Of a stretch of DNA of 64,000 bases, positions 1 through 64,000 are shown in pieces. The notes under the pieces are model-generated. The model saw nothing but the letters and a program-made list of their open reading frames with translations, ran no database searches and was not told the DNA's origin. Where the stretch lies: positions 1,406 through 65,405 of the forward strand of contig JADHWE010000006.1 of assembly GCA_016783675.1 (NCBI GenBank), written 5' to 3'. The position numbers and the translations under genes are program-made. This DNA comes from Kiritimatiellia bacterium. GTDB taxonomy: Bacteria > Verrucomicrobiota > Kiritimatiellia > UBA8416 > JABMPJ01. The stretch's first letter is position 1; each line of letters begins with the position of its first letter.

Positions 1-435
1 AATCCCGAGGTAGAGGTCCCCGACCTTGCGGCGATCCCGGAGTCAGAGCGGCAACAGCCGCCAACCTACGTCCCCAACCGCAACATGGCGCTCCTGTCGC
101 TGGCAGCCGCGTACGCCGAAGCGAATGGCGTGCGCGACATCTACTACGGAGCCCAGGCCCAGGACGAATACGGCTACTGGGACTGCACGACCGACTTCCT
201 CGCGCGGATCAACGCCCTGTTGGCCCTCAACAGGAAAGATGCCGTTACGGTCCACGCGCCGTTCGTTGAGAAGCGCAAGGCCGATGTCGTCCGGATCGGC
301 CTCGACCTCGGCGTGGACTTCGCCCTGACATGGACCTGCTACCGTGGCGGTGACCGTCCCTGCGGCACATGCCCGAGCTGCGTGGAGCGCGCCGGTGCAT
401 TTAGCGAGACGGGGCAGACCGATCCGTTGACTTGA
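1..435 (+). CDS. queC: 7-cyano-7-deazaguanine synthase QueC, C-terminal part (5' end lies outside the window)
   Basis: Frame 1 is open from nt 1. It contains ...PTYVPNRNMALLSLAAAYAE... and the C-terminal Cys cluster CYRGGDRPCGTCPSCVERAGAF typical of QueC. Confidence 0.85.
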   Translation, partial: NPEVEVPDLAAIPESERQQPPTYVPNRNMALLSLAAAYAEANGVRDIYYGAQAQDEYGYWDCTTDFLARINALLALNRKDAVTVHAPFVEKRKADVVRIGLDLGVDFALTWTCYRGGDRPCGTCPSCVERAGAFSETGQTDPLT

Positions 436-466
436 TAGGGATCGCGCGCTCAGCTATGCTGCCCCT

Positions 467-2869
467 ATGACCAAAAGGAGTATCTTCATAGGGCTGCTTT
501 GCGCCGTGCTCCTCAGCGTCATCACCTATTTCAACGACATGGTGATGAAGGGCACGTTCCTGGTGGGCAACTACCTCCCCGTGGCGGTATTCGGAACGCT
601 GATCCTTTTCCTCCTTCTCGTGAACCCGCTGCTGCGCAAGCTTTCGCGGCGGCTTTCTTTCTCCGGTCGCGAATTGGCCACCATCGTCGCGCTGGTTCTT
701 TTCGCCTGCTACCTGCCCGGACGGGGGCTGCTCCATTTCTTCTCGACCTCCATCATGCTGCCGCACCACCACCTGCGGACCAAGCCTTCATGGCAGAACG
801 AGCCGGCGACGATCGCGCACAGTGACGTCATGGACTGGCAGAAACTGGAACAGATTCTTGCCGGCAGCGAAACGGAACCTGCCCTGTCAGCCCTGCAGAA
901 GGCCGTCGAGTCATCGGTGGACCGGGAGGCGACAGCCCCGCCATCGGAGGGCATTGAGAACTGGCCCCTACTTGGTGCGCTGAACCAGGCAATCGCGGAA
1001 ACGACGTTTGCCCTGCAGCCTGGTGTGGCGGACGGCCTGGAATTGACCCCGTACGTGGAAGAACTGCTAAGCCGCGAGCATGACATCCTCTCGTCGGAGG
1101 ATCGCCAGGCCATCAACCGCGGTGTCATTGATGTGTTTCTCGCCGGCGTGGTTGTGCCACACCGGCTCGGACCACTTGCGCGGGCTCCTGCCCGTATGCT
1201 GGGCGACATCTCGCGCGACAGCACACGCACACTTGACGGTTTTGTTGCCGGACTGGCTCAAGGTGAAGCGAAGATCCCCTACTCAGACGTGCCATGGCAC
1301 GCGTGGACACGCGCCCTGCTCTTCTGGATGCCGCTCATCCTGACCGTCTGCGTGATGGTCGTTGGGCTTGGCCTCGTCCTTCACCGGCAATGGACAACAC
1401 ACGAGCACCTCCCCTACCCAACCGTCGAGTTCGCCCGGTCCCTCCTTCCTGACGACGACTCCGGTTGGAGCCCGGTTATGCGGAGTCGTCTCTTCTGGCT
1501 TGGCGCCCTCGTGGTTCTCGCGATCCACATGAACAACTATGCCTGCGTCTGGTGGCCCGACAACCTGATCCCGGTCAAGACCGTGCTCGATCTCGAGCCG
1601 TTGCTGAAACTCTTTCCCGTGCTTGAACGCGGCGGGGCCTGGGGTATTTTCAAGCCTACCATTATCTTCACGGCCGTTGGGTTTGCCTACTTCCTGGCGA
1701 CAGACGTATCGCTCTCCCTGGGACTGGCCCCCTATCTCTACTGCCTGATTGCCGGCGTGCTGGCAGGCTATGGCGTTGCGATGGGGACCGGACACTTGCA
1801 GGTCTCCCTGGATTCGTCGTTCTATGCAGGCGCCTACTTTGGCATGTTTGCCGTACTCCTTTACACGGGACGACACTATTACGTCTCTGCCCTGCGTCGC
1901 GGGGTCGGGCTGCGCTCGCGAGATGAGATCGAAGCGTCAGCCGTCTGGGGCATGCGGATCTTCCTGGTCACCGTCGTCCTCTTTATCTTCCAACTCAGCC
2001 TGGTAGGCCTGGATTGGCAACTATCGACCCTCTACGTACTAACCATGTTGGTGATCTTCACCGTAATCAGCCGTCTCCTGGCGGAGGCGGGTGTATTCTT
2101 CGTCCACTCCTACTTCTACCCCTGTGCCATGATATGGGCGTTCATGGGGGCCCGTGCGGCCGGTCCCAACCAGCTCCTCGTGCTCGCGATGCTCTCCGGA
2201 CTGCTCATGATTGACCCCCGCGAAGCCATGATGCCGTTTGCGATGTCCGGCATCCACCTGGTCGATCGCCTCAAACTCCGCATTGGCAAGACCACGTTGT
2301 GGGGACTGGTGGCGCTCGTGCTCGGCTTCGTCATCGCAACACCCGTCATCATCCATCTCCAGTACCAGCGCGGCGCCATTCTCGCCAGCGACTGGTGGTC
2401 TGCCCATGCGGTGCCGACGTATCCCTATGACGTCAACGTACAGATGACCCGGCGCTTGGAAGCCCAGGGCGCACTCGACCGCGCGTACGAGGTATCCGGA
2501 TGGGAACGATTCACCGAGATTGACCCGGACGGCAAGTTCCTGGTCGGATTTGCGGCCATGTTCGCCATGGTGATTCTCTTCTCCTTCCTGCGCTACCGCT
2601 TTGCCAAGTGGCCGCTGCACCCGCTCATTTTCCTCGTGCTGGGAACATTCCAGAGCCGGATACTGGCCTTCTCATTCCTGCTCGGCTACTTCATCAAGAG
2701 CGCCGTGACCCGGCATGGCGGTGCGGGGCTCTATCGCAAGCTGAAGCCGCTGATGATTGGGCTGATCGCCGGCGAGATGCTGGCCGCCGTCATTCCGGTC
2801 GTCATCGGCGCCATCTACTACGCGGTTCAGGGCGAGCCGCCGAAGCCGTTCAGGATCATGCCGGGATAG
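467..2869 (+). CDS. large polytopic inner-membrane protein, function unknown
   Basis: 800-aa ORF with many long hydrophobic segments on both sides of a soluble insert (about residues 110-280). I recognise no catalytic or transporter signature. Confidence 0.6.
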   Translation: MTKRSIFIGLLCAVLLSVITYFNDMVMKGTFLVGNYLPVAVFGTLILFLLLVNPLLRKLSRRLSFSGRELATIVALVLFACYLPGRGLLHFFSTSIMLPHHHLRTKPSWQNEPATIAHSDVMDWQKLEQILAGSETEPALSALQKAVESSVDREATAPPSEGIENWPLLGALNQAIAETTFALQPGVADGLELTPYVEELLSREHDILSSEDRQAINRGVIDVFLAGVVVPHRLGPLARAPARMLGDISRDSTRTLDGFVAGLAQGEAKIPYSDVPWHAWTRALLFWMPLILTVCVMVVGLGLVLHRQWTTHEHLPYPTVEFARSLLPDDDSGWSPVMRSRLFWLGALVVLAIHMNNYACVWWPDNLIPVKTVLDLEPLLKLFPVLERGGAWGIFKPTIIFTAVGFAYFLATDVSLSLGLAPYLYCLIAGVLAGYGVAMGTGHLQVSLDSSFYAGAYFGMFAVLLYTGRHYYVSALRRGVGLRSRDEIEASAVWGMRIFLVTVVLFIFQLSLVGLDWQLSTLYVLTMLVIFTVISRLLAEAGVFFVHSYFYPCAMIWAFMGARAAGPNQLLVLAMLSGLLMIDPREAMMPFAMSGIHLVDRLKLRIGKTTLWGLVALVLGFVIATPVIIHLQYQRGAILASDWWSAHAVPTYPYDVNVQMTRRLEAQGALDRAYEVSGWERFTEIDPDGKFLVGFAAMFAMVILFSFLRYRFAKWPLHPLIFLVLGTFQSRILAFSFLLGYFIKSAVTRHGGAGLYRKLKPLMIGLIAGEMLAAVIPVVIGAIYYAVQGEPPKPFRIMPG

Positions 2870-2961
2870 GAAGGAGAAGTGAGCAGCGAGCAGTGGGACA
2901 CGAGGATCCTGCGAAGGATACTGACAACTGATCACTGGTCACCGATTACTTCAGGTGAAGC

Positions 2962-3810
2962 ATGGAGTCGGTGAAAAAACTGTGGATATGGAGACACCTG
3001 GGCATACGGCTGCCTGACGACTGGGAGATGCTGCAGTATTCGCTGAAGCTGGAGTCGGGGCGCTGCGCTTTTGCGGACCGCTACGGATTCAGGTTTGAGC
3101 TGACATGGCGCCAGGTCGATGGTCCCCCCGATTTCGACAGAATGCTGTCCGACTACATGGGGAAGCTCAAAGACGAAGGCATGACGCAGGCCCATCGCAT
3201 CGAGGTGTCCGGATGCCAGGGCTTCAAGGGGGAGATGGACGGGCAGACGATCACGCGTTTCGGGCGCTACGCCGAGAGCGAATCGTGTCTCGTAGAGCTG
3301 CTCTTTCCATGGCCGGACGGACGCAACCGGGAACTGGAGAGCGCGATATTGCAGAGCTTTCACGAAGTGCCCCTTGATGCCAACAACTGCCGCCGCTGGC
3401 GGGCCCTCGGCATGGATGCACGCGTACCGGGTCGGCTAACCCTGAGCCGTTGCCGCGTCGAGCCCGCCTTGGTAGAGTGGCATTTTTCGGACCCGCGCAA
3501 GCAAACGGTCTTTCGGTGTGCACGGCGGGGACTCGTACAGGAGTGGATGGATCACTCCGTGCAGGCATGGCTGGAGCGGCAGGTCCGGCCCGACTCCCGC
3601 CCACCTGCGCGCTGGCGCCACGAGCGTCGGGACGGTCACGCGGTCGACCGCATCGAGGGGCGCGCCGCCGCGCGCGGATGGCTGCGACGCAAGCGCCACC
3701 TGCAGGCCGAAGCATGGGTCTGCCCGGTGGATGGACGGCTCTATAGCTGGGTGGCGGAGGATGCACCGGCCCTTCCGGGGAACCCATTGAACAGTTGTGG
3801 AGAAGCGTGA
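2962..3810 (+). CDS. hypothetical protein
   Basis: 282-aa ORF co-directional with its neighbours; its 3' end overlaps the next ORF by 14 nt. No recognisable motif. The Arg/Trp-rich C-terminal half lowers confidence. Confidence 0.4.
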   Translation: MESVKKLWIWRHLGIRLPDDWEMLQYSLKLESGRCAFADRYGFRFELTWRQVDGPPDFDRMLSDYMGKLKDEGMTQAHRIEVSGCQGFKGEMDGQTITRFGRYAESESCLVELLFPWPDGRNRELESAILQSFHEVPLDANNCRRWRALGMDARVPGRLTLSRCRVEPALVEWHFSDPRKQTVFRCARRGLVQEWMDHSVQAWLERQVRPDSRPPARWRHERRDGHAVDRIEGRAAARGWLRRKRHLQAEAWVCPVDGRLYSWVAEDAPALPGNPLNSCGEA

Positions 3811-4171
3811 TATGAGCGAGGCGCCATGGACGGCAATGTTACGCGCAGTCGCCATGCAGAACCGGGCTGCCCGTGTTGAGCGCGCCCCCGACGCAACCGT
3901 GTCAGTCTGGGTCCAGCAGACACGCAAGCTCATGCCGCCCCTCTCGTGGATTGTCCCGTTCCGGAAAGAGCGCGTGGCGCGGCTGGATCACATCGGCAGC
4001 CGGGTATGGTCGCTCTGCGATGGGCGCCGCACCGTCGAGGATGTCGTGGACACCATTGCCGCGCAATACCGCCTGACGTTTCACGAGAGCCGCGTAGCCG
4101 TGACCGGCTACCTGAAGACACTCGTTCAGCGCGGCGTCCTGGCAATCGAGATGGCGGAGGAAGAAAACTGA
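3797..4171 (+). CDS. PqqD-family (RRE-like winged-helix) protein
   Basis: The segment RLDHIGSRVWSLCDGRRTVEDVVDTIAAQYRLTFHESRVAVTGYLKTLVQRGVLAI matches the PqqD / RiPP-recognition-element fold pattern. Confidence 0.6.
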   Translation: MEKRDMSEAPWTAMLRAVAMQNRAARVERAPDATVSVWVQQTRKLMPPLSWIVPFRKERVARLDHIGSRVWSLCDGRRTVEDVVDTIAAQYRLTFHESRVAVTGYLKTLVQRGVLAIEMAEEEN

Positions 4172-4224
4172 AACGCCGCGCAACCCACTGTTCGTGGTAA
4201 GGTTGGATCAAGGAGGTCTTAGAC

Positions 4225-5334
4225 ATGCCCGAGATTGATGAACTGTGCAAGGTGCTCGTCGAGCAAGGGGGCAGTGATCTGCACCTGTCGGCCGGACGCC
4301 CCCCCATCCTGCGCTGCGATGGTGAAATCACGCGCACCGATATTCGAGTACTCACCGACGCCGACATTCAGCGGATACTGACCGAAATCATGCCCGAGCG
4401 CAACCGCGGCGAGCTTCGTGAGAATAACGACACGGACTTCGCCTACGAGATCCCCAACTTCGTCCGCCTCCGCGTCAATGCCCGTCGCGACCGCTACGGC
4501 ATCGGCGGGACGCTGCGCGTCATTCCTACGACTGTGATCACGGCCGACCAGTTGAATTTGCCCAAGGGCATCCGCGACCTCTGCTATCTATCCAAGGGGC
4601 TCGTAGTGGTTACCGGTCCCACGGGCAGCGGTAAGAGCACGACGCTCGCGGCGCTGATCGACCTGATCAATGGCACCCGGACCGATCACGTTATCACGAT
4701 TGAGGATCCCATCGAGTTTGTTCACCAGGACCAGAAGTGCTTGATCACCCAACGCGAAGTCCATACGCACACCAAGAGCTTCGCGGCGGCCTTGCGCGCC
4801 GCCCTGCGCCAGGACCCCGACATTGTACTGGTCGGCGAAATGCGCGACATGGAGACGGTCGAGATCGCCATTGAGACAGCTGAGACCGGCCATCTGGTTT
4901 TTGGCACGCTCCACACCAACACCGCCATCAACACCGTCAGTCGCATTATCGATACGTTCCCCGCGAACCGACAGTCGCAGATTCGGTCCATGCTCGCCTC
5001 GTCACTCAAGGCGGCGGTCTGCCAGACCCTCTGTCGGCGCAAGGGAGGCGGGCGCGTGGCGGCCATGGAGATTCTGCTGGTTGACAGCGGCATCGCGTCG
5101 CTGATCCGTGACGGCAAGACGCACCAGATAGAGTCCGCCATGCAGGTGGGCGGAGGGAAAGGCATGATGCTCATGAACGAGGCACTGACCAAGCTGGTCC
5201 ACGATGACTTGGTCGAACCCGACGAGGCCTACCTGAAGAGCATCGACAAGGGCGACCTTGTCAATCGGCTGCGCCGCCTTAACTTACCGCTACCGTCGAC
5301 CGTTGCCGGCGCAGAGACACCGAAAGCCTCATAG
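4225..5334 (+). CDS. pilT: type IV pilus retraction ATPase PilT
   Basis: Walker A GPTGSGKSTT, Walker B DPDIVLVGEMRD, His box TGHLVFGTLHTN. At 369 aa with no GspE-N domain, the size fits PilT. Confidence 0.9.
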   Translation: MPEIDELCKVLVEQGGSDLHLSAGRPPILRCDGEITRTDIRVLTDADIQRILTEIMPERNRGELRENNDTDFAYEIPNFVRLRVNARRDRYGIGGTLRVIPTTVITADQLNLPKGIRDLCYLSKGLVVVTGPTGSGKSTTLAALIDLINGTRTDHVITIEDPIEFVHQDQKCLITQREVHTHTKSFAAALRAALRQDPDIVLVGEMRDMETVEIAIETAETGHLVFGTLHTNTAINTVSRIIDTFPANRQSQIRSMLASSLKAAVCQTLCRRKGGGRVAAMEILLVDSGIASLIRDGKTHQIESAMQVGGGKGMMLMNEALTKLVHDDLVEPDEAYLKSIDKGDLVNRLRRLNLPLPSTVAGAETPKAS

Positions 5335-5488
5335 CGGGGCTGCCCCCCTAAAAAACCGTCATAGCAATGAAAATTGGGCTTGTGCCTCACCGAATTCAGG
5401 CCATAATCACTCAAAGGTAAGCAACGTTGTGCCCCACAGGGCTGTCAAACGATCGAAAGGTCGTACAAACAATAACAGGAGGGTTCAA

Positions 5489-5761
5489 ATGACGAAGAGT
5501 CAGACACTTGCATGTCTCGCAGAGAAGACCGGACTGACCAAGGTTCAGTGCGGAGAGTTCATCGATGAGCTGGCCGGACTGGCCTACACCGAAGCGAAGA
5601 ACGGGTTCACGATCCCCGGCCTCGGCAAGCTCGTACTCGTAAACCGCAAGGCGCGCATGGGTCGCAACCCGGCCACGGGCGAGTCGATCCACATTCCGGC
5701 CAAGACAGTCGTGAAGTTCCGCATTGCCAAGGTGTGCAAAGAATCCGTTCTTTCCGCCTAG
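5489..5761 (+). CDS. hup: HU-family nucleoid DNA-binding protein
   Basis: 90 aa with the arm motif RKARMGRNPATGESIHIPAKTVVKFR. An AGGAGGG Shine-Dalgarno (5477-5483) lies 5 nt before ATG 5489. The longer track ORF starting at 5258 is rejected. Confidence 0.9.
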   Translation: MTKSQTLACLAEKTGLTKVQCGEFIDELAGLAYTEAKNGFTIPGLGKLVLVNRKARMGRNPATGESIHIPAKTVVKFRIAKVCKESVLSA

Positions 5762-5784
5762 CAATCGACATGGTTTCAGGACAG

Positions 5785-5824
5785 GGCCGTTCGACAGTCA
5801 ATGTCGTACGGCCTTTTCCCTTTT
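5785..5824 (+). terminator. rho-independent terminator downstream of the HU gene
   Basis: GGCCGTTCGACA-GTCAA-TGTCGTACGGCC hairpin (one T:T mismatch) followed by TTTTCCCTTTTC. Confidence 0.65.
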
Positions 5825-5879
5825 CAGCCGTGACACTGCTCGGGGAAACGTGAGATAATTTGTTTTTTGTCTGGTTGAC

Positions 5880-8120
5880 GTGGGTATGCGTAGAGCATTC
5901 AACAGCACATTGAGCATGTGGAGTCTCCTGCTTCTGTTGCAGGCAGGCCGTGCCATGGCCTTGCCCGGTCTCGGTAATGCTGCTGACGAAGAGCTCGCGG
6001 GGCGCATCGCGGAACGCTTTGCGGACCGCATGCCCACCTATCACCTCAGCCGCCTCCCCATGGGCGATGAGATCAGCGGGCGCGCCTGGACCAACTTCTT
6101 CACGTCACTCGATTTCGACCACATGTATTTCCTGCAGTCGGACATCGAGCAGTTTGCCGCCAACCGGACGCAGCTGGACGATACCGTTTCGGACGGAGAC
6201 ATCTCCTTCGCCCACGAGGTGTTTGAGCGGTTCAAGCAGCGAGTACAGGAACGCTACGACTATACGGAAGTCCTCCTCGACCGTGGATTCGACCTGACCA
6301 CGAAGGAAGTCTATCGCTGGAACCGTCGCAAGGCGGACTGGGCGGTCACGACAGAGGAGTGCAACGAACTGTGGCGGCTCAAGATCAAGAACGAGTACGT
6401 GCGCCAGATCGTCGCGAAACAGATTGCCAAGGACGCCAAGGCCGAGGAGGACGCGAATTCCCCGACACCGACCAATGGCACAGACACCGCAGCCGCCGAG
6501 ATCCCATCATCCACCACCAACGACACCGACGAGGCCACCGCGTCCACGCCGGTCGACCTTTCTCCCGAGGCGTTCATCCGCTCCCGTTACAAGCAGATGC
6601 TGACCATGCTGAACGACAGCGACGGCAAGTGGTTGATCGAGAAATACCTCACGGCGTTCGCACACGCCTACGACCCCCACTCAGGCTACATGACCGCCAG
6701 CAGCGTCGAAGACTTCGATATCGAGATGAAACTCTCGCTAACGGGCATCGGCGCACTGCTGCGCGCCGAGGACGGCGCGGCCAGGATTGTCCGACTCATT
6801 CCCGGCGGGCCCGCCGATATGGACAGCCGCGACCTTCGCCTCCGGCCGGGCGACAAGATCATCGCCGTTGGCCAGGACAAGGAACCCATCGTTGACGTCC
6901 TCCACTGGCCCCTGCACCGCATCGTCTCCCTGATTCGCGGCCCCAAGGGCAGCCGCGTCGTCCTAACCGTAATTCCGGCGTCCGACCCCAGCGGCTCGAC
7001 GACCAAGCAGGTCGACCTTGTGCGCGACGAGGTAAAGCTCGAGGAGCAGGCCGCCGACTCCAGCGTACGGACGATCACCGACTCCAACGGCGACGAACGC
7101 ACGTTTGGCGTCATCCGCCTCCCCGCCTTTTACGCCAGCATGGGCATCAACAACCCGCGCCACCCGGAATACCGCAGTGCGGCCGGGGATGTGCAGACCA
7201 TTGTTCAGCGCTTGCAGACGAATGGGGTTGAGGGGATCATCCTCGACCTACGCAACAACGGCGGTGGCTCGCTCATTGAGGCGATACGCATGACCGGGCT
7301 TTTCATCAGGAGCGGCCCGACCGTGCAAGTCCGGGAGCGCCACAGCATCCGTGTTCTGCCCGATCGAAACCCCGCCCTGGCCTATGCCGGTCCGCTCGTC
7401 GTCCTTGTGAACCGTCTCAGCGCCTCCGCTTCCGAGATTGTCGCGGGCGCCCTGCAGGACTACGGCCGCGCCCTGATCGTAGGAGGAGAGAAGACACACG
7501 GCAAAGGCACGGTCCAGACGATCGTCAGCCTGGGACGCGACAGGACACTGGGCTCGCTTCGTGTCACCACGGCCAGCTACTACCGGATATCCGGTTCATC
7601 CACGCAGCTCCGTGGCGTCACGCCGGACGTCGTGATTCCGAGCCCATTTGATTTCATGAAGCTGGGCGAGGATGCCCTGCCCAATCCCATCCCGTGGTCG
7701 GCCGTAATGCCAACCCGCTTCCCGCCCGTGGCGGACCTCGACGGCATCAAGCCTCAGCTTCGCGCCGCCTCCGAGGCCCGTCGCAGCAAGAGTGAACGGT
7801 TCAAGGCCTACCAGAAACTGCTCGACCGTATCGAAGCCATCAACAATGCCGAGGAACTCCCCCTCGACCTTGAGAGGCGGATGGCTCTCGCCCGGTCCGA
7901 GCGCGACCTGGCGGAGCTACAGGCGTCGCTGATCCCTGAAGCCCATGATGGCAACGGTGACAGGATCGAACAGGCGGACCTTGTTCTCGAAGAAACGCTG
8001 CAAATCCTCGCCGACTTCACCGGCACGCAGCATGCCACCGCCGCACTGCGTAAGCAGCAGAGCCTGCAGGATCGCAACCCCTTGATTCGCATGTTCGATC
8101 AACTGCTGCAAACGCCATGA
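5880..8120 (+). CDS. prc: tail-specific (C-terminal processing) protease, S41 family
   Basis: Signal-like N-terminus, a PDZ-like stretch (LTGIGALLRAEDG...IVRLIPGGPA), DLRNNGGGS, catalytic-Ser context NRLSASASEIVAGAL and HGKGTVQ. The start could be GTG 5880 or ATG 5886. Confidence 0.85.
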   Translation: MGMRRAFNSTLSMWSLLLLLQAGRAMALPGLGNAADEELAGRIAERFADRMPTYHLSRLPMGDEISGRAWTNFFTSLDFDHMYFLQSDIEQFAANRTQLDDTVSDGDISFAHEVFERFKQRVQERYDYTEVLLDRGFDLTTKEVYRWNRRKADWAVTTEECNELWRLKIKNEYVRQIVAKQIAKDAKAEEDANSPTPTNGTDTAAAEIPSSTTNDTDEATASTPVDLSPEAFIRSRYKQMLTMLNDSDGKWLIEKYLTAFAHAYDPHSGYMTASSVEDFDIEMKLSLTGIGALLRAEDGAARIVRLIPGGPADMDSRDLRLRPGDKIIAVGQDKEPIVDVLHWPLHRIVSLIRGPKGSRVVLTVIPASDPSGSTTKQVDLVRDEVKLEEQAADSSVRTITDSNGDERTFGVIRLPAFYASMGINNPRHPEYRSAAGDVQTIVQRLQTNGVEGIILDLRNNGGGSLIEAIRMTGLFIRSGPTVQVRERHSIRVLPDRNPALAYAGPLVVLVNRLSASASEIVAGALQDYGRALIVGGEKTHGKGTVQTIVSLGRDRTLGSLRVTTASYYRISGSSTQLRGVTPDVVIPSPFDFMKLGEDALPNPIPWSAVMPTRFPPVADLDGIKPQLRAASEARRSKSERFKAYQKLLDRIEAINNAEELPLDLERRMALARSERDLAELQASLIPEAHDGNGDRIEQADLVLEETLQILADFTGTQHATAALRKQQSLQDRNPLIRMFDQLLQTP

Positions 8121-8932
8121 CCCAGACCTTCTGGAAGATGCACGGAGCAGGAAACGACTTTATCCTGTTTGATGATCGTGCCTGTCTCATCCCGACAGCC
8201 AATGAAGCATGGCTGTCCCTTATCGCGACCCGTCGAACGGGTATCGGGTGCGAGGGAGTGATTCTACTCCAACCCGCCGGTGACGCGGATGTCCGTATGC
8301 GCTTCTTCAACCCTGACGGGCGGCCCGCTGAAATGTGCGGGAATGGCGCCCGCTGCGCCGCGCGGCTCACCTTCGAACTCGGCATGGCCGGCGACTCCAT
8401 GACCATTGCCACGGACGCCGGCAAGGTTCGTGCCACCGTTGATGATGATAGCGTCCGGCTGGCGCTCCCCGACCCAACCGACGTTCAGCCTTACGGCGAC
8501 ATCGAAGTCGACGGACGCCACGTCTCCTGCGGCCAAGCCAACACCGGCGTACCGCACGTCATGCTGGAGGTGCAGGACCTCGACGAGGCCCCGGTTGTCT
8601 CCCTGGGCGCAACGATTCGGCACCACGTGCAGTTTGCACCCAACGGAACAAACGTGAACTTCGTACAGCGGGTGGACGAGTCCCGCTTGAGAATTCGGAC
8701 GTATGAACGCGGTGTGGAGGGTGAGACGGGCGCCTGCGGCACAGGTGCGGCCGCGGCGGCCGTCATCATGGCGCTACGTGGACGTGCCAGGCCACCCGTG
8801 ACCGTTACCACGATCTCGGGGGACGATCTGCAGATCGGTTTCGAGCAGCAGGGCGACGCTATCACCCGCCTAACACTGGCCGGACCGGCGGTGCATGTCT
8901 ACCAGGGCACGATAGACGTGCCCGCGGGATGA
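8117..8932 (+). CDS. dapF: diaminopimelate epimerase
   Basis: FWKMHGAGNDFILFD plus the two catalytic Cys motifs MCGNGARCAA and ETGACGTGAAAAA. ATGA overlap with the prc stop. Confidence 0.9.
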   Translation: MTQTFWKMHGAGNDFILFDDRACLIPTANEAWLSLIATRRTGIGCEGVILLQPAGDADVRMRFFNPDGRPAEMCGNGARCAARLTFELGMAGDSMTIATDAGKVRATVDDDSVRLALPDPTDVQPYGDIEVDGRHVSCGQANTGVPHVMLEVQDLDEAPVVSLGATIRHHVQFAPNGTNVNFVQRVDESRLRIRTYERGVEGETGACGTGAAAAAVIMALRGRARPPVTVTTISGDDLQIGFEQQGDAITRLTLAGPAVHVYQGTIDVPAG

Positions 8933-8944
8933 TCCCGACCCAGC

Positions 8945-10447
8945 TTACCCCACGATGGCTTTGAAGCGCTCGTAGGCAGCATCCCACGGGGCCTTGTCCC
9001 CGGGCTGGTACTCCTTGATCGGAAAAGCGGACCGAATGACCGGCTGTGCCGCCTCGATCGTGGAGATGATCCCCAACCCCACGGCCTGTACCATGAAATT
9101 GCCAACCGCCGTACCCTCCGTCGGGCCAGCCAGCACGGGCAGCCCGAGGGCATCTGCCGTGAACTGGTCCAGCAGCACGTTCTTGCTGCCGCCTCCGACG
9201 ATGTTTACGACACCTGATTCGGTGCCGCTCACCCGGCAGATCTGCTCATTCACCATGCGGTACTTCAGGGCCAGGCCTTCGTAGACCGTTCGCGTCATAC
9301 TGCCGCGGTCAGCAGGCACAGCCTGCCCGGTTCGCTTGCAGAATGCGACGATGGCCTCCTCCATGTTGTCCGGGTTATAGAAGGATGCGTCGTCCGGATC
9401 GATCACTGCTGCGAACGAGGGTGCGGCTGCCGTCAGGGCGTCCAGCTCGCGCCACTCGACTTCCTTGCCGTCCTCTACGGCCCATCCACGGCGCAGCTCC
9501 TGGACCAACCAGGTTCCCATGCAGTTCTTGAGGCAGCGTGTATTCCCCACCCCGCCTTCGTTGCTTATGTTAACGGCCATCGCCTCCGGAGTTGTGATGG
9601 GCTCGGGAACTAATTTGCCCACGAGCGACCACGTACCCGAACTGATGATCAGCGCCTTGGCAGGATCCTCAACCGGAGCCGCGGCAAAGGCACTGGCGGT
9701 ATCGTGGGCTGCGGCGGCCGTCAACGGCACGCGGTTGAGCCCCAGCGAATCGGCCAGTTCCGCGTGCATCGTCCCCATTGAGGCGCCCGGCTCGACAATC
9801 TCCGGGAGCATCCCTGCCGGGATACCCAGCGCGTCGAGCAGCTCCTTGCTCCATTCATGCGTGTGCGCATCCATGAGCTGCGACACGCTGGCCCAGGAGG
9901 AATCGACGCGCTTCTCGCCGCCAAGGAAGTAATAGAAGAGCGAAGGCACCGGCAGAAAGGCCGCGACCGATGCGAGCAACTCGGGACGGTTCTGGACCAG
10001 CCAGAGCAGCTGGTTACTCAGGTTGAACGGCTGAAAATGGATGCCGGTCACCTCGTAGATGCGGGACGGATCCACGCATGCCTTTACCTTGTCGACCATT
10101 GCGTCCAAACGATGGTCGCGGTAGCAGTACATCTTGGCCAACATATCGCCGTCCGCGTTCAGCAGTCCGCCATCGGCACCCCATGTATCGATCCCGATAG
10201 AATCCAGCTCCTCCGCCACATCACGGCGATAGGCCTGCAGCCCCATGATGATGTTGCGGTAGATGAACGTGTCGTCCCAGACCGTTCGCGGGCTAACGCG
10301 GCCCGTCCGGTCGGGGATATACATATCCATCCCGTCGTGGGCAAAACGATGGATCTCATCCATCGAGAATGTCCCATCGGCAAAGGTGCCGACAAAGCAC
10401 TTTCCTCCCGATGCTCCCAGGTCAACAGCAAACAGACGTTTGGGCAT
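8945..10447 (-). CDS. rhaB: FGGY-family sugar kinase, rhamnulokinase-like
   Basis: N-terminal FAVDLGASGGK and C-terminal VNIVGGGSKNVLLDQFTADALGLPVLAGPTEGTAVGN. The length (500 aa) and pattern resemble RhaB. Confidence 0.7.
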   Translation of the reverse strand: MPKRLFAVDLGASGGKCFVGTFADGTFSMDEIHRFAHDGMDMYIPDRTGRVSPRTVWDDTFIYRNIIMGLQAYRRDVAEELDSIGIDTWGADGGLLNADGDMLAKMYCYRDHRLDAMVDKVKACVDPSRIYEVTGIHFQPFNLSNQLLWLVQNRPELLASVAAFLPVPSLFYYFLGGEKRVDSSWASVSQLMDAHTHEWSKELLDALGIPAGMLPEIVEPGASMGTMHAELADSLGLNRVPLTAAAAHDTASAFAAAPVEDPAKALIISSGTWSLVGKLVPEPITTPEAMAVNISNEGGVGNTRCLKNCMGTWLVQELRRGWAVEDGKEVEWRELDALTAAAPSFAAVIDPDDASFYNPDNMEEAIVAFCKRTGQAVPADRGSMTRTVYEGLALKYRMVNEQICRVSGTESGVVNIVGGGSKNVLLDQFTADALGLPVLAGPTEGTAVGNFMVQAVGLGIISTIEAAQPVIRSAFPIKEYQPGDKAPWDAAYERFKAIVG

Positions 10448-10460
10448 GATGTGCTCCCTT

Positions 10461-11828
10461 CTATGCAGATAGACTCTTTACAGTATCACGAAACCACGAA
10501 AGCGCGCGTTCAGGTCCAATTTCCTCCAGCAGATCGGACTGTGCGTCCGACAGTGCAGACAGGGCGCCCACGGCCTCGAAGAAGCTGTTGCGGCCTGTTA
10601 CGTCGTTGAACTCCGCTACGGCCGCCGTCCCCATGTACGGAAACGCCGCATAGCGCGCCAGTAATGTGTGCCCAACCATGATGCGAGCACCGGTCAGAAA
10701 GACGTCCTTGAACTCGCGTAACACCTCACCCTCCAAATCGTCTACAAAGGGCAGCCCAAGTTTGTTCAACTCCGTCCCGATGTTGATGGGCAACCCCATG
10801 TCCACGGCCACGTTCACAATGGCTTTCAGGTTCCCGATCTTCACGGCCCGGGCGGCCGGATCGGAGATATTCCAGTTGCGATCCGGAACGATATTCAGTG
10901 CGCCCGCTCCCTTGGCGGCGAGATACTCACACATTTCGCGGGGATCCGCCTCACCTCCGCTGGTGCCGTCCAACCAGGTGATCATGGGAATGGCATCACA
11001 ACTCGCGACCCACGCGAGGAACTCCTCAACCGGCGGAAAGGTATCGGCCGATGGCGGCACGTACCCCAAGCCCCCTCGCTTGGCGAGACGCGAACGCACG
11101 GCCTCTTCAAGTGCAGGACGATCCTGCAGAAGCCCTTCTACTTCGGCGCGTTCCCGCTCAAGGAGATCGGACCAGAAGGCCGCCAGTCGCTCCGGCGAAT
11201 CGAACACTTCTTCAGCGCGGTTCACATAGGCACTAATGATATGCCGCTCTGTCGCATTGCCCGACGGTGTCAGCGGCAACACGTCCCCGGCGTAGTCCAG
11301 CGCGATGTCCGGAATCTTCTCGTTGAGGCGCGCCACCAGCTCTTCATTGCGTGACCGCGCCCCGTCCCTGAAGCCGGTCAACTGCCGTTCCTGCTGTGAG
11401 CCCGCCTCGGGTACCCGCGGGAATCCGCCCCCCATGATGTAGGTAACGCCCGGCTCACCCGGGGAGCTGATATCGTCGTTTGCGTACTCCGAGAAGTAGG
11501 CACGCGTCTCGAGATGAACGGCCGTACGAAGCCCGACAGCGCGGCCCGCAGCGAAGAACTCCTCCAGCCCATCGAGTACGTCGAAATCACACAGGCCCGC
11601 CGAATAGAAACCGGCCTCATGTGCGGCCCATACCAAGTGCGATGGCGACCAGCCCTCGGCGTTATAGGAGAAGAATGAGTGCATGTGCATATTGACGTCT
11701 TCGCCCACGGCGTCGCCACTGCCCTCATTCCTAATCAGCGCCCCCAGTGCTGCGCTGCGCTGCGCGCCATCAAACGTGTCCAACGGATGCATAGTCCCAC
11801 CGCCATTCTTCATTAGAAATATTTCCAC
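10461..11828 (-). CDS. PHP-domain metal-dependent phosphoesterase-like protein
   Basis: VNMHMHSFFSYNAEGWSP (H-x-H) near the N-terminus, followed by CDFDVLDG. The start codon is uncertain because several in-frame Met codons lie within the first 13 codons. Confidence 0.55.
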   Translation of the reverse strand: MEIFLMKNGGGTMHPLDTFDGAQRSAALGALIRNEGSGDAVGEDVNMHMHSFFSYNAEGWSPSHLVWAAHEAGFYSAGLCDFDVLDGLEEFFAAGRAVGLRTAVHLETRAYFSEYANDDISSPGEPGVTYIMGGGFPRVPEAGSQQERQLTGFRDGARSRNEELVARLNEKIPDIALDYAGDVLPLTPSGNATERHIISAYVNRAEEVFDSPERLAAFWSDLLERERAEVEGLLQDRPALEEAVRSRLAKRGGLGYVPPSADTFPPVEEFLAWVASCDAIPMITWLDGTSGGEADPREMCEYLAAKGAGALNIVPDRNWNISDPAARAVKIGNLKAIVNVAVDMGLPINIGTELNKLGLPFVDDLEGEVLREFKDVFLTGARIMVGHTLLARYAAFPYMGTAAVAEFNDVTGRNSFFEAVGALSALSDAQSDLLEEIGPERALSWFRDTVKSLSA

Positions 11829-11890
11829 ACTAAGCCCTGCGACCCGACCAAGGGCCGTCTCTTAAGGTGCAGGAAAAAGAGAGTGACCGA

Positions 11891-11920
11891 AAGCAAAAAG
11901 GCGTCCCAAGCGGAACGCCC
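11891..11920 (-). terminator. putative rho-independent terminator after the RRM-protein gene
   Basis: The minus strand reads GGCGT-N-ACGCC hairpin followed by TTTTTGCTT. A second hairpin, GATGCGG-ATTT-CCGCATC, lies at 11936-11953. Confidence 0.45.
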
Positions 11921-11961
11921 TCCTGCTGATTGCTTGATGCGGAAATCCGCATCCATTCCGC

Positions 11962-12252
11962 TTACCGGCGATTCTGTCCGCCAAAACCGCCACCGCCGCC
12001 CTCGTTGCGTGGACGCGGCTGCGACTCGTTAACCCGCAGCGGACGCCCCATGAAGTCGGAACCGTTAGTGGCTTCGATTGCCTGGTCAGCCTCAGCACGC
12101 TCAGGCATCTCGACAAACCCAAAACCCTTCGAGCGACCGGTCATGCGGTCCGAGATTACACGGGCCGACGTTACCGTACCGTGGTTCGCGAACAACTCCT
12201 GCAGGTCACTGTCTGTTGCCTCATAGGGCAGGTTACCAACATAGATATCCAT
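11962..12252 (-). CDS. RRM-type RNA-binding protein
   Basis: RNP-2 IYVGNL and RNP-1 KGFGFVEM motifs, with a Gly-rich tail GGGGGFGG. Confidence 0.85.
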   Translation of the reverse strand: MDIYVGNLPYEATDSDLQELFANHGTVTSARVISDRMTGRSKGFGFVEMPERAEADQAIEATNGSDFMGRPLRVNESQPRPRNEGGGGGFGGQNRR

Positions 12253-12470
12253 CTATCCGTCCTCATTCGTGTCATGATCCATACGCATCCCATTCCTCTC
12301 CCATGACACAAGGCGAAGTCCGGTGCCGACCCACTACTTCTTAAGTCGCCGAACTGAAGAATGCAATATTGGGGACGGCGATGTAAACGGCTTTTTAGAG
12401 AAAATGGCAGGTGCGCCAACGGGCCGAATACCGCCGGATCGAGAGTTCAGTGGCACGAAACACCTTGCCG

Positions 12471-13226
12471 CTAGGGACTCTCGGGAACGAGCGACTTGAC
12501 GTACTCCAAGGTTGCCTTCAGGCGATAGCAGAGGCGCAGTTCCTTCGTGACCGGGTTGTACTGGATCGGGTTGACCACCAGCCGAACGAGCTTGTTGGTG
12601 CCTGCCCACGCCTCCTGTACACGCACCACATGCGAAGGGAAAAGCGCATCCTGCGCATAGATCTCGGGTGAACGGACCCGCTCGATGATCGGGTCGGCCT
12701 CCTCACTCTCGCCTTCAATTACCTTGCGCACCGCGATGGCCGCGATATCCACGCCCTGCGTGGCCGAGGCAAACGCGGCATCTGTCACCGTCGGCATCAG
12801 GTTCCAGCCCACCTTGCCCGGCAACACCCAGGCGAGCCCGCCGATGTCGGGCGAGCCCGGCTTGCGACGCGCACCGCCACCGCGCACACGGACGACATTG
12901 CCCTCCGCTGTTTCGAACATCTCGGCGTAGGGATCCTGAAGCGTGATGTGGTAGAGACCCTTGTCACGCTCTTGCGTGAGCGACACGTAGCTCCGCGGCC
13001 GGCCCTTCGTTGCTGCGGGACCCAGGGCCAGGCCTTCCTCGGCATCCAACTCGGACGGTTCAGGGGCGATGAGAACAGCCTGTGCCGGCGTACCGGGCTG
13101 GGGGGCTTCGGATTGAGTCGCGTCGGGAACCGGCTCGGACTCGCGTCGACAACCTGCCAGCAGCACGATCACGCCTACGGCGATAGCGAAGCCAACCATT
13201 CCCACACTTCGTACTTTCTCAATCAT
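12471..13226 (-). CDS. lipoprotein with a C25-peptidase-propeptide-like C-terminal domain and no peptidase domain
   Basis: Starting at Met 13226 gives a signal peptide with lipobox LLAGC. The C-terminus EIYAQDALFPSHVVRVQEAWAGTNKLVRLVVNPIQYNPVTKELRLCYRLKATLEYV resembles the gingipain-family propeptide domain. Confidence 0.5.
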   Translation of the reverse strand: MIEKVRSVGMVGFAIAVGVIVLLAGCRRESEPVPDATQSEAPQPGTPAQAVLIAPEPSELDAEEGLALGPAATKGRPRSYVSLTQERDKGLYHITLQDPYAEMFETAEGNVVRVRGGGARRKPGSPDIGGLAWVLPGKVGWNLMPTVTDAAFASATQGVDIAAIAVRKVIEGESEEADPIIERVRSPEIYAQDALFPSHVVRVQEAWAGTNKLVRLVVNPIQYNPVTKELRLCYRLKATLEYVKSLVPESP

Positions 13227-13332
13227 ATACCCCTCCAAATGCCAGCCATGGAACCACACCAAGAGACTAGGTCAACCATCCTCGCCACTCAAGGCGAAAT
13301 AAATCCCGGCAACCTGACCACCCACCGCCGGG

Positions 13333-15084
13333 TCATCCCCTCCAGTGACGACCGGGGCCTGCCGTTACCCGGAGCACCTCGTCGATGCTCGTTTCGCCTG
13401 CCAGGACGCGCAGCCAACCGCACTGACGCAACGTCAGCAAACCCGTGGACTCCACGGCAGACTCCATCAGCCGGCCGCTGGGCGCGCGCTCCACGATCAG
13501 CCCCCGCAACATGTCGTTCATCACGATCATCTCGAACAGACCGATCCGCCCATGGTATCCCGTGAATCGACAGTCCGGACACCCCGTGCCCTTATAGATT
13601 GTCGCCTCCCTGACCTTCTCGCCAATGGACCGTACCATCTGTTCGATTAACGGTTTCTCGACACTCACCGCCGCACGGCACGACGGGCAGACCCGCCGCA
13701 CGAGTTGCTGGGCGATGATTCCCTCCACGCTGGAGGCAACCAGGTACGGCGGCACGCCCATTTCGATCAACCGGGTCGCGGCGCTGGCGGAGTCGTTCGT
13801 GTGCAGCGTACTGAATACGAGGTGACCGGTCATCGCGGCACTCGTGGCGATACGGGCCGTTTCCTCGTCCCTGATCTCGCCGATCAGCACCACGTCCGGG
13901 TCATGGCGGAGAACGGAGCGTAGTCCGGATGCAAAGGTGAAATCGATGTCGGTATTAACCTGTAGCTGCGTAACGCCCGGCATTCGGTATTCAACGGGAT
14001 CTTCGATCGTTATGATCTTGCGCTCATCTGTATTGATCCGTGAGAGGCTGGCGTACAGGCTGGTGGTCTTGCCGCTACCGGTCGCGCCCGTATAGAGCAT
14101 AATCCCGTGCGGCGCCGTGATCAGATCCTCGATCGTTTCGAGCTGCTCGGGGCTGTACCCCAACTGGTCAAGCTTCAGGAAAGACGATTCCCGGTTCAGG
14201 ATGCGCAAGTTGGCCGCTTCACCATGCTCGGCCGGCAGGACAGAGACACGAATATCCAGCGCGCGTCCGTCCACATCGAACCCGAAGCGGCCATCCTGGG
14301 GCAGACGCTTTTCGGCGATATTGAGCTGGGCCATCACCTTGATGCTCGACACGATCGCCCGCGCGAACCCTTCCGCGCCTTGCGGCAGCGGCACGGACGC
14401 CATCACGCCATCGATCCGGTAACGCAGACGCAAACCCGTCTCGGAGGGTTCAAAGTGGATATCGGTCGCCTCGGAAGCCACCGCATCCTCAATGATCGCA
14501 TTCACAAACGCCGTGATGTCGCGGGATTCGTGCTCGGCGCCAGTCCGGCCTGATGCTGCAGGCTGTCCACCGGGGTCCTGTCCCGCCAGGGCATGAATGC
14601 CGACACCGTAGTAGTGCTTGATGCATTCGGTGATCTCGTGTGACCGACACAGGACCCATCGAATCGAGTGTCCCAGGACAACGCGCAGCTCTTCCTCGCG
14701 GGCCAGTTCGGCAACCGAATCCGTCGCCAGCGTGATAGCCCCGCCGTATAGCCGAACCGGCACCACGCGATAGCTCGCGATAACCCGCACCGACACGGTC
14801 TTGACCGCCTGCTCCTCGGGCTCGACCCGCGCCATGGAAACCACCGGAATGCCCGTCACTTGCGCCAGAAGGTCCAGTACGGCCCCTTCCTCAACGAGGC
14901 CATCGCGAATGAGCAGGCGATCGAACGGTTCCTTCAGCCAGCGCGCCCGGTGCTGCGCCTGCTCCACTTTTTCGGTGTCGAGCAGGTCCTGCTCAACCAA
15001 CTGCTCACCGATCCGGCGCGCAATCGTGGTCTCGCCGGGCAGACGCCCGCCGCCAACAACGCCGATATAGTCATCAACCTTCAC
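13333..15084 (-). CDS. GspE/PilB-family type II secretion / type IV pilus assembly ATPase
   Basis: Walker A GATGSGKTTSLYA, Walker B PDVVLIGEIRD, His box TGHLVFSTLHTND, tetra-Cys CPSC...CPDC. The start is placed at GTG 15084, which forms a GTGA overlap with the upstream stop. The Arg/Gly-rich 77-codon 5' extension in the track is rejected. Confidence 0.85.
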   Translation of the reverse strand: MKVDDYIGVVGGGRLPGETTIARRIGEQLVEQDLLDTEKVEQAQHRARWLKEPFDRLLIRDGLVEEGAVLDLLAQVTGIPVVSMARVEPEEQAVKTVSVRVIASYRVVPVRLYGGAITLATDSVAELAREEELRVVLGHSIRWVLCRSHEITECIKHYYGVGIHALAGQDPGGQPAASGRTGAEHESRDITAFVNAIIEDAVASEATDIHFEPSETGLRLRYRIDGVMASVPLPQGAEGFARAIVSSIKVMAQLNIAEKRLPQDGRFGFDVDGRALDIRVSVLPAEHGEAANLRILNRESSFLKLDQLGYSPEQLETIEDLITAPHGIMLYTGATGSGKTTSLYASLSRINTDERKIITIEDPVEYRMPGVTQLQVNTDIDFTFASGLRSVLRHDPDVVLIGEIRDEETARIATSAAMTGHLVFSTLHTNDSASAATRLIEMGVPPYLVASSVEGIIAQQLVRRVCPSCRAAVSVEKPLIEQMVRSIGEKVREATIYKGTGCPDCRFTGYHGRIGLFEMIVMNDMLRGLIVERAPSGRLMESAVESTGLLTLRQCGWLRVLAGETSIDEVLRVTAGPGRHWRG

Positions 15085-15692
15085 GGACCGTCCTTCCGGA
15101 CGCGGGTCACGACCCCAACTCTCAGGGGGTGCTCCGCCTCGTCCTGTCCGACTACGAGCAGTACGTGCTCGGCCGAGATATCCTTCACGCGACCGGCCAG
15201 CAGCGTGTCGCCCACCTTCAACGTGTGGAGCGTGCCCGCCTCCACTTCCCGCACGAGGGCCACCCGTGATCCGTCTGTACGCGCAATCATGCCCTGGTAG
15301 TTGACACCGACCCATTTTGGAGCCGACTTCGGCTTGGCAGGTGCCGGGCTTGGTTTCGCCGGCGCCGGCTTGGGCTGTACGACGGGAGTCTGCCTGGCCC
15401 GGGCCGCTTCGCGCTCCCGCTTCCGACTCGCCTCCAGGTCGAGCCAGGCCACGAGGAAAGCGGACGTAAAGGGGTCTTCGATGTCCCCGCGCGCCATCGC
15501 CCCGGCCACGCGCTCCGGAACGGCGTCACCGCGGGAGCTGCGTACACGGTGCCCGCCCGTCTTGAGCCCCGCGCCTTGCCGTGAACCACGGTGCAACAGG
15601 ACCACCAGGACGACGCACAACAGCAGCAGCGAAAACAGAAAGACCGCGCGTGCATTGATCTTGAGTACCAGTCTCCAGAGCAGCTCAACCAT
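15081..15692 (-). CDS. PilP/GspC-like bitopic assembly protein (hypothetical)
   Basis: One N-terminal TM segment (AVFLFSLLLLCVVLVVLL), a Pro/Ala/Lys linker (QPKPAPAKPSPAPAKPKSAPK), and a small beta-rich C-terminal domain. It sits between the PilO-like and ATPase genes. Confidence 0.5.
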   Translation of the reverse strand: MVELLWRLVLKINARAVFLFSLLLLCVVLVVLLHRGSRQGAGLKTGGHRVRSSRGDAVPERVAGAMARGDIEDPFTSAFLVAWLDLEASRKREREAARARQTPVVQPKPAPAKPSPAPAKPKSAPKWVGVNYQGMIARTDGSRVALVREVEAGTLHTLKVGDTLLAGRVKDISAEHVLLVVGQDEAEHPLRVGVVTRVRKDGP

Positions 15693-16596
15693 CGTACCGG
15701 GCCTCCCTGCGTTGCTGGGCCACTCGTGCGCGACGGCCGCGCGCCGATCCGGGAATGCCGACCTCGGGGGTCTCAGGCTCTCCGTCCCCGTGGGGCTCTG
15801 TCACGCCGTTGCGCAGTTCAAACAGAAAGGCGCCGGCCACGATCTCGGCTTCCAGCATGCGTGCGCCGTGCGTCCCCATGCGCTCTACCCGCACCTTCCG
15901 GATCGAGTAGAAACTGCCCTGCTGCGAGAGCATGTCGAGAAAACGAACCAGGTGCTTGAACGAACAGCGCACCACCATCCGCGTGGGAAATTCCATGGCC
16001 ATCTGCGAGGCATCGTCGTTGAGGGCAAATGCAAGGGGAACGCCCGACTCGATGTGCTCAATCGCGGGAAGCCTGGCATCGATGGCCAACTGCACCAGTC
16101 GCATCGTCGCCACCAGATGCCACAACCTCAGCTCGGCCCGCTCCTCCGAGCCGATGGTTTCGGATACCCCCAAGTCCTCCGGCAACACGACATCGGCCGC
16201 CTCCGCATTCTCGAGGAGTTGCTCCCGCGCATCGAACAGCGCGACCTTGAAGTCAATACGACCGTCATCATACGTGGGCAGTGCTTTTCGGATATCCGTG
16301 TAATCGCGAAACGTGTCCATGCGCTCACGAAGATAGTCCCACTCCGCTACTAGTTGACGGTTGCGGACCGTTGCTGTTGCCAGTCGCTCGGACAGGCCCC
16401 CGTCTTCCATGCGCACACGGAAGGCGGCCAACTCATCCTCGACATTCAGGATCTGCTCGTCACATGCCCCGATTTCTTCCTGGAGCGGATTCAGGACAAA
16501 TGCCCACAAGGCGCCGGTGACGACCAGGCACACCACCAGGATCAGCACCACCTGGGTGCGCAGTGCGCGTACATCGTTATGGACAGCCCTGCTCAT
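15685..16596 (-). CDS. PilO-like bitopic pilus/secretion assembly protein
   Basis: N-terminal TM segment (VVLILVVCLVVTGALWAFVL) followed by a coiled-coil region. Overlaps both neighbours, which suggests translational coupling. Confidence 0.55.
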   Translation of the reverse strand: MSRAVHNDVRALRTQVVLILVVCLVVTGALWAFVLNPLQEEIGACDEQILNVEDELAAFRVRMEDGGLSERLATATVRNRQLVAEWDYLRERMDTFRDYTDIRKALPTYDDGRIDFKVALFDAREQLLENAEAADVVLPEDLGVSETIGSEERAELRLWHLVATMRLVQLAIDARLPAIEHIESGVPLAFALNDDASQMAMEFPTRMVVRCSFKHLVRFLDMLSQQGSFYSIRKVRVERMGTHGARMLEAEIVAGAFLFELRNGVTEPHGDGEPETPEVGIPGSARGRRARVAQQRREARYDG

Positions 16597-18125
16597 GGCA
16601 CTTCCAACGTCATTTCAATCACGAAGAGACTGCATCCCGTGTCAGCCCAGCGTTCATCACGTGCGGGGTCATTGCGAAGCCGCTCGTCGCCGAGCAAATC
16701 AGCATCCACCACCCCCACCTGCTCGTGCAGTCGCTCGATCATCTGCCCCACGGTCGAGAAATCGTCCACCGGCGTGTACCCTTCCACAATGACGCTCACG
16801 AACCCGGCACCGTCGCTCACACCCGACCGCCCACCATCGCTGAAATCGTCGGCACTGGAGATGCCGAAGTAGGCATCCGCGTCGGCGAACAGGCTCAGCC
16901 AATCGTCCGGATGCTTGGCCTTGGATACCGAGGCCATTGCGATGCGCAGCACGTCGGCGTTCTCGACGGCCGTACGGAACGGGACGATCCGCAACTCCAA
17001 CTGCTCGTTCAGGTTTTCCGTGACGCCCAGTTTCCGGTCGAGTGCATGCAGGCCGGCCAGTTCAACCTGGCGCAGTCGAAGATATTCGCGATCCCACCGC
17101 AACTGGGCAAAGGCGCCGCCCGCCAGGAGCAACACGAGACCGACAAGTGCCAGGGCACTCAAGGCCCAGTACTGCTTCTGCCACCGCAGGATGCGCGACT
17201 CACGCAGCGCGCGCGGTAACAGGCTGATGCCCGCCCCACCCCGCCGCAGACCGCACGCCGCCAACCCGATGGCCCGACCATAGCGCTCGATCTCGCCCAT
17301 GGGCGCCTTGCGCGCCCACTGCCCAAGACACACTGCTTCCACGCCCGTGGCTTTCGCAACGTCGTCCACAACCCCCTCCGCGAGGGCGCCACCCCCGCTC
17401 AGGATGATACGCTTAACGGCAAATGCAGGCGTCGGGAATGCGGCGTGGAACGACTCGAGGCAGGCCGCAATTTCTCCGGCTAACGGCGACTCCGTTCCGG
17501 CCTCGGCCCCCATCGCCGGTTCGTTGGTAAGGCAACGTGAGAAGAGCACCTTGCTGCCGCGCCCTACGACGACCTCGACCCCGGCGTGGCCGATGTCAAC
17601 ACACATGGTGCCGCCAGGTATTACGCCCTTGCGCCCCAGCTCATAGACGGCCCGGTAGAGTGCCATCGAGCCGGGAACAATGTCGCCCACGTCCTCTTCG
17701 CCAAGATCAGACAATACCGAAGCCGCGCGACCCACGGCGTCGGCACGCGCCATGGCCAACAGCAGGTAGCGGTGTCCGGCGCTGCGAAACACAACATGGT
17801 CTACCGCCGTGTCTTCTTCAGTCAGCCCTTCTACACGATCCTGTTCGGATGTCACGATATCTGCGATCGATTGCGCCCCGCCTTCCGGCACCTCAACCAC
17901 GTTGAGCATCATGTCTTTGCCCGGCACGCCGACGACGCACGGTACATCGGCGTAGTCCTTGTCGGTCATGAAGGCCGTCAGAAGGCGGCGGCGCTCGGAG
18001 GTATCCTGTGGCAGGTGGACCCAATCGGACTCGCGTACGATCAGCTGCCCCGCAATGCGCATGGCGCGCACTACCTTTGCGGAGTGCGACCCCAGGTCAA
18101 GCCCAACCATCTCCCTGTGAATCAT
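16593..18125 (-). CDS. PilM (actin-like ATPase fold) fused to a PilN-like TM/coiled-coil region
   Basis: VGLDLGSHSAKVV and MCVDIGHAGVEVVV phosphate-loop-like motifs. A TM segment (YWALSALALVGLVLLLAGGAF) lies around residue 335, followed by about 160 aa of periplasmic sequence. Confidence 0.7.
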   Translation of the reverse strand: MIHREMVGLDLGSHSAKVVRAMRIAGQLIVRESDWVHLPQDTSERRRLLTAFMTDKDYADVPCVVGVPGKDMMLNVVEVPEGGAQSIADIVTSEQDRVEGLTEEDTAVDHVVFRSAGHRYLLLAMARADAVGRAASVLSDLGEEDVGDIVPGSMALYRAVYELGRKGVIPGGTMCVDIGHAGVEVVVGRGSKVLFSRCLTNEPAMGAEAGTESPLAGEIAACLESFHAAFPTPAFAVKRIILSGGGALAEGVVDDVAKATGVEAVCLGQWARKAPMGEIERYGRAIGLAACGLRRGGAGISLLPRALRESRILRWQKQYWALSALALVGLVLLLAGGAFAQLRWDREYLRLRQVELAGLHALDRKLGVTENLNEQLELRIVPFRTAVENADVLRIAMASVSKAKHPDDWLSLFADADAYFGISSADDFSDGGRSGVSDGAGFVSVIVEGYTPVDDFSTVGQMIERLHEQVGVVDADLLGDERLRNDPARDERWADTGCSLFVIEMTLEVP

Positions 18126-18130
18126 GGGTC

Positions 18131-20032
18131 CTATTCCCTGCCTGCTGCGCCTTGGACCAGCGATTCGCCTCGTTCGGATATCACCGTAGCAGTCACAAAA
18201 ATGATCAGGTTGCGCCGCTGCTCAACCGTATCCTTGCGACGGAAGAGCTGGCCAATGATCGGCAGGTGTCCCAGCACAGGAATACGGTGTTCCTTGTCCG
18301 CCGACACCACTTCGATCAAGCCGCCCATCACGACGGTCTCGCCGCTCTGCACGACGACCTTGGTCTGAACTTCACGCCGTGAGATGGTCGGCAGCTTCAC
18401 CTCAACCTGCTGCAGGCTGTTGCTGTTGCCCGCGCCCGTGTAATAATTGAATTCGTCCAGCTTGCTGATCGTCGGCGTGAGCAGCAGGCTCACACTGGAG
18501 CCATCATCACCCACGCTGGGCACAGCCACCAGCGTGATGCCCAGCTCGGCCAGGACGGGTGCGCCTTTGGGCATCAGCGCGGTCACGCTATACTTCTTGC
18601 CGTTGTCGTCCAGCAGACTGAACGCCTGGGCCTGGAACTCCTCGTAGTAGAGCAGGTCCTGGCCATGCCGCAGCTTGGCCGGATTGTTGTTCACGGTGGT
18701 AACGCGCGGAACCGATAGCGTGCGCCCTTTGCCCGACACCTCCAAAGCGTGCAGAACGGCCGTGAACATCGGTTGTGTCAAGATGCCCTGGTAGGTAAGG
18801 TTCAAGCCGTGGCCTTCGAGTGATGGCTCCTGGAGCGACGCGTTGAGGGGGCGCTCCGGGCTGGAGAAGGCCAGGCCTGCCGCCCCGGCGCCCGTCAGCT
18901 CAGCCGCCACCTGGTTTTTGGGAACACCGTTCACCAGACCCGGTTTGCGCGACATGGTCCACGGATCATCCAGGACCCAGTCGATCCCAATCTCCTGCAG
19001 GTCGTCGACCGACGCTTCGATGAAGCGGGCCTCGATCAGTACTTGCGGGGGACTCACATCCACAGCCTCGATGATCGCTTCCACGAGCGCCAGGTTATCG
19101 ATCGTGTCACGAACGAAAAGCGTGTGTGTGTTCTTGTCGAACATGAGCTGCGCACCCGCCACGGTCGGCAGGAACTTCGTGACCAGCTCTTCGATGTAGG
19201 TGGTCTGCGACGCCAACTCGGTGGCCATGAACGAAAGATCATTGCGGTTGATCGGGTTGGGACCGCCCTTCTGCTGCGGCCCTGCGGCGGTTCGCCAGTC
19301 GGTCGTATGGAACTGAACGCCCTTGTGCAGCTTGTAGATCCGCGTCTCAAGCGGGCCGGACTGCTTGCTGGCGGCCGGCGTCGCCCAGATCAGGTTTTCG
19401 CCGACGTAGAACTGAATGGCGTAGTTGCGTGACACGTAGTCGAGCAGCTCACGCAGCGGCACGTCATCGAGCTGCATGTCGAGCTTCTTGCCGGCCCCCA
19501 GGCCGCGGTCGGCCACGATGTTGATATTGTCGTCCGCGCCCAGCACCGCGATGATGGCGGGCAGATCGGCATCGGTGAGATGAATCGAGACCTTGCGGTC
19601 GAGCACCTCGCGCATGGGACCATCGGGACTCACATGGCTCCGCAGCGGCCGCCGCTCGTAGCGCACCGCACCGTAGGTCGGCGGCAGCGACTCCTTGAGG
19701 ACGGCCTCCACGCCCATGGCCTCGTTGGCCGCTGAACGGTCGATGGTGCCCTGGCGCGCCTGTTCGTCACGCAGGGCAGCCAGGATGCGCGTGCGCAGAT
19801 CCAACGCCAGGGGTGAGGGCGCCACGCCCTGCATCGCATCGATCCAGGCCACGAGGGCCACGCTGAACTGCTCCTGCTCGTACAGGTTGATGACCGGCTG
19901 GAGCGCTTCCTCGATTGCCTCCTCCACAACAGCCGCATCTTCAACGTCCGGGTTAAGGTGGCGGCAGCCTGCCCCCAGCATCATCACACCCAGCCCGCAC
20001 AGTCCCAGGGATAGCCGCAATTGTCTCTTCAT
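18131..20032 (-). CDS. secretin (PilQ/GspD family)
   Basis: C-terminal secretin domain VVVQSGETVVMGGLI...IPVLGHLPIIGQLFRRKDTVEQRRNLIIFVTATVI. The N-terminal signal carries a lipobox-like LGAGC. Confidence 0.85.
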   Translation of the reverse strand: MKRQLRLSLGLCGLGVMMLGAGCRHLNPDVEDAAVVEEAIEEALQPVINLYEQEQFSVALVAWIDAMQGVAPSPLALDLRTRILAALRDEQARQGTIDRSAANEAMGVEAVLKESLPPTYGAVRYERRPLRSHVSPDGPMREVLDRKVSIHLTDADLPAIIAVLGADDNINIVADRGLGAGKKLDMQLDDVPLRELLDYVSRNYAIQFYVGENLIWATPAASKQSGPLETRIYKLHKGVQFHTTDWRTAAGPQQKGGPNPINRNDLSFMATELASQTTYIEELVTKFLPTVAGAQLMFDKNTHTLFVRDTIDNLALVEAIIEAVDVSPPQVLIEARFIEASVDDLQEIGIDWVLDDPWTMSRKPGLVNGVPKNQVAAELTGAGAAGLAFSSPERPLNASLQEPSLEGHGLNLTYQGILTQPMFTAVLHALEVSGKGRTLSVPRVTTVNNNPAKLRHGQDLLYYEEFQAQAFSLLDDNGKKYSVTALMPKGAPVLAELGITLVAVPSVGDDGSSVSLLLTPTISKLDEFNYYTGAGNSNSLQQVEVKLPTISRREVQTKVVVQSGETVVMGGLIEVVSADKEHRIPVLGHLPIIGQLFRRKDTVEQRRNLIIFVTATVISERGESLVQGAAGRE

Positions 20033-20144
20033 AAGTCACCAGCTCCGGATGGATCTTTCAGTTCCCGGCTCTCATATACTGTCTGCACGATAGGGCGTGG
20101 GTGCCACCTTGACAATGGTGAATTGACCTGTCTACCATCGGGCC

Positions 20145-20948
20145 ATGAGAACTTTCCCTGTAGCCACCGTGCGTTTCACTGCGTTTGTTTTTGCCATTCT
20201 GACCCTGGTTGCCGCCACCGCCATGGCAGGCAGCATGGCAGGGCCGGAGGAGGGCCTGGTCACGCTGGAAGAGGCCGAAGGGTGGTTTGTCTCTGTCGCG
20301 TATGGGCAATCCGACCGTGAACTGCGCTTTGACAACCGGGTAACGCCGGTCGAGTTGAGCCGCATTACGGCCGCCACAGGTGTGGACGTCCTGCCGTTTC
20401 TCACGCTGCGCGCCGAGGCGGGCTCTGCGGGGATGGAGGTAGGGCTGATCGAGAGCAGCAGTGGATTCGAATGGGGCATCGGCGCCCGCGCAGCTCTGTG
20501 GGACTTCATTATAGAAGGGACCCCCGCCCTACCCCGCCGCCATGCAGTCAGGGTGGAAGTCGACGTGGCCTATCGCGAAGCATCCATGAAGCTTGAGGGC
20601 GTCTACTTCGGGACCACAGCCGACCCCGCCTCTGCGCTTGCGAATACGGACGAGTACCTGAAGTGGTCCGAACTGACCGTCTCGCCACTCATTCGTTACA
20701 CGCACAACCGCGCCACGGAGTCCGTCTGGAACCGTCGCATGCCAACCGGTGTCTCCGCTTACATCGGCCCGTACTACAGCGACTGGGATATCGACCACGC
20801 CCCGCTCGCAGGCAAAGGCAACAACGACTTCGGCATGCGCCTCGGCGCCGACCTGCGCATCGCCAACGGCTGGCTGGTTCAGCTTGATGCCGTTCTATAC
20901 GATGGCACCGACGACAGCTACTCGATCGGCATGGGGTACTATTTCTAG
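20145..20948 (+). CDS. putative outer-membrane beta-barrel protein
   Basis: Signal peptide (FAILTLVAATAMA), an alternating hydrophobic beta-strand pattern, and a terminal aromatic residue in ...YSIGMGYYF. Confidence 0.55.
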   Translation: MRTFPVATVRFTAFVFAILTLVAATAMAGSMAGPEEGLVTLEEAEGWFVSVAYGQSDRELRFDNRVTPVELSRITAATGVDVLPFLTLRAEAGSAGMEVGLIESSSGFEWGIGARAALWDFIIEGTPALPRRHAVRVEVDVAYREASMKLEGVYFGTTADPASALANTDEYLKWSELTVSPLIRYTHNRATESVWNRRMPTGVSAYIGPYYSDWDIDHAPLAGKGNNDFGMRLGADLRIANGWLVQLDAVLYDGTDDSYSIGMGYYF

Positions 20949-20949
20949 C

Positions 20950-21034
20950 GGGCGGGTGGTGAAATTGGCAGACACGCAGGATTTAGGATCCTGTGCCTCA
21001 CGGCTTGCGGGTTCGAGTCCCGCTCCGCCCACCA
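20950..21034 (+). tRNA. tRNA-Leu (anticodon UAG), class II with long variable arm, CCA encoded
   Basis: Acceptor GGGCGGG/TCCGCCC. D arm GTG-AAATTGGCAGA-CAC. Anticodon stem CAGGA/TCCTG with loop TTTAGGA. T arm GCGGG-TTCGAGT-CCCGC, followed by ACCA. Confidence 0.9.
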
Positions 21035-21055
21035 CTTCAGTAAAGGAGAGAGACG

Positions 21056-21415
21056 ATGGCAGCGTATGAGATGACGGGGGCCGTGAAGGTCGTGATGGAT
21101 GAAGTGACGTTTCCGAGCGGGTTCAACAAGCGCGAGTTTGTGGTGACCACGGAGGATGACCGCTATCCGCAGGACATTAAGTTTGAAACCGTCAAAGAGA
21201 AGACGGCCATGCTGAACGACCTGACCGTTGGCCAGCGCGTGAAGGTCACGTTCGACCTGCGCGGCAACGAGCATAACGGCCGCTACTACACCAATCTTTC
21301 CGCCTGGCGCGTTGAAGCCGCAGGCGAAGCCGCCCCCACGGGCGATGAAGCGCCTCCGGTCAGTGACGACTCATTCGTCCCCGAAGACCTCGACAGCGAC
21401 GAACCGCCGTTCTAG
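21056..21415 (+). CDS. DUF3127-family protein
   Basis: GAVKVVMDEVTFPSGFNKREFVVTTEDDRYPQDIKFETVKEKT...GNEHNGRYYTNLSAWRVE matches the DUF3127 pattern, with an acidic tail. Confidence 0.7.
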   Translation: MAAYEMTGAVKVVMDEVTFPSGFNKREFVVTTEDDRYPQDIKFETVKEKTAMLNDLTVGQRVKVTFDLRGNEHNGRYYTNLSAWRVEAAGEAAPTGDEAPPVSDDSFVPEDLDSDEPPF

Positions 21416-21421
21416 CAGCGC

Positions 21422-21442
21422 GGCCCGCTCGGAGAGCGGGCC
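21422..21442 (+). terminator. possible terminator hairpin after the DUF3127 gene (no U-tract)
   Basis: GGCCCGCTC-GGA-GAGCGGGCC, 7 nt after the stop codon. Confidence 0.35.
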
Positions 21443-21460
21443 CTACCGGCCCAAAGCGGA

Positions 21461-21532
21461 GAGGAGGGGAGGCCTTCCGCAGACCTTTGGACGCCGCAGG
21501 CGGACTCCAGTCAAGGAAGGTCTCCCCTCCTC
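21461..21532. repeat. 18-bp imperfect inverted repeat between the convergent DUF3127 and fusA genes
   Basis: GAGGAGGGGAGGCCTTCC (21461-21478) pairs with GGAAGGTCTCCCCTCCTC (21515-21532) at 17 of 18 positions, with a 36-nt loop. Confidence 0.6.
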
Positions 21533-21542
21533 GGAGCGCCCT

Positions 21543-23636
21543 TTACTTGATCTTATTGGCTTCGCGGCGCTTCTTGATGATCTCTTCGGCGATGGCGAAC
21601 GGGACGGCTTCGTAATGTTCGAAGTGCATGGTGAAGTTGCCGCGTCCCTGTGTGACGGTGCGGATCGCGTTGGAGTAACCGAACATCTCGCTCAGCGGGA
21701 CACGTCCCTCGACCACGCGAATGCCGCCGGGCTGCTCGCTCATCGATTCGATGCGGCCGCGGCGTTGGCATATCGATCCGGTAACCGAGCCCATATACTC
21801 CTCGGGGGCTGACACCTCGACCAACATGATCGGCTCAAGCAGTTCAGGGCTCGCCTGCATGAATATGTTGCGGAAGCAGACGCGCGCGGCCTCGGAGAAG
21901 GCGAACTCGCTGGAGTCGACATCGTGCGATGAACCGTCGAACACCGTCACCTTCATATCTACCACGGGGTAGCCGGCAAACGGGCCGCTCTCCATGGCCT
22001 TAATGACGCCCTTCTCAACCGCCGTGATGTACTCGGACGGAATGTTACCGCCCTTGACTTCGTTCTCGAATGAGAAGCCAACCCCCGGCTCCTGCGGCTC
22101 CATGCGCAGATGCACGTGTCCGTACTGACCGCGTCCACCCGACTGCTTGGCATGCTTGTACTGCCCTTCCAGGCCCACGGTCGCGGTCTCGCGATAGGCC
22201 ACCTCGGGACGGCCGACGTCGGCGACAACGCTGAACTCGCGCTTGAGCCGCTCCACCAGCACTTCCAGGTGAAGTTCACCCATGCCGGCAATGATCGTCT
22301 CAGAGGTCTCGTCGTCGAATCCAACCGTGAAAGTGGGATCCTCTTCCGCCAGCGCATGGAGGGCCGCGCCCATCTTGTCGTTGTCCTGGCGTGTGGCCGG
22401 CTTGATGCTGATCGACATCACCGGCGCAGGAAACTCGATACTGTCGAGCAACACCGGGTGATCCTTCATGCAGATCGTGTCGCCCGTACGCGTCTGCGAC
22501 AGCCCCACGACAGCAATAATATCGCCACACATGGCGCGTTCCAGCGCCTGCTGGCGGTTGGCGTGCATGCGGATGATACGCCCGATGCGCTGGGTGCGGT
22601 CCTGCGTGCTGTTATAGACCGTTGTGCCCGACTCAACAGCACCCGAGTAGATTCGCATGAAGACCAATTTGCCCATGTGCTTGTCTGCCACCACCTTGAA
22701 CGCCATGGCCGAGAAGATCTCCTCGTCGTTGGCCTTCAGCTCAGACTCGCCATCGTCGTGGGCATGGATGATCGGCGGGATGTCCTCGGGAGAAGGCAAG
22801 TAGTCCACGATGCCGTCCAAGAGGCGCTGCACCCCCTTGTTCTTGAATGCGGAGCCACAATAGGCAGGAATCACGCGGCGGTCGACCGTGGCATGGCGGA
22901 TGATCTTACGAATCTCCTCCTCGCTCAGGTCACCGGTTTCCAGGAACTTCTCCAACAGGTCGTCATCGCCCTGTTCGGCACACTTCTCGACCAGGTTGGC
23001 GCGCCACTGCTTGGCTTCTTCGAGCCGATCTGCAGGGATATCATCCTCGTGGTAGCTGGCACCCATGTCCTTGTCGCTGTAATAGACCGCCCGCATAGTC
23101 ACGAGGTCGATCACGCCCTCGAACTTGTCCTCGCTACCAATCGGAACCACCATCGGCACGGCGTTGGCGCCAAGGATATTCTGGATACTCTCGACCACGC
23201 CGAAGAAGTCCGCGCCCGTGCGATCCATCTTGTTGATGAACGCAAGTTTCGGCACGCTGTATTTCTCGCTCTGGCGCCAGACCTGCTCGGACTGCGGCTG
23301 CACACCGCCCACGGCGCAGAAAAGCGCCACGGCGCCATCCAGCACGCGCAGGCTGCGCTCTACCTCGGCCGTGAAGTCAACGTGCCCCGGTGTGTCGATC
23401 AGCGTGATCTGGTGGTCGCGCCAGTTGGTTGTGGTCGCAGCCGACGTGATCGTGATGCCACGCTCCTGCTCCTGGTCCATCCAGTCCATGATCGCGGCGC
23501 CGTCATGCACCTCGCCGATCTTGTGGGTCTTGCCCGAATAATAAAGAATGCGTTCGCTCACCGTGGTCTTGCCCGCGTCGATGTGGGCCATGATCCCGAT
23601 GTTGCGTATGCGGCTAAGCGGTATTTCCCGTACCAT
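21543..23636 (-). CDS. fusA: elongation factor G (stand-alone copy, not in an str operon)
   Basis: [35 protein letters not shown]...[19 protein letters not shown]. About 697 aa when started at ATG 23636. The 46-codon 5' extension in the track is rejected. Confidence 0.9.
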
Positions 23637-23798
23637 GATTGTCTCCTGACCTTCCCTGTCTCTTTCCTTCTGAAAAATGAAAAGCGCGGAACTATGGACT
23701 TCTGGCCACGTTTGTTCAAGGCCGAAAAGGCAGTTTCTTCGTGAAGATACTGTTGCGATCCTCCATAATGCCATCTCTTTACGTTCTGAAAGGACACT

Positions 23799-25352
23799 AT
23801 GTCAGACGAAAAACGCAACATTCTATTCATCTCGAGTGACCAGCAGCATTGGATGGCCATGGGGTACCTGAACCCTGAGGTGAAGACCCCCAACCTGGAC
23901 CGCCTTGTGGAGAGCGGCATGACGTTCCACCGCGCCTACACGGTCAATCCCACATGTACGCCCACCCGTGCAAGTTGGATTACCGGGCTCTATCCCAGCC
24001 AACACGGAGCCTATTCGCTCGGCACCAAGCTCATGGAAGACGTCCCTACCCTTGGCGACGCATTCCAGGTGCATGGCTACCGCACGGCGCTCGTGGGCAA
24101 AGCGCATTTCCAGCCGTTGGCATCGACCGAGGAATACGCGTCGCTCGAATCCTACCCCATCATGCATGACCTGGACTTCTGGCGCGGTTTCCACGGGCCA
24201 TTCTACGGTTTCGATCATGTCGAACTGGCGCGCAATCACGTGGACGAAGCGCACGTCGGACAACACTACGCGCTCTGGATGGAAGAGAAGGCGCCCGGTG
24301 CGTGGCGGGACTACTTTGTGCCCACGCCTGCCAACCTGCCCGAACATGACGGCTACCCCCTGTCGTCCCGCCAACGCCCGCCCGCCGGCGGGGCCTGGGA
24401 CATCCCCGAGGAGCTGCACTATGATGCCTGGATCGCCGAGCGCACGAACGCGTTGATGGAGGACTTCGCTGAGAAGGGGGAGCGTTTCTTTCTCTGGGCC
24501 AGCTTCTTCGATCCGCACCCGCCCTACATGGTGCCGGAGCCCTACGCCAGCATGTACGACCCGGCCGAGGTGACCGTGCCGGCGCATCGCGAGGGCGAGT
24601 TCGAGGACAAGCCGCCCTACTTCGAGTTGTCGCAACAGGAGAAGCCTGACTTCAGCGCGTTCCGGGAGTCTGAAGGCAACGGTATCCATGGCGCAGGCAG
24701 CCACCTCAGTTCACAGGAGGTGCGGGCGAAGAAGATTGCGACGATGTACGGCATGATGACCATGCTCGACACCTACATTGGAAAGATCCTGGCCAAGCTG
24801 GACGCATTGGGGCTTACCGAGAGCACGCTGGTCTGCTTCACGACCGATCACGGCGACTTCCTCGGACAGCACGGGCTCACGGCCAAGGCCATCCACCATT
24901 ACGAGGATCTGCTGCGAGTTCCCCTTGTGGTGAGCATGCCCGGCACCGTCCCGGCCGGGATCGTATCCGACGCACTGCAGTCGACGGTCGACTTGCCCCA
25001 GACATTCCTCAGCGTGGCCGGCTTGCCCGTACCGCGCCACATGGCAGGCGTTGACGAGCGTGAGGTGTGGACGGGAAGCGTTGCGTCCCTTCGCGATCAT
25101 GTCATAGTCGAAAACCAGCACCAGCCGACCACGATGAACATGCGCACATTCATTACGCAGCGCTACAAGCTGACGATTCACTTCAACCGCGACTATGGCG
25201 AGCTCTATGACCTGGAAGCCGACCCTGGTGAATACACGAATCTCTGGAAAAGCCCGGATCACCAAGGCATGAAGCAGGATCTGTTGCTCAAGTTCCTTTA
25301 CGGCGAGATGGCCAAGGCCCCCCTCCCCATGCCGCGCATCGCGGGCGCGTGA
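23799..25352 (+). CDS. Cys-type sulfatase (no signal peptide)
   Basis: ILFISSDQQ metal-site start and the C-x-P-x-R motif in [14 protein letters not shown]. Confidence 0.85.
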
Positions 25353-25429
25353 CGCTCCCCGTCATTTCACGCCTTGACTCGCGGCAGGGGTAACGGAACA
25401 CTGCCTGCGAAAAGGGATGGGACCCGACT

Positions 25430-25921
25430 ATGAGTGACAGCATAGCCATACGACCGGCAGAGTTCAGGGATGCCGAACAGGTATTCGGCCTCATTAAGGC
25501 CTATCCCGACGAGCTCCTGGGGCGACCCATTGGTGATATCGTGCAGAATATCGACCGCTTTCTGGTGGCCGAGCAGGACGGCGCGATTGTGGGCACTGTC
25601 TCGTGGCACGTGCTGCCGGAAATCGGGGCGCCGCGCCATCCCTTTGTTGAGATCAAGTCACTCGCCGTTGCCAGGGAGTGCCAGGGCCAGGGGCTGGGCC
25701 GCGACCTGGTGAATCGTGCCATCCAACGCGTGACCCCCATGCATCCGGCCCGCATCATTGCCCTGACGTTCACGCCGCCCTTCTTCAAGGCCATGGGGTT
25801 CGTGGAGGTGCCGAAGGAACAGCTCATGCACAAGATCTACACCGGCTGCATGAGTTGCACCAAGTACGACTCCCCCTTCACCTGCCCGGAAGTCGCCATG
25901 GCGCTCGATCTACCGGCCTGA
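25430..25921 (+). CDS. GNAT-family N-acetyltransferase
   Basis: Acetyl-CoA loop QGQGLGRDLVNRAI, with a C-terminal Cys cluster CMSCTKYDSPFTC. Confidence 0.75.
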   Translation: MSDSIAIRPAEFRDAEQVFGLIKAYPDELLGRPIGDIVQNIDRFLVAEQDGAIVGTVSWHVLPEIGAPRHPFVEIKSLAVARECQGQGLGRDLVNRAIQRVTPMHPARIIALTFTPPFFKAMGFVEVPKEQLMHKIYTGCMSCTKYDSPFTCPEVAMALDLPA

Positions 25922-27409
25922 TCAGGCCGGCGCCACCAGGTCCTGGATCTGCACGTGGCCCACGGAGGTTTCCAGTCCGCCGTCAGCCTGTTGCACCAGC
26001 TCGGCCACAGCGGGATCCAGCGCATCCAAGCCCAGGTCCTCCGGCGCGCTGCCGTGCTGCATGATGGCGTCCATCACGTCCTTGACCGACAAGTCGGTCG
26101 GCGCATGGCGCAGCACGTAGCAGCCCTGGGCATCACTCAGCTCCCCCATGATGCCGGCCTTCGAGAGCTCGCCAACCACCACATTCACAAACCGCACCGG
26201 CACACGGTGTTCGTGCGCGTAGGACTCCACGTCAAACGGGGACGCCTCCTTGCGATGCATCGTCCGGGCGGCTTCGACCACCAACGAGAGCGCCAACATG
26301 GCGCGCGACTGCAGGCTGGCCGAACGCGCCGAGCGCTCCATCCGGTAGGTGCCGCAATGCTGCACGGCGAACGCGACCTCCGCGCCAAACAGCACGATCT
26401 CCCAGCTTACGTACACCCAGGCCAGCAAGATGGGCACCGTGGCAAAACTCCCATAAATGCGACCATAGCGCGCCGCGCCTACCTGCAGCTTGGCACATGC
26501 CAGCATCCACGCAATAAACAGCAATGCGCTGATCAGCCCCCCGCTCAACCCCGGCCACAGCCGGACGCGTGTGTTGGGCATAAACATGATAATGAACCCG
26601 AAAGTGAGTGTGCTCATCAGCACAACCATCAGGTTCTTCAGAAAGCCGGACCCCAGGAAGGTCCGCACCAGATTGGCCGCACCATCGTCGAGGAAACGCG
26701 TGGCAAAATCCACAACGGGCAGCGATGAAGCCAGCAATATCAGAAAAGGCAGGATGAAGAGCACACTAAGGTAGTCGGTGAACTTGCGCCACAGCGCACG
26801 CCCGTGCGTGATGCCCCACACGCGGTTGAATGATCCCTCGATTTGGCCAAGTACGGCCACAACCATCCAGATCAGAACCCCAAGACCCACGCCTCCAAGC
26901 GCCGCGAAGCTGATGTTCTCGACCTTCTCGAACCCAGCTTCAACCAAGTGATCGATCTCGCCGGCAAGCGACCGGGTTTCATCCTCGGCTGCCGGGGCCA
27001 CAGCAAACGGTCCCGCCTCAGCGTCGCCCGTGCTGTCCGGCGCGACATCAACCACTTCGCCCCGCGCCTGTTCGAACCGCGCGGTCCAGTCCGACACCAG
27101 CCCGCGAATCCTGTCCTGCGCGATATCCTCGTTTCCAAGCCCGCGCGCCAGGGCGAGTGACAGCGCCAGGACCGGTACGATGGCCATCAATGTATTGAAC
27201 GTGAGGGCTGCGGCATGAATGGGGCACTCGTCCGCCTTGAACCCGCGAAAGACAAGGGAGATCACGCGGACCACCCGGACGCCGAGCCCACGCGCGCCTT
27301 CGACCGAACCCACGTCAAGGTCCCAGACATCTTCGGCCGCAAACCGCCACGCCCGCCGCAGTCCACTGCGCAACTCGGCCAGGCGTCTCGCCATTCCGCT
27401 CATCGTCAC
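25922..27409 (-). CDS. YihY/BrkB-family membrane protein with a C-terminal Rrf2-like winged-helix extension
   Basis: The YihY-type TM core spans roughly residues 40-350. The C-terminal ~140 aa (SLQSRAMLALSLVVEAARTMH...VRFVNVVVGELSKAGIMGELSD...YVLRHAPTDLSVKDVMDAI) resembles an Rrf2/wHTH domain. Confidence 0.65.
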   Translation of the reverse strand: MTMSGMARRLAELRSGLRRAWRFAAEDVWDLDVGSVEGARGLGVRVVRVISLVFRGFKADECPIHAAALTFNTLMAIVPVLALSLALARGLGNEDIAQDRIRGLVSDWTARFEQARGEVVDVAPDSTGDAEAGPFAVAPAAEDETRSLAGEIDHLVEAGFEKVENISFAALGGVGLGVLIWMVVAVLGQIEGSFNRVWGITHGRALWRKFTDYLSVLFILPFLILLASSLPVVDFATRFLDDGAANLVRTFLGSGFLKNLMVVLMSTLTFGFIIMFMPNTRVRLWPGLSGGLISALLFIAWMLACAKLQVGAARYGRIYGSFATVPILLAWVYVSWEIVLFGAEVAFAVQHCGTYRMERSARSASLQSRAMLALSLVVEAARTMHRKEASPFDVESYAHEHRVPVRFVNVVVGELSKAGIMGELSDAQGCYVLRHAPTDLSVKDVMDAIMQHGSAPEDLGLDALDPAVAELVQQADGGLETSVGHVQIQDLVAPA

Positions 27410-27424
27410 ACTCCCGTTTGCAGG

Positions 27425-28450
27425 CTAACCAGCGGGTCCACGTTCGCCGTACAGCATCTCGTAGTAGCCCTGGTAGGCCCCGCTGCGCACGTGCTCAAGC
27501 CATTCATCGTTTTCCAGGTACCAGTGCACCGTCGCCTTGAGCGCATCTTCAAAACTCAGTGTCGGCGTCCACGCCAACTCGTCGCGGATCTTCGACGAGT
27601 CCATGGCGTAGCGCCGGTCGTGACCGGGGCGGTCTTCCACGAACTGGATCAGCGAATCCGGTTTGTCGAGCAGGGCCAACAACTGCTTCACGATCTCCAG
27701 GTTCGGCACATCGTGATCGCTGCCGATGTTGTAGACCTCGCCAGTGCGGCCCTTGCGCATGACCGCATCGATTGCCTGGCAATGGTCCTGCACATAGATC
27801 CAGTCGCGCACATTCATGCCGTCGCCGTAGACCGGCAGCGGCTTGTCCTCGAGCGCGTTGGCAATCATGAGGGGGATCAACTTCTCTGGAAACTGGTAGG
27901 GCCCGAAATTGTTCGAGCAGCGCGTGATAACCGAATCGATACCGTGGGACTTGTGCGCGGCGCGCACCAGAAGGTCGGCCCCCGCCTTCGTCGCGGCATA
28001 GGGGTTGTTCGGCGCGAGCGGAGTCTGCTCCGTAAATTGCCCCTCCGGTCCGAGCGAACCGTACACCTCGTCCGTTGAGATCTGGACGAAACGCTGTACG
28101 CCGTGCACGCGGGCGGCATCCAGCAGTAGCTGCACTCCCATCACGTTGGTGCGAATGAAAGCCTCGGCGCCAATGTGGAGGCTGCGGTCGACATGGCTTT
28201 CCGCAGCGAAATTCACCACGATGTCGATCTCGTGCGACCGGAACACGCTCTCCACGTCCTCCTCAGACGCAATGTTCCTGCGCTCCAGGATATGGCGCTC
28301 GTCATCCTCGAATGCCGACAGGTTCTCGAGGTTCCCGGCATACGTCAGCACATCCATATTGACGATCTCTATCTCCGGGTAACTCGTCAGCATGTGCCGC
28401 ACGAAGTTGCTGCCAATAAACCCCGCACCGCCTGTAACCAGTAGTCTCAT
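27425..28450 (-). CDS. rfbB: dTDP-glucose 4,6-dehydratase
   Basis: MRLLVTGGAGFIGSNFV Rossmann motif and YAATKAGADLL (Y-x3-K). About 341 aa when started at Met 28450. Confidence 0.9.
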   Translation of the reverse strand: MRLLVTGGAGFIGSNFVRHMLTSYPEIEIVNMDVLTYAGNLENLSAFEDDERHILERRNIASEEDVESVFRSHEIDIVVNFAAESHVDRSLHIGAEAFIRTNVMGVQLLLDAARVHGVQRFVQISTDEVYGSLGPEGQFTEQTPLAPNNPYAATKAGADLLVRAAHKSHGIDSVITRCSNNFGPYQFPEKLIPLMIANALEDKPLPVYGDGMNVRDWIYVQDHCQAIDAVMRKGRTGEVYNIGSDHDVPNLEIVKQLLALLDKPDSLIQFVEDRPGHDRRYAMDSSKIRDELAWTPTLSFEDALKATVHWYLENDEWLEHVRSGAYQGYYEMLYGERGPAG

Positions 28451-28623
28451 ATCCGCCTCTCCCTTCCACAACCCCACTATACCCCCCCATATGTATCTTT
28501 GTACAAGGATTTGATCTGCGGTCTTCTATGAGGAACCGCATCCCCCGAGTCAGCACCTTCGTGTCTTAGAGCCCTTCTGGCTGCATTCTCCCCTTCCCGG
28601 GCTTGCCTTTGACGGCAGTTTGA

Positions 28624-29934
<1,311 letters not shown>

Positions 29935-30037
29935 AGGCTAGGTTACAGGTGGTAGGTGATAGGCAGATGGACCTGCCTGCCCGCCGTAGCCTTGGCGAAG
30001 GCGGGACACCTGACATCTGATACGGGGGGAAGAGCGT

Positions 30038-30355
30038 GTGAATGGATGGGCAGCAGTATACCGGTCCGCCTGGGTGGTGTTGTTCATCCTCTTCACGATC
30101 GGCTTGGTCTGTATCTTCCTGCCGCGCTGCCACCACCTGCGCCAGCTCCAGCAGCGCAAGGCTGAGCTGCAGGCGGAGAACCGTGAGACCGAAGCCATGA
30201 CCCGCGCCCTGCAGGCCAAGCAGAAGCGCTTCAGCACTGACCCCGCCTATGTCGAGCGTGTGGCCCGGGAGACCGGCATGGTCAAGCCCGACGAAGTCGT
30301 CTTCCAGTACACCAACGCCCCCGGCCAACTACAGCCGCAAAGGAGAACCCCATGA
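30038..30355 (+). CDS. ftsB: septum formation initiator FtsB/DivIC-like protein
   Basis: Single TM segment followed by a coiled coil and ...DPAYVERVARETGMVKPDEVVFQ. It sits immediately downstream of eno, which is the conserved eno-ftsB arrangement. Confidence 0.7.
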   Translation: MNGWAAVYRSAWVVLFILFTIGLVCIFLPRCHHLRQLQQRKAELQAENRETEAMTRALQAKQKRFSTDPAYVERVARETGMVKPDEVVFQYTNAPGQLQPQRRTP

Positions 30356-31077
30356 AATGCATCCGCCTGTTTCTCGTTGCTGCATTCGCGCTGTCCTCTG
30401 CCGGGTGCATCAAGTTCTCCAAAACCTTAACGTTGAACGATGATGGCTCGGGAGTCATCGACATCACCTACACGCTCCCCGAAGAGACCGTCACGCAGAT
30501 CTCCGGAATGATGAAGCTGGCCGACGAGCTGGCCGATGCCGCCGGGGAGCCGCCTCCTGGCGACTCGCACGGTTACCTCGAGCTACTGCTCAACCCGTCG
30601 GAGAACCGGATCAAGCGCAAGGTTGACAGCTACAAGATCGATGGCCTGGTCTTGAAAAAGGTAAAGGTCGAGTCACGCGATGGAAGCCGCCAGGTTGAGT
30701 TGCAGCTCACCTTCAAACGCATCACCGACCTCGCCCAGACCGACTTCTTCACCGACCAGGGATTCACACTCTCACGCGTGCAGGGCGGAAACTACCGACT
30801 TGAGCGCAAGGGCACGCCGGTATCCAGCTCTCCGCCGGTTGACATGGAGGATCCGCAGATCGCGCGACTACTGACGCCCGTGCTTGGCGGGTTCGATGCG
30901 ACAATCGGCGTCAAGACGCCCGGCCGCATCCTCCAGGCCAACACGACGCGTCGGTCACTGAGGCAAGCCGTGTGGAACTTTGAGTTCAACCGTGACGCAG
31001 AGGATTTCCGCGCGTTCTACACCAAGGATCTTATCGTGATCTTTGAAGGAGCGGGACTCTCGCTCCCCGCCGAGTAA
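30352..31077 (+). CDS. hypothetical lipoprotein
   Basis: Signal peptide with lipobox LSSAGC. ATGA overlap with the ftsB stop, and an AGGAGAA Shine-Dalgarno upstream. Confidence 0.5.
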   Translation: MKCIRLFLVAAFALSSAGCIKFSKTLTLNDDGSGVIDITYTLPEETVTQISGMMKLADELADAAGEPPPGDSHGYLELLLNPSENRIKRKVDSYKIDGLVLKKVKVESRDGSRQVELQLTFKRITDLAQTDFFTDQGFTLSRVQGGNYRLERKGTPVSSSPPVDMEDPQIARLLTPVLGGFDATIGVKTPGRILQANTTRRSLRQAVWNFEFNRDAEDFRAFYTKDLIVIFEGAGLSLPAE

Positions 31078-31079
31078 CG

Positions 31080-31328
31080 TTAGTACAGCTTCTCGTACTC
31101 GCCTTTTGAGACCTTCTTGAGCTTGTGGAATCCCGCGGACCTGGCGCGATCGTCCGCCCCGCTCTCGGAGGCACCCACGTTCGGCGCTGAGATCAGCTTG
31201 GCAACAGGGGCTTCACACTCGGGACATCGCTCCAGCACGTCCATGCTCTTGTGGAAGTGCTCAAACCCCTTACGACAGAGCTCGCACCCCCGCGCTCCAT
31301 CCGCAACCTGGTATTCGTAGATCGGCAT
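31080..31328 (-). CDS. FmdB-family zinc-ribbon protein
   Basis: MPIYEYQ...CELC...CPEC motif. Start taken at Met 31328; the upstream extension in the track is rejected. Confidence 0.75.
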   Translation of the reverse strand: MPIYEYQVADGARGCELCRKGFEHFHKSMDVLERCPECEAPVAKLISAPNVGASESGADDRARSAGFHKLKKVSKGEYEKLY

Positions 31329-31440
31329 ATCCAGCCCAACTCTCTCCCACATCCAACTAACCAAAGCGGAGGTCCAGGGGGAGGTCACGCAGGCCTTAGC
31401 GGTTCGGTATTCCGAACCGGTCCAGCCAAGTGGCCTTCCC

Positions 31441-32361
31441 CTAGACCGGAGCCAACACATGAAGTCCACCACTCGACACCGTCACCTCCAGGTCGCGCTC
31501 ACATTCCACGAGCTCTCCATCGATCTGGATCGGCGTCGGCTCCTCACGTGCGACCTTCATCGTCTGGAAGCTGCGAAACACCACCTCCGGGAGCTTGCTC
31601 AGCGAGCCGTCGAACAGGCGGGTGATGTTCGTTACGAGTTTCGCGATATCCTGGCGTAGCGCCACGACCAGCTCCAACCGCCCGTCATCCGGGCGCGCAT
31701 GTGGCGCAATCCGGGCGCCGCCACCAAACTGGGTCAGGTTGGCCACCGTGAAGACCAGCGCATTGTCAAACGAGAGTGTCTCTTCACCGTCCAAAACGAC
31801 GGCCATCGGCTGCGGGCGATACTCGAAGAACTCCTCGACCCCGGCGAAGACGTAAGGAAGGATGCCGCGCACGGGCAACCGTTCGAAACCGCTCACGATT
31901 GAAGCGTCCCACGCCATGCTGCAGGTTACAAAAAAGGGCCTGCCGTTCACATGCCCCACGTCAATCGCCTGCCGCTCCGCCGTGGCGAGCTGCGCAATGG
32001 CCTTCTCGGGAGAGAGCGAAATACCGAAATGACGCGCAAAACCATTCCCACTACCAACCGGCACCACCCCGAGGGATACGTCGGTATCCACCAGCTCGCG
32101 TCCGATCGTGCTCAGCGTTCCGTCGCCGCCCACCACGATGACGGTATCCACGCCATCCTCTACGCAGGCGTGCGCCTTCTGCACACCGTCTTCAACCGAC
32201 TGCGTGAACTGGTACTTGAGGTCGACCTCGGGAAGTGCTTCCCAGTTGGCGTCAAAGGCACGGCGCATCGCGTCAAACGACCACATCAACCCCGACTTGG
32301 GATTGACCAACACGACCACACGTCTTGGGGTTAATTCAGACACACCTGCACCATAGCTCAT
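31441..32361 (-). CDS. diacylglycerol/lipid kinase (YegS/DAGK catalytic family)
   Basis: VVVLVNPKSG, VIVVGGDGTLS, PVGSGNGFA. Confidence 0.75.
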   Translation of the reverse strand: MSYGAGVSELTPRRVVVLVNPKSGLMWSFDAMRRAFDANWEALPEVDLKYQFTQSVEDGVQKAHACVEDGVDTVIVVGGDGTLSTIGRELVDTDVSLGVVPVGSGNGFARHFGISLSPEKAIAQLATAERQAIDVGHVNGRPFFVTCSMAWDASIVSGFERLPVRGILPYVFAGVEEFFEYRPQPMAVVLDGEETLSFDNALVFTVANLTQFGGGARIAPHARPDDGRLELVVALRQDIAKLVTNITRLFDGSLSKLPEVVFRSFQTMKVAREEPTPIQIDGELVECERDLEVTVSSGGLHVLAPV

Positions 32362-32406
32362 GCACCGGTGCCCTGCAACCGAAGTAATCTGCGCGGTGAA
32401 GTTAGG

Positions 32407-32745
32407 TCAGTCCTGGTGGAAGACCTCTTCCATGTCGGCCCACCATGCGCCTTCGGCGCGGTCGGGTAACGGCTCCTGGCAAGGCATGCACTCATCCCAC
32501 CACTTCTGCGTGGTCGGATCGGCTGCCATCTTGGCCCCGTCGGCCTCGAAATCCTCGCCGGTATACTCGAAGTAACTGAAGAGGTAGTGCTTACCGTCCG
32601 GCAGCTTGCGGAGATAGATCGAGTAGTTCTCGATATGGCACTCCTTAATCATCGCCAGCACATCCGGCCACACCGCGGCATGTAGTTCCTTGTAGTACGG
32701 AATCTTCTCTTCCTTGACGCCCAATACCATTCCATAACGCTTCAT
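32407..32745 (-). CDS. rhaM: L-rhamnose mutarotase
   Basis: MKRYGMVLGVKEEKIPYYKELHAAVWPDV...NYSIYLR...YLFSYFEY. The 112-aa length is typical of RhaM/RhaU. Confidence 0.85.
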   Translation of the reverse strand: MKRYGMVLGVKEEKIPYYKELHAAVWPDVLAMIKECHIENYSIYLRKLPDGKHYLFSYFEYTGEDFEADGAKMAADPTTQKWWDECMPCQEPLPDRAEGAWWADMEEVFHQD

Positions 32746-32794
32746 GCTTCGCTATCTCCCACTGAACACTGAATACTTCTCTTTGCCCCACTCC

Positions 32795-35047
32795 CTACCA
32801 CTGCGCCGGCATGTAGTTGGCCACATCCGACTGCGTGATAATGTGCTTCTTGAGGTAGTTGACGGGCGCAAGCTTCTCGCCACTGAACCAGCGCGCAGCG
32901 GTATGGATCGCGGTGGCGCCGTCGCCTTCGGCCGACTGGTAGCTGCAGGCCAGGGCATCACCGATCTTGATCGAGTCCATACCGGTCTTGCTGTTTCCGG
33001 CGGCTACGATGACCAAATCCCGGCGACCGGCTTTCTTCACGGCTTCCAGCGCACCGGTCATGGAGAAGCCATCCCCGGGAAGGATAAGACCTTTGAGCTC
33101 ATCGCCATACTTGGTCAGCCATGCCGACACGAGCTGCATGGTGCCTTCCGCTTCCAAGTTGGCCGTATCCATGGCGAGCATCTTCATGTCGGGCGCACAG
33201 GCAACCAGTTCACTGATCGGAGCATACGTGCGAGAGAAGAACGGTGAACTACCGGGCATATGGCGCACGATCGCATATCCGCCTGTCTTGCCCATCTTGT
33301 CCGCAAATACGCGCGCCAGCATCCTGAATTGCCCCCAGTCATCCGGACCGGTCCACGCCAGGCAGTACTTCATGGCCTCGTCACAGGGAATCGTGTTGGA
33401 CGCAATGACCGGGACGCCGGCCTTGTTGAGCCGGCGCAGCAGCGGGGTGCACCCCGTCGAGTCCACCGGCGCAAAGATCACCATATCGGGCCGCTCATTG
33501 ATCGCTTGCTCGGTCTGCTGGGCCTGCAGATCCAGGTTCCAGTTTCCGTTGAAGACCTTGGTCTCCATGCCATGCGCCTCCGCAATCTTCTTGAACCCAT
33601 TGAGGTAGGCCGTCCAGTAGGGATGATCCCCCGCTTTCAACAACACCACTCGCTTGCCCTGCGGACCATCACCGGGCGAGTTCGGCATCGGCGCTTTCTC
33701 GACATCCCATCCCGCATACTCGAGGTCCCACCAATGCCCCGCGTCGGTCTCCGGCAGCGCCGCAGGGTCCGCTGGTCGTGGAGGAATGACAGGCGTCTTC
33801 AGGTTCCGCATAACATACGGCTGCCCATCGGTACCTCGCAGGGCGTAGACGTCGACCTCACCGCTGTCCGTCTCGGAGGGCGCGACCGCAGCCGGCTGCA
33901 TCATCACTGATGAGCGGGCGCTGTGATGGAAGTACATGGCAGCGATGGCCACAATGCCAACCACGGCAACGATGGTCAGGCATATCAACGGAAGTCTGTC
34001 TTTTGAATGCATCTCGTCTCCTTCTTCATCCTCAACGGCTGGACTGAGGCGCCCCTCCGCAATTTCCTTCAGCAAGTCAGGTCGCTGCCCCTTCAACAAG
34101 TCATGGCGGTAGATCGCATAGGCCTCGTAGAGCACCACCAGGGCAAGGATCACACCGTTGACAAAAATCTGGACCTCAAACCCGTAGCCCAGGCACCCGA
34201 TGCCGTTGAAGAGGGCCGTCAGCATCAGGACGGAGAAATAGCTCTTCAGCACGCTGCCCTTACCACCCGTCATAAGCGTCCCGCCGATGATCACGGATGC
34301 AATCACCGTCATCAGCGTCCGCGTCCCCAGCACGGCGGCTGACGTCATGGAACTCAGGCCGGCAGCAAACAGTGTCCCGGCCAATCCCGCACAGAGGCTG
34401 CACAGCACAAACCCCACCAACTGGTAGCGGTCGCGATTCAGGCCGGCCAGCCATGCGGTTTCCGGGTTCCCGCCTACCATCAAGAGGTTTCGCCCCGCCC
34501 GCATCCGGCGCAAGACGAGTTCCGCACCACCGACCAGGCCCAGCGTGATGATCACGATCGGTGGCAGTAGCGGCAGCAATGGTGTTTCCAGCCAGTCGGC
34601 AAAACGAAAATCGACGATCGCCTTGGATCCGCCGGCGCTGTAGAGGTACATCAACCCCATGGTGACGGTCATCGTGCCCAGCGTTACGATGAAGGCATTG
34701 ATCTTAGCCTTAACAACAAGCAGTCCGTTGACCACCCCCACCCCGGCTGCGGCCAGCAGTGACACCGCAATGCATCCGCCCCAGCCCAGCGCCGGCTGCA
34801 GCCCGATGGTCAACATGCCGCTCAGCATCACCACCGCACCGATCGACAGGTCGAGTTGCCCCAGTATGAAGATGAGCGTAAACCCGATGGCGGCAATCCC
34901 GTTCAGGGAGGCGCCCTTCAGAATAGCCGTCGCATTGTGCAGCGACAGGAAGTTCGGCGCGACCAGCGACATGAACCCGAAAAGCGCGACCAGCATGATC
35001 AGCGCCCGGTTTTCGTTCAGCCAACGTGTTGTTCTTTGTGGCGTCAC
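32795..35047 (-). CDS. CUT2 sugar ABC transporter permease fused to a periplasmic sugar-binding domain
   Basis: Residues 1-~320 form an RbsC/AraH-type permease. An extra TM segment (LPLICLTIVAVVGIVAIAAMYF) follows. Residues ~440-750 are a Peripla_BP-type binding domain (KRVVLLKAGDHPYW...VIASNT...VIVAAGNS). The frame is continuous, but an internal AAGGAG-N5-ATG occurs at 34012. Confidence 0.75.
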   Translation of the reverse strand: MTPQRTTRWLNENRALIMLVALFGFMSLVAPNFLSLHNATAILKGASLNGIAAIGFTLIFILGQLDLSIGAVVMLSGMLTIGLQPALGWGGCIAVSLLAAAGVGVVNGLLVVKAKINAFIVTLGTMTVTMGLMYLYSAGGSKAIVDFRFADWLETPLLPLLPPIVIITLGLVGGAELVLRRMRAGRNLLMVGGNPETAWLAGLNRDRYQLVGFVLCSLCAGLAGTLFAAGLSSMTSAAVLGTRTLMTVIASVIIGGTLMTGGKGSVLKSYFSVLMLTALFNGIGCLGYGFEVQIFVNGVILALVVLYEAYAIYRHDLLKGQRPDLLKEIAEGRLSPAVEDEEGDEMHSKDRLPLICLTIVAVVGIVAIAAMYFHHSARSSVMMQPAAVAPSETDSGEVDVYALRGTDGQPYVMRNLKTPVIPPRPADPAALPETDAGHWWDLEYAGWDVEKAPMPNSPGDGPQGKRVVLLKAGDHPYWTAYLNGFKKIAEAHGMETKVFNGNWNLDLQAQQTEQAINERPDMVIFAPVDSTGCTPLLRRLNKAGVPVIASNTIPCDEAMKYCLAWTGPDDWGQFRMLARVFADKMGKTGGYAIVRHMPGSSPFFSRTYAPISELVACAPDMKMLAMDTANLEAEGTMQLVSAWLTKYGDELKGLILPGDGFSMTGALEAVKKAGRRDLVIVAAGNSKTGMDSIKIGDALACSYQSAEGDGATAIHTAARWFSGEKLAPVNYLKKHIITQSDVANYMPAQW

Positions 35048-36005
35048 TCGCTGCTCCTTCCGCCGGCACGGAGCCTGTACTGCTGGAGACCAACGACCAC
35101 GATAAAGACTATGCCTGTCACAATGTTCTGCCGGAATGAGGTGATACCCATGAACGTCATGATATTCGTCAGTAAGCCAATCACCAGCACGCCGCCCAGG
35201 ACACCCAGCATGTTGCCCCGTCCCCCGCTGAGCATGACGCCGCCGATGACCACAGCCGTTACCGCTTTGAAGTCATATCCCTGACCGAGGTAGAACACGC
35301 CCAGTTTGTTCATGGAGGTAATCAGAACACCGGCAACCGATGCGGCGAAAGCAGCCACCAGGAAGTTCAGCATGACAACGCGCGGGACATGGATGCCCGA
35401 GGTCACGGCGGCGGCGCGCGAGGAGCCGACGAAACGCGTCTCCCGACCGAAACGCGTCTTCGTCATCACCAGCTGGCCCAGTCCAAGCATCAGAAGCATG
35501 ACAACTACTACCAGCGGCAGTGGGCCAATATCGGTTCTGAAGATTCCAATGAACGCGGCACCTGCCGAACCAGGCGCGATGTCCGGATAGACCTGGTTAT
35601 TGCTCCAGGTAAAGCGCATGAATCCTTCCATGAAGAATGCCACGGCCAGGGTCCACAGAATAGGGTTCGCCCGGAAGCGCCCGATAACGAATCCATTCAT
35701 GGCGCCGATGCTCATCCCTGCCAGCACGCCGCACACCAGCGCGGGCAACAGGCCCAACGATAGCGTGGCCACAGTGATAATCCCCGAGAAAGCCATGACC
35801 GATGGAAGCGACAGATCCGCCATGTGCCCCGAGTAGGTGACAAAGGCCATACCCGAGGCCACGACCCCCAAAAGGGCAACAGCGTTGAGAATCGTCAGCA
35901 TATTCTCTGCTGTCAGGAAGTCGGCCGACACCACCCGCCCAACCACGAGGAGCAGCACTGCCACGCCGTAGATGCCCAGAGTTCCCATGTGCGACAGGAG
36001 TTTCT

Positions 36006-36009
<4 letters not shown>
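35044..36009 (-). CDS. CUT2 sugar ABC transporter permease
   Basis: RbsC/AraH-type multi-TM protein of 321 aa. Four-nt overlaps with both neighbouring genes. Confidence 0.85.
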
Positions 36010-37496
<1,487 letters not shown>

Positions 37497-37527
37497 GCGC
37501 AAGGCGATGCCGATATCGTTCAAACTG

Positions 37528-38727
37528 CTAGATCCTCTCGTCGTAATCTCCAAGGTCGAGAGGGTATATACCATGATCGCGAACGAGTTGCACTATGTAG
37601 TCGTAGGTGTGACCGGAGACATCCGTGGCAACGGAATGGTCCGACTGGAAGATGTAGCCGCCACCCTTGGCCGCATTGAGCTTGCGCAGGACCTCACGTT
37701 TGAGCTCGTCACGGTCGCCGCGCTCCCATACCCGGATATCACTGTTACCGCAAATGCCGAGACGCTGACCGTACTGCTTGCGCAAGTCCACTGCATCCAT
37801 ATCGGCCTTGGCCTCAAGCGGGTTGTAGCCATCGATCCCGATCTCGATGTAGTCCTCGAGCAGCTTGTGTACACAGCCGCAGCCGTGATAGATGACCGGC
37901 AGTCCACGCGAATGCGCTTCGGCGGCAATCGCCTTGACCCACGGTTTGAAATACGCGCGCCAGTAGTCGGGCGAGAAGAAGGGACCATTGCGATAGGCCA
38001 CATCCCCCCAGATCACGAAACCGTCCAGCAGGCCATCCGCCGCATCCATCGAAGCGGTTGCGCATTTGAGATAGAACTCACCAATGCGGTTGATCATGGC
38101 GCCCATGCGTTCGGGGTAGAGGCCCATCCATAGCATCGTGTTCTCCTGGCCGATCAGGCGGGTAAGACACTCAGCCGTGACCATCATGCTGCCGTAGACG
38201 GGAAAATCGGGCCGCAGCGATTTGACCGTATCGATCCAGGGCGGCGAGTTGCGTTCGAAGCCATCGCCTACCCCGGCAATCTGGTTGTCACCCGCCTCGA
38301 AGAAGCGGCGCGGATCATCGGGGGCATCAAACTCTGCCGCTTCCAGCTTCTCAATCGTATCGGTTTCCCACTCCGCCATCTCCGGCATGGGATAGTCGAA
38401 CTTCTTGCGCATGATGGCGCCGAAGCCGGTTTTGACGACGACCTCCTCGGGGGTCTCCTTCAATGTTTCGAAGGGACGAATCCACGGATCCATGTTGGGC
38501 ACCGTACAGATCCAATCGAGATCGTAGTGGTAATAGGGATTCGCGTCGTCCGCCAGACCAAGATCCTTGCGCCACTGCTTAATGAAACTGCCCCAGAAGA
38601 AGTCGCTGATCGGAACGCGATCCGGCTCCTCGTGGCTGAGCGTCTTATTCATACGCGCCAGCTTCTTCAGCGTATTCTCACTGCGTTCCCCGCTGCCGAC
38701 CTTACCCGTCGTTTCAAACATGCCCAT
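37528..38727 (-). CDS. uroporphyrinogen-decarboxylase (URO-D/MtaA-like) family protein
   Basis: TIM-barrel URO-D pattern ...VIYHGCGCVHKLLEDYIEIGIDGYNPLE...GGGYIFQSDHS. Start chosen at Met 38727 because GGGAGG lies 5 nt upstream. Confidence 0.7.
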   Translation of the reverse strand: MGMFETTGKVGSGERSENTLKKLARMNKTLSHEEPDRVPISDFFWGSFIKQWRKDLGLADDANPYYHYDLDWICTVPNMDPWIRPFETLKETPEEVVVKTGFGAIMRKKFDYPMPEMAEWETDTIEKLEAAEFDAPDDPRRFFEAGDNQIAGVGDGFERNSPPWIDTVKSLRPDFPVYGSMMVTAECLTRLIGQENTMLWMGLYPERMGAMINRIGEFYLKCATASMDAADGLLDGFVIWGDVAYRNGPFFSPDYWRAYFKPWVKAIAAEAHSRGLPVIYHGCGCVHKLLEDYIEIGIDGYNPLEAKADMDAVDLRKQYGQRLGICGNSDIRVWERGDRDELKREVLRKLNAAKGGGYIFQSDHSVATDVSGHTYDYIVQLVRDHGIYPLDLGDYDERI

Positions 38728-38782
38728 GATTGCCTCCCTGTTAGATCCCATCCGAACAGCCCCAACGGGGCGGCATATACCA

Positions 38783-38826
38783 ACCCAGGGCGTTGCCCTG
38801 GGCTAGTATATCAGGCCCTTTCAGGG
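38783..38826. repeat. REP-like composite palindromic unit (copy A)
   Basis: CCCAGGGC-GTT-GCCCTGGG, a 12-nt spacer containing GTATAT, then GCCCT-TTC-AGGGC. Same architecture as the copies at 52650-52842. Confidence 0.75.
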
Positions 38827-38903
38827 CAGGACCCTCCACACCCCGCACTCCACACTGTACACCCCACTTGCCAAAACCGTCCATATCCGCTAGCGTAAAT
38901 CTT

Positions 38904-39770
38904 ATGTCTGATTCCGCACACCCTCGAATCAACGCTGGAGCCTACGACCGGCCATTTTCGGGGGTGGGGATCGAGTACTTTCCGCTCGGCGTCAAGCCGG
39001 GACGTTCCGGACTGACGCTGCATGAGAGCGGGTACCAGCCGGAGAACGCCAACTGGAACTTCCCCAGTGTGTTCAGTCCGTTCTGGCGGCTCTACTACAA
39101 TAGCCAACCCGGACACTGCGTGTTGTTTGGGGAGCGTATGATTGAACTGACCCCGGATCATCTCATGCTGATCCCCGACCATGCGTTGTTCCACTGTCTT
39201 GGGCAGCAGCCAGTCCCTACGTTCTGGGTCGCATTCAGCTTCACCGGCAAACTGCACCACGACGTGTCGCTACCGGTCCTGCTGTCGCCCCGCAATACGG
39301 AGATGTGTCTCATTGAGGATCTGAAAGGGCTAATCGAGGCGGATACCGCGTGGGAGCCAACAGATGCCATCTACCGCAACAGCCTGGCGCTGCTACACGT
39401 GGTACTGGCACGTCCAGAGCTGCGCTGGCAGCCGCCCATTCCCGAATCGCTGGCGCGCATCACGCCGTATATCGAGGAGCACCTGACGGAGTCTCTACCC
39501 AACCCGCTGCTCGCAAAGCAGGCGGGCATGAGCGTGACCGGGTTCGAACGCGCCTTTAAGCGTTTCTTCGGCACAACGGCGGCCCAGTACGTCAGCGAAA
39601 TGCGGGTCCGTGAAGCCGGCCGCCGCCTGCTGCAGACCTCTGAGAGCATCGATGGCATCGCTGACGCCACCGGCTTCCCGAACCGCGCCTACTTCAGCCG
39701 GGTTTTCAAGAAGATCACCGGTGAGGCGCCTGCGGCCTTTCGTCGCAGCCATCGCGCATCACTGGTTTGA
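38904..39770 (+). CDS. AraC-family transcriptional regulator
   Basis: C-terminal double HTH (LLAKQAGMSVTGFERAFKRFFG...IDGIADATGFPNRAYFSRVFKKITGEAPAAFR) with a cupin-like N-terminus. Start taken at ATG 38904. Confidence 0.8.
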   Translation: MSDSAHPRINAGAYDRPFSGVGIEYFPLGVKPGRSGLTLHESGYQPENANWNFPSVFSPFWRLYYNSQPGHCVLFGERMIELTPDHLMLIPDHALFHCLGQQPVPTFWVAFSFTGKLHHDVSLPVLLSPRNTEMCLIEDLKGLIEADTAWEPTDAIYRNSLALLHVVLARPELRWQPPIPESLARITPYIEEHLTESLPNPLLAKQAGMSVTGFERAFKRFFGTTAAQYVSEMRVREAGRRLLQTSESIDGIADATGFPNRAYFSRVFKKITGEAPAAFRRSHRASLV

Positions 39771-39814
39771 CGAACGAACGCTCATCAAGCCTGTCGGGTT
39801 GAGTGACGCGTCGG

Positions 39815-42800
39815 CTAAGCGCGTGGAGAGCGCGTGAAGCGGACCTGGCTCAGGCCGAAGCGTTCCCCGCCCCAGTTGCCGAGGCCAATGGTGGCATTGG
39901 GAGTGAGTCTAACGTACCGGGCTTTGGCGCCGTGGAAGGTGATGGGACTGTTCGCGCCGTCATCAACGTTAGAAGCGGGCATCCACTGTTTACCCGTCGC
40001 TTTGGCCAACCGGAACGGGTGACCGTCCGCGGTCAGCTCGGTCCATTGTTCACCGTCCTCGGAGGTCTCAATCGTCACATCGCGCATGCCGTTGGCGGTA
40101 CCGCCGTTCCACCAGAGCACGCGGTAGTTGTCGGGGCTGTTGAAGTTCCAGACCCACATCTCGTCCAAAGGCATGACCTCACCGAGATCGAACTGTATCC
40201 AGGACTCCCCACCGTCAGCCGGGATCGCATAGCAGCCAAAACCGTATGAGTTGGCCCGAGCACGTGCGGTTACATCGGGGCCGTCCATGCCATAGCCCTT
40301 CTCCAGGCTTTTCGGGCTGTTCCAGAAGTTCCGTGGTGCCTGCCCATTCGCAAGCGGAGAAGTCGTAACGATAACATCCGCCAGCACGTCCACCGTGAGC
40401 ACATAGACCGACACCGCGCATGCAAGCTCTACGCCATCGATCTCGGCAACCACGTCCACAACGGTTCGCCCTCGGCCAACGCCGGTTAAAATACCATCGG
40501 CGCTGACCCGGGCGATCTGATCGTCGCGCACGGTGAAGCAACACGCTGCTGTAGTGTCTCTCCGGCTTTCGTCCCTATGGACCACGTCGAAGGCCAACCT
40601 GGTTGACTCCGTGCCGGGTCGCAACAGGATATCCAGGTCCGCATCCGTATGCTTTTCTTCCGCCCTGACCGCCGGTTCGATCATCGGCACGAGCATCAGG
40701 GGCGGATTGCCTGCCTCTTCAGCCACGGCCGCACCGACGGCAACCCGGTAGAGTCCGCCGGGGACCGTCTCCCAGCTATGGAGTCCCCCTTCCGAGCGGA
40801 CATCGACAGTGGCGCCCTCGTTTTCCACCTGTTCCACGGCAATGGCATGCCCCGGCCAGCAGCTCTGCATGCAGCACATGCCGCCCTGCTCGGAGAGTAT
40901 CTCCAAGCGGATGGCTTCGCCGTCCTTGAGCTCGCCGGAAACGCGGAACGCACCCCGCACGCGCAAGCGTTCAAACGAAGCATTGCGCTCTTTCGGCCAT
41001 ACATGAAAGACCTTCAGCACCCCGCCGTGGGCTTGGGCCAGCATGCTGTTGATGAACTCGGTGGGCGCCGTCCCTTCAAACGAGTGGCTGCCGGGCAGGA
41101 AAGTGTTGTTTCGACGCAGGTGCTCGAATGGGCCCTCACCATCACCACCGATACGCGCCTTGAAGCGCTCAAGCAGGTCGTCGCCGGGCCACTCGGCGCG
41201 CACGGCCTGACCAAAGACACGCGTAAACGAGTTCTCCTGGTTCCACGACTGCAGGTAGCGGAGCGTGTTGCGCGCGATGATCTTTCCCTTGCCGGAGGGG
41301 TCCCGGTCGATGGCACCCCCGGGATAGACGGCATTCATGGCACACACGTTGTCGCCCACGCCCTGATGGGAGACCTTCATCCGGTTCTCCGCCTCTTTGA
41401 AGCAGAGGTCTCCGTCCACATTCGCCACGGGGTAGTCGCTCAGCCGCGCCTGGCAGTCGCGCCACAGGTCGCGGCGATTCTCGTCCGCCTCAAGCAACTC
41501 GCTCCCCTCAATCGCCGTCTCAAGGAGCCGACGGACAAAGGCAAGATCCTCCCCGGGATTGATGTCCCCCGGATTGCGCTCGCGCGCCGACCCTTCAATC
41601 ACGTACCGACCGGAGTCATCCAACGCCAGGTTGTCCTCCCAGAAGTCCATCAACTCGTGCACGTAGGGATAAAGCACATCCGCCAGAAACTCGCGGTCGC
41701 GTGTCGACTCCCAGTGCCAGATCATCGACAGCGCCGCCATGGAGGCATTGCTCTTCTGACCGAGCGCATCGTCATTGTCCTGAATGCCCCAGGGACCGAT
41801 CATGACAGGCATCACGATGCCCTTCGTATCCAGCCGCTTCGCGAGCTTGCGCCCCTGGGCGATATAGTCCAGACAGACTCGCGCATACGGCAGAATGAAC
41901 TCCCCGCGATTGGAGGAGCAGAGCCCCCAGAACGGCGACTCGCCGTTGTAGTTCATCGTATAGGTGCCGCCCCAGATCGGATTGGGGTTCGTGATCCAGC
42001 CGCCGGCCAGCCCGGGTGTCACGCGCCCATCCAGATCGATCGAACAGGCGTGGACGTACTGGGCGCCGTAATAGAAGCGCTCGAGCAACGGATCGCCGAG
42101 ATCGAGCCAGGACTTGAGCCAGAACTCACGCCACCATTCGGCATGATCCTTGAGTAGAGCAGTTATCGCGTCGTCATCACGCCCGTCCTGACTCCCGCAT
42201 CCTGGAGAGCCGGGAAGGGCTCCCGGCCTACATCTCGCATCTTGGCTTTGCTCCGTAGGACGGGAACCTTTCCCGTCCAGCGCTGCCAGCGCCTCTTCGA
42301 GATGCTTGTACTCGTCCTTGCCGCCCTTGACACTGAGCAGGAGCCGAACGGAACGGCCGGGCTGGACCTCGAACGAGAGTGCCGCTTGGAACCCCTTGTC
42401 ATAGACCGTGCGGACGTTGCCGGCACCCACGGCCCGCATGGCCATCGCTGCATTGACGGTGATGAACGAAGAGTGCTCCTTGCGCAGCCAGACTGTTGCG
42501 TCGTCGTGGTGGCCCTTGATGATGAAGAAGTTGTCGTGCTCGTTGCCTGTTTCGATTTCAACGGTCAGCGACGCGACCGCATCGACCGCTTCCAGCTCGT
42601 ACACGACCATGTCACGCTGGGCCAGCGCCAGGCAGCGCACATTCAGCCTGCCGCCTTCGATCGGCAGCTCGCTCCGGACCTCGGCATTCGACATGTCCTG
42701 AACATGCCGGAATCCCTGTGACTCCTGCGCAGCATTGTGAACCGTCAGACCAAGCCGGCAAAGCGGCGCCTGGCGGATATGGTGCTTCTGAAAAAGCATG

Positions 42801-43045
42801 TCCGGCTTCGGCATCACGGCCCAGAAGTCCGACTTGCTGAGATGATAGTTCACCTCGCGATGCGTCCCATCAACAGCAATGGTCAGCTTTCCGCCACCAC
42901 AGATCGGCGCGTCGGGAATGGTGTTCACCTCGGCGAGGGAGGGAATCGGGGTGTCGTAGACAGAGAGGTAGTTTCTGAGTTTGGATTCCAGCACCGACCA
43001 TTCGGGTGTCGGGTGTCGGGTGTCGGGTGTCGGGTGAGACGTCAC
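39815..43045 (-). CDS. large glycoside hydrolase (GH95-like six-hairpin core) with Big_2-like and C-terminal F5/8 type C (discoidin) domains
   Basis: The N-domain motif PICGGGKLT...SDFW and the core WGGTYTMNYNGESPFWG resemble the GH95 architecture. The Ig-like stretch is ILTGVGRGRTVVDVVAEI. The discoidin tail is NFNSPDNYRVLWWNGGTANGMRDVTIETSEDGEQWTEL. GTG 43045 start has a GAGGAG Shine-Dalgarno 7 nt upstream. The family assignment is tentative. Confidence 0.65.
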   Translation of the reverse strand: MTSHPTPDTRHPTPEWSVLESKLRNYLSVYDTPIPSLAEVNTIPDAPICGGGKLTIAVDGTHREVNYHLSKSDFWAVMPKPDMLFQKHHIRQAPLCRLGLTVHNAAQESQGFRHVQDMSNAEVRSELPIEGGRLNVRCLALAQRDMVVYELEAVDAVASLTVEIETGNEHDNFFIIKGHHDDATVWLRKEHSSFITVNAAMAMRAVGAGNVRTVYDKGFQAALSFEVQPGRSVRLLLSVKGGKDEYKHLEEALAALDGKGSRPTEQSQDARCRPGALPGSPGCGSQDGRDDDAITALLKDHAEWWREFWLKSWLDLGDPLLERFYYGAQYVHACSIDLDGRVTPGLAGGWITNPNPIWGGTYTMNYNGESPFWGLCSSNRGEFILPYARVCLDYIAQGRKLAKRLDTKGIVMPVMIGPWGIQDNDDALGQKSNASMAALSMIWHWESTRDREFLADVLYPYVHELMDFWEDNLALDDSGRYVIEGSARERNPGDINPGEDLAFVRRLLETAIEGSELLEADENRRDLWRDCQARLSDYPVANVDGDLCFKEAENRMKVSHQGVGDNVCAMNAVYPGGAIDRDPSGKGKIIARNTLRYLQSWNQENSFTRVFGQAVRAEWPGDDLLERFKARIGGDGEGPFEHLRRNNTFLPGSHSFEGTAPTEFINSMLAQAHGGVLKVFHVWPKERNASFERLRVRGAFRVSGELKDGEAIRLEILSEQGGMCCMQSCWPGHAIAVEQVENEGATVDVRSEGGLHSWETVPGGLYRVAVGAAVAEEAGNPPLMLVPMIEPAVRAEEKHTDADLDILLRPGTESTRLAFDVVHRDESRRDTTAACCFTVRDDQIARVSADGILTGVGRGRTVVDVVAEIDGVELACAVSVYVLTVDVLADVIVTTSPLANGQAPRNFWNSPKSLEKGYGMDGPDVTARARANSYGFGCYAIPADGGESWIQFDLGEVMPLDEMWVWNFNSPDNYRVLWWNGGTANGMRDVTIETSEDGEQWTELTADGHPFRLAKATGKQWMPASNVDDGANSPITFHGAKARYVRLTPNATIGLGNWGGERFGLSQVRFTRSPRA
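43002..43036. repeat. heptanucleotide tandem repeat (about 5 copies of CGGGTGT; CDS sense ACACCCG)
   Basis: Read directly from the sequence at 43002-43036. It encodes HPTPDTRHPTP in codons 4-14 of the GH95-like ORF. Confidence 0.9.
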
Positions 43046-43049
43046 AGCA

Positions 43050-45890
43050 CTACTCCTCTGCCACTATTTGTTCATCACTCGCCACTTCGAGAGTCACAAT
43101 CTTCCCGGGCCCGGCCTCGACCACGACGGTCGATTCATCCACCAGTTCCAGCGGCGCGATGCGTGTTTCATTGAGGTCGGTCAGATACGCCGCTTTCAGC
43201 TTCGCCCTTAACCGCACCGTGCCATGGATCGTGTCACCCGTCGGATTGAACACGCGCAGGATGCAGCTTTCGCGGCCTTGGGCCTGCTTGAACGTGGACA
43301 CGACCAGGTTGGCGGGCTCGACGGCATAGAAGCTGGCTTCCGGTGGCAGCGCCCCCGCTTGCCCACTCGCGGTGAGCTGGAACGGAGCGGGCGGCGCGCT
43401 CAAGGCCTCGGCCTCGGCGTAGACCTCCCCTGCTGCCCAGTCGCCGCTGTGCGGATAGAGAGCGTAGTCGAAGGTCATCTTGCGCTGGAGCTGACTGCCG
43501 TCCTGGTCGGGGAAGACCCCAACCGCCTCCCACCACGTCACGATCATATTCCCCATGGCGCGAAAGAGCGTCATACGGAGCGTGGCATTCTCGTCGTCGC
43601 AGGCTTCGTACTCGGTCATACCGGTATGCAGCAGCGCCAGGCCCTGTCCGTCGGCGGAGAGGTCGACGAAATGCTGCGTCGGCAGCGTCTGCATCTCGGG
43701 CCAGTATTCGCCATGCTCGTCTGTGACCGGAACACGCGGGCGCTCATCCACCGTGAAGTGACCCGAGGCGCAGGCGTTCTTGGCCTTGATCCCGGTCGGG
43801 AAGGCCACGCGCAGGCGGTGATTGCAGATCGTGTTGTCAATCTCCGTCCGGATGTCCACACGCCTCGCGCCCTTCTTGAGCGTGACGCGCGAGGTGACTA
43901 CCAGCTCCTTCGTCTCGCTGCTGCGCCGGCTCTCCCCGCGGACGCCGCACTCAGGTTCGTGTGCGAAAGAGGGCAGATCGAGACGATGATCAATGCCGAT
44001 CGTGGCTGAGAGCGGGCCGTTCGTCTCCAGCCAAATCCGCGGATGCGAAGAGAGGGTGTTGAACACCTGATCGTTGTAGGGCGGATAGAAGGCCCAGTAA
44101 TTGCCGACATCGCCGCCGTCCTCGAAGTAGTGCAGGCCGTCGTAGGTTGTGCCCGAGACCTTGTCGGTCAACGACAGCGTGCCGTTGCCGGCCACCTCAA
44201 CGCGCAGATGTTCGTTCTCGAGCACGTTATCCGCCGGCGAAAGGCCCTCGCCGGTGCTGCGGCGCATCTCGAGCCAGTAGTGGTGGTCGCGCTGGAAGTG
44301 CGACTTCGGCGCAAAGCGGATCACCTTGTAGCCGCCGGCAGGCACCTCGCCCGCATCGACGTAGAGCAGGTGGCGATCCGCCTTGTAGGGCCAGGGACGG
44401 GCTTCGACATCGTGCACGGGAAAAGTCTTCTCGGACCGGGAGATCTCCTGAACAGGAAGCGATGACCCGGCACTATCGGTCGCCGACAGGCTCCAGGTCC
44501 CCTGCCCGCCCGGTGTACAGACGCAGGCCGCCACGACTTCGCGGCGCGGTCGCGGCAAGGGGTTAAAGACCACCACGACCTGTTCGTCTTCGCCGCACAT
44601 TGAGAGGTCGATCTGCTTCAGCACGTCCGCGACCGCTTTGTCGTATACGACGTTGCCGATTTCCAGTGCCTGGTTGAGACGATACTCAACGTCAGTGGCC
44701 GTCTTGTCCTGGGTGACACCGTTGATCGAGTCGTGCGGGTGCGATTGGAGCAGATGTTTCCAGGCCGCGTCCATCAGTCCACGCGGATAGGCCGTACCCA
44801 GCAGCGAGAGTGCTGCCGCCAGCGGCTCCGTCTTGCGTAACATCACGTTCTGAGCCTGCTTGTTAAGCACTTTGAGGTAGGCCCGCGAGGCCAGCGCATT
44901 GCCGGAGCAGTCGCAGGATGGACCATCGCGCAGCTCGCCTTCGATTACGCGCAACGCGGCGGGATCGATTTCTTCGTGCATCTTCTGCACGTACGCTTCA
45001 AGGCGCTCATGCACGAATTCGGTGTCCGGGCTCTGTTCATTCAGATCCTTGATCATCGCAGAAAGATTCGGATGCGGTGTCGAGAAATCGGTGCCGTTCA
45101 GGAAGAGCCGGTGATCCTTCACCACGGTATCCTCCGTGGCAGCCCAAGCGTCGTCAGCACCTTTCATCAGCCGTTCTGCCGAATGCGCCATCTTCGGCTC
45201 GATCATGAAGAAGTCGTCATCGGCCCGCTCCACCCGCGCGTCATGCATCGCGCCGCCCGACAGGGCCGGGTCGTACCGGAATTCGCCAGACATGCAATTG
45301 ACGCCGTACTTGGCGTAGAGGGTGGCATGGAAATAGAAATTGGCGCGCGCGTGTTCGCCGAGGCGGGTGGTGAGGACACGCGTGCCATCCGGGGCCTCCC
45401 ACATGAACTCGCTTTCCGGGGCACGTTCTTTGGATACCCGTTTCGCGCAGATGATGAAGTCGATCCCGAAGCCCGCATAGATCTGCGGGAACTGGGCGGT
45501 CTGCCCCCAGCCGAAGGAGTTGTAGCCCACCAGCATCGGTTCGCCGTACTGGGCCGCGATCCGTGTTCCAGTCAACAGGTTGCGCACCAGGCACTCACCA
45601 TCCACCGGATAGAGGTCCGGTAGCGTATACCAAGGGCCAATCGCAATCCGCCCATCACGAATATGCTTCGTCACGCGTTCGCGATCATGCGGCGCCACCT
45701 CCAGGTAGTCCTCAATCGGCGCGACCTGACCATCCAACACGAAACTACGGTAGTCCGGATCGGAGTCCAGCGTATCAAGGAGCTCCTCCATGAACTCAAC
45801 CAACAGGACGCGGTTCTTCCATATCGGGTAACGCCACTCACGGTCCCAGTGCGTGTGTGGCACGATATAGGCTGTCTTTGTTTTCTTCAT
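43050..45890 (-). CDS. GH38 alpha-mannosidase (no signal peptide)
   Basis: MKKTKTAYIVPHTHWDREWRYP N-terminal signature. The 946-aa multi-domain size is typical of GH38. Confidence 0.85.
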   Translation of the reverse strand: MKKTKTAYIVPHTHWDREWRYPIWKNRVLLVEFMEELLDTLDSDPDYRSFVLDGQVAPIEDYLEVAPHDRERVTKHIRDGRIAIGPWYTLPDLYPVDGECLVRNLLTGTRIAAQYGEPMLVGYNSFGWGQTAQFPQIYAGFGIDFIICAKRVSKERAPESEFMWEAPDGTRVLTTRLGEHARANFYFHATLYAKYGVNCMSGEFRYDPALSGGAMHDARVERADDDFFMIEPKMAHSAERLMKGADDAWAATEDTVVKDHRLFLNGTDFSTPHPNLSAMIKDLNEQSPDTEFVHERLEAYVQKMHEEIDPAALRVIEGELRDGPSCDCSGNALASRAYLKVLNKQAQNVMLRKTEPLAAALSLLGTAYPRGLMDAAWKHLLQSHPHDSINGVTQDKTATDVEYRLNQALEIGNVVYDKAVADVLKQIDLSMCGEDEQVVVVFNPLPRPRREVVAACVCTPGGQGTWSLSATDSAGSSLPVQEISRSEKTFPVHDVEARPWPYKADRHLLYVDAGEVPAGGYKVIRFAPKSHFQRDHHYWLEMRRSTGEGLSPADNVLENEHLRVEVAGNGTLSLTDKVSGTTYDGLHYFEDGGDVGNYWAFYPPYNDQVFNTLSSHPRIWLETNGPLSATIGIDHRLDLPSFAHEPECGVRGESRRSSETKELVVTSRVTLKKGARRVDIRTEIDNTICNHRLRVAFPTGIKAKNACASGHFTVDERPRVPVTDEHGEYWPEMQTLPTQHFVDLSADGQGLALLHTGMTEYEACDDENATLRMTLFRAMGNMIVTWWEAVGVFPDQDGSQLQRKMTFDYALYPHSGDWAAGEVYAEAEALSAPPAPFQLTASGQAGALPPEASFYAVEPANLVVSTFKQAQGRESCILRVFNPTGDTIHGTVRLRAKLKAAYLTDLNETRIAPLELVDESTVVVEAGPGKIVTLEVASDEQIVAEE

Positions 45891-45916
45891 ACTCCGTCCA
45901 TGTTCCGTTTCTCCGG

Positions 45917-45965
45917 TCCATCATTCAATCGTCACTATGCATCACTTTGGAATGCCACTGCATCA
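45917..45965. promoter_or_regulatory. three phased TGCATCA-type direct repeats upstream of GH38
   Basis: TCCATCA at 45917, TGCATCA at 45938, TGCATCA at 45959. Start-to-start spacing is 21 nt for both steps. Confidence 0.55.
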
Positions 45966-45996
45966 TTATGGCCATTGCGATTGCCGTGTACCCCAC

Positions 45997-46962
45997 CTAC
46001 GACAAGCGCTTCAGCACGCCCTCGAAGCCCTCTTCATAGTGCGTGCAGAGGCCTTGGGTTCCGCTGTCGATGATGTTGCCGCCACCGATGCCGATCGGGG
46101 CGAAGCCGGCCAGCAGGATGGAGACGATCCCGGCGCCGCTGTCCTCGATGCCAACCACCTGGTGCCGATCTTCGAACGGAATGCCGAGACCAACCCGTGC
46201 CGTCTCGGCGTAAAGCCACGGGTGCGGCTTGGGAGAGAGCTCGCCAAGCGTGCCTGGTTCGCCGGGGCGAATGGCGTGACCGGCGGTGATGATGGCATCG
46301 TAGAAATCGTTGGGGTCGCCCATATCCAGCGTCTTGAATGCATCGAGGATTTCCGGCCATGCCTTCTCGTAGAGACCGGAAGTCACCAGCCCAATCTTCA
46401 GGCCCATGGCCTTGAGCTCATGCAGGAACTCCTTGATGCCCGGTGACGGCGTGAAGGCGCCCTTCTTGCCGCGGCCTTCCATGATCTCATTCATCTCGTG
46501 GTTGGTGTGCTTGAAGTACCAGGTCCGCGCCTCTTCTACCGACTTGTCCGGGCAGTATTTGCCAATGCAGTACTGCAGGTGTTCGGAGACCGAGTGGCCT
46601 GATACAAAGGGCTCGTCTGCGGCTTCGAGTCGGAAGGTCGAATCGCCCAGCAGGCTGGCCGTCGTCTTCTCAATGATCCAGATCCAGAAATGCTCGCTGT
46701 GGACCGTGGTGCCGTCCAGGTCCATCAGCACCGCCTTCAGCGGCCTATCGATCCGTACATCATGCAGGGGGTAGTAGGCCGGGTAGCCCATCGCCGATGC
46801 GACATAGGCAACGGCCCGGTCTTTGAACTGAATGAACTCCACCTTACCGTCGCCGGTTCGGGTGATATGCTCAACCCCATCCACCCCACACCGGAAACCG
46901 CCGTCGCTACAAGCGTCCAACGGAACCAGCCCTGCACTGCTCAGATTGATTTGTGAAGTCAT
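45997..46962 (-). CDS. HAD-superfamily hydrolase (beta-phosphoglucomutase/phosphatase-like) with an N-terminal extension
   Basis: Motif I VLMDLDGTTV, motif II GLVTSG, motif IV GIEDSGAG. Start taken at Met 46962. Confidence 0.7.
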   Translation of the reverse strand: MTSQINLSSAGLVPLDACSDGGFRCGVDGVEHITRTGDGKVEFIQFKDRAVAYVASAMGYPAYYPLHDVRIDRPLKAVLMDLDGTTVHSEHFWIWIIEKTTASLLGDSTFRLEAADEPFVSGHSVSEHLQYCIGKYCPDKSVEEARTWYFKHTNHEMNEIMEGRGKKGAFTPSPGIKEFLHELKAMGLKIGLVTSGLYEKAWPEILDAFKTLDMGDPNDFYDAIITAGHAIRPGEPGTLGELSPKPHPWLYAETARVGLGIPFEDRHQVVGIEDSGAGIVSILLAGFAPIGIGGGNIIDSGTQGLCTHYEEGFEGVLKRLS

Positions 46963-47010
46963 AGTGCCAAAGAGAATGCCGCATCCTCGCCAAAGCCACA
47001 ACGGCTTTGT

Positions 47011-47038
47011 TGCATCATATTCCCGTGCTTATGCATCA
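47011..47038. promoter_or_regulatory. paired TGCATCA direct repeats upstream of the HAD gene
   Basis: TGCATCA at 47011 and 47032, spacing 21 nt. Confidence 0.55.
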
Positions 47039-47110
47039 CATCGGACAGTGAGAGGGCATCCCTTCCCCACTGTCGGATATCGACCCACCTCTCGAACTCT
47101 AACGAGGCCA

Positions 47111-48520
47111 CTATTGCGGACACCCCAGCCCCTGCAGGTCAGTCCCGGTCTCCAATCGCCACCGGAAGATGCGATCTTTGAGGTCCCGCTCCAGGTCGCT
47201 CATATCACCACGACCCGCCAGGTTCTGTAGTTCCCGGGGATCCTTCTGCATGTCGAAGAGCTGCAGCGTCTCGGCTTCGACATTGATCACCATCTTGTAG
47301 CGCTGCGTGCGGATCATTGTCGTGCGGCCACCGGCGTTCTCAATCTCACTGAAGACGGCCTCGTGAAATGTCGCGCCGGCGTCCGCTGTTGCCGGTACCA
47401 GCGATTGGCCGAAGCAGTCGACTGATTCCACACCGGCAGCCTCCAGGACGGTCGGAAAGATGTCATTAATGCTGACGATGCTTTCACACCCCTTCCCCGC
47501 TCCCGGATTGCCGGGCAGACGAAGGATCAGGGGCACGCGAGCGGATTCGTCATAGTACACGGACTTGTGCACCTTGCCCCGATCACAGAGCCGGTCACCA
47601 TGATCAGACCAGAACGCAATGACCGTATTGTCCAGTTCGCCCTTTGCCTCGAGCACGTCCAAGAGCTCCCCAACAAGGCTGTCGAGATGGGCGATCTTGG
47701 CATAGTAAAGCCGGCGGATAGCCTGCCACGTTTCCTTGTCTGCCGGCTCGCCCATCATCGCCTTGTGGAACGCTTGCGCCGACGCGCCTAACCACGCTTC
47801 GGCCTCGGTCGGGGGGAGTGGCGCGGGCACATCGACATCCTCAAACCTGTCGGCCCACGCCTGGGGCGGATCCCACGGATCGTGCGGCCCGCCGATGCCG
47901 ACGAATACGGCAAACGGCCGCTCATCATCATAGTCCCGCAAGTACCTTGCAGCCGTACGAACGACAAACGTGTCCATGTGTTCGTCTTCGGGCAGAGGAC
48001 TGGGCCAGGTGGCCTTGAAGGGTCCAACCTCCTGTCGCCTAAGATAGTCGTCCCTGAACATGTCGAGTAGCCCCATTTTCCGCCAGCGATCGGTCAGGAT
48101 GGAGTCGGTATCAAGTGTTGCCCACGGACCCGTGGTTTCGAGTACATCCTCATGACCCAGGCTCTTTACATAGTCCTTTTCACTCTCCAGGTGTTGACCG
48201 GAATGGACGTAGTAGTGCGACTTACCGATGTGGGCGGTGCGGTATCCGTTCTCCCGGAGCACACTCATGTAGGTGCGTGTCCCCGCCGGCAGGTGGCCGG
48301 TATTGCTCCACTGGCCGGTGTTGTGGCTGTAGAGGCCGCTGATGCAGTTACTGCGTGCAGGCATGCAGATCGGACTCGAACTGTAGGCGTTGTCAAACCG
48401 CACCCCCATGGAGGCCAGCCGATCCAGGTTCGGCGTCTGGACCGCGGGATGCCCCGCAGACGCCAGCGAGTCGCCCCGCAACGTGTCCGGCATGATCACG
48501 AGAATGTTGGGTTTCTTCAT
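47111..48520 (-). CDS. Cys-type sulfatase (no signal peptide)
   Basis: NILVIMPDTLRGD and the C-x-P-x-R motif in SSPICMPARSNCISG. Confidence 0.85.
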   Translation of the reverse strand: MKKPNILVIMPDTLRGDSLASAGHPAVQTPNLDRLASMGVRFDNAYSSSPICMPARSNCISGLYSHNTGQWSNTGHLPAGTRTYMSVLRENGYRTAHIGKSHYYVHSGQHLESEKDYVKSLGHEDVLETTGPWATLDTDSILTDRWRKMGLLDMFRDDYLRRQEVGPFKATWPSPLPEDEHMDTFVVRTAARYLRDYDDERPFAVFVGIGGPHDPWDPPQAWADRFEDVDVPAPLPPTEAEAWLGASAQAFHKAMMGEPADKETWQAIRRLYYAKIAHLDSLVGELLDVLEAKGELDNTVIAFWSDHGDRLCDRGKVHKSVYYDESARVPLILRLPGNPGAGKGCESIVSINDIFPTVLEAAGVESVDCFGQSLVPATADAGATFHEAVFSEIENAGGRTTMIRTQRYKMVINVEAETLQLFDMQKDPRELQNLAGRGDMSDLERDLKDRIFRWRLETGTDLQGLGCPQ

Positions 48521-48531
48521 AGCAATCGAGT

Positions 48532-49746
48532 TCAGTCCAGCGGCTTAATCTTCAGGTTGCGAAACCAGATCGGCGCCCCACCGTGTTTGCCCTGGAAGCC
48601 AATGCGGCCTTTGGTGGGATGGTTGTTGAGCGGCTTGCTCAGCCATCCTGGCTTTTTCGTGCCATCCGGGTTATGCGTGGCGGAATCCCACTTGAGCATA
48701 TCCATGGAGTTCACGTGTTCGCCGTTGAGGATCACATCGATACGTGGGCCTTTGCAGATGATCGTGTAGCGATTCCACTCCCCTGCGGGTTTCACCGCAC
48801 TCTCACAGGGCGCCAAGCGCCCGAAGATGGCCCCGCACTTCCAGGTGGGATTCGCCTTGGCCCATTTTTCCGACTCGTCATCGGTAATCTGAATCTCTAC
48901 CGAGTTCCGAACCCAACCGGCCGGATCCGTGAGGTATACAAACACGCCGCTGTTGGCGGCCGGGCCGTTCTTGAATTCGAGATCGAGAACGAAGTTCTCG
49001 TATTCCTTTTTGGTCATGATCAGCTTGTCCTGGCTGGCAGTGATCTCGCCATTCGACACGGTCCAGACCCCTGCAGGGAACTCGGCATTCGAGAGATCAG
49101 GAGCGAACAGCGGCTCCCAGCCGGCAGCACCGACCGCAGCGGGATTCTTCGCCACCGCCTTCAGCTCTTCGGCCGTGAGCAGTTCCAGCTCGGAGAGCTG
49201 GGTGGTGTGCGTGCCCCAGTTCTTAGTGACGTCCAGTTTGTACCAGGCGTAGTCGCCCGGCTTACTGACCTCGAACTGGCGCCTCTGGAAGCGCTGCGAG
49301 AACTCCTCGTCCTTGCGCTGATCCAACACATCCCACTGCTTGCCATCCGTGGATCCCCTCAGGGTCCAATTGCAGGGATCGCGCAGCGGATGATCGTTGG
49401 CCGTGGTCAGGGCATAGGCCACAACATGCTTCGTCGTGCCCTTCGCGGACTGGTGCTGAATCCACATCGTAGGAGCGAGAGTGCAGTACTTGGTTTTCGC
49501 AGTGCCGTCAAACGCCATTTCCGGTCCCTCGCCGCACGCGGCACCTTCGGTGCACGCACTTACCGTTGCTCCCCCGGACAGCTTCGCGGCCGCCCCGTTC
49601 TCCGGCTCCGGCCAGAGGCCGCTTCCCTCCCGGCGGTAGTTCTCATAGACCTCATCCAGCGCGTCTATGCCCACAAACTCCGCACCCGCACAGGCGAGGC
49701 AAGAGATCGACAACACTATCCCGCAAACCACTATCACGTTTCGCAT
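48532..49746 (-). CDS. secreted F5/8 type C (discoidin) + DUF1080 (3-keto-disaccharide hydrolase-like) protein
   Basis: Signal peptide. Discoidin region (AFDGTAKTKYCT...WTLRGSTDGKQWDVL). DUF1080 region (GWEPLF...GVWTVSNGEITAS...SGVFVY...EIQITDD...GRIGFQGKHGGAPIWFRNLKIKPL). Confidence 0.7.
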   Translation of the reverse strand: MRNVIVVCGIVLSISCLACAGAEFVGIDALDEVYENYRREGSGLWPEPENGAAAKLSGGATVSACTEGAACGEGPEMAFDGTAKTKYCTLAPTMWIQHQSAKGTTKHVVAYALTTANDHPLRDPCNWTLRGSTDGKQWDVLDQRKDEEFSQRFQRRQFEVSKPGDYAWYKLDVTKNWGTHTTQLSELELLTAEELKAVAKNPAAVGAAGWEPLFAPDLSNAEFPAGVWTVSNGEITASQDKLIMTKKEYENFVLDLEFKNGPAANSGVFVYLTDPAGWVRNSVEIQITDDESEKWAKANPTWKCGAIFGRLAPCESAVKPAGEWNRYTIICKGPRIDVILNGEHVNSMDMLKWDSATHNPDGTKKPGWLSKPLNNHPTKGRIGFQGKHGGAPIWFRNLKIKPLD

Positions 49747-49771
49747 GTTCAGCGTCCTTTGGATCCTGAAT

Positions 49772-49812
49772 CCCTCACAATTTTCAATCTTAAACTTTCA
49801 ATTTTCAATTCT
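49772..49812. repeat. AT-rich intergenic spacer with three TTTCAAT copies
   Basis: TTTCAAT at 49782, 49796 and 49803, between the Gfo stop codon (49813) and the DUF1080 start codon (49746). Confidence 0.6.
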
Positions 49813-51153
49813 CTAGTACTTCCGATATTGCTTACGAACCAGGGCCGTGGCTTCCGGATCGTTGGGGCACTCCATACGTTTCGCGTCCCACTCAATACGC
49901 CGTCCCAGCCGGGCGGCCAGGTTGCCTATCAATACCATTTCGGTCAACGGTCCGGCATAGTCGAAGTTGGCTCCGGCGGGCGCCCCGCCCTTGCAGGCTT
50001 CGATCCATTCCTTGTAGTGACCGATCGAAGGTTTCTCGGTCTTCTCCGGTAGTCCGTTCTTACCAAACTCACGCATCTTCGCCTCCGGAATGATGCGGAT
50101 GGATTGGCAGTAGATGCCGTTGAACATGAGCGTGCCTTCAGAACCGTACCAGAAGGCGCCCCCGTCACCGCCCGGCAGATTCCGTCCCTCCTCGAGCTCG
50201 GGCGGGCGAGGCGGCTGCTTTTTGCCGTCGTGCCAGACAAGCTTGATCGGCCCGCGCTCGGCGGTGGCAGGGAATTGATAGGTGATGATCGACCACGCGG
50301 GGCAGCTCCACTCGCTTTTCGGGCCGGTGACGGCGTCCACGCTGGTCGGACGTCCCAGCTTGAGGACATCGAAGTGGCAGTCCATGGCATGACAGCCGAT
50401 GTCGCCCAGCGCGCCGCAGCCGTACTCCCACCATCCGCGCCATGCGAAGGGGAGATAGGCCCTGTTGTAGGCGCGCTCCTGGGCCACGCCCTGCCAGAGA
50501 TTCCAGTCCAGGTGCGTCGGCGCCGCCTGGGCCGGCTGCAGCGGCCGGTCGCCCTGGGGCCAGATAGGCCGGTTCGTGTAGATGTGCACCTCATGGACTT
50601 CACCAACAGCCCTCGCCGCGTACCACTCGCGCAGCCGCCGGATACCTGTTCCGGAATGTCCCTGGATCCCCATATGCGTAGCCACCTGGTGCTTGCGCGC
50701 CGCCTCCGTAAGCGACCGGGCTTCTTCAATGGTGTGCGCCAACGGCTTCTGCACAAAGACATGCTTGCCCATCTTGATCGCCATCATCGCCGCCGGAAAA
50801 TGCATGTGGTCCGGGGTGCTGATAGTGACGGCATCGATCTGGTCATCCATTTCCATCAGCATGCGCCGGAAATCCTTGTATCGCTTGGCCTGGGGATACT
50901 TTTCGAAGGTGCCCTTGGCCCGTTCGAAATCGACATCGCAGAGCGCCACGATATTCTCGCCGGCGACCGCTGCCACATCACTATTCCCCTTGCCCCCAAC
51001 CCCGATGCAAGCGATGTTGAGTTTGCGCCCCTCGATGATGGTACCCGTCCGGGAGGGAATATCACCCCAGGCCCACTCGATGTTCGGCAGGGCGGCATAG
51101 GCCACTGCCCCGAGTCCGGCGGTCCCTATAAATCTGCGTCTATCCATGGACAT
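49813..51153 (-). CDS. TAT-exported Gfo/Idh/MocA-family oxidoreductase
   Basis: Twin-arginine signal MSMDRRRFIGTAGLGA. Rossmann motif IACIGVGGKGNSD and the EKPL-type motif VFVQKPLAHT. Confidence 0.85.
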   Translation of the reverse strand: MSMDRRRFIGTAGLGAVAYAALPNIEWAWGDIPSRTGTIIEGRKLNIACIGVGGKGNSDVAAVAGENIVALCDVDFERAKGTFEKYPQAKRYKDFRRMLMEMDDQIDAVTISTPDHMHFPAAMMAIKMGKHVFVQKPLAHTIEEARSLTEAARKHQVATHMGIQGHSGTGIRRLREWYAARAVGEVHEVHIYTNRPIWPQGDRPLQPAQAAPTHLDWNLWQGVAQERAYNRAYLPFAWRGWWEYGCGALGDIGCHAMDCHFDVLKLGRPTSVDAVTGPKSEWSCPAWSIITYQFPATAERGPIKLVWHDGKKQPPRPPELEEGRNLPGGDGGAFWYGSEGTLMFNGIYCQSIRIIPEAKMREFGKNGLPEKTEKPSIGHYKEWIEACKGGAPAGANFDYAGPLTEMVLIGNLAARLGRRIEWDAKRMECPNDPEATALVRKQYRKY

Positions 51154-51284
51154 GCTTTGCGCTCCCCTTCTTTCTGATTCTCATCTCGTCGTCCAAAGCC
51201 GGTTCAGAACCGCGAACCCCGTTGAGCCTGCACAGCGAGGACTCGCCGCCTCACTCCAGACAATCAGTATCCCTCATGATGGAC

Positions 51285-51328
51285 TTCATCACAATGGCAA
51301 GCATGCATCATTTTATCAACCTGATGAA
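51285..51328. promoter_or_regulatory. TGCATCA-type sites upstream of the Gfo/DUF1080/sulfatase operon
   Basis: TTCATCA at 51285, TGCATCA at 51304 (spacing 19 nt), and an inverted TGATGAA at 51322. Confidence 0.4.
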
Positions 51329-51386
51329 TCCTTTTGGGCTCGGAACCGCCACCCCTGTCCTGAACTACTCACGAACAAGCAACGCC

Positions 51387-51551
51387 TTATGGGGATAACG
51401 GCACCGGTTCGGGGGTCAGCCACACGGTGACCTCGAGCTCCGCCACCTTGGTGACCATGTGGTCTTGGATCTTTTTCTCACACGCATCAATGAGGCCGAG
51501 CACACCGCTAGCGTAAACGCTGTCGCTGTAATCATTGTGGCGTGCAGTCAT
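51387..51551 (-). CDS. possible 54-aa small protein downstream of the UroD-like gene
   Basis: ATG 51551 lies 7 nt after the UroD-like stop and is preceded by an AGGAA purine tract. It translates to MTARHNDYSDSVYASGVLGLIDACEKKIQDHMVTKVAELEVTVWLTPEPVPLSP. It is below the ORF-track cutoff and I recognise no homology. Confidence 0.25.
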   Translation of the reverse strand: MTARHNDYSDSVYASGVLGLIDACEKKIQDHMVTKVAELEVTVWLTPEPVPLSP

Positions 51552-51558
51552 ATCATTC

Positions 51559-52455
51559 CTAAGCGACGTGCGCCTCTGCGATGCATCTATACTCGTCCCA
51601 CATCGTCTTGTAGCTCTCCGGCGGCATGCCGTTGAAGATGCAATTCGAGGTCGAGAAGATGTAGGGCTTCCCTACCCCGCCATGTGTCATGCAGTAGCGC
51701 ACTGACTCCCGGATCTCATTCTGGTTGGTGTCCTGCAGCATGTTGCAGGCGACATTACCCATCAGAATCCAGTCCGGGTACTGCGCTCTGACCTCCTTGA
51801 TATCCATGTGGCCCTGCGGGTCGACTGACTGGTAGCCATCGACGCCGGTGGCATGGATCTGATCGAGGATCTGGGTGATGCAGCCATCCGAATGCAGGAT
51901 GGCCTTCTTGCCCAGGTCATGGATATTCGCAACGACCTCGGTCAGATACGGCGCGACAAACTCGGCATACTGATCAGGCGAAACAAACGGCGCATCGTTA
52001 TAGCCGAAATCATACGTCAGGACAAAGAAGTCGGCCCCGACATCGACGGCCTGTTTGAAGTACACCTTCGCGTTCTCGACCTTCTGCCGCGCCTCCGCGT
52101 GCAGCTCGTCCGGCTGTTCGAACAGGCGGATCACGAAGTCCATTACATCACCGCCGGTCGGCATGTAGAAGACGCCACCACCATCGTAAGCGGGAATAAG
52201 CGCCTTGTGGCCGAGTGCCTTTTTGACTCCGGCAATCTCCTCGACACCGTATCCGCCGCGGATCGCCGCCCAGTCATACTCGTCAACCAAGCGGTGATAG
52301 ACATCGATCTGTGCGGCCTGCCGGTCGGCTTCCGACAACGCCTCCAGGTCGACACCGAACATTTCCTTCTCGATCTGAAAAACCAGTTCCCAGTGCGGTG
52401 GCGTTTCCGGAACCCCACCGTTCAAAACCATCTCAAGCTTCTCTTTGCCGGTCAT
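51559..52455 (-). CDS. uroporphyrinogen-decarboxylase (URO-D/MtaA-like) family protein
   Basis: ILHSDGCITQILDQIHATGVDGYQSVDP and YIFSTSNCIF, parallel to the URO-D-like gene at 37528..38727. Start taken at Met 52455. Confidence 0.7.
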   Translation of the reverse strand: MTGKEKLEMVLNGGVPETPPHWELVFQIEKEMFGVDLEALSEADRQAAQIDVYHRLVDEYDWAAIRGGYGVEEIAGVKKALGHKALIPAYDGGGVFYMPTGGDVMDFVIRLFEQPDELHAEARQKVENAKVYFKQAVDVGADFFVLTYDFGYNDAPFVSPDQYAEFVAPYLTEVVANIHDLGKKAILHSDGCITQILDQIHATGVDGYQSVDPQGHMDIKEVRAQYPDWILMGNVACNMLQDTNQNEIRESVRYCMTHGGVGKPYIFSTSNCIFNGMPPESYKTMWDEYRCIAEAHVA

Positions 52456-52532
52456 CACGCTCTTTCCCCTATGAATTGCCATGCATCGCAAGAAGGATAG
52501 ACTTTTGGGTGCTGCTGCACCAACCGCCAACA

Positions 52533-52560
52533 TGCATCATTGCCAACGACGCCTGCATCA
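52533..52560. promoter_or_regulatory. paired TGCATCA direct repeats upstream of the UroD-like gene
   Basis: TGCATCA at 52533 and 52554, spacing 21 nt. An additional TGCATCG lies at 52482. Confidence 0.55.
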
Positions 52561-52649
52561 TTCTTGACAGGGCAAATGAGAGGCCACGAACCCCCATCTC
52601 CGCCGTTGTCGGCAAAGCTCCAAAGGACACGTGGGCGGCTTTGCCAGTA

Positions 52650-52693
52650 GCCCTGAAAGGGCGAAATATACAAGCCCAGGGCAACGCCCTGGG
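52650..52693. repeat. REP-like composite palindromic unit (copy B1, inverted orientation)
   Basis: GCCCT-GAA-AGGGC, a 12-nt spacer containing ATATAC, then CCCAGGGC-AAC-GCCCTGGG. Confidence 0.75.
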
Positions 52694-52715
52694 TAACGTA
52701 TGCGAGGGAGTATCA

Positions 52716-52776
52716 GCCCTGAAAGGGCGGGATATCTACGCACGTTTTCGAGTTCTATATCTCGCCCTTTCAGGGC
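52716..52776. repeat. REP-like partial units forming a long inverted repeat (copy B2)
   Basis: AGCCCTGAAAGGGCGGGATAT ... ATATCTCGCCCTTTCAGGGCT, with arms matching at about 20 of 21 positions. Confidence 0.7.
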
Positions 52777-52798
52777 TACATGCCTTTCCCCGGCAATT

Positions 52799-52842
52799 CC
52801 CAGGGCTTCGCCCTGGGCTGGTATATCCTGCCCCTTCGGGGC
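52799..52842. repeat. REP-like composite palindromic unit (copy B3)
   Basis: CCCAGGGC-TTC-GCCCTGGG, a 12-nt spacer containing GTATAT, then GCCCC-TTC-GGGGC. Confidence 0.75.
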
Positions 52843-52917
52843 GAAGAATCGGTCGCCCCACGGGTTCCTCGGTGCCGACAGCGGAGCCCTCACTTAGACT
52901 GATTGCGCCAAACAGGA

Positions 52918-54537
52918 TCAGACCCTAACCACGACCTCGTCCGCTCCCATCTTCTCGCCGGCATCGAAGGAGTCCGCGAGCGCGGGCACGTCTGAGAGTG
53001 AGATGTACTCGTGGGCCGCCGTGTTCGCCACATCTTTAGACATGACGAAGCCGAGTAACTCGACCCAGTCGGTCTGCTGCTTGTAGGTATGGTAGATCGT
53101 CTGATTCTCGTACTTGGCGTGGAGCTCGTGACCGGGCTCGTACGGGTTCTTGAACGGTTCCTGCGCGCACTGCGTGTAGGGGTCGAGTGTGACAAAGTGG
53201 CGCCCGGTCTCGTTGTTCCTGATCACGAAGAGCGGATACGACCCGTTGACCGGCCAGGCGTAAACCCGGCACTGCGGGTCCCCTGCCCCTTCGCGGCTCA
53301 GCACGGTATCCCCTTCGAGCGTCTTCGCGTAGAGAGGTACGAGCGGTACGATCCCCTCGTTGAAGTCGAGTACCTGGTGGTCCGCATGCTCGGCAAGGAT
53401 GCTGCCCTTCTTCGCGACATGCTCGAGTGAGCCGATCACGAAGTACATCCGGATAAGGTGCGGCGTGCGCGGGGTCTCCTCTGGACCGTAGTTGGTCGCC
53501 TGCACCATGTAGTCGCGCATGGCATCGTCAGCGTAGCCACAGGCGTAACTCGGCGTGTGGTCTTTGGCCCCGTCGGTCAGCTCCTTACCGAAGACGACAC
53601 CGAGAGCGTAATCGTATGGATTATCCGCATTGGGCGTGGCCGCAATCCAGCCGCCGGTGTCCTTGAAGGGAATGGAACGGTCGTTGGAAAAGAAACTAAC
53701 CGGATGCCAATAGCGATAGGAGCCGTCCGGGTTGGAGACGACCTGCTCCCGGAACAACGAGTGACGCACCCCACCCCAGGGGCCAAGGTTCATCTGGCAC
53801 TCGTCCTCGAAGTTGTAGACGAGGTAGCTCATCTCGATCACGCCGTCCCCAAGATCGCGGTAGTTGACGTAAATCAGTACCCCGCTGCGGTTCATGCTCG
53901 GGGTGGGAACTTGCCCCCAGTTCAGCATCGAGAAGGAGCGCTTCTCTGGATCAAAGTGCTCGCCCAGCAACGGGGTATAGAAGGTCTTCTTCTCCATGTC
54001 CCCCTTGATGTACATGCCGGACTGATGCACGAATGCATTCCCGTAGTGCTTGAATACAGTCCCCCTGTCCTCGGGGAGCTCATTCATGCGCGCAATGCTC
54101 GGATAGATCGTGGTGAACTGCCAGGCCTCATCCATCCACTGCGCGCCCTGATTCTGGGGCGGCACCGCCTCGCCGAAGAACGAGTAGATCGAATAGAGGT
54201 GCCCGCCTTTGCCAATTCCCAGGTCCCACTTACGTTCCTCCGGAGACTGGTGCTGCAGCCGCGCATGGAACACGGCACTCTCATCAAGCTCGCCCTTCTG
54301 CTCCTGGCGCGTCTCCTCGTCCACGAGGGACAGCCCACGCCACTCATCGCCACGCGCCCCCCATCGACTGTCACGAATCTTCCAGTCGAGCTCCTTCTTC
54401 AGCACCAGCTCGCTCGGCTTGTCGTAGAATGTCGGCGCCGGTGATTCAGGGAACAACCCCATGAATAGCGCCTGCGTTTCGTCCGGGGCCTTCTGCTCTT
54501 GAGTCTCTTCAGCGGTCATCGTTTTACTCACTTCCAA
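52918..54537 (-). CDS. conserved protein of unknown family (cytosolic paralogue of 58448..60088)
   Basis: 539-aa ORF with no signal peptide. It aligns along most of its length with the 58448..60088 product (for example LGIGKGG, WQFTTIY, NAFVHQSG, NLGPWGGVR, SNPDGSYR, NADNPY, GVVFGK, VYAWPVN, NNETGRHFVT, TDW.ELLGFVM). Confidence 0.6.
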   Translation of the reverse strand: MEVSKTMTAEETQEQKAPDETQALFMGLFPESPAPTFYDKPSELVLKKELDWKIRDSRWGARGDEWRGLSLVDEETRQEQKGELDESAVFHARLQHQSPEERKWDLGIGKGGHLYSIYSFFGEAVPPQNQGAQWMDEAWQFTTIYPSIARMNELPEDRGTVFKHYGNAFVHQSGMYIKGDMEKKTFYTPLLGEHFDPEKRSFSMLNWGQVPTPSMNRSGVLIYVNYRDLGDGVIEMSYLVYNFEDECQMNLGPWGGVRHSLFREQVVSNPDGSYRYWHPVSFFSNDRSIPFKDTGGWIAATPNADNPYDYALGVVFGKELTDGAKDHTPSYACGYADDAMRDYMVQATNYGPEETPRTPHLIRMYFVIGSLEHVAKKGSILAEHADHQVLDFNEGIVPLVPLYAKTLEGDTVLSREGAGDPQCRVYAWPVNGSYPLFVIRNNETGRHFVTLDPYTQCAQEPFKNPYEPGHELHAKYENQTIYHTYKQQTDWVELLGFVMSKDVANTAAHEYISLSDVPALADSFDAGEKMGADEVVVRV

Positions 54538-54600
54538 TGAATTTGGTATTCAGTAGTGGTCTCACTATCGCCCAAAGAGCCAACCGGAGCAATGGCCCAC

Positions 54601-54628
54601 ATGCATCATTATGGATCCACGAGGCATC
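54601..54628. promoter_or_regulatory. paired TGCATCA-type direct repeats upstream of 52918..54537
   Basis: TGCATCA at 54601 and GGCATCA at 54622, spacing 21 nt. Confidence 0.5.
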
Positions 54629-54820
54629 ATTTTCTGGAAGCTACGCCCTCAGACAGGAACGACCGAGTCCCCAGATGAACGACTCTTCCGCAGACTTCGC
54701 CTTTGGGCATTTCTTGACCCTATACCCCGATTGTGCCACCCTTTTTTAACTCCAAAGAGCCGTTGAGACGGTCTGGACACGCATGCGTCACGTCGGTTAA
54801 GAGAGGGTTGTCACTGACTT

Positions 54821-55108
54821 ATGACCGTTCAAACAGACAATTGGACCCCCGACACAATACCCTATATTTGCTGGGATCGGCAGTGGTCGGTTGCAGAGAT
54901 ACGCCGTCGACTGCGCTCTACGACGGGCGTGGAGCGACATCGACTGATGGCGTGGTTGATGCGGGAACTGAAGACCCCTGAAGTGTGGTTCTTCCTTAAG
55001 CCGGCGGAGATTCAGCAGGAATTCGAAGGTGTCAGTCGCTGGTTGGGCCCGGCGCGGCCGCTATGGGAATACCTGTTTGGGATGTGGCATGACCTGGGAA
55101 AACTCTAA
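54821..55108 (+). CDS. small putative antitoxin partner of the AbiEii/MenT-like toxin
   Basis: 95-aa ORF whose 3' end overlaps the toxin start by 20 nt. It lies in a region of lower GC, and I see no clear HTH. Confidence 0.45.
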   Translation: MTVQTDNWTPDTIPYICWDRQWSVAEIRRRLRSTTGVERHRLMAWLMRELKTPEVWFFLKPAEIQQEFEGVSRWLGPARPLWEYLFGMWHDLGKL

Positions 55109-55766
55109 AGCAATTACCCCGCTCAAACGGGATTTTCTGAAGGCCTTCTTTTCGAGGGAGAAACGCTTCTTCCTGACAGGGGGAAGCGCGTTGGGTCTGT
55201 TCTATCTCCAGCACAGATACTCGTATGACCTCGACCTCTTCTCGGTCGAGCACTTGGATTGGCTTGAACTCGATGGCGTCATGCGGCTCTGCGCCAGGGA
55301 CAGTAACGCTGATTTGGAATTGCTGCGAGACGCCCCAACTTTCAGGCGATACCACCTTACCACCGCGGATCATACCGAGATCATTGATATCGTCTTTGAC
55401 GTCAGCCCCCAAATCGATCAAGAGAAGAGGCTATTCGGGGACGTTCGAGTTGACACACTCCATGAAATCATGCTGAACAAGATTACGACGTTGATCAGCC
55501 GATGCGAGCTCAAGGATATCGTCGACCTGTACTTTCTGGAGCAGGAGGGCTTTCAGATTGAAGCCTGTTTTGAGGACGCTCAGCAGAAGGATGGCGGATT
55601 GGACCCAGGCATGATTTCACTGCTGCTGAACTCAGTTGCGATTGTCGAATTACCCGACTACTTGATCAAGCCTTTGACCCTCGAAGCACTGCGCACGTAT
55701 GTGGATGATTTGAAGCGCCGAATGGTCCTGATGGCCTATCCAGACGAAACCAGAGACACACCGTAG
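55089..55766 (+). CDS. nucleotidyltransferase AbiEii/AbiGii (DUF1814) toxin-family protein
   Basis: N-terminal FLKAFFSREKRFFLTGGSALGLFYLQHRYSYDLDLF matches the DUF1814 nucleotidyltransferase signature. Start taken at ATG 55089. Confidence 0.75.
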   Translation: MTWENSKAITPLKRDFLKAFFSREKRFFLTGGSALGLFYLQHRYSYDLDLFSVEHLDWLELDGVMRLCARDSNADLELLRDAPTFRRYHLTTADHTEIIDIVFDVSPQIDQEKRLFGDVRVDTLHEIMLNKITTLISRCELKDIVDLYFLEQEGFQIEACFEDAQQKDGGLDPGMISLLLNSVAIVELPDYLIKPLTLEALRTYVDDLKRRMVLMAYPDETRDTP

Positions 55767-56217
55767 ATAGATAACCGCCCGCGACCATAGTTGCACGTCA
55801 CCCGCGTATATTCATGCGGTCGCGTCCTGTAATCGTACTTTTTGCACTCCAAATTGAGAATACTCATCTCATATACATTGCTTCTGCAAAACGGGGTAAA
55901 TCCTCCCACGCGTTGCGCCAGAATAAAAGGTTACCGAAGCGATCTCTCTGAGTGAAGTGGTTGCGCCATAATTGATGTTACCCAAGCTTGCTGAAGATCT
56001 GTCGCTGCTTTGCATCGATAAGAGCCCTGAGCTTGTAGGGGTCCAGGTTGAGCTGCACCTCCGTGAGATACGCTTTCTGCGGTTCGACTAGGTGGTCGGA
56101 CGCGAGCAGCCTTTGGCAAGGTGTGGTCGTCCAGACCCTTGCCCTCGCGGCGAGCGAGTGTACCGAGGCGGAATATGCCACATGGATGGAATCCGCGTGC
56201 GCAACACCTAACGATCA

Positions 56218-58452
56218 CTAGCGGGCCTGACTGTCGCCCATAGTCAGCACCAACAGACCACCTGCCGTGATCTCCTCATGGCTGATTTCGAGACGATCAA
56301 GGGGACGACCGTTCAGTTCGGCCGACTGGATGTAGATGTTGTCGGGGCTGTTGTTGCGGGCAACAATGGTGAACGTCTTGCCGGTGTGATAGTCCGGGTC
56401 CAGCGTGATCTCGATGCGATCAAAGACGGGGCTGGTGATCTGGTAGATGCCGTCCCCGGGACAGATGGGGTGAATACCCATCGCCGCCAAAACATACCAG
56501 GCTGACATCTGGCCGACGTCTTCGTTTCCGCAGAGTCCAAAGGGACCCGGCCCATAGGCCTTGGCGCAGATCATGCGTGACCACTTTTGCGTCAGCCATG
56601 GCTTCCCAATCGCGTTGAAGAGAAAGACGGTGTTGTGCACCGGCTCATTCGGGTGGTTGTAGTAGTCGTTCCAGAGAAAATCCTCCGGCGTGTTCTCAAA
56701 GAGCGCAGTCAGCTCTTGGAGAAAGTAGTCTTCCCCCATCAGCTCAACCAGACCGGGAATATCGTGCGGCACAAACCAGCCCTGCTGATAGGGATTGGAC
56801 TCGCGGCAACCCTGGCCATGCACGGTCTTGCCCTGCCAGTCGAGCCAGTGGCCCTCCTCGTCCCGGGCGCGAAACCAGCGCACCTCGTCGTTCCAGATGT
56901 TGCGATAGGCCCTGCTGCGCTCGTCGTAGACGCGCGCCAGATCGGCCTTGCCGAGGCTTTCGGCAAAGCGCGCGAAACACCAGTCGGAGTACGCGTATTC
57001 CAGCGTTTCAGAAATACACCCCTTGCCAATGCCCTTGGCAGCGTATCCTTGCTCGCCGTTACCGAAGGTGTCAACTGACTGCCGACAGCAGGCGAACGCT
57101 TTGTCGGTGTCGTAGTTCCTGATTCCCTTGCGGTAGGCATCCACGATCACCACGACCCCGGGATTTCCGAGCATTGAGCCCGTATAGGCGTTTAGCATTT
57201 CCCATCGCGGCAAATACCCTCGCCCACTAAGTTCCGCGATCTGCAGCAGGGAGTTGATCTCGTCGTTCACCATGGCGGGATTGATGAGCGTCTGCAGTGG
57301 AAACTGCGAACGATAGACATCCCACCCACTGAAGACAGAGCGATAGGTGAAGTCCTCGGCCCGGTGCACATGCCCATCCGCGCCAACGTAGTCGCCGTTC
57401 ACATCGCTAACGCAACGGGGATCTATCATCGTGTGATAGAGCGCCGTGTAGAAGGTCTCCTTGTCGTCGTCCGTCCCGCCCTCGACGCGCACGACTGACA
57501 GCGCCCGCTCCCAGGATGCCTGGGCCTCGTCACGCACAGCATCGAAATCCCAGTGCGGAATGTCGTGCTCAAGGTTGGCTTTTGCCCCTTCGATGCTCAC
57601 GAATGAGATACCGCACTTGAGCAGCACGACGTCGTCCGCTGCCGTCTCGAACTCCGTGAAGAACCCGAGGTGCCGCCCCTGCGCCTCGCGCGCACCATAC
57701 GTGACGGGCGCCTCCGCCACGGCCTGCTGGTAGGCATCGGCCGCCACGTCGAAGTTCTTCCGTTCCCACGCGTCCGGGATCTCGGCACGCCAAACCCCGT
57801 ATCGTGTCAGCGGCTTGCTGAACTGACAGTAGAAGTGAACCGTGTAATCGACAGTGCCGCCACCGTTGCCGAATCCGCCGCCTTCGGGCGGACAGGTCAT
57901 CCAGCCACAGATGGTGTGCTCATCCACAACGCGTACGAACTGCTCGGTCGAGGTACCCCCCACCCTGCGCGCCAGATCGATCTGGATCCGGGATTGCTCA
58001 TGCTTGGGAAACGCGAAGCGAATCATCCCTGCACGCGGCGTCGCCGTCAGCTCAGCCCGCACCGCGTAGTCGTCGAGTGTGATCGCGTAGTAGCCGGCCT
58101 GCGCCACTTCAGTGGCATGCGATATCCGCGAGCGATATCCCCGGTCCGGATTCTCGCGCGTGCCCCTGGCCGTGTGCAGTGCACCCACCGTGGGGGTAAC
58201 CAGGAAGTTGCCCAGATCGCCATACCAGCCGGTACCGCTAAGGTGGGTGAAGCTGAAGCCCTCCAGCGTGTCATGCACATAGGAGTAGCCGGAACTGTTG
58301 TCGCCGCCAGTGATCGTGTCGGGGCTGAGCTGGACCAGCCCAAACGGTGTGGCCGCACCGGGGAAGGTCTTCCCGAAACCGTGCGCATCGGCGCTGCCTT
58401 CAGCGTAGGTGACCGCACCGATCAGCGGGTTGACATAGGAAACCGGTTTAAT
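56218..58452 (-). CDS. GH92 alpha-mannosidase (no signal peptide; start codon non-canonical or unresolved)
   Basis: Conserved GH92 N-terminus VNPLIG...GKTFPGAATPFGLVQLSPDT...SGYSY.HDTLEGFSFTHLSGTG. It extends 58 codons upstream of the track start (GTG 58278) up to an in-frame TAA at 58471-58473. The only plausible initiator is ATT 58452, preceded by GGAGGA. Confidence 0.75.
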   Translation of the reverse strand: MKPVSYVNPLIGAVTYAEGSADAHGFGKTFPGAATPFGLVQLSPDTITGGDNSSGYSYVHDTLEGFSFTHLSGTGWYGDLGNFLVTPTVGALHTARGTRENPDRGYRSRISHATEVAQAGYYAITLDDYAVRAELTATPRAGMIRFAFPKHEQSRIQIDLARRVGGTSTEQFVRVVDEHTICGWMTCPPEGGGFGNGGGTVDYTVHFYCQFSKPLTRYGVWRAEIPDAWERKNFDVAADAYQQAVAEAPVTYGAREAQGRHLGFFTEFETAADDVVLLKCGISFVSIEGAKANLEHDIPHWDFDAVRDEAQASWERALSVVRVEGGTDDDKETFYTALYHTMIDPRCVSDVNGDYVGADGHVHRAEDFTYRSVFSGWDVYRSQFPLQTLINPAMVNDEINSLLQIAELSGRGYLPRWEMLNAYTGSMLGNPGVVVIVDAYRKGIRNYDTDKAFACCRQSVDTFGNGEQGYAAKGIGKGCISETLEYAYSDWCFARFAESLGKADLARVYDERSRAYRNIWNDEVRWFRARDEEGHWLDWQGKTVHGQGCRESNPYQQGWFVPHDIPGLVELMGEDYFLQELTALFENTPEDFLWNDYYNHPNEPVHNTVFLFNAIGKPWLTQKWSRMICAKAYGPGPFGLCGNEDVGQMSAWYVLAAMGIHPICPGDGIYQITSPVFDRIEITLDPDYHTGKTFTIVARNNSPDNIYIQSAELNGRPLDRLEISHEEITAGGLLVLTMGDSQAR

Positions 58453-60088
58453 CGGTGTTCCTCCGCACCATTATGTCTTGAGCACCAATCGTGTCCCCCG
58501 GGTCGAAAGCCTGTTCCAGGGCCGGGATGGCTGACAAGGAGTCGTACGCATACGTTTTCCTGTCCGCCCTATCTTCAGGCATCACGAAGCCTAACAACTC
58601 GATCCAATCGGTCTTTTTGAGATAGGGCCGATAGATAGTGCGGTCCTGGTACTTCGCGTAGCTCGCGTGCCCGGGCTTGAACGGATTCTTGAACGGCTCG
58701 CTCGCACACTGTGCGTACGGGTCTGTGGTCACGAAATGGCGTCCGGTCTCATTGTTCTTCATCAGAAAAAGCGGAACGGATTGGTTCACCGGCCAGGCGT
58801 ATACCTTGCAGACGGGCTGCCCGGCGGCTTCGCGGCTCAGCACTGCATCGGCCCCGACCCGCTTTGCATAAAGAGGAACCAGCGGCGTGTTGGCCTCCGA
58901 GAGATCGAGCGGCTCGTAGTCGGCATGATCCGCAAGCCGGTTGCACTTCTCGGCCACCTTGTCGAGCGTATCGATCACGAAATACATGCGCAGCATGTGC
59001 GGCGTTCCGGGCTTATCCTTGATGTTGATAACGGTGGCCTGGACGGTATAGTCGCGCGTCCCGTGCCGGCTATCGCCGCAGTCGTAACGCGGCTTGCCGT
59101 AGTGCTCGCCCTTCCGGTCCAGCTGCTTGCCGAATACCACCCCGATCGCATGGCTATAGGGGTTGTCCGCATTGGCGGTCACCGCGGCCCAGCCGCCGGT
59201 GTCCTCGAAGTTGACCCTGCACCCATCGAGGCGGTCAAAACCATATGACCAAGGCGTGAAGAAACGGTACGAACCGTCGGGGTTGGAGATGACGTGCTCG
59301 GGAAACACGGAGGTACGCACCCCACCCCACGGCCCCAGATTGGTCATCGGTTCGTCCTCGAAGTTGTAGATGACGTAGGTCACCTCGATGACGCCCGCAC
59401 CGAGATCGCGGTACTTGGTGTAGACTAGTATCCCACTGCGGTTGATGCTCGGGGACGGAATCTGGCCCCACGACAGCACTGAGTAGGAGCGCTCTTTCGC
59501 ATCGAAATGCTCGGCCAGGATCGGAGAGTAGAACGGCTTGCTGTCCTTCTCTTTCGTGTAGACGCCCGACTGGTGGACGAACGCATTGGCGAACTTCATC
59601 CGTGTGGCATCACCGGGTATGTCGGGCAGGTCGCGCCCCAGCAGATGTCCGTAGATGGTCGTAAACTGCCAGACTTCATCATTCCACTGGCTATCCGGCT
59701 GCGATGGCGCCATCGCCTCGCCAAACGAGGAGTACATCGAGTAGATCTGTCCGCCCTTGCCGATGCCGAGTTCCCAGCTCCGCTCGGTCGTCGAACGGTG
59801 CTGGAGCGTGGCGTGGAAGACCGAATTCTCGTCCAGCTCCGGATGCCACTTCTTATCCCGCTCCCACCAGGCCAGACTCTTGAGCAAGACCGTCTCGCTC
59901 TGTTTCTCAAAGTTCGTCGGTGCCGCCGATTTCGGAAAGAGCTGCAAGAGCTGCGCGTCGGCCGGATCGGCCGTTTGCGGTGCTGCCGCGACCGGCAGAG
60001 CCATGCCGGCAATCAGCAGTCCCAACAGGACAATCCAGCTAGACCCACGCCGCAAAGCAAAACCCATAACACGATCTCTTAATGTCAT
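58448..60088 (-). CDS. conserved protein of unknown family (secreted paralogue of 52918..54537)
   Basis: N-terminal signal peptide (WIVLLGLLIAGMALPVAAAPQ); the rest is co-linear with the 52918..54537 product. The start is either Met 60088 or Met 60067. Confidence 0.6.
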   Translation of the reverse strand: MTLRDRVMGFALRRGSSWIVLLGLLIAGMALPVAAAPQTADPADAQLLQLFPKSAAPTNFEKQSETVLLKSLAWWERDKKWHPELDENSVFHATLQHRSTTERSWELGIGKGGQIYSMYSSFGEAMAPSQPDSQWNDEVWQFTTIYGHLLGRDLPDIPGDATRMKFANAFVHQSGVYTKEKDSKPFYSPILAEHFDAKERSYSVLSWGQIPSPSINRSGILVYTKYRDLGAGVIEVTYVIYNFEDEPMTNLGPWGGVRTSVFPEHVISNPDGSYRFFTPWSYGFDRLDGCRVNFEDTGGWAAVTANADNPYSHAIGVVFGKQLDRKGEHYGKPRYDCGDSRHGTRDYTVQATVINIKDKPGTPHMLRMYFVIDTLDKVAEKCNRLADHADYEPLDLSEANTPLVPLYAKRVGADAVLSREAAGQPVCKVYAWPVNQSVPLFLMKNNETGRHFVTTDPYAQCASEPFKNPFKPGHASYAKYQDRTIYRPYLKKTDWIELLGFVMPEDRADRKTYAYDSLSAIPALEQAFDPGDTIGAQDIMVRRNTD

Positions 60089-60204
60089 TATCACCTCACA
60101 GTTCCTACACATCGTACAGAATGATCACAGATTACGCCAGAGGTGCCGATGCTCCTCCTGCACCGGCCGTGCGGCAAGCAAATGACGGATGTCTGATCAG
60201 GCGG

Positions 60205-62883
60205 TTATCGCAAGAACTCAATCTCAGCAATCTGAACCGAGTTGGCGGTCTTGACATCCCGGACGGCCGAGATGTTCAGTCGATAGAAGGGGTAGGCCTT
60301 GGTCTTCTTGCAGCTGAAACGGCGCTTCTCAAGGCGCTTGGACCACTGTTCACCTGTGCGCGTGTCCAGCGTGGTCCAGCTTTTACCGTCATTGGACCCC
60401 TGTAGCTGCCAGTCCCTGGGATCCCGCTCCTGACCATCATCCGCACTGGTAATGGCATAGCCGCTGATGGCTTCGGGCGCTTTGTGCCGGATCTGAATCC
60501 AGCTCGCCTCAGGAGAGAAGTCGAGCCACTTGGTCTTGACGTCGCCGTCGAAGGCCTGCGCGGACGTCTGCGACGGCGGATGTTCACCCCTGGCTCGCGT
60601 ATTATCTCGCACGGGGCTCGACCATCGCTTGGTCACAAACTGGTTCAGAACCGAAAGCTTCGCCTCCGGCACATCCAGAGCGCATATGGCATAGCGCAGG
60701 TTGCGCATGGCGGAGGCATAGCTGCGCTCCTCGACCGGGGTCTTGGCAATCCCCTTGGCCGACTTGATCTCCAGTTCCAGCGCGCGTGTGTCCTGGCCGC
60801 TCTTCCTTGCATTCCGCTTCGCCTTGACCGCGGTGTTGATCAGCGACACCAGGCCCGGCCGATAGGCGTAGCCGTCCTCAATCACGGCCACACCGGTGCC
60901 GTCCTTTCCGCCCGGCCCACCATAGGGAGCAACCCACTCGGAGTTGACCTGATAGTTGTTCTCGTCACGCAAATAGAAGACGCCATGCGTCATCCCCGGC
61001 GGGGCAATCGCCGTGGCCACGCCCTTGCCCAATGTAGCGGGAGCCTCGAGCCACTCCTCATACCCGGGATGGTCCCGCAGAAAGTCTGAACCGTTGGTGG
61101 TATAGACCAACCTGGCATCCACAATCTTCGCCTTGTCCTTGCCCGTCTCGAAACGCACTTCGATGCGATCGCCCTTGCTGCTTCGCTTGAGTACCTCCGG
61201 GACCTTGTCGTTGCCAGGAAGCCCCCGACCAGGAGTATCCGCATTCTTGTAAGGTAGCGGCGCGTCATAGGTTGCCAACCACGCCTTCAACTTGCTGAGC
61301 AGCTCGTCCCGCTTCTCGGGATGCTCGTCGGCTAGATTGTGGGCCTCACCAAGATCAGCCGGTGAGCCATCCTTGTTGTAAAGCCGGTACAACTGGATCT
61401 CGGGGCGCGTGTGGTCCATGCCAGCGCCATGGTAGAGCAGCAGCTTCCAGTCCCCCTTGCGGATGATACTGGAGGAGGGCAGCGGACTGGGATAGTGAAA
61501 GAAGATGCTCTCGCGCGGCCGGCCATCGGCAAAGCGCGCCTTGTCATCTTTCCCGAGAATCGCGGGCAGAACATTGCACCCGTCCAGATCGAGGTCAGCC
61601 CGCGGTTTGGCCCCGGCCATGGCCAGGTAGGTCGGGAACATATCAATCAGGTTGATCGGGGTGTCGCAGACGCTGCCCTCTTCAACGCCGGGTCCCTGGA
61701 CAATGAAGGGAATGCGCAATCCACCCTCGTACACCTCCAGCTTCCCACCCCGCAATGGGAGGTTGTCCGTGATGCGCTCACGTTCGCCCTTCCCGCGACC
61801 ATTCTTCACCGGCGACTGTGTCAGCCCACCGTTGTCAGAACTGAGCATGACGTAGGTATTGTCGATGAGTTTGTGCCCCGGATTGCGGGGATCGTCGGTC
61901 TCCTCAAGAAACGTGAGAAGCTTGCCAACCTGCCAGTCCAGGCTGTCGAGCATCGCGGCGTAATAGGGATTCGCCTGCCGCGATGGCATGCCTTCCGCAA
62001 TCAGACCCGGATCCGTCGGAAAAGGCACGCCCATCTTCTTGCAGTAGTGCTCAAGGCGTTTGCGATCGCGGGTAGAGAAAGGTCCGTGCACGAAGGAGGG
62101 ACAGAAATTCAGGAAGAAAGGCTCATCCTGGTTCTTGGCCTTGTCCATCCAGCGCACCGCAAGGTCGACCACCCCGTCGAACGGACGGTCATCATCCTTG
62201 GGGTCGGTACGGAAAGGATCGTCGGGGGCGGATGTCGCAAAGCCCTCATGCCGGGGGTTTAGGGGTGACCAGATGCCGTGCCAGTATCCAGGCCTTCTGG
62301 CGCACTCATCCCACAGTTCGGGGTCATTGTAGGGCACGCCGGGCTTGCCCTCCCAGCTGAAGTCAAAGCCGTACGCCACCGGTCCGGGATAGCCGTTGCT
62401 GCGGCCGCCGCAGTGCCATTTCTGGATATGCGCACTGACGTAGCCGGCCTCCTTCAGCAAGCGCGGGATCGTCGGAGTGTCAAGCGGGACCCGTGACGGG
62501 TAGAAGGGCTCACCATAGGCATGCACCGCGTGATAGGGCCGCGCCAGCCGCCCGCCCATGACATGCAGGACCCCATTATGTACACCGTACTGACCGGAGA
62601 TATAGGCTGCACGCGATGGCGCGCAGGTCGGCGCGGGTGAATACGCCTGCATGAAGCGCCGCCCATTCCTGGCCAGCCGATCCATATGCGGCGTCTCGTA
62701 GATCGACTCCTCGCCACGCACCGCACGGAAGTAACACGCGGGGTCCATCCAGCCCAGATCATCGGTCAGGATGTGGACAATGTTGGGTTTGGGCACCGTG
62801 GTGGGTTCAGGCGTCGCATGAGCCGCCGAAGCCACAAGAAACAAGGCCGTAGTCGTGGCCGCGATAGTAGTTGGTCGTCTCAT
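60205..62883 (-). CDS. secreted Cys-type sulfatase with a C-terminal F5/8 type C (discoidin) domain
   Basis: Signal peptide MRRPTTIAATTTALFLVASAAHA. IVHILTDDLGW and the C-x-P-x-R motif in PAPTCAPSRAAYISG. The discoidin tail is FDGDVKTKWLDF...WQLQGSNDGKSWTTL. Start taken at Met 62883 with a GGAGAAAGAG purine tract upstream. The 75-codon 5' extension in the track is rejected. Confidence 0.85.
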   Translation of the reverse strand: MRRPTTIAATTTALFLVASAAHATPEPTTVPKPNIVHILTDDLGWMDPACYFRAVRGEESIYETPHMDRLARNGRRFMQAYSPAPTCAPSRAAYISGQYGVHNGVLHVMGGRLARPYHAVHAYGEPFYPSRVPLDTPTIPRLLKEAGYVSAHIQKWHCGGRSNGYPGPVAYGFDFSWEGKPGVPYNDPELWDECARRPGYWHGIWSPLNPRHEGFATSAPDDPFRTDPKDDDRPFDGVVDLAVRWMDKAKNQDEPFFLNFCPSFVHGPFSTRDRKRLEHYCKKMGVPFPTDPGLIAEGMPSRQANPYYAAMLDSLDWQVGKLLTFLEETDDPRNPGHKLIDNTYVMLSSDNGGLTQSPVKNGRGKGERERITDNLPLRGGKLEVYEGGLRIPFIVQGPGVEEGSVCDTPINLIDMFPTYLAMAGAKPRADLDLDGCNVLPAILGKDDKARFADGRPRESIFFHYPSPLPSSSIIRKGDWKLLLYHGAGMDHTRPEIQLYRLYNKDGSPADLGEAHNLADEHPEKRDELLSKLKAWLATYDAPLPYKNADTPGRGLPGNDKVPEVLKRSSKGDRIEVRFETGKDKAKIVDARLVYTTNGSDFLRDHPGYEEWLEAPATLGKGVATAIAPPGMTHGVFYLRDENNYQVNSEWVAPYGGPGGKDGTGVAVIEDGYAYRPGLVSLINTAVKAKRNARKSGQDTRALELEIKSAKGIAKTPVEERSYASAMRNLRYAICALDVPEAKLSVLNQFVTKRWSSPVRDNTRARGEHPPSQTSAQAFDGDVKTKWLDFSPEASWIQIRHKAPEAISGYAITSADDGQERDPRDWQLQGSNDGKSWTTLDTRTGEQWSKRLEKRRFSCKKTKAYPFYRLNISAVRDVKTANSVQIAEIEFLR

Positions 62884-63117
62884 GTCTATCTCTTTCTCCG
62901 TATGTACTCTCTCTGGGTAGGACGACAACGGCAATCCCGCCCAGCGGGAGTGGACGATTGAAGTTTGCGCCCATGTCCGAGACGGCCATCTCCGCTCGTC
63001 CCTCGATACGATGGCCATACAGAGGACACCCCCATCCTTCGTAATGCGCTCGGGGCGAGGTACGAGTGGAGATGGTCTCAGTATCACACTCCGCCCCAGA
63101 CTTCGCAATAGCCACTA

Positions 63118-63145
63118 TGCATCATCTCGATACCTGCATGCATCA
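63118..63145. promoter_or_regulatory. paired TGCATCA direct repeats in the divergent sulfatase / XylR-like intergenic region
   Basis: TGCATCA at 63118 and 63139, spacing 21 nt. The 12-mer CACTATGCATCA is identical to the one at 45934. Confidence 0.55.
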
Positions 63146-63221
63146 CTTTGAGGGGCGTTGGCTTCACATTACAGAAACTGAAGCACATGACCCCATTCTC
63201 TGTTGCCAACGCAGGTACTGA

Positions 63222-63228
63222 TGCATCA
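63222..63228. promoter_or_regulatory. single TGCATCA site 29 nt upstream of the XylR-like regulator ATG
   Basis: ATGCATCATT at 63221-63230. Confidence 0.35.
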
Positions 63229-63250
63229 TTATTCTTGTTGAGAGGGAAAC

Positions 63251-64000
63251 ATGGACAAGCACCAAAAATCGATCCTGCTGTTCACCGAGTGGGCCGACCC
63301 GCGCTTTCACCAGGGAGTGGCCCGGTATGCCAGGAGGGCCAACTGGCACCTGAACCTGGATGCCGTATACGGTCGCCGGTTGCCGGCCGACTGGAAAGGC
63401 GACGGGTGCATCCACATGGTGGAGAGCCGGGAGGCACTGGCGTTCATTGAGAAACTCAACGTCCCCTGCCCCGTCGTGTGCGGCGACGCCAAGTGCGAAG
63501 GCAGTGAGGCCGCCGACTACTTTGCGCATCTCGGGTTCCGGCATTTCGTCTGTTACACGACGGATCGCTCTGAGCCGATCACACGGCTTCGCTTTGGTGG
63601 ATATGAGGAGCGACTGAAGCAGATGGGGCTCTCCGCAACACTGCTGGCCTGGGGCAAAACCGGCTCCGAGAAAGGGATCGCATGGGGAGCGCGCAAGCAA
63701 TGGCTGAGCGAAGAACTGAAGAAGCAGCCAAAGCCGGTCGCCGTCTTCTGCATCGATGACCGGCTGGCACTGAGCGCGGTCGAGGCCTGCATGGACGCCG
63801 GCATCGAGATCCCCGGCGAGGTAGCCGTGCTGGGGGTAGGCAACATGGAGCTGGCCTGCGAATGCTCGGCCGTACCGATCTCGAGCATCCGGATCGATTT
63901 TGACACGCTCGGGTACGAGGCCGCTGCTCAGTTGGACAGGATTCTGGACGGCGAGCCGGTGACACAGCCGTATGTTGTCCCCGCCGGCGGCATCGAAGAG
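63251..64000 (+). CDS. XylR-like regulator: periplasmic-binding-fold sensor domain (the AraC-type HTH is expected beyond the window end)
   Basis: My own translation from ATG 63251 is open to the window end: MDKHQKSILLFTEWADPRFHQGVARYARRANWHLNLD...VAVFCIDDRLALSAVEACMDAGIEIPGEVAVLGVGNMELACECSAVPISSIRIDFDTLGYEAAAQL. This is a LacI/Peripla_BP_3-type sugar-sensor fold. It is absent from the ORF track because it has no stop codon within the window. Confidence 0.7.
   Translation, partial: MDKHQKSILLFTEWADPRFHQGVARYARRANWHLNLDAVYGRRLPADWKGDGCIHMVESREALAFIEKLNVPCPVVCGDAKCEGSEAADYFAHLGFRHFVCYTTDRSEPITRLRFGGYEERLKQMGLSATLLAWGKTGSEKGIAWGARKQWLSEELKKQPKPVAVFCIDDRLALSAVEACMDAGIEIPGEVAVLGVGNMELACECSAVPISSIRIDFDTLGYEAAAQLDRILDGEPVTQPYVVPAGGIEE

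Follow-up and report, generated by a model that had tools for sequence, protein, structure and literature searches.

Phased direct repeats at six promoters of a Kiritimatiellia glycan block are likely operators of a XylR-like regulator of sulfated-fucan degradation

Six 35-bp elements are found in the glycan block of a 64,000-nt stretch of DNA from Kiritimatiellia bacterium (the window). They are likely to be the operators of a divergently encoded XylR-like regulator, which would activate a regulon for the degradation of sulfated fucan (Table 1). The elements share one motif in one phasing, are restricted to six promoters and are found with orthologous regulators and targets in other species.

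Table 1. Repeat pairs, single site, regulator gene and predicted regulon in the window
Feature	Position	Strand	Remarks
Operator pair (candidate), GH38-GH95 operon	45937..45971	-	CCATAATGATGCAG-N7-CCAAAGTGATGCAT; 39.9 bits
Operator pair (candidate), HAD-family hydrolase gene (45997-46962)	47010..47044	-	33.1 bits
Operator pair (candidate), Gfo/DUF1080 (3-keto-disaccharide hydrolase)/sulfatase operon (47111-51153)	51303..51337	-	34.7 bits
Operator pair (candidate), UroD/MtaA-like gene (51559-52482) and 54-aa ORF (51387-51551)	52532..52566	-	33.1 bits
Operator pair (candidate), endo-1,3-fucanase homologue (52918-54519)	54601..54635	-	39.3 bits
Operator pair (candidate), divergent region, towards sulfatase/fucanase homologue/GH92 operon (56218-62883)	63117..63151	-	38.8 bits
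Single site, palindromic core TGATGCATCA	63219..63234	.	candidate autoregulatory; 17-29 nt 5′ of regulator ATG
XylR-like regulator gene, 374 aa	63251..64000	+	runs past window end; whole in L006:1669-2793
Predicted regulon, six transcription units set by six pairs	39815..62883	-	Pfam and PDB matches

The complete site, read in the direction of the genes, is the 14-mer CCAWARTGATGCAT, and each element holds two direct copies of it. The repeat starts are 21 bp apart, which is two helical turns and places both copies on the same face of the DNA. Direct-repeat half-sites of about 14–17 bp at about 21-bp phasing are the arrangement of AraC/XylR-type activator operators. A preliminary description of the sequence had reported such phased TGCATCA pairs upstream of the glycan-block genes; four are exact and two near-exact, and there are none elsewhere in the window. 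On the + strand the exact TGCATCA-N14-TGCATCA pairs start at 45938/45959, 47011/47032, 52533/52554 and 63118/63139. Pairs at the same 21-nt spacing with one mismatch start at 45917/45938 and at 54602/54623, the latter having been placed earlier at 54601/54622. With up to two mismatches there are 11 pairs in the window, against a mean of 0.70 and a largest count of 4 in 100 shuffles. Among all 7-mers at spacings of 8 to 60, TGCATCA at 21 nt ranks first, with four dispersed loci, and the sole other entry above 2 is a local 7-nt tandem repeat. Intergenic DNA makes up 7% of the window, yet it holds 12 of the 18 copies of the heptamer. In the comparison of coding with intergenic DNA that had been proposed as a check, the pairs are far above chance and limited to intergenic DNA of the glycan block.

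When a 14-nt weight matrix is applied and the two sites are scored as a pair, exactly six pairs in the window score at least 33 bits, one in each region named earlier. The next independent pair scores about 13 bits, and in 300 random 20-kb sequences the maximum pair score averages 12.7 bits (largest 25). All six are intergenic, lie between 45.9 and 63.2 kb and are upstream of minus-strand genes. Specificity of the pair was assessed on these 64 kb and about 3 kb of the source genome. An Rfam search gives no RNA family overlapping any pair.

Some of the individual copies listed earlier have a different reading. Upstream of the Gfo/DUF1080/sulfatase operon the site at 51304 is perfect, as described, and its partner is TGAATCC at 51325 with a CCAAAA flank; TTCATCA at 51285, the partner suggested before, overlaps the -35-like ATTGTGA of that promoter. 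The true distal site, CCAAAAGGATTCAT, scores 13.8 bits though it was outside the training set. The supposed third copy upstream of GH38, TCCATCA at 45917, has a score of 4.6 bits only and, again, shares bases with the -35-like box. TGCATCG at 52482, taken as an extra copy, overlaps the called start codon of the UroD-like gene and is not a site. The start of this gene had been given as 52455, but gene calls on sister contigs place it at 52482, and the start of the HAD gene (46962) is taken from the same calls. The 12-mer common to 45934 and 63114 is confirmed; a separate check gave 11 of 12 bases.

Downstream of the pair, at a constant distance, is a -35-like sequence RTTGnnn followed after 17 nt by a weak GATACT-like -10 sequence. 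The TTG is exactly 8 nt past the proximal 14-mer in all six window promoters and in 12 of 15 promoters overall, when nine more pairs from related loci (20–21 nt spacing) are included; other offsets occur at most three times each. The -10-like hexamer 17 nt beyond the TTG has A in 10 and T in 9 of the 15 promoters. After the pair, the GH38-GH95 promoter has ATTGAAT, 17 nt and GAACAT, and its ATG at 45890 is about 3 nt past the predicted transcription start. The sequences are ATTGTGA, 17 nt, GATACT in the Gfo/DUF1080/sulfatase promoter, ATTGCTC, 17 nt, GATAGT in that of the fucanase homologue (54601..54635) and ATTGCGA, 17 nt, GATACT in the divergent region (63117..63151). The HAD and UroD-like promoters display GTTGTGG and GTTGGTG at +8. 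These -35/-10 elements are weak matches that go uncalled in a strict sigma-70 scan, and the sigma-70 consensus may not be that of Kiritimatiellae. With the predicted transcription starts, the pairs would span about -78 to -44, which is an activator geometry. The AraC/XylS-type operator reading of the preliminary description is favored by every one of its proposed checks that computation allowed, and the pair adjoins a -35-like element as at such activator sites.

Pairwise comparison of the six window promoters gives identities of 0.68–0.71 for the 14-mers, 0.57 for RTTGnnn and 0.45 for the -10 region. In the spacers and flanks it is 0.23–0.30, versus a random expectation of 0.26, thus the promoters are not duplicated cassettes.

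The predicted regulon consists of GH95, GH38, HAD, sulfatase, DUF1080, Gfo, 54-aa ORF, UroD-like and fucanase homologue genes, with GH92, a fucanase homologue and a sulfatase beyond an AbiE toxin-antitoxin insertion that is within the block but outside the predicted regulon. The earlier proposal of one regulon is supported, except that the genes described as of unknown family are homologues of endo-1,3-fucanase. Two target paralogues without Pfam matches align with 8JD7_A, a PDB chain deposited as endo-1,3-fucanase (E-values 2.2e-75 and 4.8e-61, the latter for the protein of 52918-54519), and this points to sulfated fucan (fucoidan) as the substrate of the regulon. The gene content, i.e. two endo-fucanase homologues, three sulfatases and a GH95, is that of a sulfated-fucan utilization locus, in which an endo-fucanase accompanies sulfatases and glycoside hydrolases of exo-fucosidase type, and the orthologous operon in a related locus (L045) has in addition a GH29-type Alpha_L_fucos gene. 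The regulon therefore probably degrades sulfated fucan.

The 374-aa regulator displays a Peripla_BP_3 domain (E-value 1.4e-28) and an HTH_18/HTH_AraC domain in Pfam, the latter being the DNA-binding domain of the AraC/XylS family, which is C-terminal, about 100 aa long and built of two helix-turn-helix motifs. This order of a PBP/LacI-type ligand domain and an AraC DNA-binding domain is the architecture of the XylR subtype. In PDB the regulator matches E. coli XylR (4FE4/4FE7) best, along its entire length, with residues 14–366 aligned to 17–389 of 4FE4 (E-value 4.9e-20), and residues 260–370 match the DNA-binding domains of SoxS, AraC, AdpA and Rob. A XylR orthologue with xylose as ligand was considered and rejected: the NCBIfam search reaches no XylR equivalog, all its hits being far under their cut-offs, and by Pfam and PDB matches the regulon comprises fucanase, sulfatase and GH genes but neither a xylose isomerase nor a xylose transporter. 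The protein would resemble XylR in its mode of action without being its orthologue.

The single site near the regulator start scores 17.9 bits on the - strand and 13.3 bits on the + strand. TTGCCA-N18-CATTAT at 63203-63232 is the only sigma-70-like match in the region upstream of the regulator, and the single site overlaps its -10, CATTAT. Comparable single sites are found beside the regulator start in L016, L042 and L032.

Conservation of the sites upstream of orthologues had also been proposed as a check, and the pair is kept in other species upstream of both orthologous regulators and orthologous targets. Since the related loci were retrieved via the regulator, finding the two together is to some extent a product of the sampling, but the position, orientation and score of the site are not. 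In L014 (regulator identity 68%; 34.9 bits), L043 (77%; 24.5 bits), L045 (54%; 33.3 bits) and L033/L038 (52%; 21 bits), the top pair of the whole locus is directly 5′ of the regulator orthologue and oriented as in the window. L042 (63%) has a 29.3-bit pair at this position, level with the best of the locus at 29.4, and L016 (76%) has a 26-bit pair one gene farther off and a second pair at 20-nt spacing. In L041 (69%) there is no pair, but the locus has just 271 nt of upstream sequence, and there the regulator adjoins a gene on its own strand; in L034 and L044 the pairs are degenerate (16.7 and 17.3 bits) and inside the random range. The arrangement is absent from 15 loci with XylR-like genes of at most 36% identity (4–19 bits). 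Of the targets, the orthologue of sulfatase-892 in L042, that of fucanase-539 in L043 and, in L045, the operon carrying fucanase and GH95 orthologues have a pair upstream. The promoter block homologous to 63117..63151 is retained in L042 and L043.

The same regulator could act at the same sites as a repressor, the pairs overlapping the real promoters with CAWART as the -10, and a sugar releasing the protein. Within each 14-mer there is indeed a hexamer whose second base is A and whose sixth is T, e.g. CATAAT or TAAAAT, and the downstream elements proposed here are weak enough to escape the strict scan. However, there is no TTG-like -35 at 17 nt upstream of the CAWART hexamers, where CCAWA of the distal repeat is found instead. 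Against repression are also the recurrent TTG with its -10-like hexamer and three start codons 2–6 nt beyond the transcription start predicted under activation. Proteins of the AraC family, E. coli XylR included, mostly activate from such a layout (PMC3561964), and repression is considered unlikely.

A slightly smaller chance is given to real operators with another binder, either the AraC-family protein of 38904-39770 (AraC288), one of the two candidates named in the preliminary description, or an unlinked regulator that likewise employs direct repeats phased by 21 bp beside the -35, e.g. a LytTR-type response regulator. AraC288 is encoded beside the GH95 end of the block, and the sites of LytTR regulators, immediately 5′ of the -35, are 9-bp direct repeats separated by 12 bp. 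AraC288 however has no site in its upstream region (38752-38903) and its orthologue is absent from all pair-bearing related loci, and the larger open reading frames of the window include no LytTR or other candidate regulator. In about six species the pairs and single sites instead track the 5′ region of the XylR-like gene, and the evidence favors the other candidate, the XylR-like gene from 63251 onward. It is very improbable that the pairs are not protein operators at all, i.e. that they are promoter elements of an alternative sigma factor, a 5′-leader RNA element or leftover duplicated promoter DNA. Some ECF promoters have a -35/-10 spacing near the 21 nt that separates the repeat starts, and AUGAUG is present in the motif at 50–100 nt from several start codons. 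The two copies are nevertheless one and the same 14-mer, whereas different sigma domains recognize the -35 and the -10; start codons follow the pair at anything from 48 to 235 nt, and an Rfam match is absent. The random identity of spacers and flanks excludes simple duplication, and between species the motif blocks are retained while the spacers differ.

With the XylR-like regulator as activator, one DNA-binding domain of a regulator dimer would occupy each repeat, the proximal repeat stopping 8 bp short of the -35-like TTG of promoters weak in both -35 and -10. Once bound to its sugar ligand, probably fucose or a sugar derived from fucan, the regulator would bring in RNA polymerase and turn on the six transcription units. 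These would supply the two endo-1,3-fucanase homologues, three sulfatases, GH95, GH38 and GH92, together with the oxidoreductase/DUF1080 pair, the HAD hydrolase and the UroD/MtaA-like protein. The single site over the -10 of the regulator's candidate promoter may provide negative autoregulation.

The closest characterized relative, E. coli XylR, has the same operator design, which favors the AraC/XylS-type reading: its sites are about 37 bp with two direct repeats beside the -35, at promoters with poor -35 and -10 sequences (PMC3561964). Like the IA/IF operators of xylAB/xylFGH, the elements here are direct-repeat pairs of about 35–37 bp, beside a candidate -35; the order of PBP/LacI-type and AraC-type domains and a regulator gene beside its sugar-utilization targets are further likenesses. 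The relationship is however distant and the ligand probably not xylose. The repeat is CCAWARTGATGCAT rather than gaAa-a-a-AAT, there are six operators and one single site versus two operators, and the host is an uncultured member of Kiritimatiellae with fucanase, sulfatase and glycosidase targets.

At araI1-I2, AraC binds direct-repeat half-sites phased by 21 bp, the proximal one abutting or overlapping the -35, and AraC, itself divergently transcribed, acts at a separate site (araO1) to repress its own promoter. The 21-bp phasing here and the single site over the regulator's candidate -10 are similar. Unlike AraC, which has a cupin-type arabinose-binding/dimerization domain, the regulator has a PBP-type domain; 8 bp separate the proximal repeat from the TTG, so that the two do not overlap, and no distal looping site was identified. 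XylS binds TGCA-N6-GGNTA direct repeats at Pm, 21 bp apart and reaching the -35 region, and the TGCA core and phasing here suggest a resemblance. The site here, in the direction of transcription, is CCAWAR-TGATGCAT, so that TGCA, on the opposite strand, is at the promoter-proximal end; its second box resembles CCA/TGG and not GGNTA, and the XylS effector domain differs. In mechanism, this would be a new instance of the familiar XylR/AraC design and not a new principle.

No regulator or operator of fucan-degradation pathways is described in the literature searched. The XylR-like sensor with its 35-bp operator, in several uncultured Kiritimatiellae/Verrucomicrobia-type lineages, may perhaps be the first cis-regulatory code to be defined for the breakdown of fucoidan within the PVC superphylum, with three of the six promoters giving near-leaderless mRNAs, but this is put forward tentatively. 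If the assignment is correct, the motif would allow fucan-degradation regulons, including genes of unknown role, to be read straight from metagenomes, and would serve as a finder of more pathway genes. An operator tied to a sugar-sensing regulator makes this a testable regulon. A role in the pathway would be assigned to the UroD/MtaA-like gene, the Gfo/DUF1080 pair, the HAD gene and the 54-aa ORF, and the operator and regulator are candidates for use as an inducible promoter system in a lineage that is still uncultured.

The window contains 18 copies of the heptamer TGCATCA. Phased pairs of it had been reported upstream of the glycan genes, and these are real. Exact TGCATCA-N14-TGCATCA is found on the + strand at positions 45938, 47011, 52533 and 63118, with one-mismatch pairs at 54602 and 45917; with up to two mismatches there are 11 pair matches, compared with a shuffle mean of 0.70. 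Among all 7-mers at spacings of 8 to 60, TGCATCA at 21 nt ranks top (four dispersed loci); just one further entry exceeds two, a local 7-nt tandem repeat. Twelve of the 18 heptamers are intergenic, with gene starts adopted from gene calls on near-identical metagenome contigs; the intergenic share of the window is 7%.

When read along the downstream minus-strand genes, every heptamer has conserved flanks, and the heptamer search is blind to these flanks. Heptamer and flanks form the 14-mer CCAWARTGATGCAT, with 14.9 bits over 30 sites. When pairs with a spacing of 21 nt are scored by a weight matrix, exactly six in the window reach 33–40 bits (see the table), the next independent score being about 13 bits. 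In 300 trials with random 20-kb sequences the mean maximum is 12.7 bits, the 99th percentile 21.9 and the largest 25, thus the predicted enrichment over random or shuffled DNA is found. No single site of 13.3 bits or more lies outside the six pair regions and 63213–63234. The first 32 kb, which encodes housekeeping and secretion functions and one sulfatase, has no sites by matrix scan.

The coordinates in the preliminary description are right except at two places. The copies at 54602/54623 were off by one, and the region upstream of the Gfo unit, which had been read as copies at 51285 and 51304 (19 nt apart) plus an inverted copy, contains a regular 21-nt pair. The distal copy of this pair, CCAAAAGGATTCAT, was absent from the matrix training set. 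Three further copies are rejected as sites: 45917 (4.6 bits) and 51285 (11.3 bits) overlap a -35-like box, and TGCATCG at 52482 has a low score and overlaps a start codon.

Coordinates of matrix pairs and transcription units in the window, and of pairs and sites in related loci (L handles; positions are those of each locus, percentages are identities of the XylR-like regulator)
Feature	Position	Strand	Remarks
Matrix pair	45937–45971		33–40 bits; upstream of minus-strand gene
Matrix pair	47010–47044		33–40 bits; upstream of minus-strand gene
Matrix pair	51303–51337		33–40 bits; upstream of Gfo unit; heptamers at 51304 and 51325
Matrix pair	52532–52566		33–40 bits; upstream of minus-strand gene
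Matrix pair	54601–54635		33–40 bits; upstream of minus-strand gene
Matrix pair	63117–63151		33–40 bits; upstream of minus-strand gene
Unit 1	60205–62883, 58448–60067	-	sulfatase, fucanase homologue; then GH92
Unit 2	52918–54519	-	fucanase homologue; then terminator-like hairpin 52693–52675
Unit 3	51559–52482	-	UroD/MtaA-like gene; plus 54-aa ORF
Unit 4	47111–51153	-	Gfo/Idh/MocA oxidoreductase, DUF1080 (3-keto-disaccharide hydrolase), sulfatase
Unit 5	45997–46962	-	HAD hydrolase
Unit 6	39815–45890	-	GH38, GH95
L014 pair	9881–9915		68%; 34.9 bits
L043 pair	1252–1286		77%; 24.5 bits
L042 pair	9773–9807		63%; 29.3 bits; upstream of regulator
L042 pair	17395–17429		29.4 bits; locus top
L042 pair	7983–8016
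L045 pair	9931–9965		54%; 33.3 bits
L033/L038 pair			52%; 21 bits
L016 pair			76%; 26 bits; one small ORF further off
L016 20-nt-spaced pair	15311/15331		followed by GTTGCC-N17-GATAAT
L016 single site			9 nt before regulator ATG

The XylR-like regulator gene at 63251 runs past the window end, and its full 374 aa sequence, taken from sister contigs and listed at NCBI under a Kiritimatiellae MAG, displays Peripla_BP_3 and HTH_18 domains. The best PDB match, along the full length, is to E. coli XylR (4FE4, E-value = 4.9e-20). E. coli XylR binds at two sites of about 37 bp, IA and IF, each with two direct repeats and adjoining the -35 motif; both promoters have poor -35 and -10 sequences, suggesting recruitment of RNA polymerase (PMC3561964). 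The likeness to the present case is a site of two direct repeats, here beside the -35-like box of candidate weak promoters.

Regulator orthologues from other species were taken with their flanks. As these loci were found through the regulator, co-occurrence of regulator and pair is partly built in, but site position, orientation and score are not. In L014, L043, L045 and L033/L038 the top pair of the whole 6–21 kb locus is intergenic and directly upstream of the regulator, and in L042 the pair at this position is level with the locus top. All of these face a divergent glycan operon. Between species the motif blocks are kept and the spacers differ. Pairs are also kept with target orthologues, i.e. 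with those of the regulon proteins sulfatase-892 (61%) in L042 and fucanase-539 (85%) in L043, and with an operon of fucanase (66%) and GH95 (62%) orthologues in L045. The expected conservation is present beside both the regulator and its predicted targets. Fifteen loci with XylR-like genes of 36% identity or less show scores of 4–19 bits and no such arrangement, and their recognition helices differ. No pair is present within the 271 nt of upstream DNA in L041 (regulator 69%), and in L044 (51%), where synteny is kept, the one pair is degenerate, of TGATATA type, and scores within the random range; the score of the degenerate pair in L034 is also in this range. Most contigs from a metagenome scan with the alignment of regulators were short, and L035 and L036 are without usable upstream DNA.

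Six window promoters and nine from related species were aligned on the proximal repeat. A TTG is located exactly 8 nt past this repeat in 12 of the 15 (six of six in the window), with other offsets at most 3. A weak -10-like hexamer lies 17 nt after the RTTGnnn box, e.g. GATACT (twice), GATAGT, GATAAT, TATTGT and GAACAT. Its second base is A in 10 of the 15 promoters, and its sixth is T in 9 of them. From this spacing the repeats are predicted at about -78 to -65 and -57 to -44. In a strict sigma-70 consensus scan promoter-like sites are no commoner than in shuffled sequences and none is called downstream of the pairs, thus the proposed weak -35/-10 model has positional conservation as its sole basis.

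The start codons of GH38 (45890), HAD (46962) and the UroD-like gene (52482) are 46–49 nt past the proximal repeat, and 2–6 nt past the predicted transcription start, which suggests nearly leaderless mRNAs. No Shine-Dalgarno-like sequence precedes HAD or the UroD-like gene; the genes with long leaders (Gfo, sulfatase, fucanase homologue and regulator) have purine-rich ones.

It is possible that the regulator is a repressor at the pairs, with the CAWART part of each 14-mer, which resembles a -10 hexamer, serving as such. However no -35 is present at the right distance upstream of CAWART, and it is on the downstream side of the repeats that the conserved TTG and -10 are found. The pairs could also be bound by another protein. 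The preliminary description had named two candidate regulators, of which the XylR-like one is favoured; the AraC-family regulator at 38904–39770 is rejected, having no sites nearby and orthologues in none of the pair-bearing related loci, and further candidate regulators were not found among the larger ORFs of the window.

A sigma-factor element, an RNA element or a duplication is disfavoured as the source of the pairs, both copies being the same 14-mer and the distance to start codons varying from 48 to 235 nt. No Rfam family matches the pairs. Between the six window promoters, mean pairwise identity reaches 0.68–0.71 for the 14-mers, 0.57 for RTTGnnn and 0.45 for the -10 region, and it falls to 0.23–0.30 for spacers and flanks, where random expectation is 0.26. 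The motif blocks are thus constrained islands and not duplicated cassettes.

The single site at 63219–63234 scores 17.9 bits and is palindromic in its core, TGATGCATCA. The site overlaps the -10 of TTGCCA-N18-CATTAT (63203–63232), which is the sole sigma-70-like match in the divergent region and is on the regulator's strand. Comparable single sites are 35 nt or less from the regulator start codon in L016, L042 and L032; that of L032, CCATAATGATGCAT, is strong (19.1 bits) and is 35 nt upstream of the ATG. This candidate site suggests negative autoregulation, which may be likened to that of AraC through araO1. The L032 orthologue (60% identity) is from a low-GC organism, and upstream of it, at positions 1–110, about six GACAGAATCATTTT-type units are arrayed in tandem with a 16–18-nt period. 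This array may be unrelated to the operator.

Neither Pfam nor NCBIfam gives a match for the proteins at 52918–54519 and 58448–60067 (minus strand). The two are paralogues of 54% identity, and both clearly match PDB chains 8JD7_A (E-values = 2.2e-75 and 4.8e-61) and 9K1G_A, which are deposited as endo-1,3-fucanase. The called start of the 554-aa open reading frame differs, and the 539-aa version was used. From this homology the substrate of the regulon is probably sulfated fucan.

GH92 is called from a GTG at 58278 (686 aa), yet the frame is open up to 58470 (minus strand), and the upstream part (58279–58452) is homologous to the GH92 N-terminus of L044. The start is likely an ATT at 58452. 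A GGAGGA Shine-Dalgarno lies 6 nt ahead of this ATT, and the ATT itself shares bases with the stop codon of the preceding fucanase homologue (ATTAA). Such a start would be non-canonical and translationally coupled, and the operon would have no real 169-nt gap. GH95 has a perfect heptanucleotide repeat, (CACCCGA)x5, at 43002–43036 (minus strand), codons 4–15, just past its GTG start. A change in copy number would shift the frame, a possible slipped-strand switch. All four other assemblies covering the repeat have 5 copies, and so give no sign of variation.

Two UroD-fold proteins, 51559–52482 within the regulon and 37528–38751 (both minus strand), the latter heading the neighbouring ABC-transporter operon beside the AraC gene, have their best NCBIfam similarity to MtaA/CmuA-type methylcobamide methyltransferases, far below cut-offs. 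Sugar O-demethylation is one possibility for their role in glycan use. An AbiEii toxin gene and a small upstream ORF (54821–55766, plus strand), apparently a type IV toxin-antitoxin pair, are inserted between two regulon units on the opposite strand; in L042 an AbiEii gene likewise adjoins the orthologous sulfatase. Matches to the Rfam Acido-Lenti-1 RNA (RF01687) are at 52649–52693 (minus) and 52799–52843 (plus), with 44.3 and 41 bits against a gathering score of 37, and weaker ones just below this score are at 38758–38802 (minus) and 38784–38828 (plus). These form intergenic inverted pairs, one after the fucanase homologue and one between the UroD-like and AraC genes. The match at 52649–52693 overlaps the terminator-like hairpin.

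The interpretation of the pairs as operators of one regulon is supported, and is refined here: the probable binder is the XylR-like regulator, the candidate site is a pair of 14-mers adjoining a -35-like box, and sulfated-fucan degradation is the probable role of the regulon. The proposed mechanism is the established XylR/AraC design. A limited literature search found no regulator described for fucoidan degradation in the PVC bacteria. The practical value of the finding is that it offers, for an uncultured PVC lineage, a fucoidan-degradation regulon and motif that can be tested.

Follow-up and report, generated by a model that had tools for sequence, protein, structure and literature searches.

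What are the two paralogous open reading frames that lie among mannosidase and sulfatase genes in this DNA, and why does only one of them carry an export signal? A sequence-only reading of the window (the whole stretch of 64,000 nucleotides analysed here) had given coordinates for the two genes, both of which are on the minus strand, and had proposed that they represent a new family of glycan-active enzymes. Its description of the pair as co-linear paralogues with over half of their residues in common is accurate: P0001 (52918..54537) and P0002 (58448..60112) align end to end with 285/527 identical residues (54%; E=0), and the blocks LGIGKGG, WQFTTIY, NAFVHQSG, NLGPWGGVR, SNPDGSYR, NADNPY, GVVFGK, VYAWPVN and NNETGRHFVT are all present in both proteins. 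The genes are as follows.

58448..60112, minus strand: P0002, the GH174 paralogue with a signal peptide (ORF translation, match to 8jd7, paralogy with P0001).
52918..54519, minus strand: P0001, the GH174 paralogue without a signal peptide (ORF, orthologue starts, PDB match, Foldseek).

Scans of both proteins against Pfam-A and NCBIfam gave no match at E<=1, in agreement with the earlier failure to find a family from motifs. Searches of the PDB with phmmer did find relatives, with P0002 matching 8jd7_A (E=2.3e-75) and 9k1g_A (E=3.5e-33), and P0001 matching the same two chains (E=4.9e-61 and E=2.3e-29, respectively); the 8jd7 sequence match covers query residues ~85-520. An AF2 model of P0001 (pLDDT 91, pTM 0.92) is mostly beta, with ~35 strands versus ~6 helices. 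Its top Foldseek match was 8jd7_A, 'endo-1,3-fucanase GH174A' (E=3e-43, TM 0.78/0.82), and 9k1g_A, 'Fun174Sb from GH174 family with fucotetraose', was also matched (E=2e-30, TM 0.66/0.79), while the matches after these two GH174 chains reached a TM of merely ~0.3. CAZy places a protein in GH174 when its catalytic module as a whole is significantly similar in sequence to that of a biochemically characterised member, and this similarity is found in both proteins. The P0001 model also has the expected fold, which is dominated by beta-sheet and is not a TIM barrel. A passage of PMC12534559 that cites Chen et al. 2024 (IJBM 280:135715) describes GH174 as a beta-sheet-rich endo-alpha-1,3-L-fucanase family with an unusual fold.

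The PDB title 'endo-1,3-fucanase' had at first led us to assume GH168, a family which we then rejected. FunA is a TIM barrel of 408 residues, and no GH168 structure was matched, crystal structures for that family having been reported (PMC12534559). Apart from one chance match, the PDB sequence search at E<=10 recovered only the two GH174 chains, with no homology to FunA, and the beta-rich P0001 model contains no TIM barrel. The GH168 endo-1,3-fucanases (FunA and its relatives) do share the reported reaction and substrate class of GH174, and they occur in a setting like that of the window pair, namely sulfatase-rich loci in Bacteroidota, Planctomycetota and Verrucomicrobiota. Their fold, however, is unrelated: the ~400 residues form a (beta/alpha)8 TIM barrel, in which a D/E pair is catalytic and a Lys serves as a 'polar knuckle' (PMC12534559). 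Membership of GH107 is likewise unsupported, with no GH107 chain among the PDB sequence matches at E<=10 or among the best 50 Foldseek matches (all of the 46 with E<=0.001 and a further four). The GH107 endo-fucanases use an Asp/His catalytic pair. Indeed, no other fucanase chain in the PDB gave a sequence match to the window pair at E<=10. Part of the P0001 model bears a weak likeness (Foldseek E ~1e-6 to 1e-4) to galactose-mutarotase-like beta-supersandwich domains, including those of aldose 1-epimerases, the YidC periplasmic domain, GH38 and GH2 domains, and PL4 and PL26 lyases. With a TM of just 0.22-0.34 and ~6-14% identity, these matches are no evidence of a common function or active site. 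GH187 is also beta-rich (PMC12534559) and may thus be distantly related to GH174; the direct strong matches of the window pair are to GH174.

The residue table of a review (PMC11943901) lists D119, E120 and E218 as critical for the activity of Fun174A. These correspond to D121, E122 and E220 of the 8jd7 chain, with a constant offset of +2, and their equivalents were located in both window proteins, with codons checked in each case.

54127..54132, minus strand: P0001 D136-E137 in the motif QWMDEAWQ, equivalent to Fun174A D119-E120 (8jd7 alignment).
53833..53835, minus strand: P0001 E235 in the motif GVIEMSY, equivalent to Fun174A E218 (8jd7 alignment).
59675..59680, minus strand: P0002 D145-E146 in the motif QWNDEVWQ, equivalent to Fun174A D119-E120 (paralogue alignment).
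59384..59386, minus strand: P0002 E243 in the motif GVIEVTY, equivalent to Fun174A E218 (paralogue alignment).

Across 97 homologues D136 and E235 (P0001 numbering) are invariant and E137 is conserved in >=90%, and the window pair retains all three critical residues together with 21 invariant family positions. Sequence, predicted fold and the three critical acidic residues show that both ORFs are members of CAZy family GH174, and endo-alpha-1,3-L-fucanase activity is predicted for P0001 and P0002 alike.

Because both proteins fall within a known family, they do not constitute a new one. The sequence-only reading had itself named placement in a characterised family, by a sensitive profile or structure search, as the outcome that would overturn its proposal, and the sequence and Foldseek searches gave precisely this. 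The idea that these two proteins are the first of an unknown glycan-active family owes its appeal to the silence of Pfam-A and NCBIfam and to public records in which the homologues are labelled 'hypothetical protein' throughout. It retains virtually no credibility, because two enzymes that have been crystallised and biochemically characterised match the pair strongly in sequence and structure, and because CAZy has listed their family, which was established with Fun174A of Wenyingzhuangia aestuarii, since 2023 (PMC11943901, PMC11685898, PMC12534559). The broader suggestion that the pair are glycan-active enzymes is supported as a prediction from sequence.

Fun174A (GH174A, W. aestuarii OF219, 8jd7) is homologous to the window pair over ~430 residues (E=1e-61 to 1e-75), superposes on the P0001 model at a TM of ~0.8, and shares with the pair the motifs GKGG, PWGGVR and HQSG as well as the D-E pair and distal Glu found to be critical by mutagenesis. 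It resembles the secreted P0002 in carrying an N-terminal signal, whereas P0001 has no signal and contains a 23-residue insert. Overall identity is modest: 25% between P0001 and Fun174A over the 8jd7 structural alignment, and, by BLAST, 33-34% for P0002 against the homologue of Fun174A in W. fucanilytica. That homologue has a type IX secretion C-terminal domain which is missing from the window proteins. The hosts also differ, Fun174A coming from a flavobacterium and the window pair from a Kiritimatiellia-like MAG of an anaerobe lineage. Fun174Sb (9k1g, crystallised with fucotetraose) is of the same family and fold, and is a single-domain protein of similar size (~500 residues), but it is more distant from the pair than 8jd7 and its C-terminal half gives a poor sequence alignment. 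Given the modest identity to characterised GH174 enzymes, the substrate and linkage specificity of the window pair may differ from theirs.

The claim that one copy is secreted and the other is not agrees with the two N-termini. P0002 has three possible starts, namely ATG 60112 (the longest ORF), ATG 60088 (the sequence-only reading) and ATG 60067 (the protein-collection version, P0003), the last of which opens directly onto a predicted signal peptide.

59981..60067, minus strand: Sec-type signal peptide of P0002, MGFALRRGSSWIVLLGLLIAGMALPVAAA, with AxA followed by PQ (read from the translation).

Cleavage would occur at MGFALRRGSSWIVLLGLLIAGMALPVAAA|PQ. The hydrophobicity maximum of the N-terminus is 2.94 for P0002 versus 0.88 for P0001, which has only a polar leader of 18-24 residues. 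The most likely start of P0001 is ATG 54519 rather than TTG 54537, the first possible one: an in-frame TGA at 54550-54552, 4 codons 5' of the TTG, makes upstream extension impossible, a Shine-Dalgarno-like purine tract (GGAAGTGAG) lies just 5' of ATG 54519, and the equivalent Met is the start in the orthologues P0037, P0042, P0044, P0040, P0034 and P0043. A hidden upstream signal peptide, either in-frame or frameshifted, was considered and is excluded by the same TGA and by the non-hydrophobic character of the small upstream ORFs. Taken by itself, the missing N-terminal signal would place P0001 in the cytoplasm.

Could P0001 instead be a decaying duplicate, the product of an N-terminal truncation, or a protein whose export is non-classical, and so not a working cytoplasmic enzyme at all? 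Immediately upstream lies a 1.7 kb islet carrying an AbiEii toxin gene, whose GC content is low (0.50-0.53 vs ~0.60) and which might have caused a truncation, and the first 18 residues form a polar stretch in which the AF2 model has low confidence. However, the same short polar N-terminus occurs in six orthologues (71-86% identical) on other metagenome contigs from different samples and with different gene neighbourhoods, and the signal-less clade that they form with P0001 has a tree support of 100. Most of the family otherwise carries a signal peptide (~85 of 97 members), and the tree contains a second, independent signal-less clade (P0029, P0031, P0033). P0001 also has no stop codons, keeps every family-invariant residue, and possesses its own operator-like site and Shine-Dalgarno-like tract. 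Decay, truncation and non-classical export are accordingly very improbable; judged from these sequences, the lack of a signal is not an artefact but a feature conserved across a small clade.

This clade is also marked by an insert.

54292..54360, minus strand: insert of ~23 residues, GARGDEWRGLSLVDEETRQEQKG, specific to P0001 and its clade (gapped in the alignment with P0002).

The insert is missing from P0002 and from nearly all other family members examined. The region comprises 24 residues in 8/8 clade members and 2-3 in others, the exception being the divergent P0117 with 17, and AF2 confidence over it is low in P0001 (pLDDT 57-67).

The genes surrounding the pair include GH92, GH38 and sulfatases, as the sequence-only reading had described, and the following features bear most directly on function.

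60205..63108, minus strand: 967-residue exported sulfatase that ends in an F5/8 type C (discoidin) domain, encoded immediately 5' of P0002 (PF00884, 6.6e-37; PF00754, 1.2e-11).
56218..58452, minus strand: GH92 alpha-mannosidase-family gene without a signal peptide (Pfam GH92N profile 1-236).
51559..52533, minus strand: URO-D/MtaA-like gene, downstream of P0001 (PF01208, 2.4e-25).
54602..54629, plus strand: phased TGCATCA-N14-GGCATCA site in the P0001 promoter region (phased-motif scan).
63118..63145, plus strand: another copy of the phased operator-like pair, 5' of the sulfatase gene at the head of an apparent sulfatase-P0002-GH92 transcription unit.

The GH92 start is placed at ATT 58452 because only this extended frame encodes a complete N-domain (profile 1-236), and the frame then overlaps the P0002 stop codon within GATTAA, which upholds the proposed coupling of the two genes. 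The TGCATCA repeat reported at the other copy is the phased site upstream of P0001. It is this phased pair, and not the plain heptamer, which is clearly non-random: TGCATCA-N14-(T/G)GCATCA occurs at 11 sites with <=2 mismatches against 0.70 expected, whereas TGCATCA itself is weakly enriched (18 vs 10.9 +/- 3.6, with 18 reached in 4/100 shuffles). Both P0001 and P0002 have this phased operator-like motif ahead of them, and both are part of an island rich in sulfatase and CAZyme genes. The island contains sulfatases, a GH95-like gene, GH92, GH38 and a sugar ABC importer, and we regard it as a putative sulfated-fucan island. Within the block, a 469-residue sulfatase, GH38, GH92 and the GH95-like protein are signal-less. 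The importer is ~15 kb from the GH174 genes, and its proposed link to them is one of proximity only.

The best overall explanation, to which we assign a probability of about 80%, is a GH174 pair acting on sulfated fucan, with P0002 exported and P0001 cytoplasmic. P0002 would be exported by Sec and, with the co-transcribed exported sulfatase, would convert a sulfated fucan or fucoidan-type polymer to oligosaccharides, which would then be imported, probably via the adjacent sugar ABC transporter. In the cytoplasm, P0001 would cut these oligosaccharides at internal alpha-1,3-fucosidic bonds, alongside the signal-less enzymes named above. We infer this two-compartment division of labour, which is plausible, from the gene content and N-termini. 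Several points count against the explanation. GH92 and GH38 are families of mannosidases rather than fucosidases, it is unusual for a polysaccharide hydrolase with endo action to be cytoplasmic, and Fun174A is reportedly inactive on brown-algal fucoidans (PMC10778895).

The mannosidase neighbours would fit better if the pair were GH174 relatives with another specificity, such as fucomannan, a glucuronomannan-type fucoidan or sulfated mannan. GH92 is coupled directly to P0002 and GH38 lies within the same motif-marked block, only ~1/3 of residues are common to characterised members, and in the tree both paralogues belong to a large branch apart from that of the W. fucanilytica homologue of Fun174A. 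Moreover, CAZy fucanase families can hold more than one linkage, GH168 including the 1,4-endo-fucanase FWf5 (PMC10778895). Yet the adjacency to GH92 is not conserved in the orthologue loci, which instead contain sulfatases, GH29, a GH95-like gene, AraC regulators and URO-D-like genes (the P0042 and P0010 loci were compared from gene tables); the critical residues and invariant positions are all kept; and the genome, that of a Kiritimatiellia-like MAG, is rich in GH29 fucosidases, with ~10 GH29 and ~28 sulfatase matches in 2.6 Mb. We therefore consider a different specificity unlikely and favour sulfated fucan as the substrate. The same orthologue loci bear out the expectation that association with carbohydrate genes, here sulfatases and CAZymes, would be conserved.

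No homologue was found in the genomes of 40 relatives, 5 from the same genus and 35 from the same order, and the GH174 genes are on this basis accessory. A contig scan seeded with the W. fucanilytica homologue recovered three distant loci, all in MAGs and none in a named isolate. Few marine polysaccharides are as recalcitrant as sulfated fucans and fucoidans and, to our knowledge, only a small number of endo-fucanases have been characterised. Neither Pfam nor NCBIfam detects GH174, and in consequence MAGs of Kiritimatiellia, Verrucomicrobiota, Planctomycetota and Armatimonadota contain whole clades annotated as 'hypothetical protein', whose members motif-based readers will keep mistaking for 'new families'. 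The assignment adds new members to a known family rather than opening a new enzyme class, and the gain is a correct annotation for ~280 homologues.

The conserved signal-less subclade could reveal where in the cell the final cleavage of the fucan backbone takes place. Its missing signal, its 23-residue insert and its recurrent URO-D/MtaA-like and AraC neighbours tentatively suggest, at somewhat less than even odds, a dedicated cytoplasmic GH174 branch which has been re-tooled from a secreted endo-fucanase into an intracellular hydrolase of sulfated fuco-oligosaccharides. If so, PVC-group bacteria would complete cleavage of the sulfated-fucan backbone, and part of its desulfation by signal-less sulfatases, intracellularly after ABC import, and the signal would have been lost at least twice in GH174 (in the P0001 clade and in the P0029/P0031/P0033 clade). 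For the URO-D/MtaA-like gene, NCBIfam matches fall far below the cut-off. Such neighbours, which recur beside GH174 genes in other loci as members of the same Pfam family, share just 23-27% mutual identity, such that their recurrence, as judged from sequence, is at the level of the family and not of the orthologue.

The two proteins are encoded on the same strand of the window as follows:

52918..54537, minus strand: P0001, the paralogue without a signal peptide, 539 codons counted from TTG
58448..60112, minus strand: P0002, the paralogue with a signal peptide, 554 codons

A full-length BLASTP alignment (E=0; 285/527 residues identical, 54%; 70% positives) upholds the sequence-only reading that these are co-linear paralogues with more than half of their residues in common, and the shared motifs which it quoted are all found in both. 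Its distinction between one copy with a signal peptide and one without is also borne out. P0002 begins with a typical Sec signal, MGFALRRGSSWIVLLGLLIAGMALPVAAA, followed by PQ (the collection entry for this protein, P0003, starts at ATG 60067), whereas the N-terminus of P0001 is without a hydrophobic stretch. Upstream extension of P0001 is impossible because of an in-frame TGA at 54550-54552, and its start is likely to be ATG 54519, preceded by a GGAAGTGAG tract.

Neither protein has any match in Pfam-A or NCBIfam at E<=1, which makes it understandable that no family could be assigned by eye. When every PDB chain was searched by sequence, two strong matches did come up, 8jd7_A (titled "endo-1,3-fucanase"; E=2.3e-75 for P0002 and 4.9e-61 for P0001) and 9k1g_A ("endo-1.3-fucanase"; 3.5e-33 and 2.3e-29, respectively). 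The fucanase family GH168 was suspected first and dropped, being a (beta/alpha)8 TIM barrel of roughly 400 residues (PMC7401878, PMC12534559) of which no structure was matched in this search. An AlphaFold2 model of P0001, made from a 97-sequence alignment (pLDDT 91.0, pTM 0.92), is nearly all beta. In Foldseek searches against the PDB it matched 8jd7_A, "endo-1,3-fucanase GH174A" (E=3.1e-43, TM 0.78/0.82), and 9k1g_A, the GH174 enzyme Fun174Sb with fucotetraose (E=2.1e-30, TM 0.66/0.79), the remaining matches (mutarotase-like supersandwich domains and similar) having TM values of about 0.3. Beta-sheets likewise make up most of the unusual fold seen in GH174 crystal structures (PMC12534559, citing Chen et al. 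2024). The earlier proposal of a new glycan-active family, to be given up if sensitive searches led to a characterised one, therefore falls: P0001 and P0002 are new, previously unannotated members of GH174.

For Fun174A, the founding GH174 endo-alpha-1,3-L-fucanase, the critical residues are given as D119, E120 and E218 (review table, PMC11943901). The 8jd7 chain numbering is that of Fun174A plus a constant 2, and the P0001 and P0002 codons were checked.

Critical residues of Fun174A and their equivalents
D119: 8jd7 D121, P0001 D136, P0002 D145, motif QWxDExWQ
E120: 8jd7 E122, P0001 E137, P0002 E146, motif QWxDExWQ
E218: 8jd7 E220, P0001 E235, P0002 E243, motif GVIE(V/M)

Across the 97 sequences D136 and E235 (P0001 numbering) are invariant, as are 19 other positions, and E137 is kept in at least 90% of them; on this conservation both paralogues look catalytically competent.

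A hydrophobic N-terminal signal is present in about 85 of the 97 family members. The six nearest relatives of P0001 (P0037, P0042, P0044, P0040, P0034 and P0043; 71-86% identical, from differing JGI, ENA and NCBI samples) also have none, and all seven share a short polar leader and a start at the equivalent position. The absence of a signal in P0001 is thus a conserved feature, not a mis-called start or damage by the adjacent AbiEii islet (54538-56217). In the tree these seven form one clade (support 100) with P0035, which retains its signal peptide and is 68% identical to P0001. A 24-residue segment is present in 8/8 clade members, where almost all remaining rows have 2-3 residues; as P0035 also carries it, the insert seems to be older than the signal loss. 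The novelty here is modest and testable: a conserved GH174 subclade that lacks the signal. A second clade without signal, unrelated to the first, comprises P0029, P0031 and P0033, one labelled Armatimonadota; these proteins have 496 residues and the N-terminus MQ(V/L)(H/N)ADEH (L017 8001-9491), with genes for heparinase II/III-like, esterase and large beta-propeller proteins as neighbours.

The setting among mannosidases and sulfatases is as originally described, with GH92, GH38 and sulfatases all found in the block.

Genes of the glycan block (39.8-63.1 kb of the window)
sulfatase with discoidin domain: exported
P0002: exported
GH92: no export signal
AbiEii toxin pair, plus strand: export signal not applicable
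P0001: no export signal
URO-D/MtaA-like protein: no export signal
Gfo/Idh/MocA oxidoreductase: twin-arginine signal
DUF1080 (3-keto-disaccharide hydrolase-like) protein: signal peptide
469-residue sulfatase: no export signal
HAD hydrolase
GH38: no export signal
GH95-like protein with discoidin domain: no export signal

Next come genes for an AraC regulator, a second URO-D-like protein and a sugar ABC importer. The GH92 frame (56218-58473) has no ATG, GTG or TTG able to include the conserved N-domain: coverage of Pfam GH92N profile positions 1-236 requires a start at ATT 58452, a codon overlapping the stop of P0002 (GATTAA), and from GTG 58278 coverage begins at position 46. This could reflect a start codon of non-canonical type, termination-reinitiation, or a +1 shift that joins GH92 to the exported GH174. 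The islet between GH92 and P0001, on the opposite strand, has a GC content of 0.50-0.53 against about 0.60 and encodes an AbiEii-family nucleotidyltransferase toxin (55029-55766, PF08843, 1e-11) with an overlapping upstream 95-codon ORF (54821-55108); AbiEii and PIN/PhdYeFM toxin-antitoxin pairs also adjoin GH174 genes in L004-L007, L015 and L016.

The TGCATCA repeat noted in the P0001 promoter region recurs as a phased TGCATCA-N14-TGCATCA, with 11 sites at <=2 mismatches against 0.70 expected by shuffling (0/100 shuffles reached 11). Sites at 45917, 45938, 47011, 51304, 52533, 54602, 63118 and 63139 lie within 45917-63166. Nearly all are intergenic and upstream of minus-strand genes of the block, preceding GH38, HAD, oxidoreductase, a URO-D-like gene, P0001 and the sulfatase-P0002 unit. 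With sites before both, the paralogues appear to belong to one regulon, and the repeat resembles an operator site bound by a regulator of the AraC or LacI type.

The association with carbohydrate genes is conserved for sulfatase and fucose-active genes, which recur in orthologue loci on other contigs with related gene sets; GH92 adjacency is not conserved.

Genes at loci of GH174 orthologues
P0008: sulfatase, sulfatase, GH174, URO-D-like, GH95-like
P0037: GH29 fucosidase, GH78, GH106, AraC, URO-D-like
P0042: URO-D-like, AraC, GH2, sulfatase
P0004: sulfatase, AraC-type regulator

At no fewer than four independent loci, GH174 genes have neighbours of the URO-D/MtaA-CmuA family (PF01208; window 51559-52533 and 37528-38751; L004 12755-13915; L015 9944-11044). 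The mutual identity of these neighbours is only 23-27%, and NCBIfam methyltransferase and HemE models matched them far under cut-off; a role in sugar O-demethylation within a sulfated-glycan locus is speculation. In P0004, P0006 and P0012 (90%, 85% and 72% identical to P0002; L006 10001-11977) the GH174 module is interrupted, after 'PLYAK' and before the 'C..YAWPV' strand, by a nested discoidin domain (F5/8 type C, DUF7402) some 120 residues long, so that a loop has received a binding module.

The analysis shows that both proteins belong to GH174 with their critical residues intact, that one is exported and the other is not, that motifs for co-regulation are present, and that the surroundings are rich in sulfatase and fucose-related genes. 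A mechanism can be proposed in addition. P0002 and the exported sulfatase would depolymerise sulfated fucan outside the cytoplasm, the resulting oligosaccharides would be imported, and in the cytoplasm, beside further enzymes that lack a signal, P0001 would cleave whatever internal alpha-1,3 bonds are left. The substrate is the chief uncertainty, sulfated fucan being putative: P0001 and P0002 share only about one third of their residues with the characterised GH174 enzymes and lie on a different major tree branch, Fun174A is reported to be inactive on brown-algal fucoidans (PMC10778895), and mannosidase-family genes adjoin the pair. In two signal-less sulfatases (47111-48520 and 23799-25352) the catalytic domain runs from the start (Pfam position 1 at residue 4-6); if they are cytoplasmic, desulfation and formylglycine maturation would occur inside the cell. 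Type II/IV secretion or pilus genes (13333-20032 and 4225-5334; two T2SSE ATPases, one secretin) could provide a route for enzyme export across the outer membrane.

The host MAG (2.6 Mb, 113 contigs, 71.6% complete) has an EF-G nearest to those of MAGs assigned to Lentisphaerae (88%) and to Kiritimatiellia (73-77%); among NCBI-named relatives, the one nearest to P0002 comes from a Kiritimatiellae MAG. A search of 40 related genomes, 5 from its genus and 35 from its order, found no GH174 homologue; the pair is accessory, patchily distributed and possibly horizontally acquired. In the MAG itself there are about 10 matches to GH29 and 29 to sulfatases (two of the latter being halves of one split gene), as well as a third, partial GH174-like frame outside the window at a contig end (C84:7-750, L011/L014; family profile E=1.9e-38), which shares 33% identity with P0001 in its C-terminal part. 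The same contig also carries two sulfatase genes.
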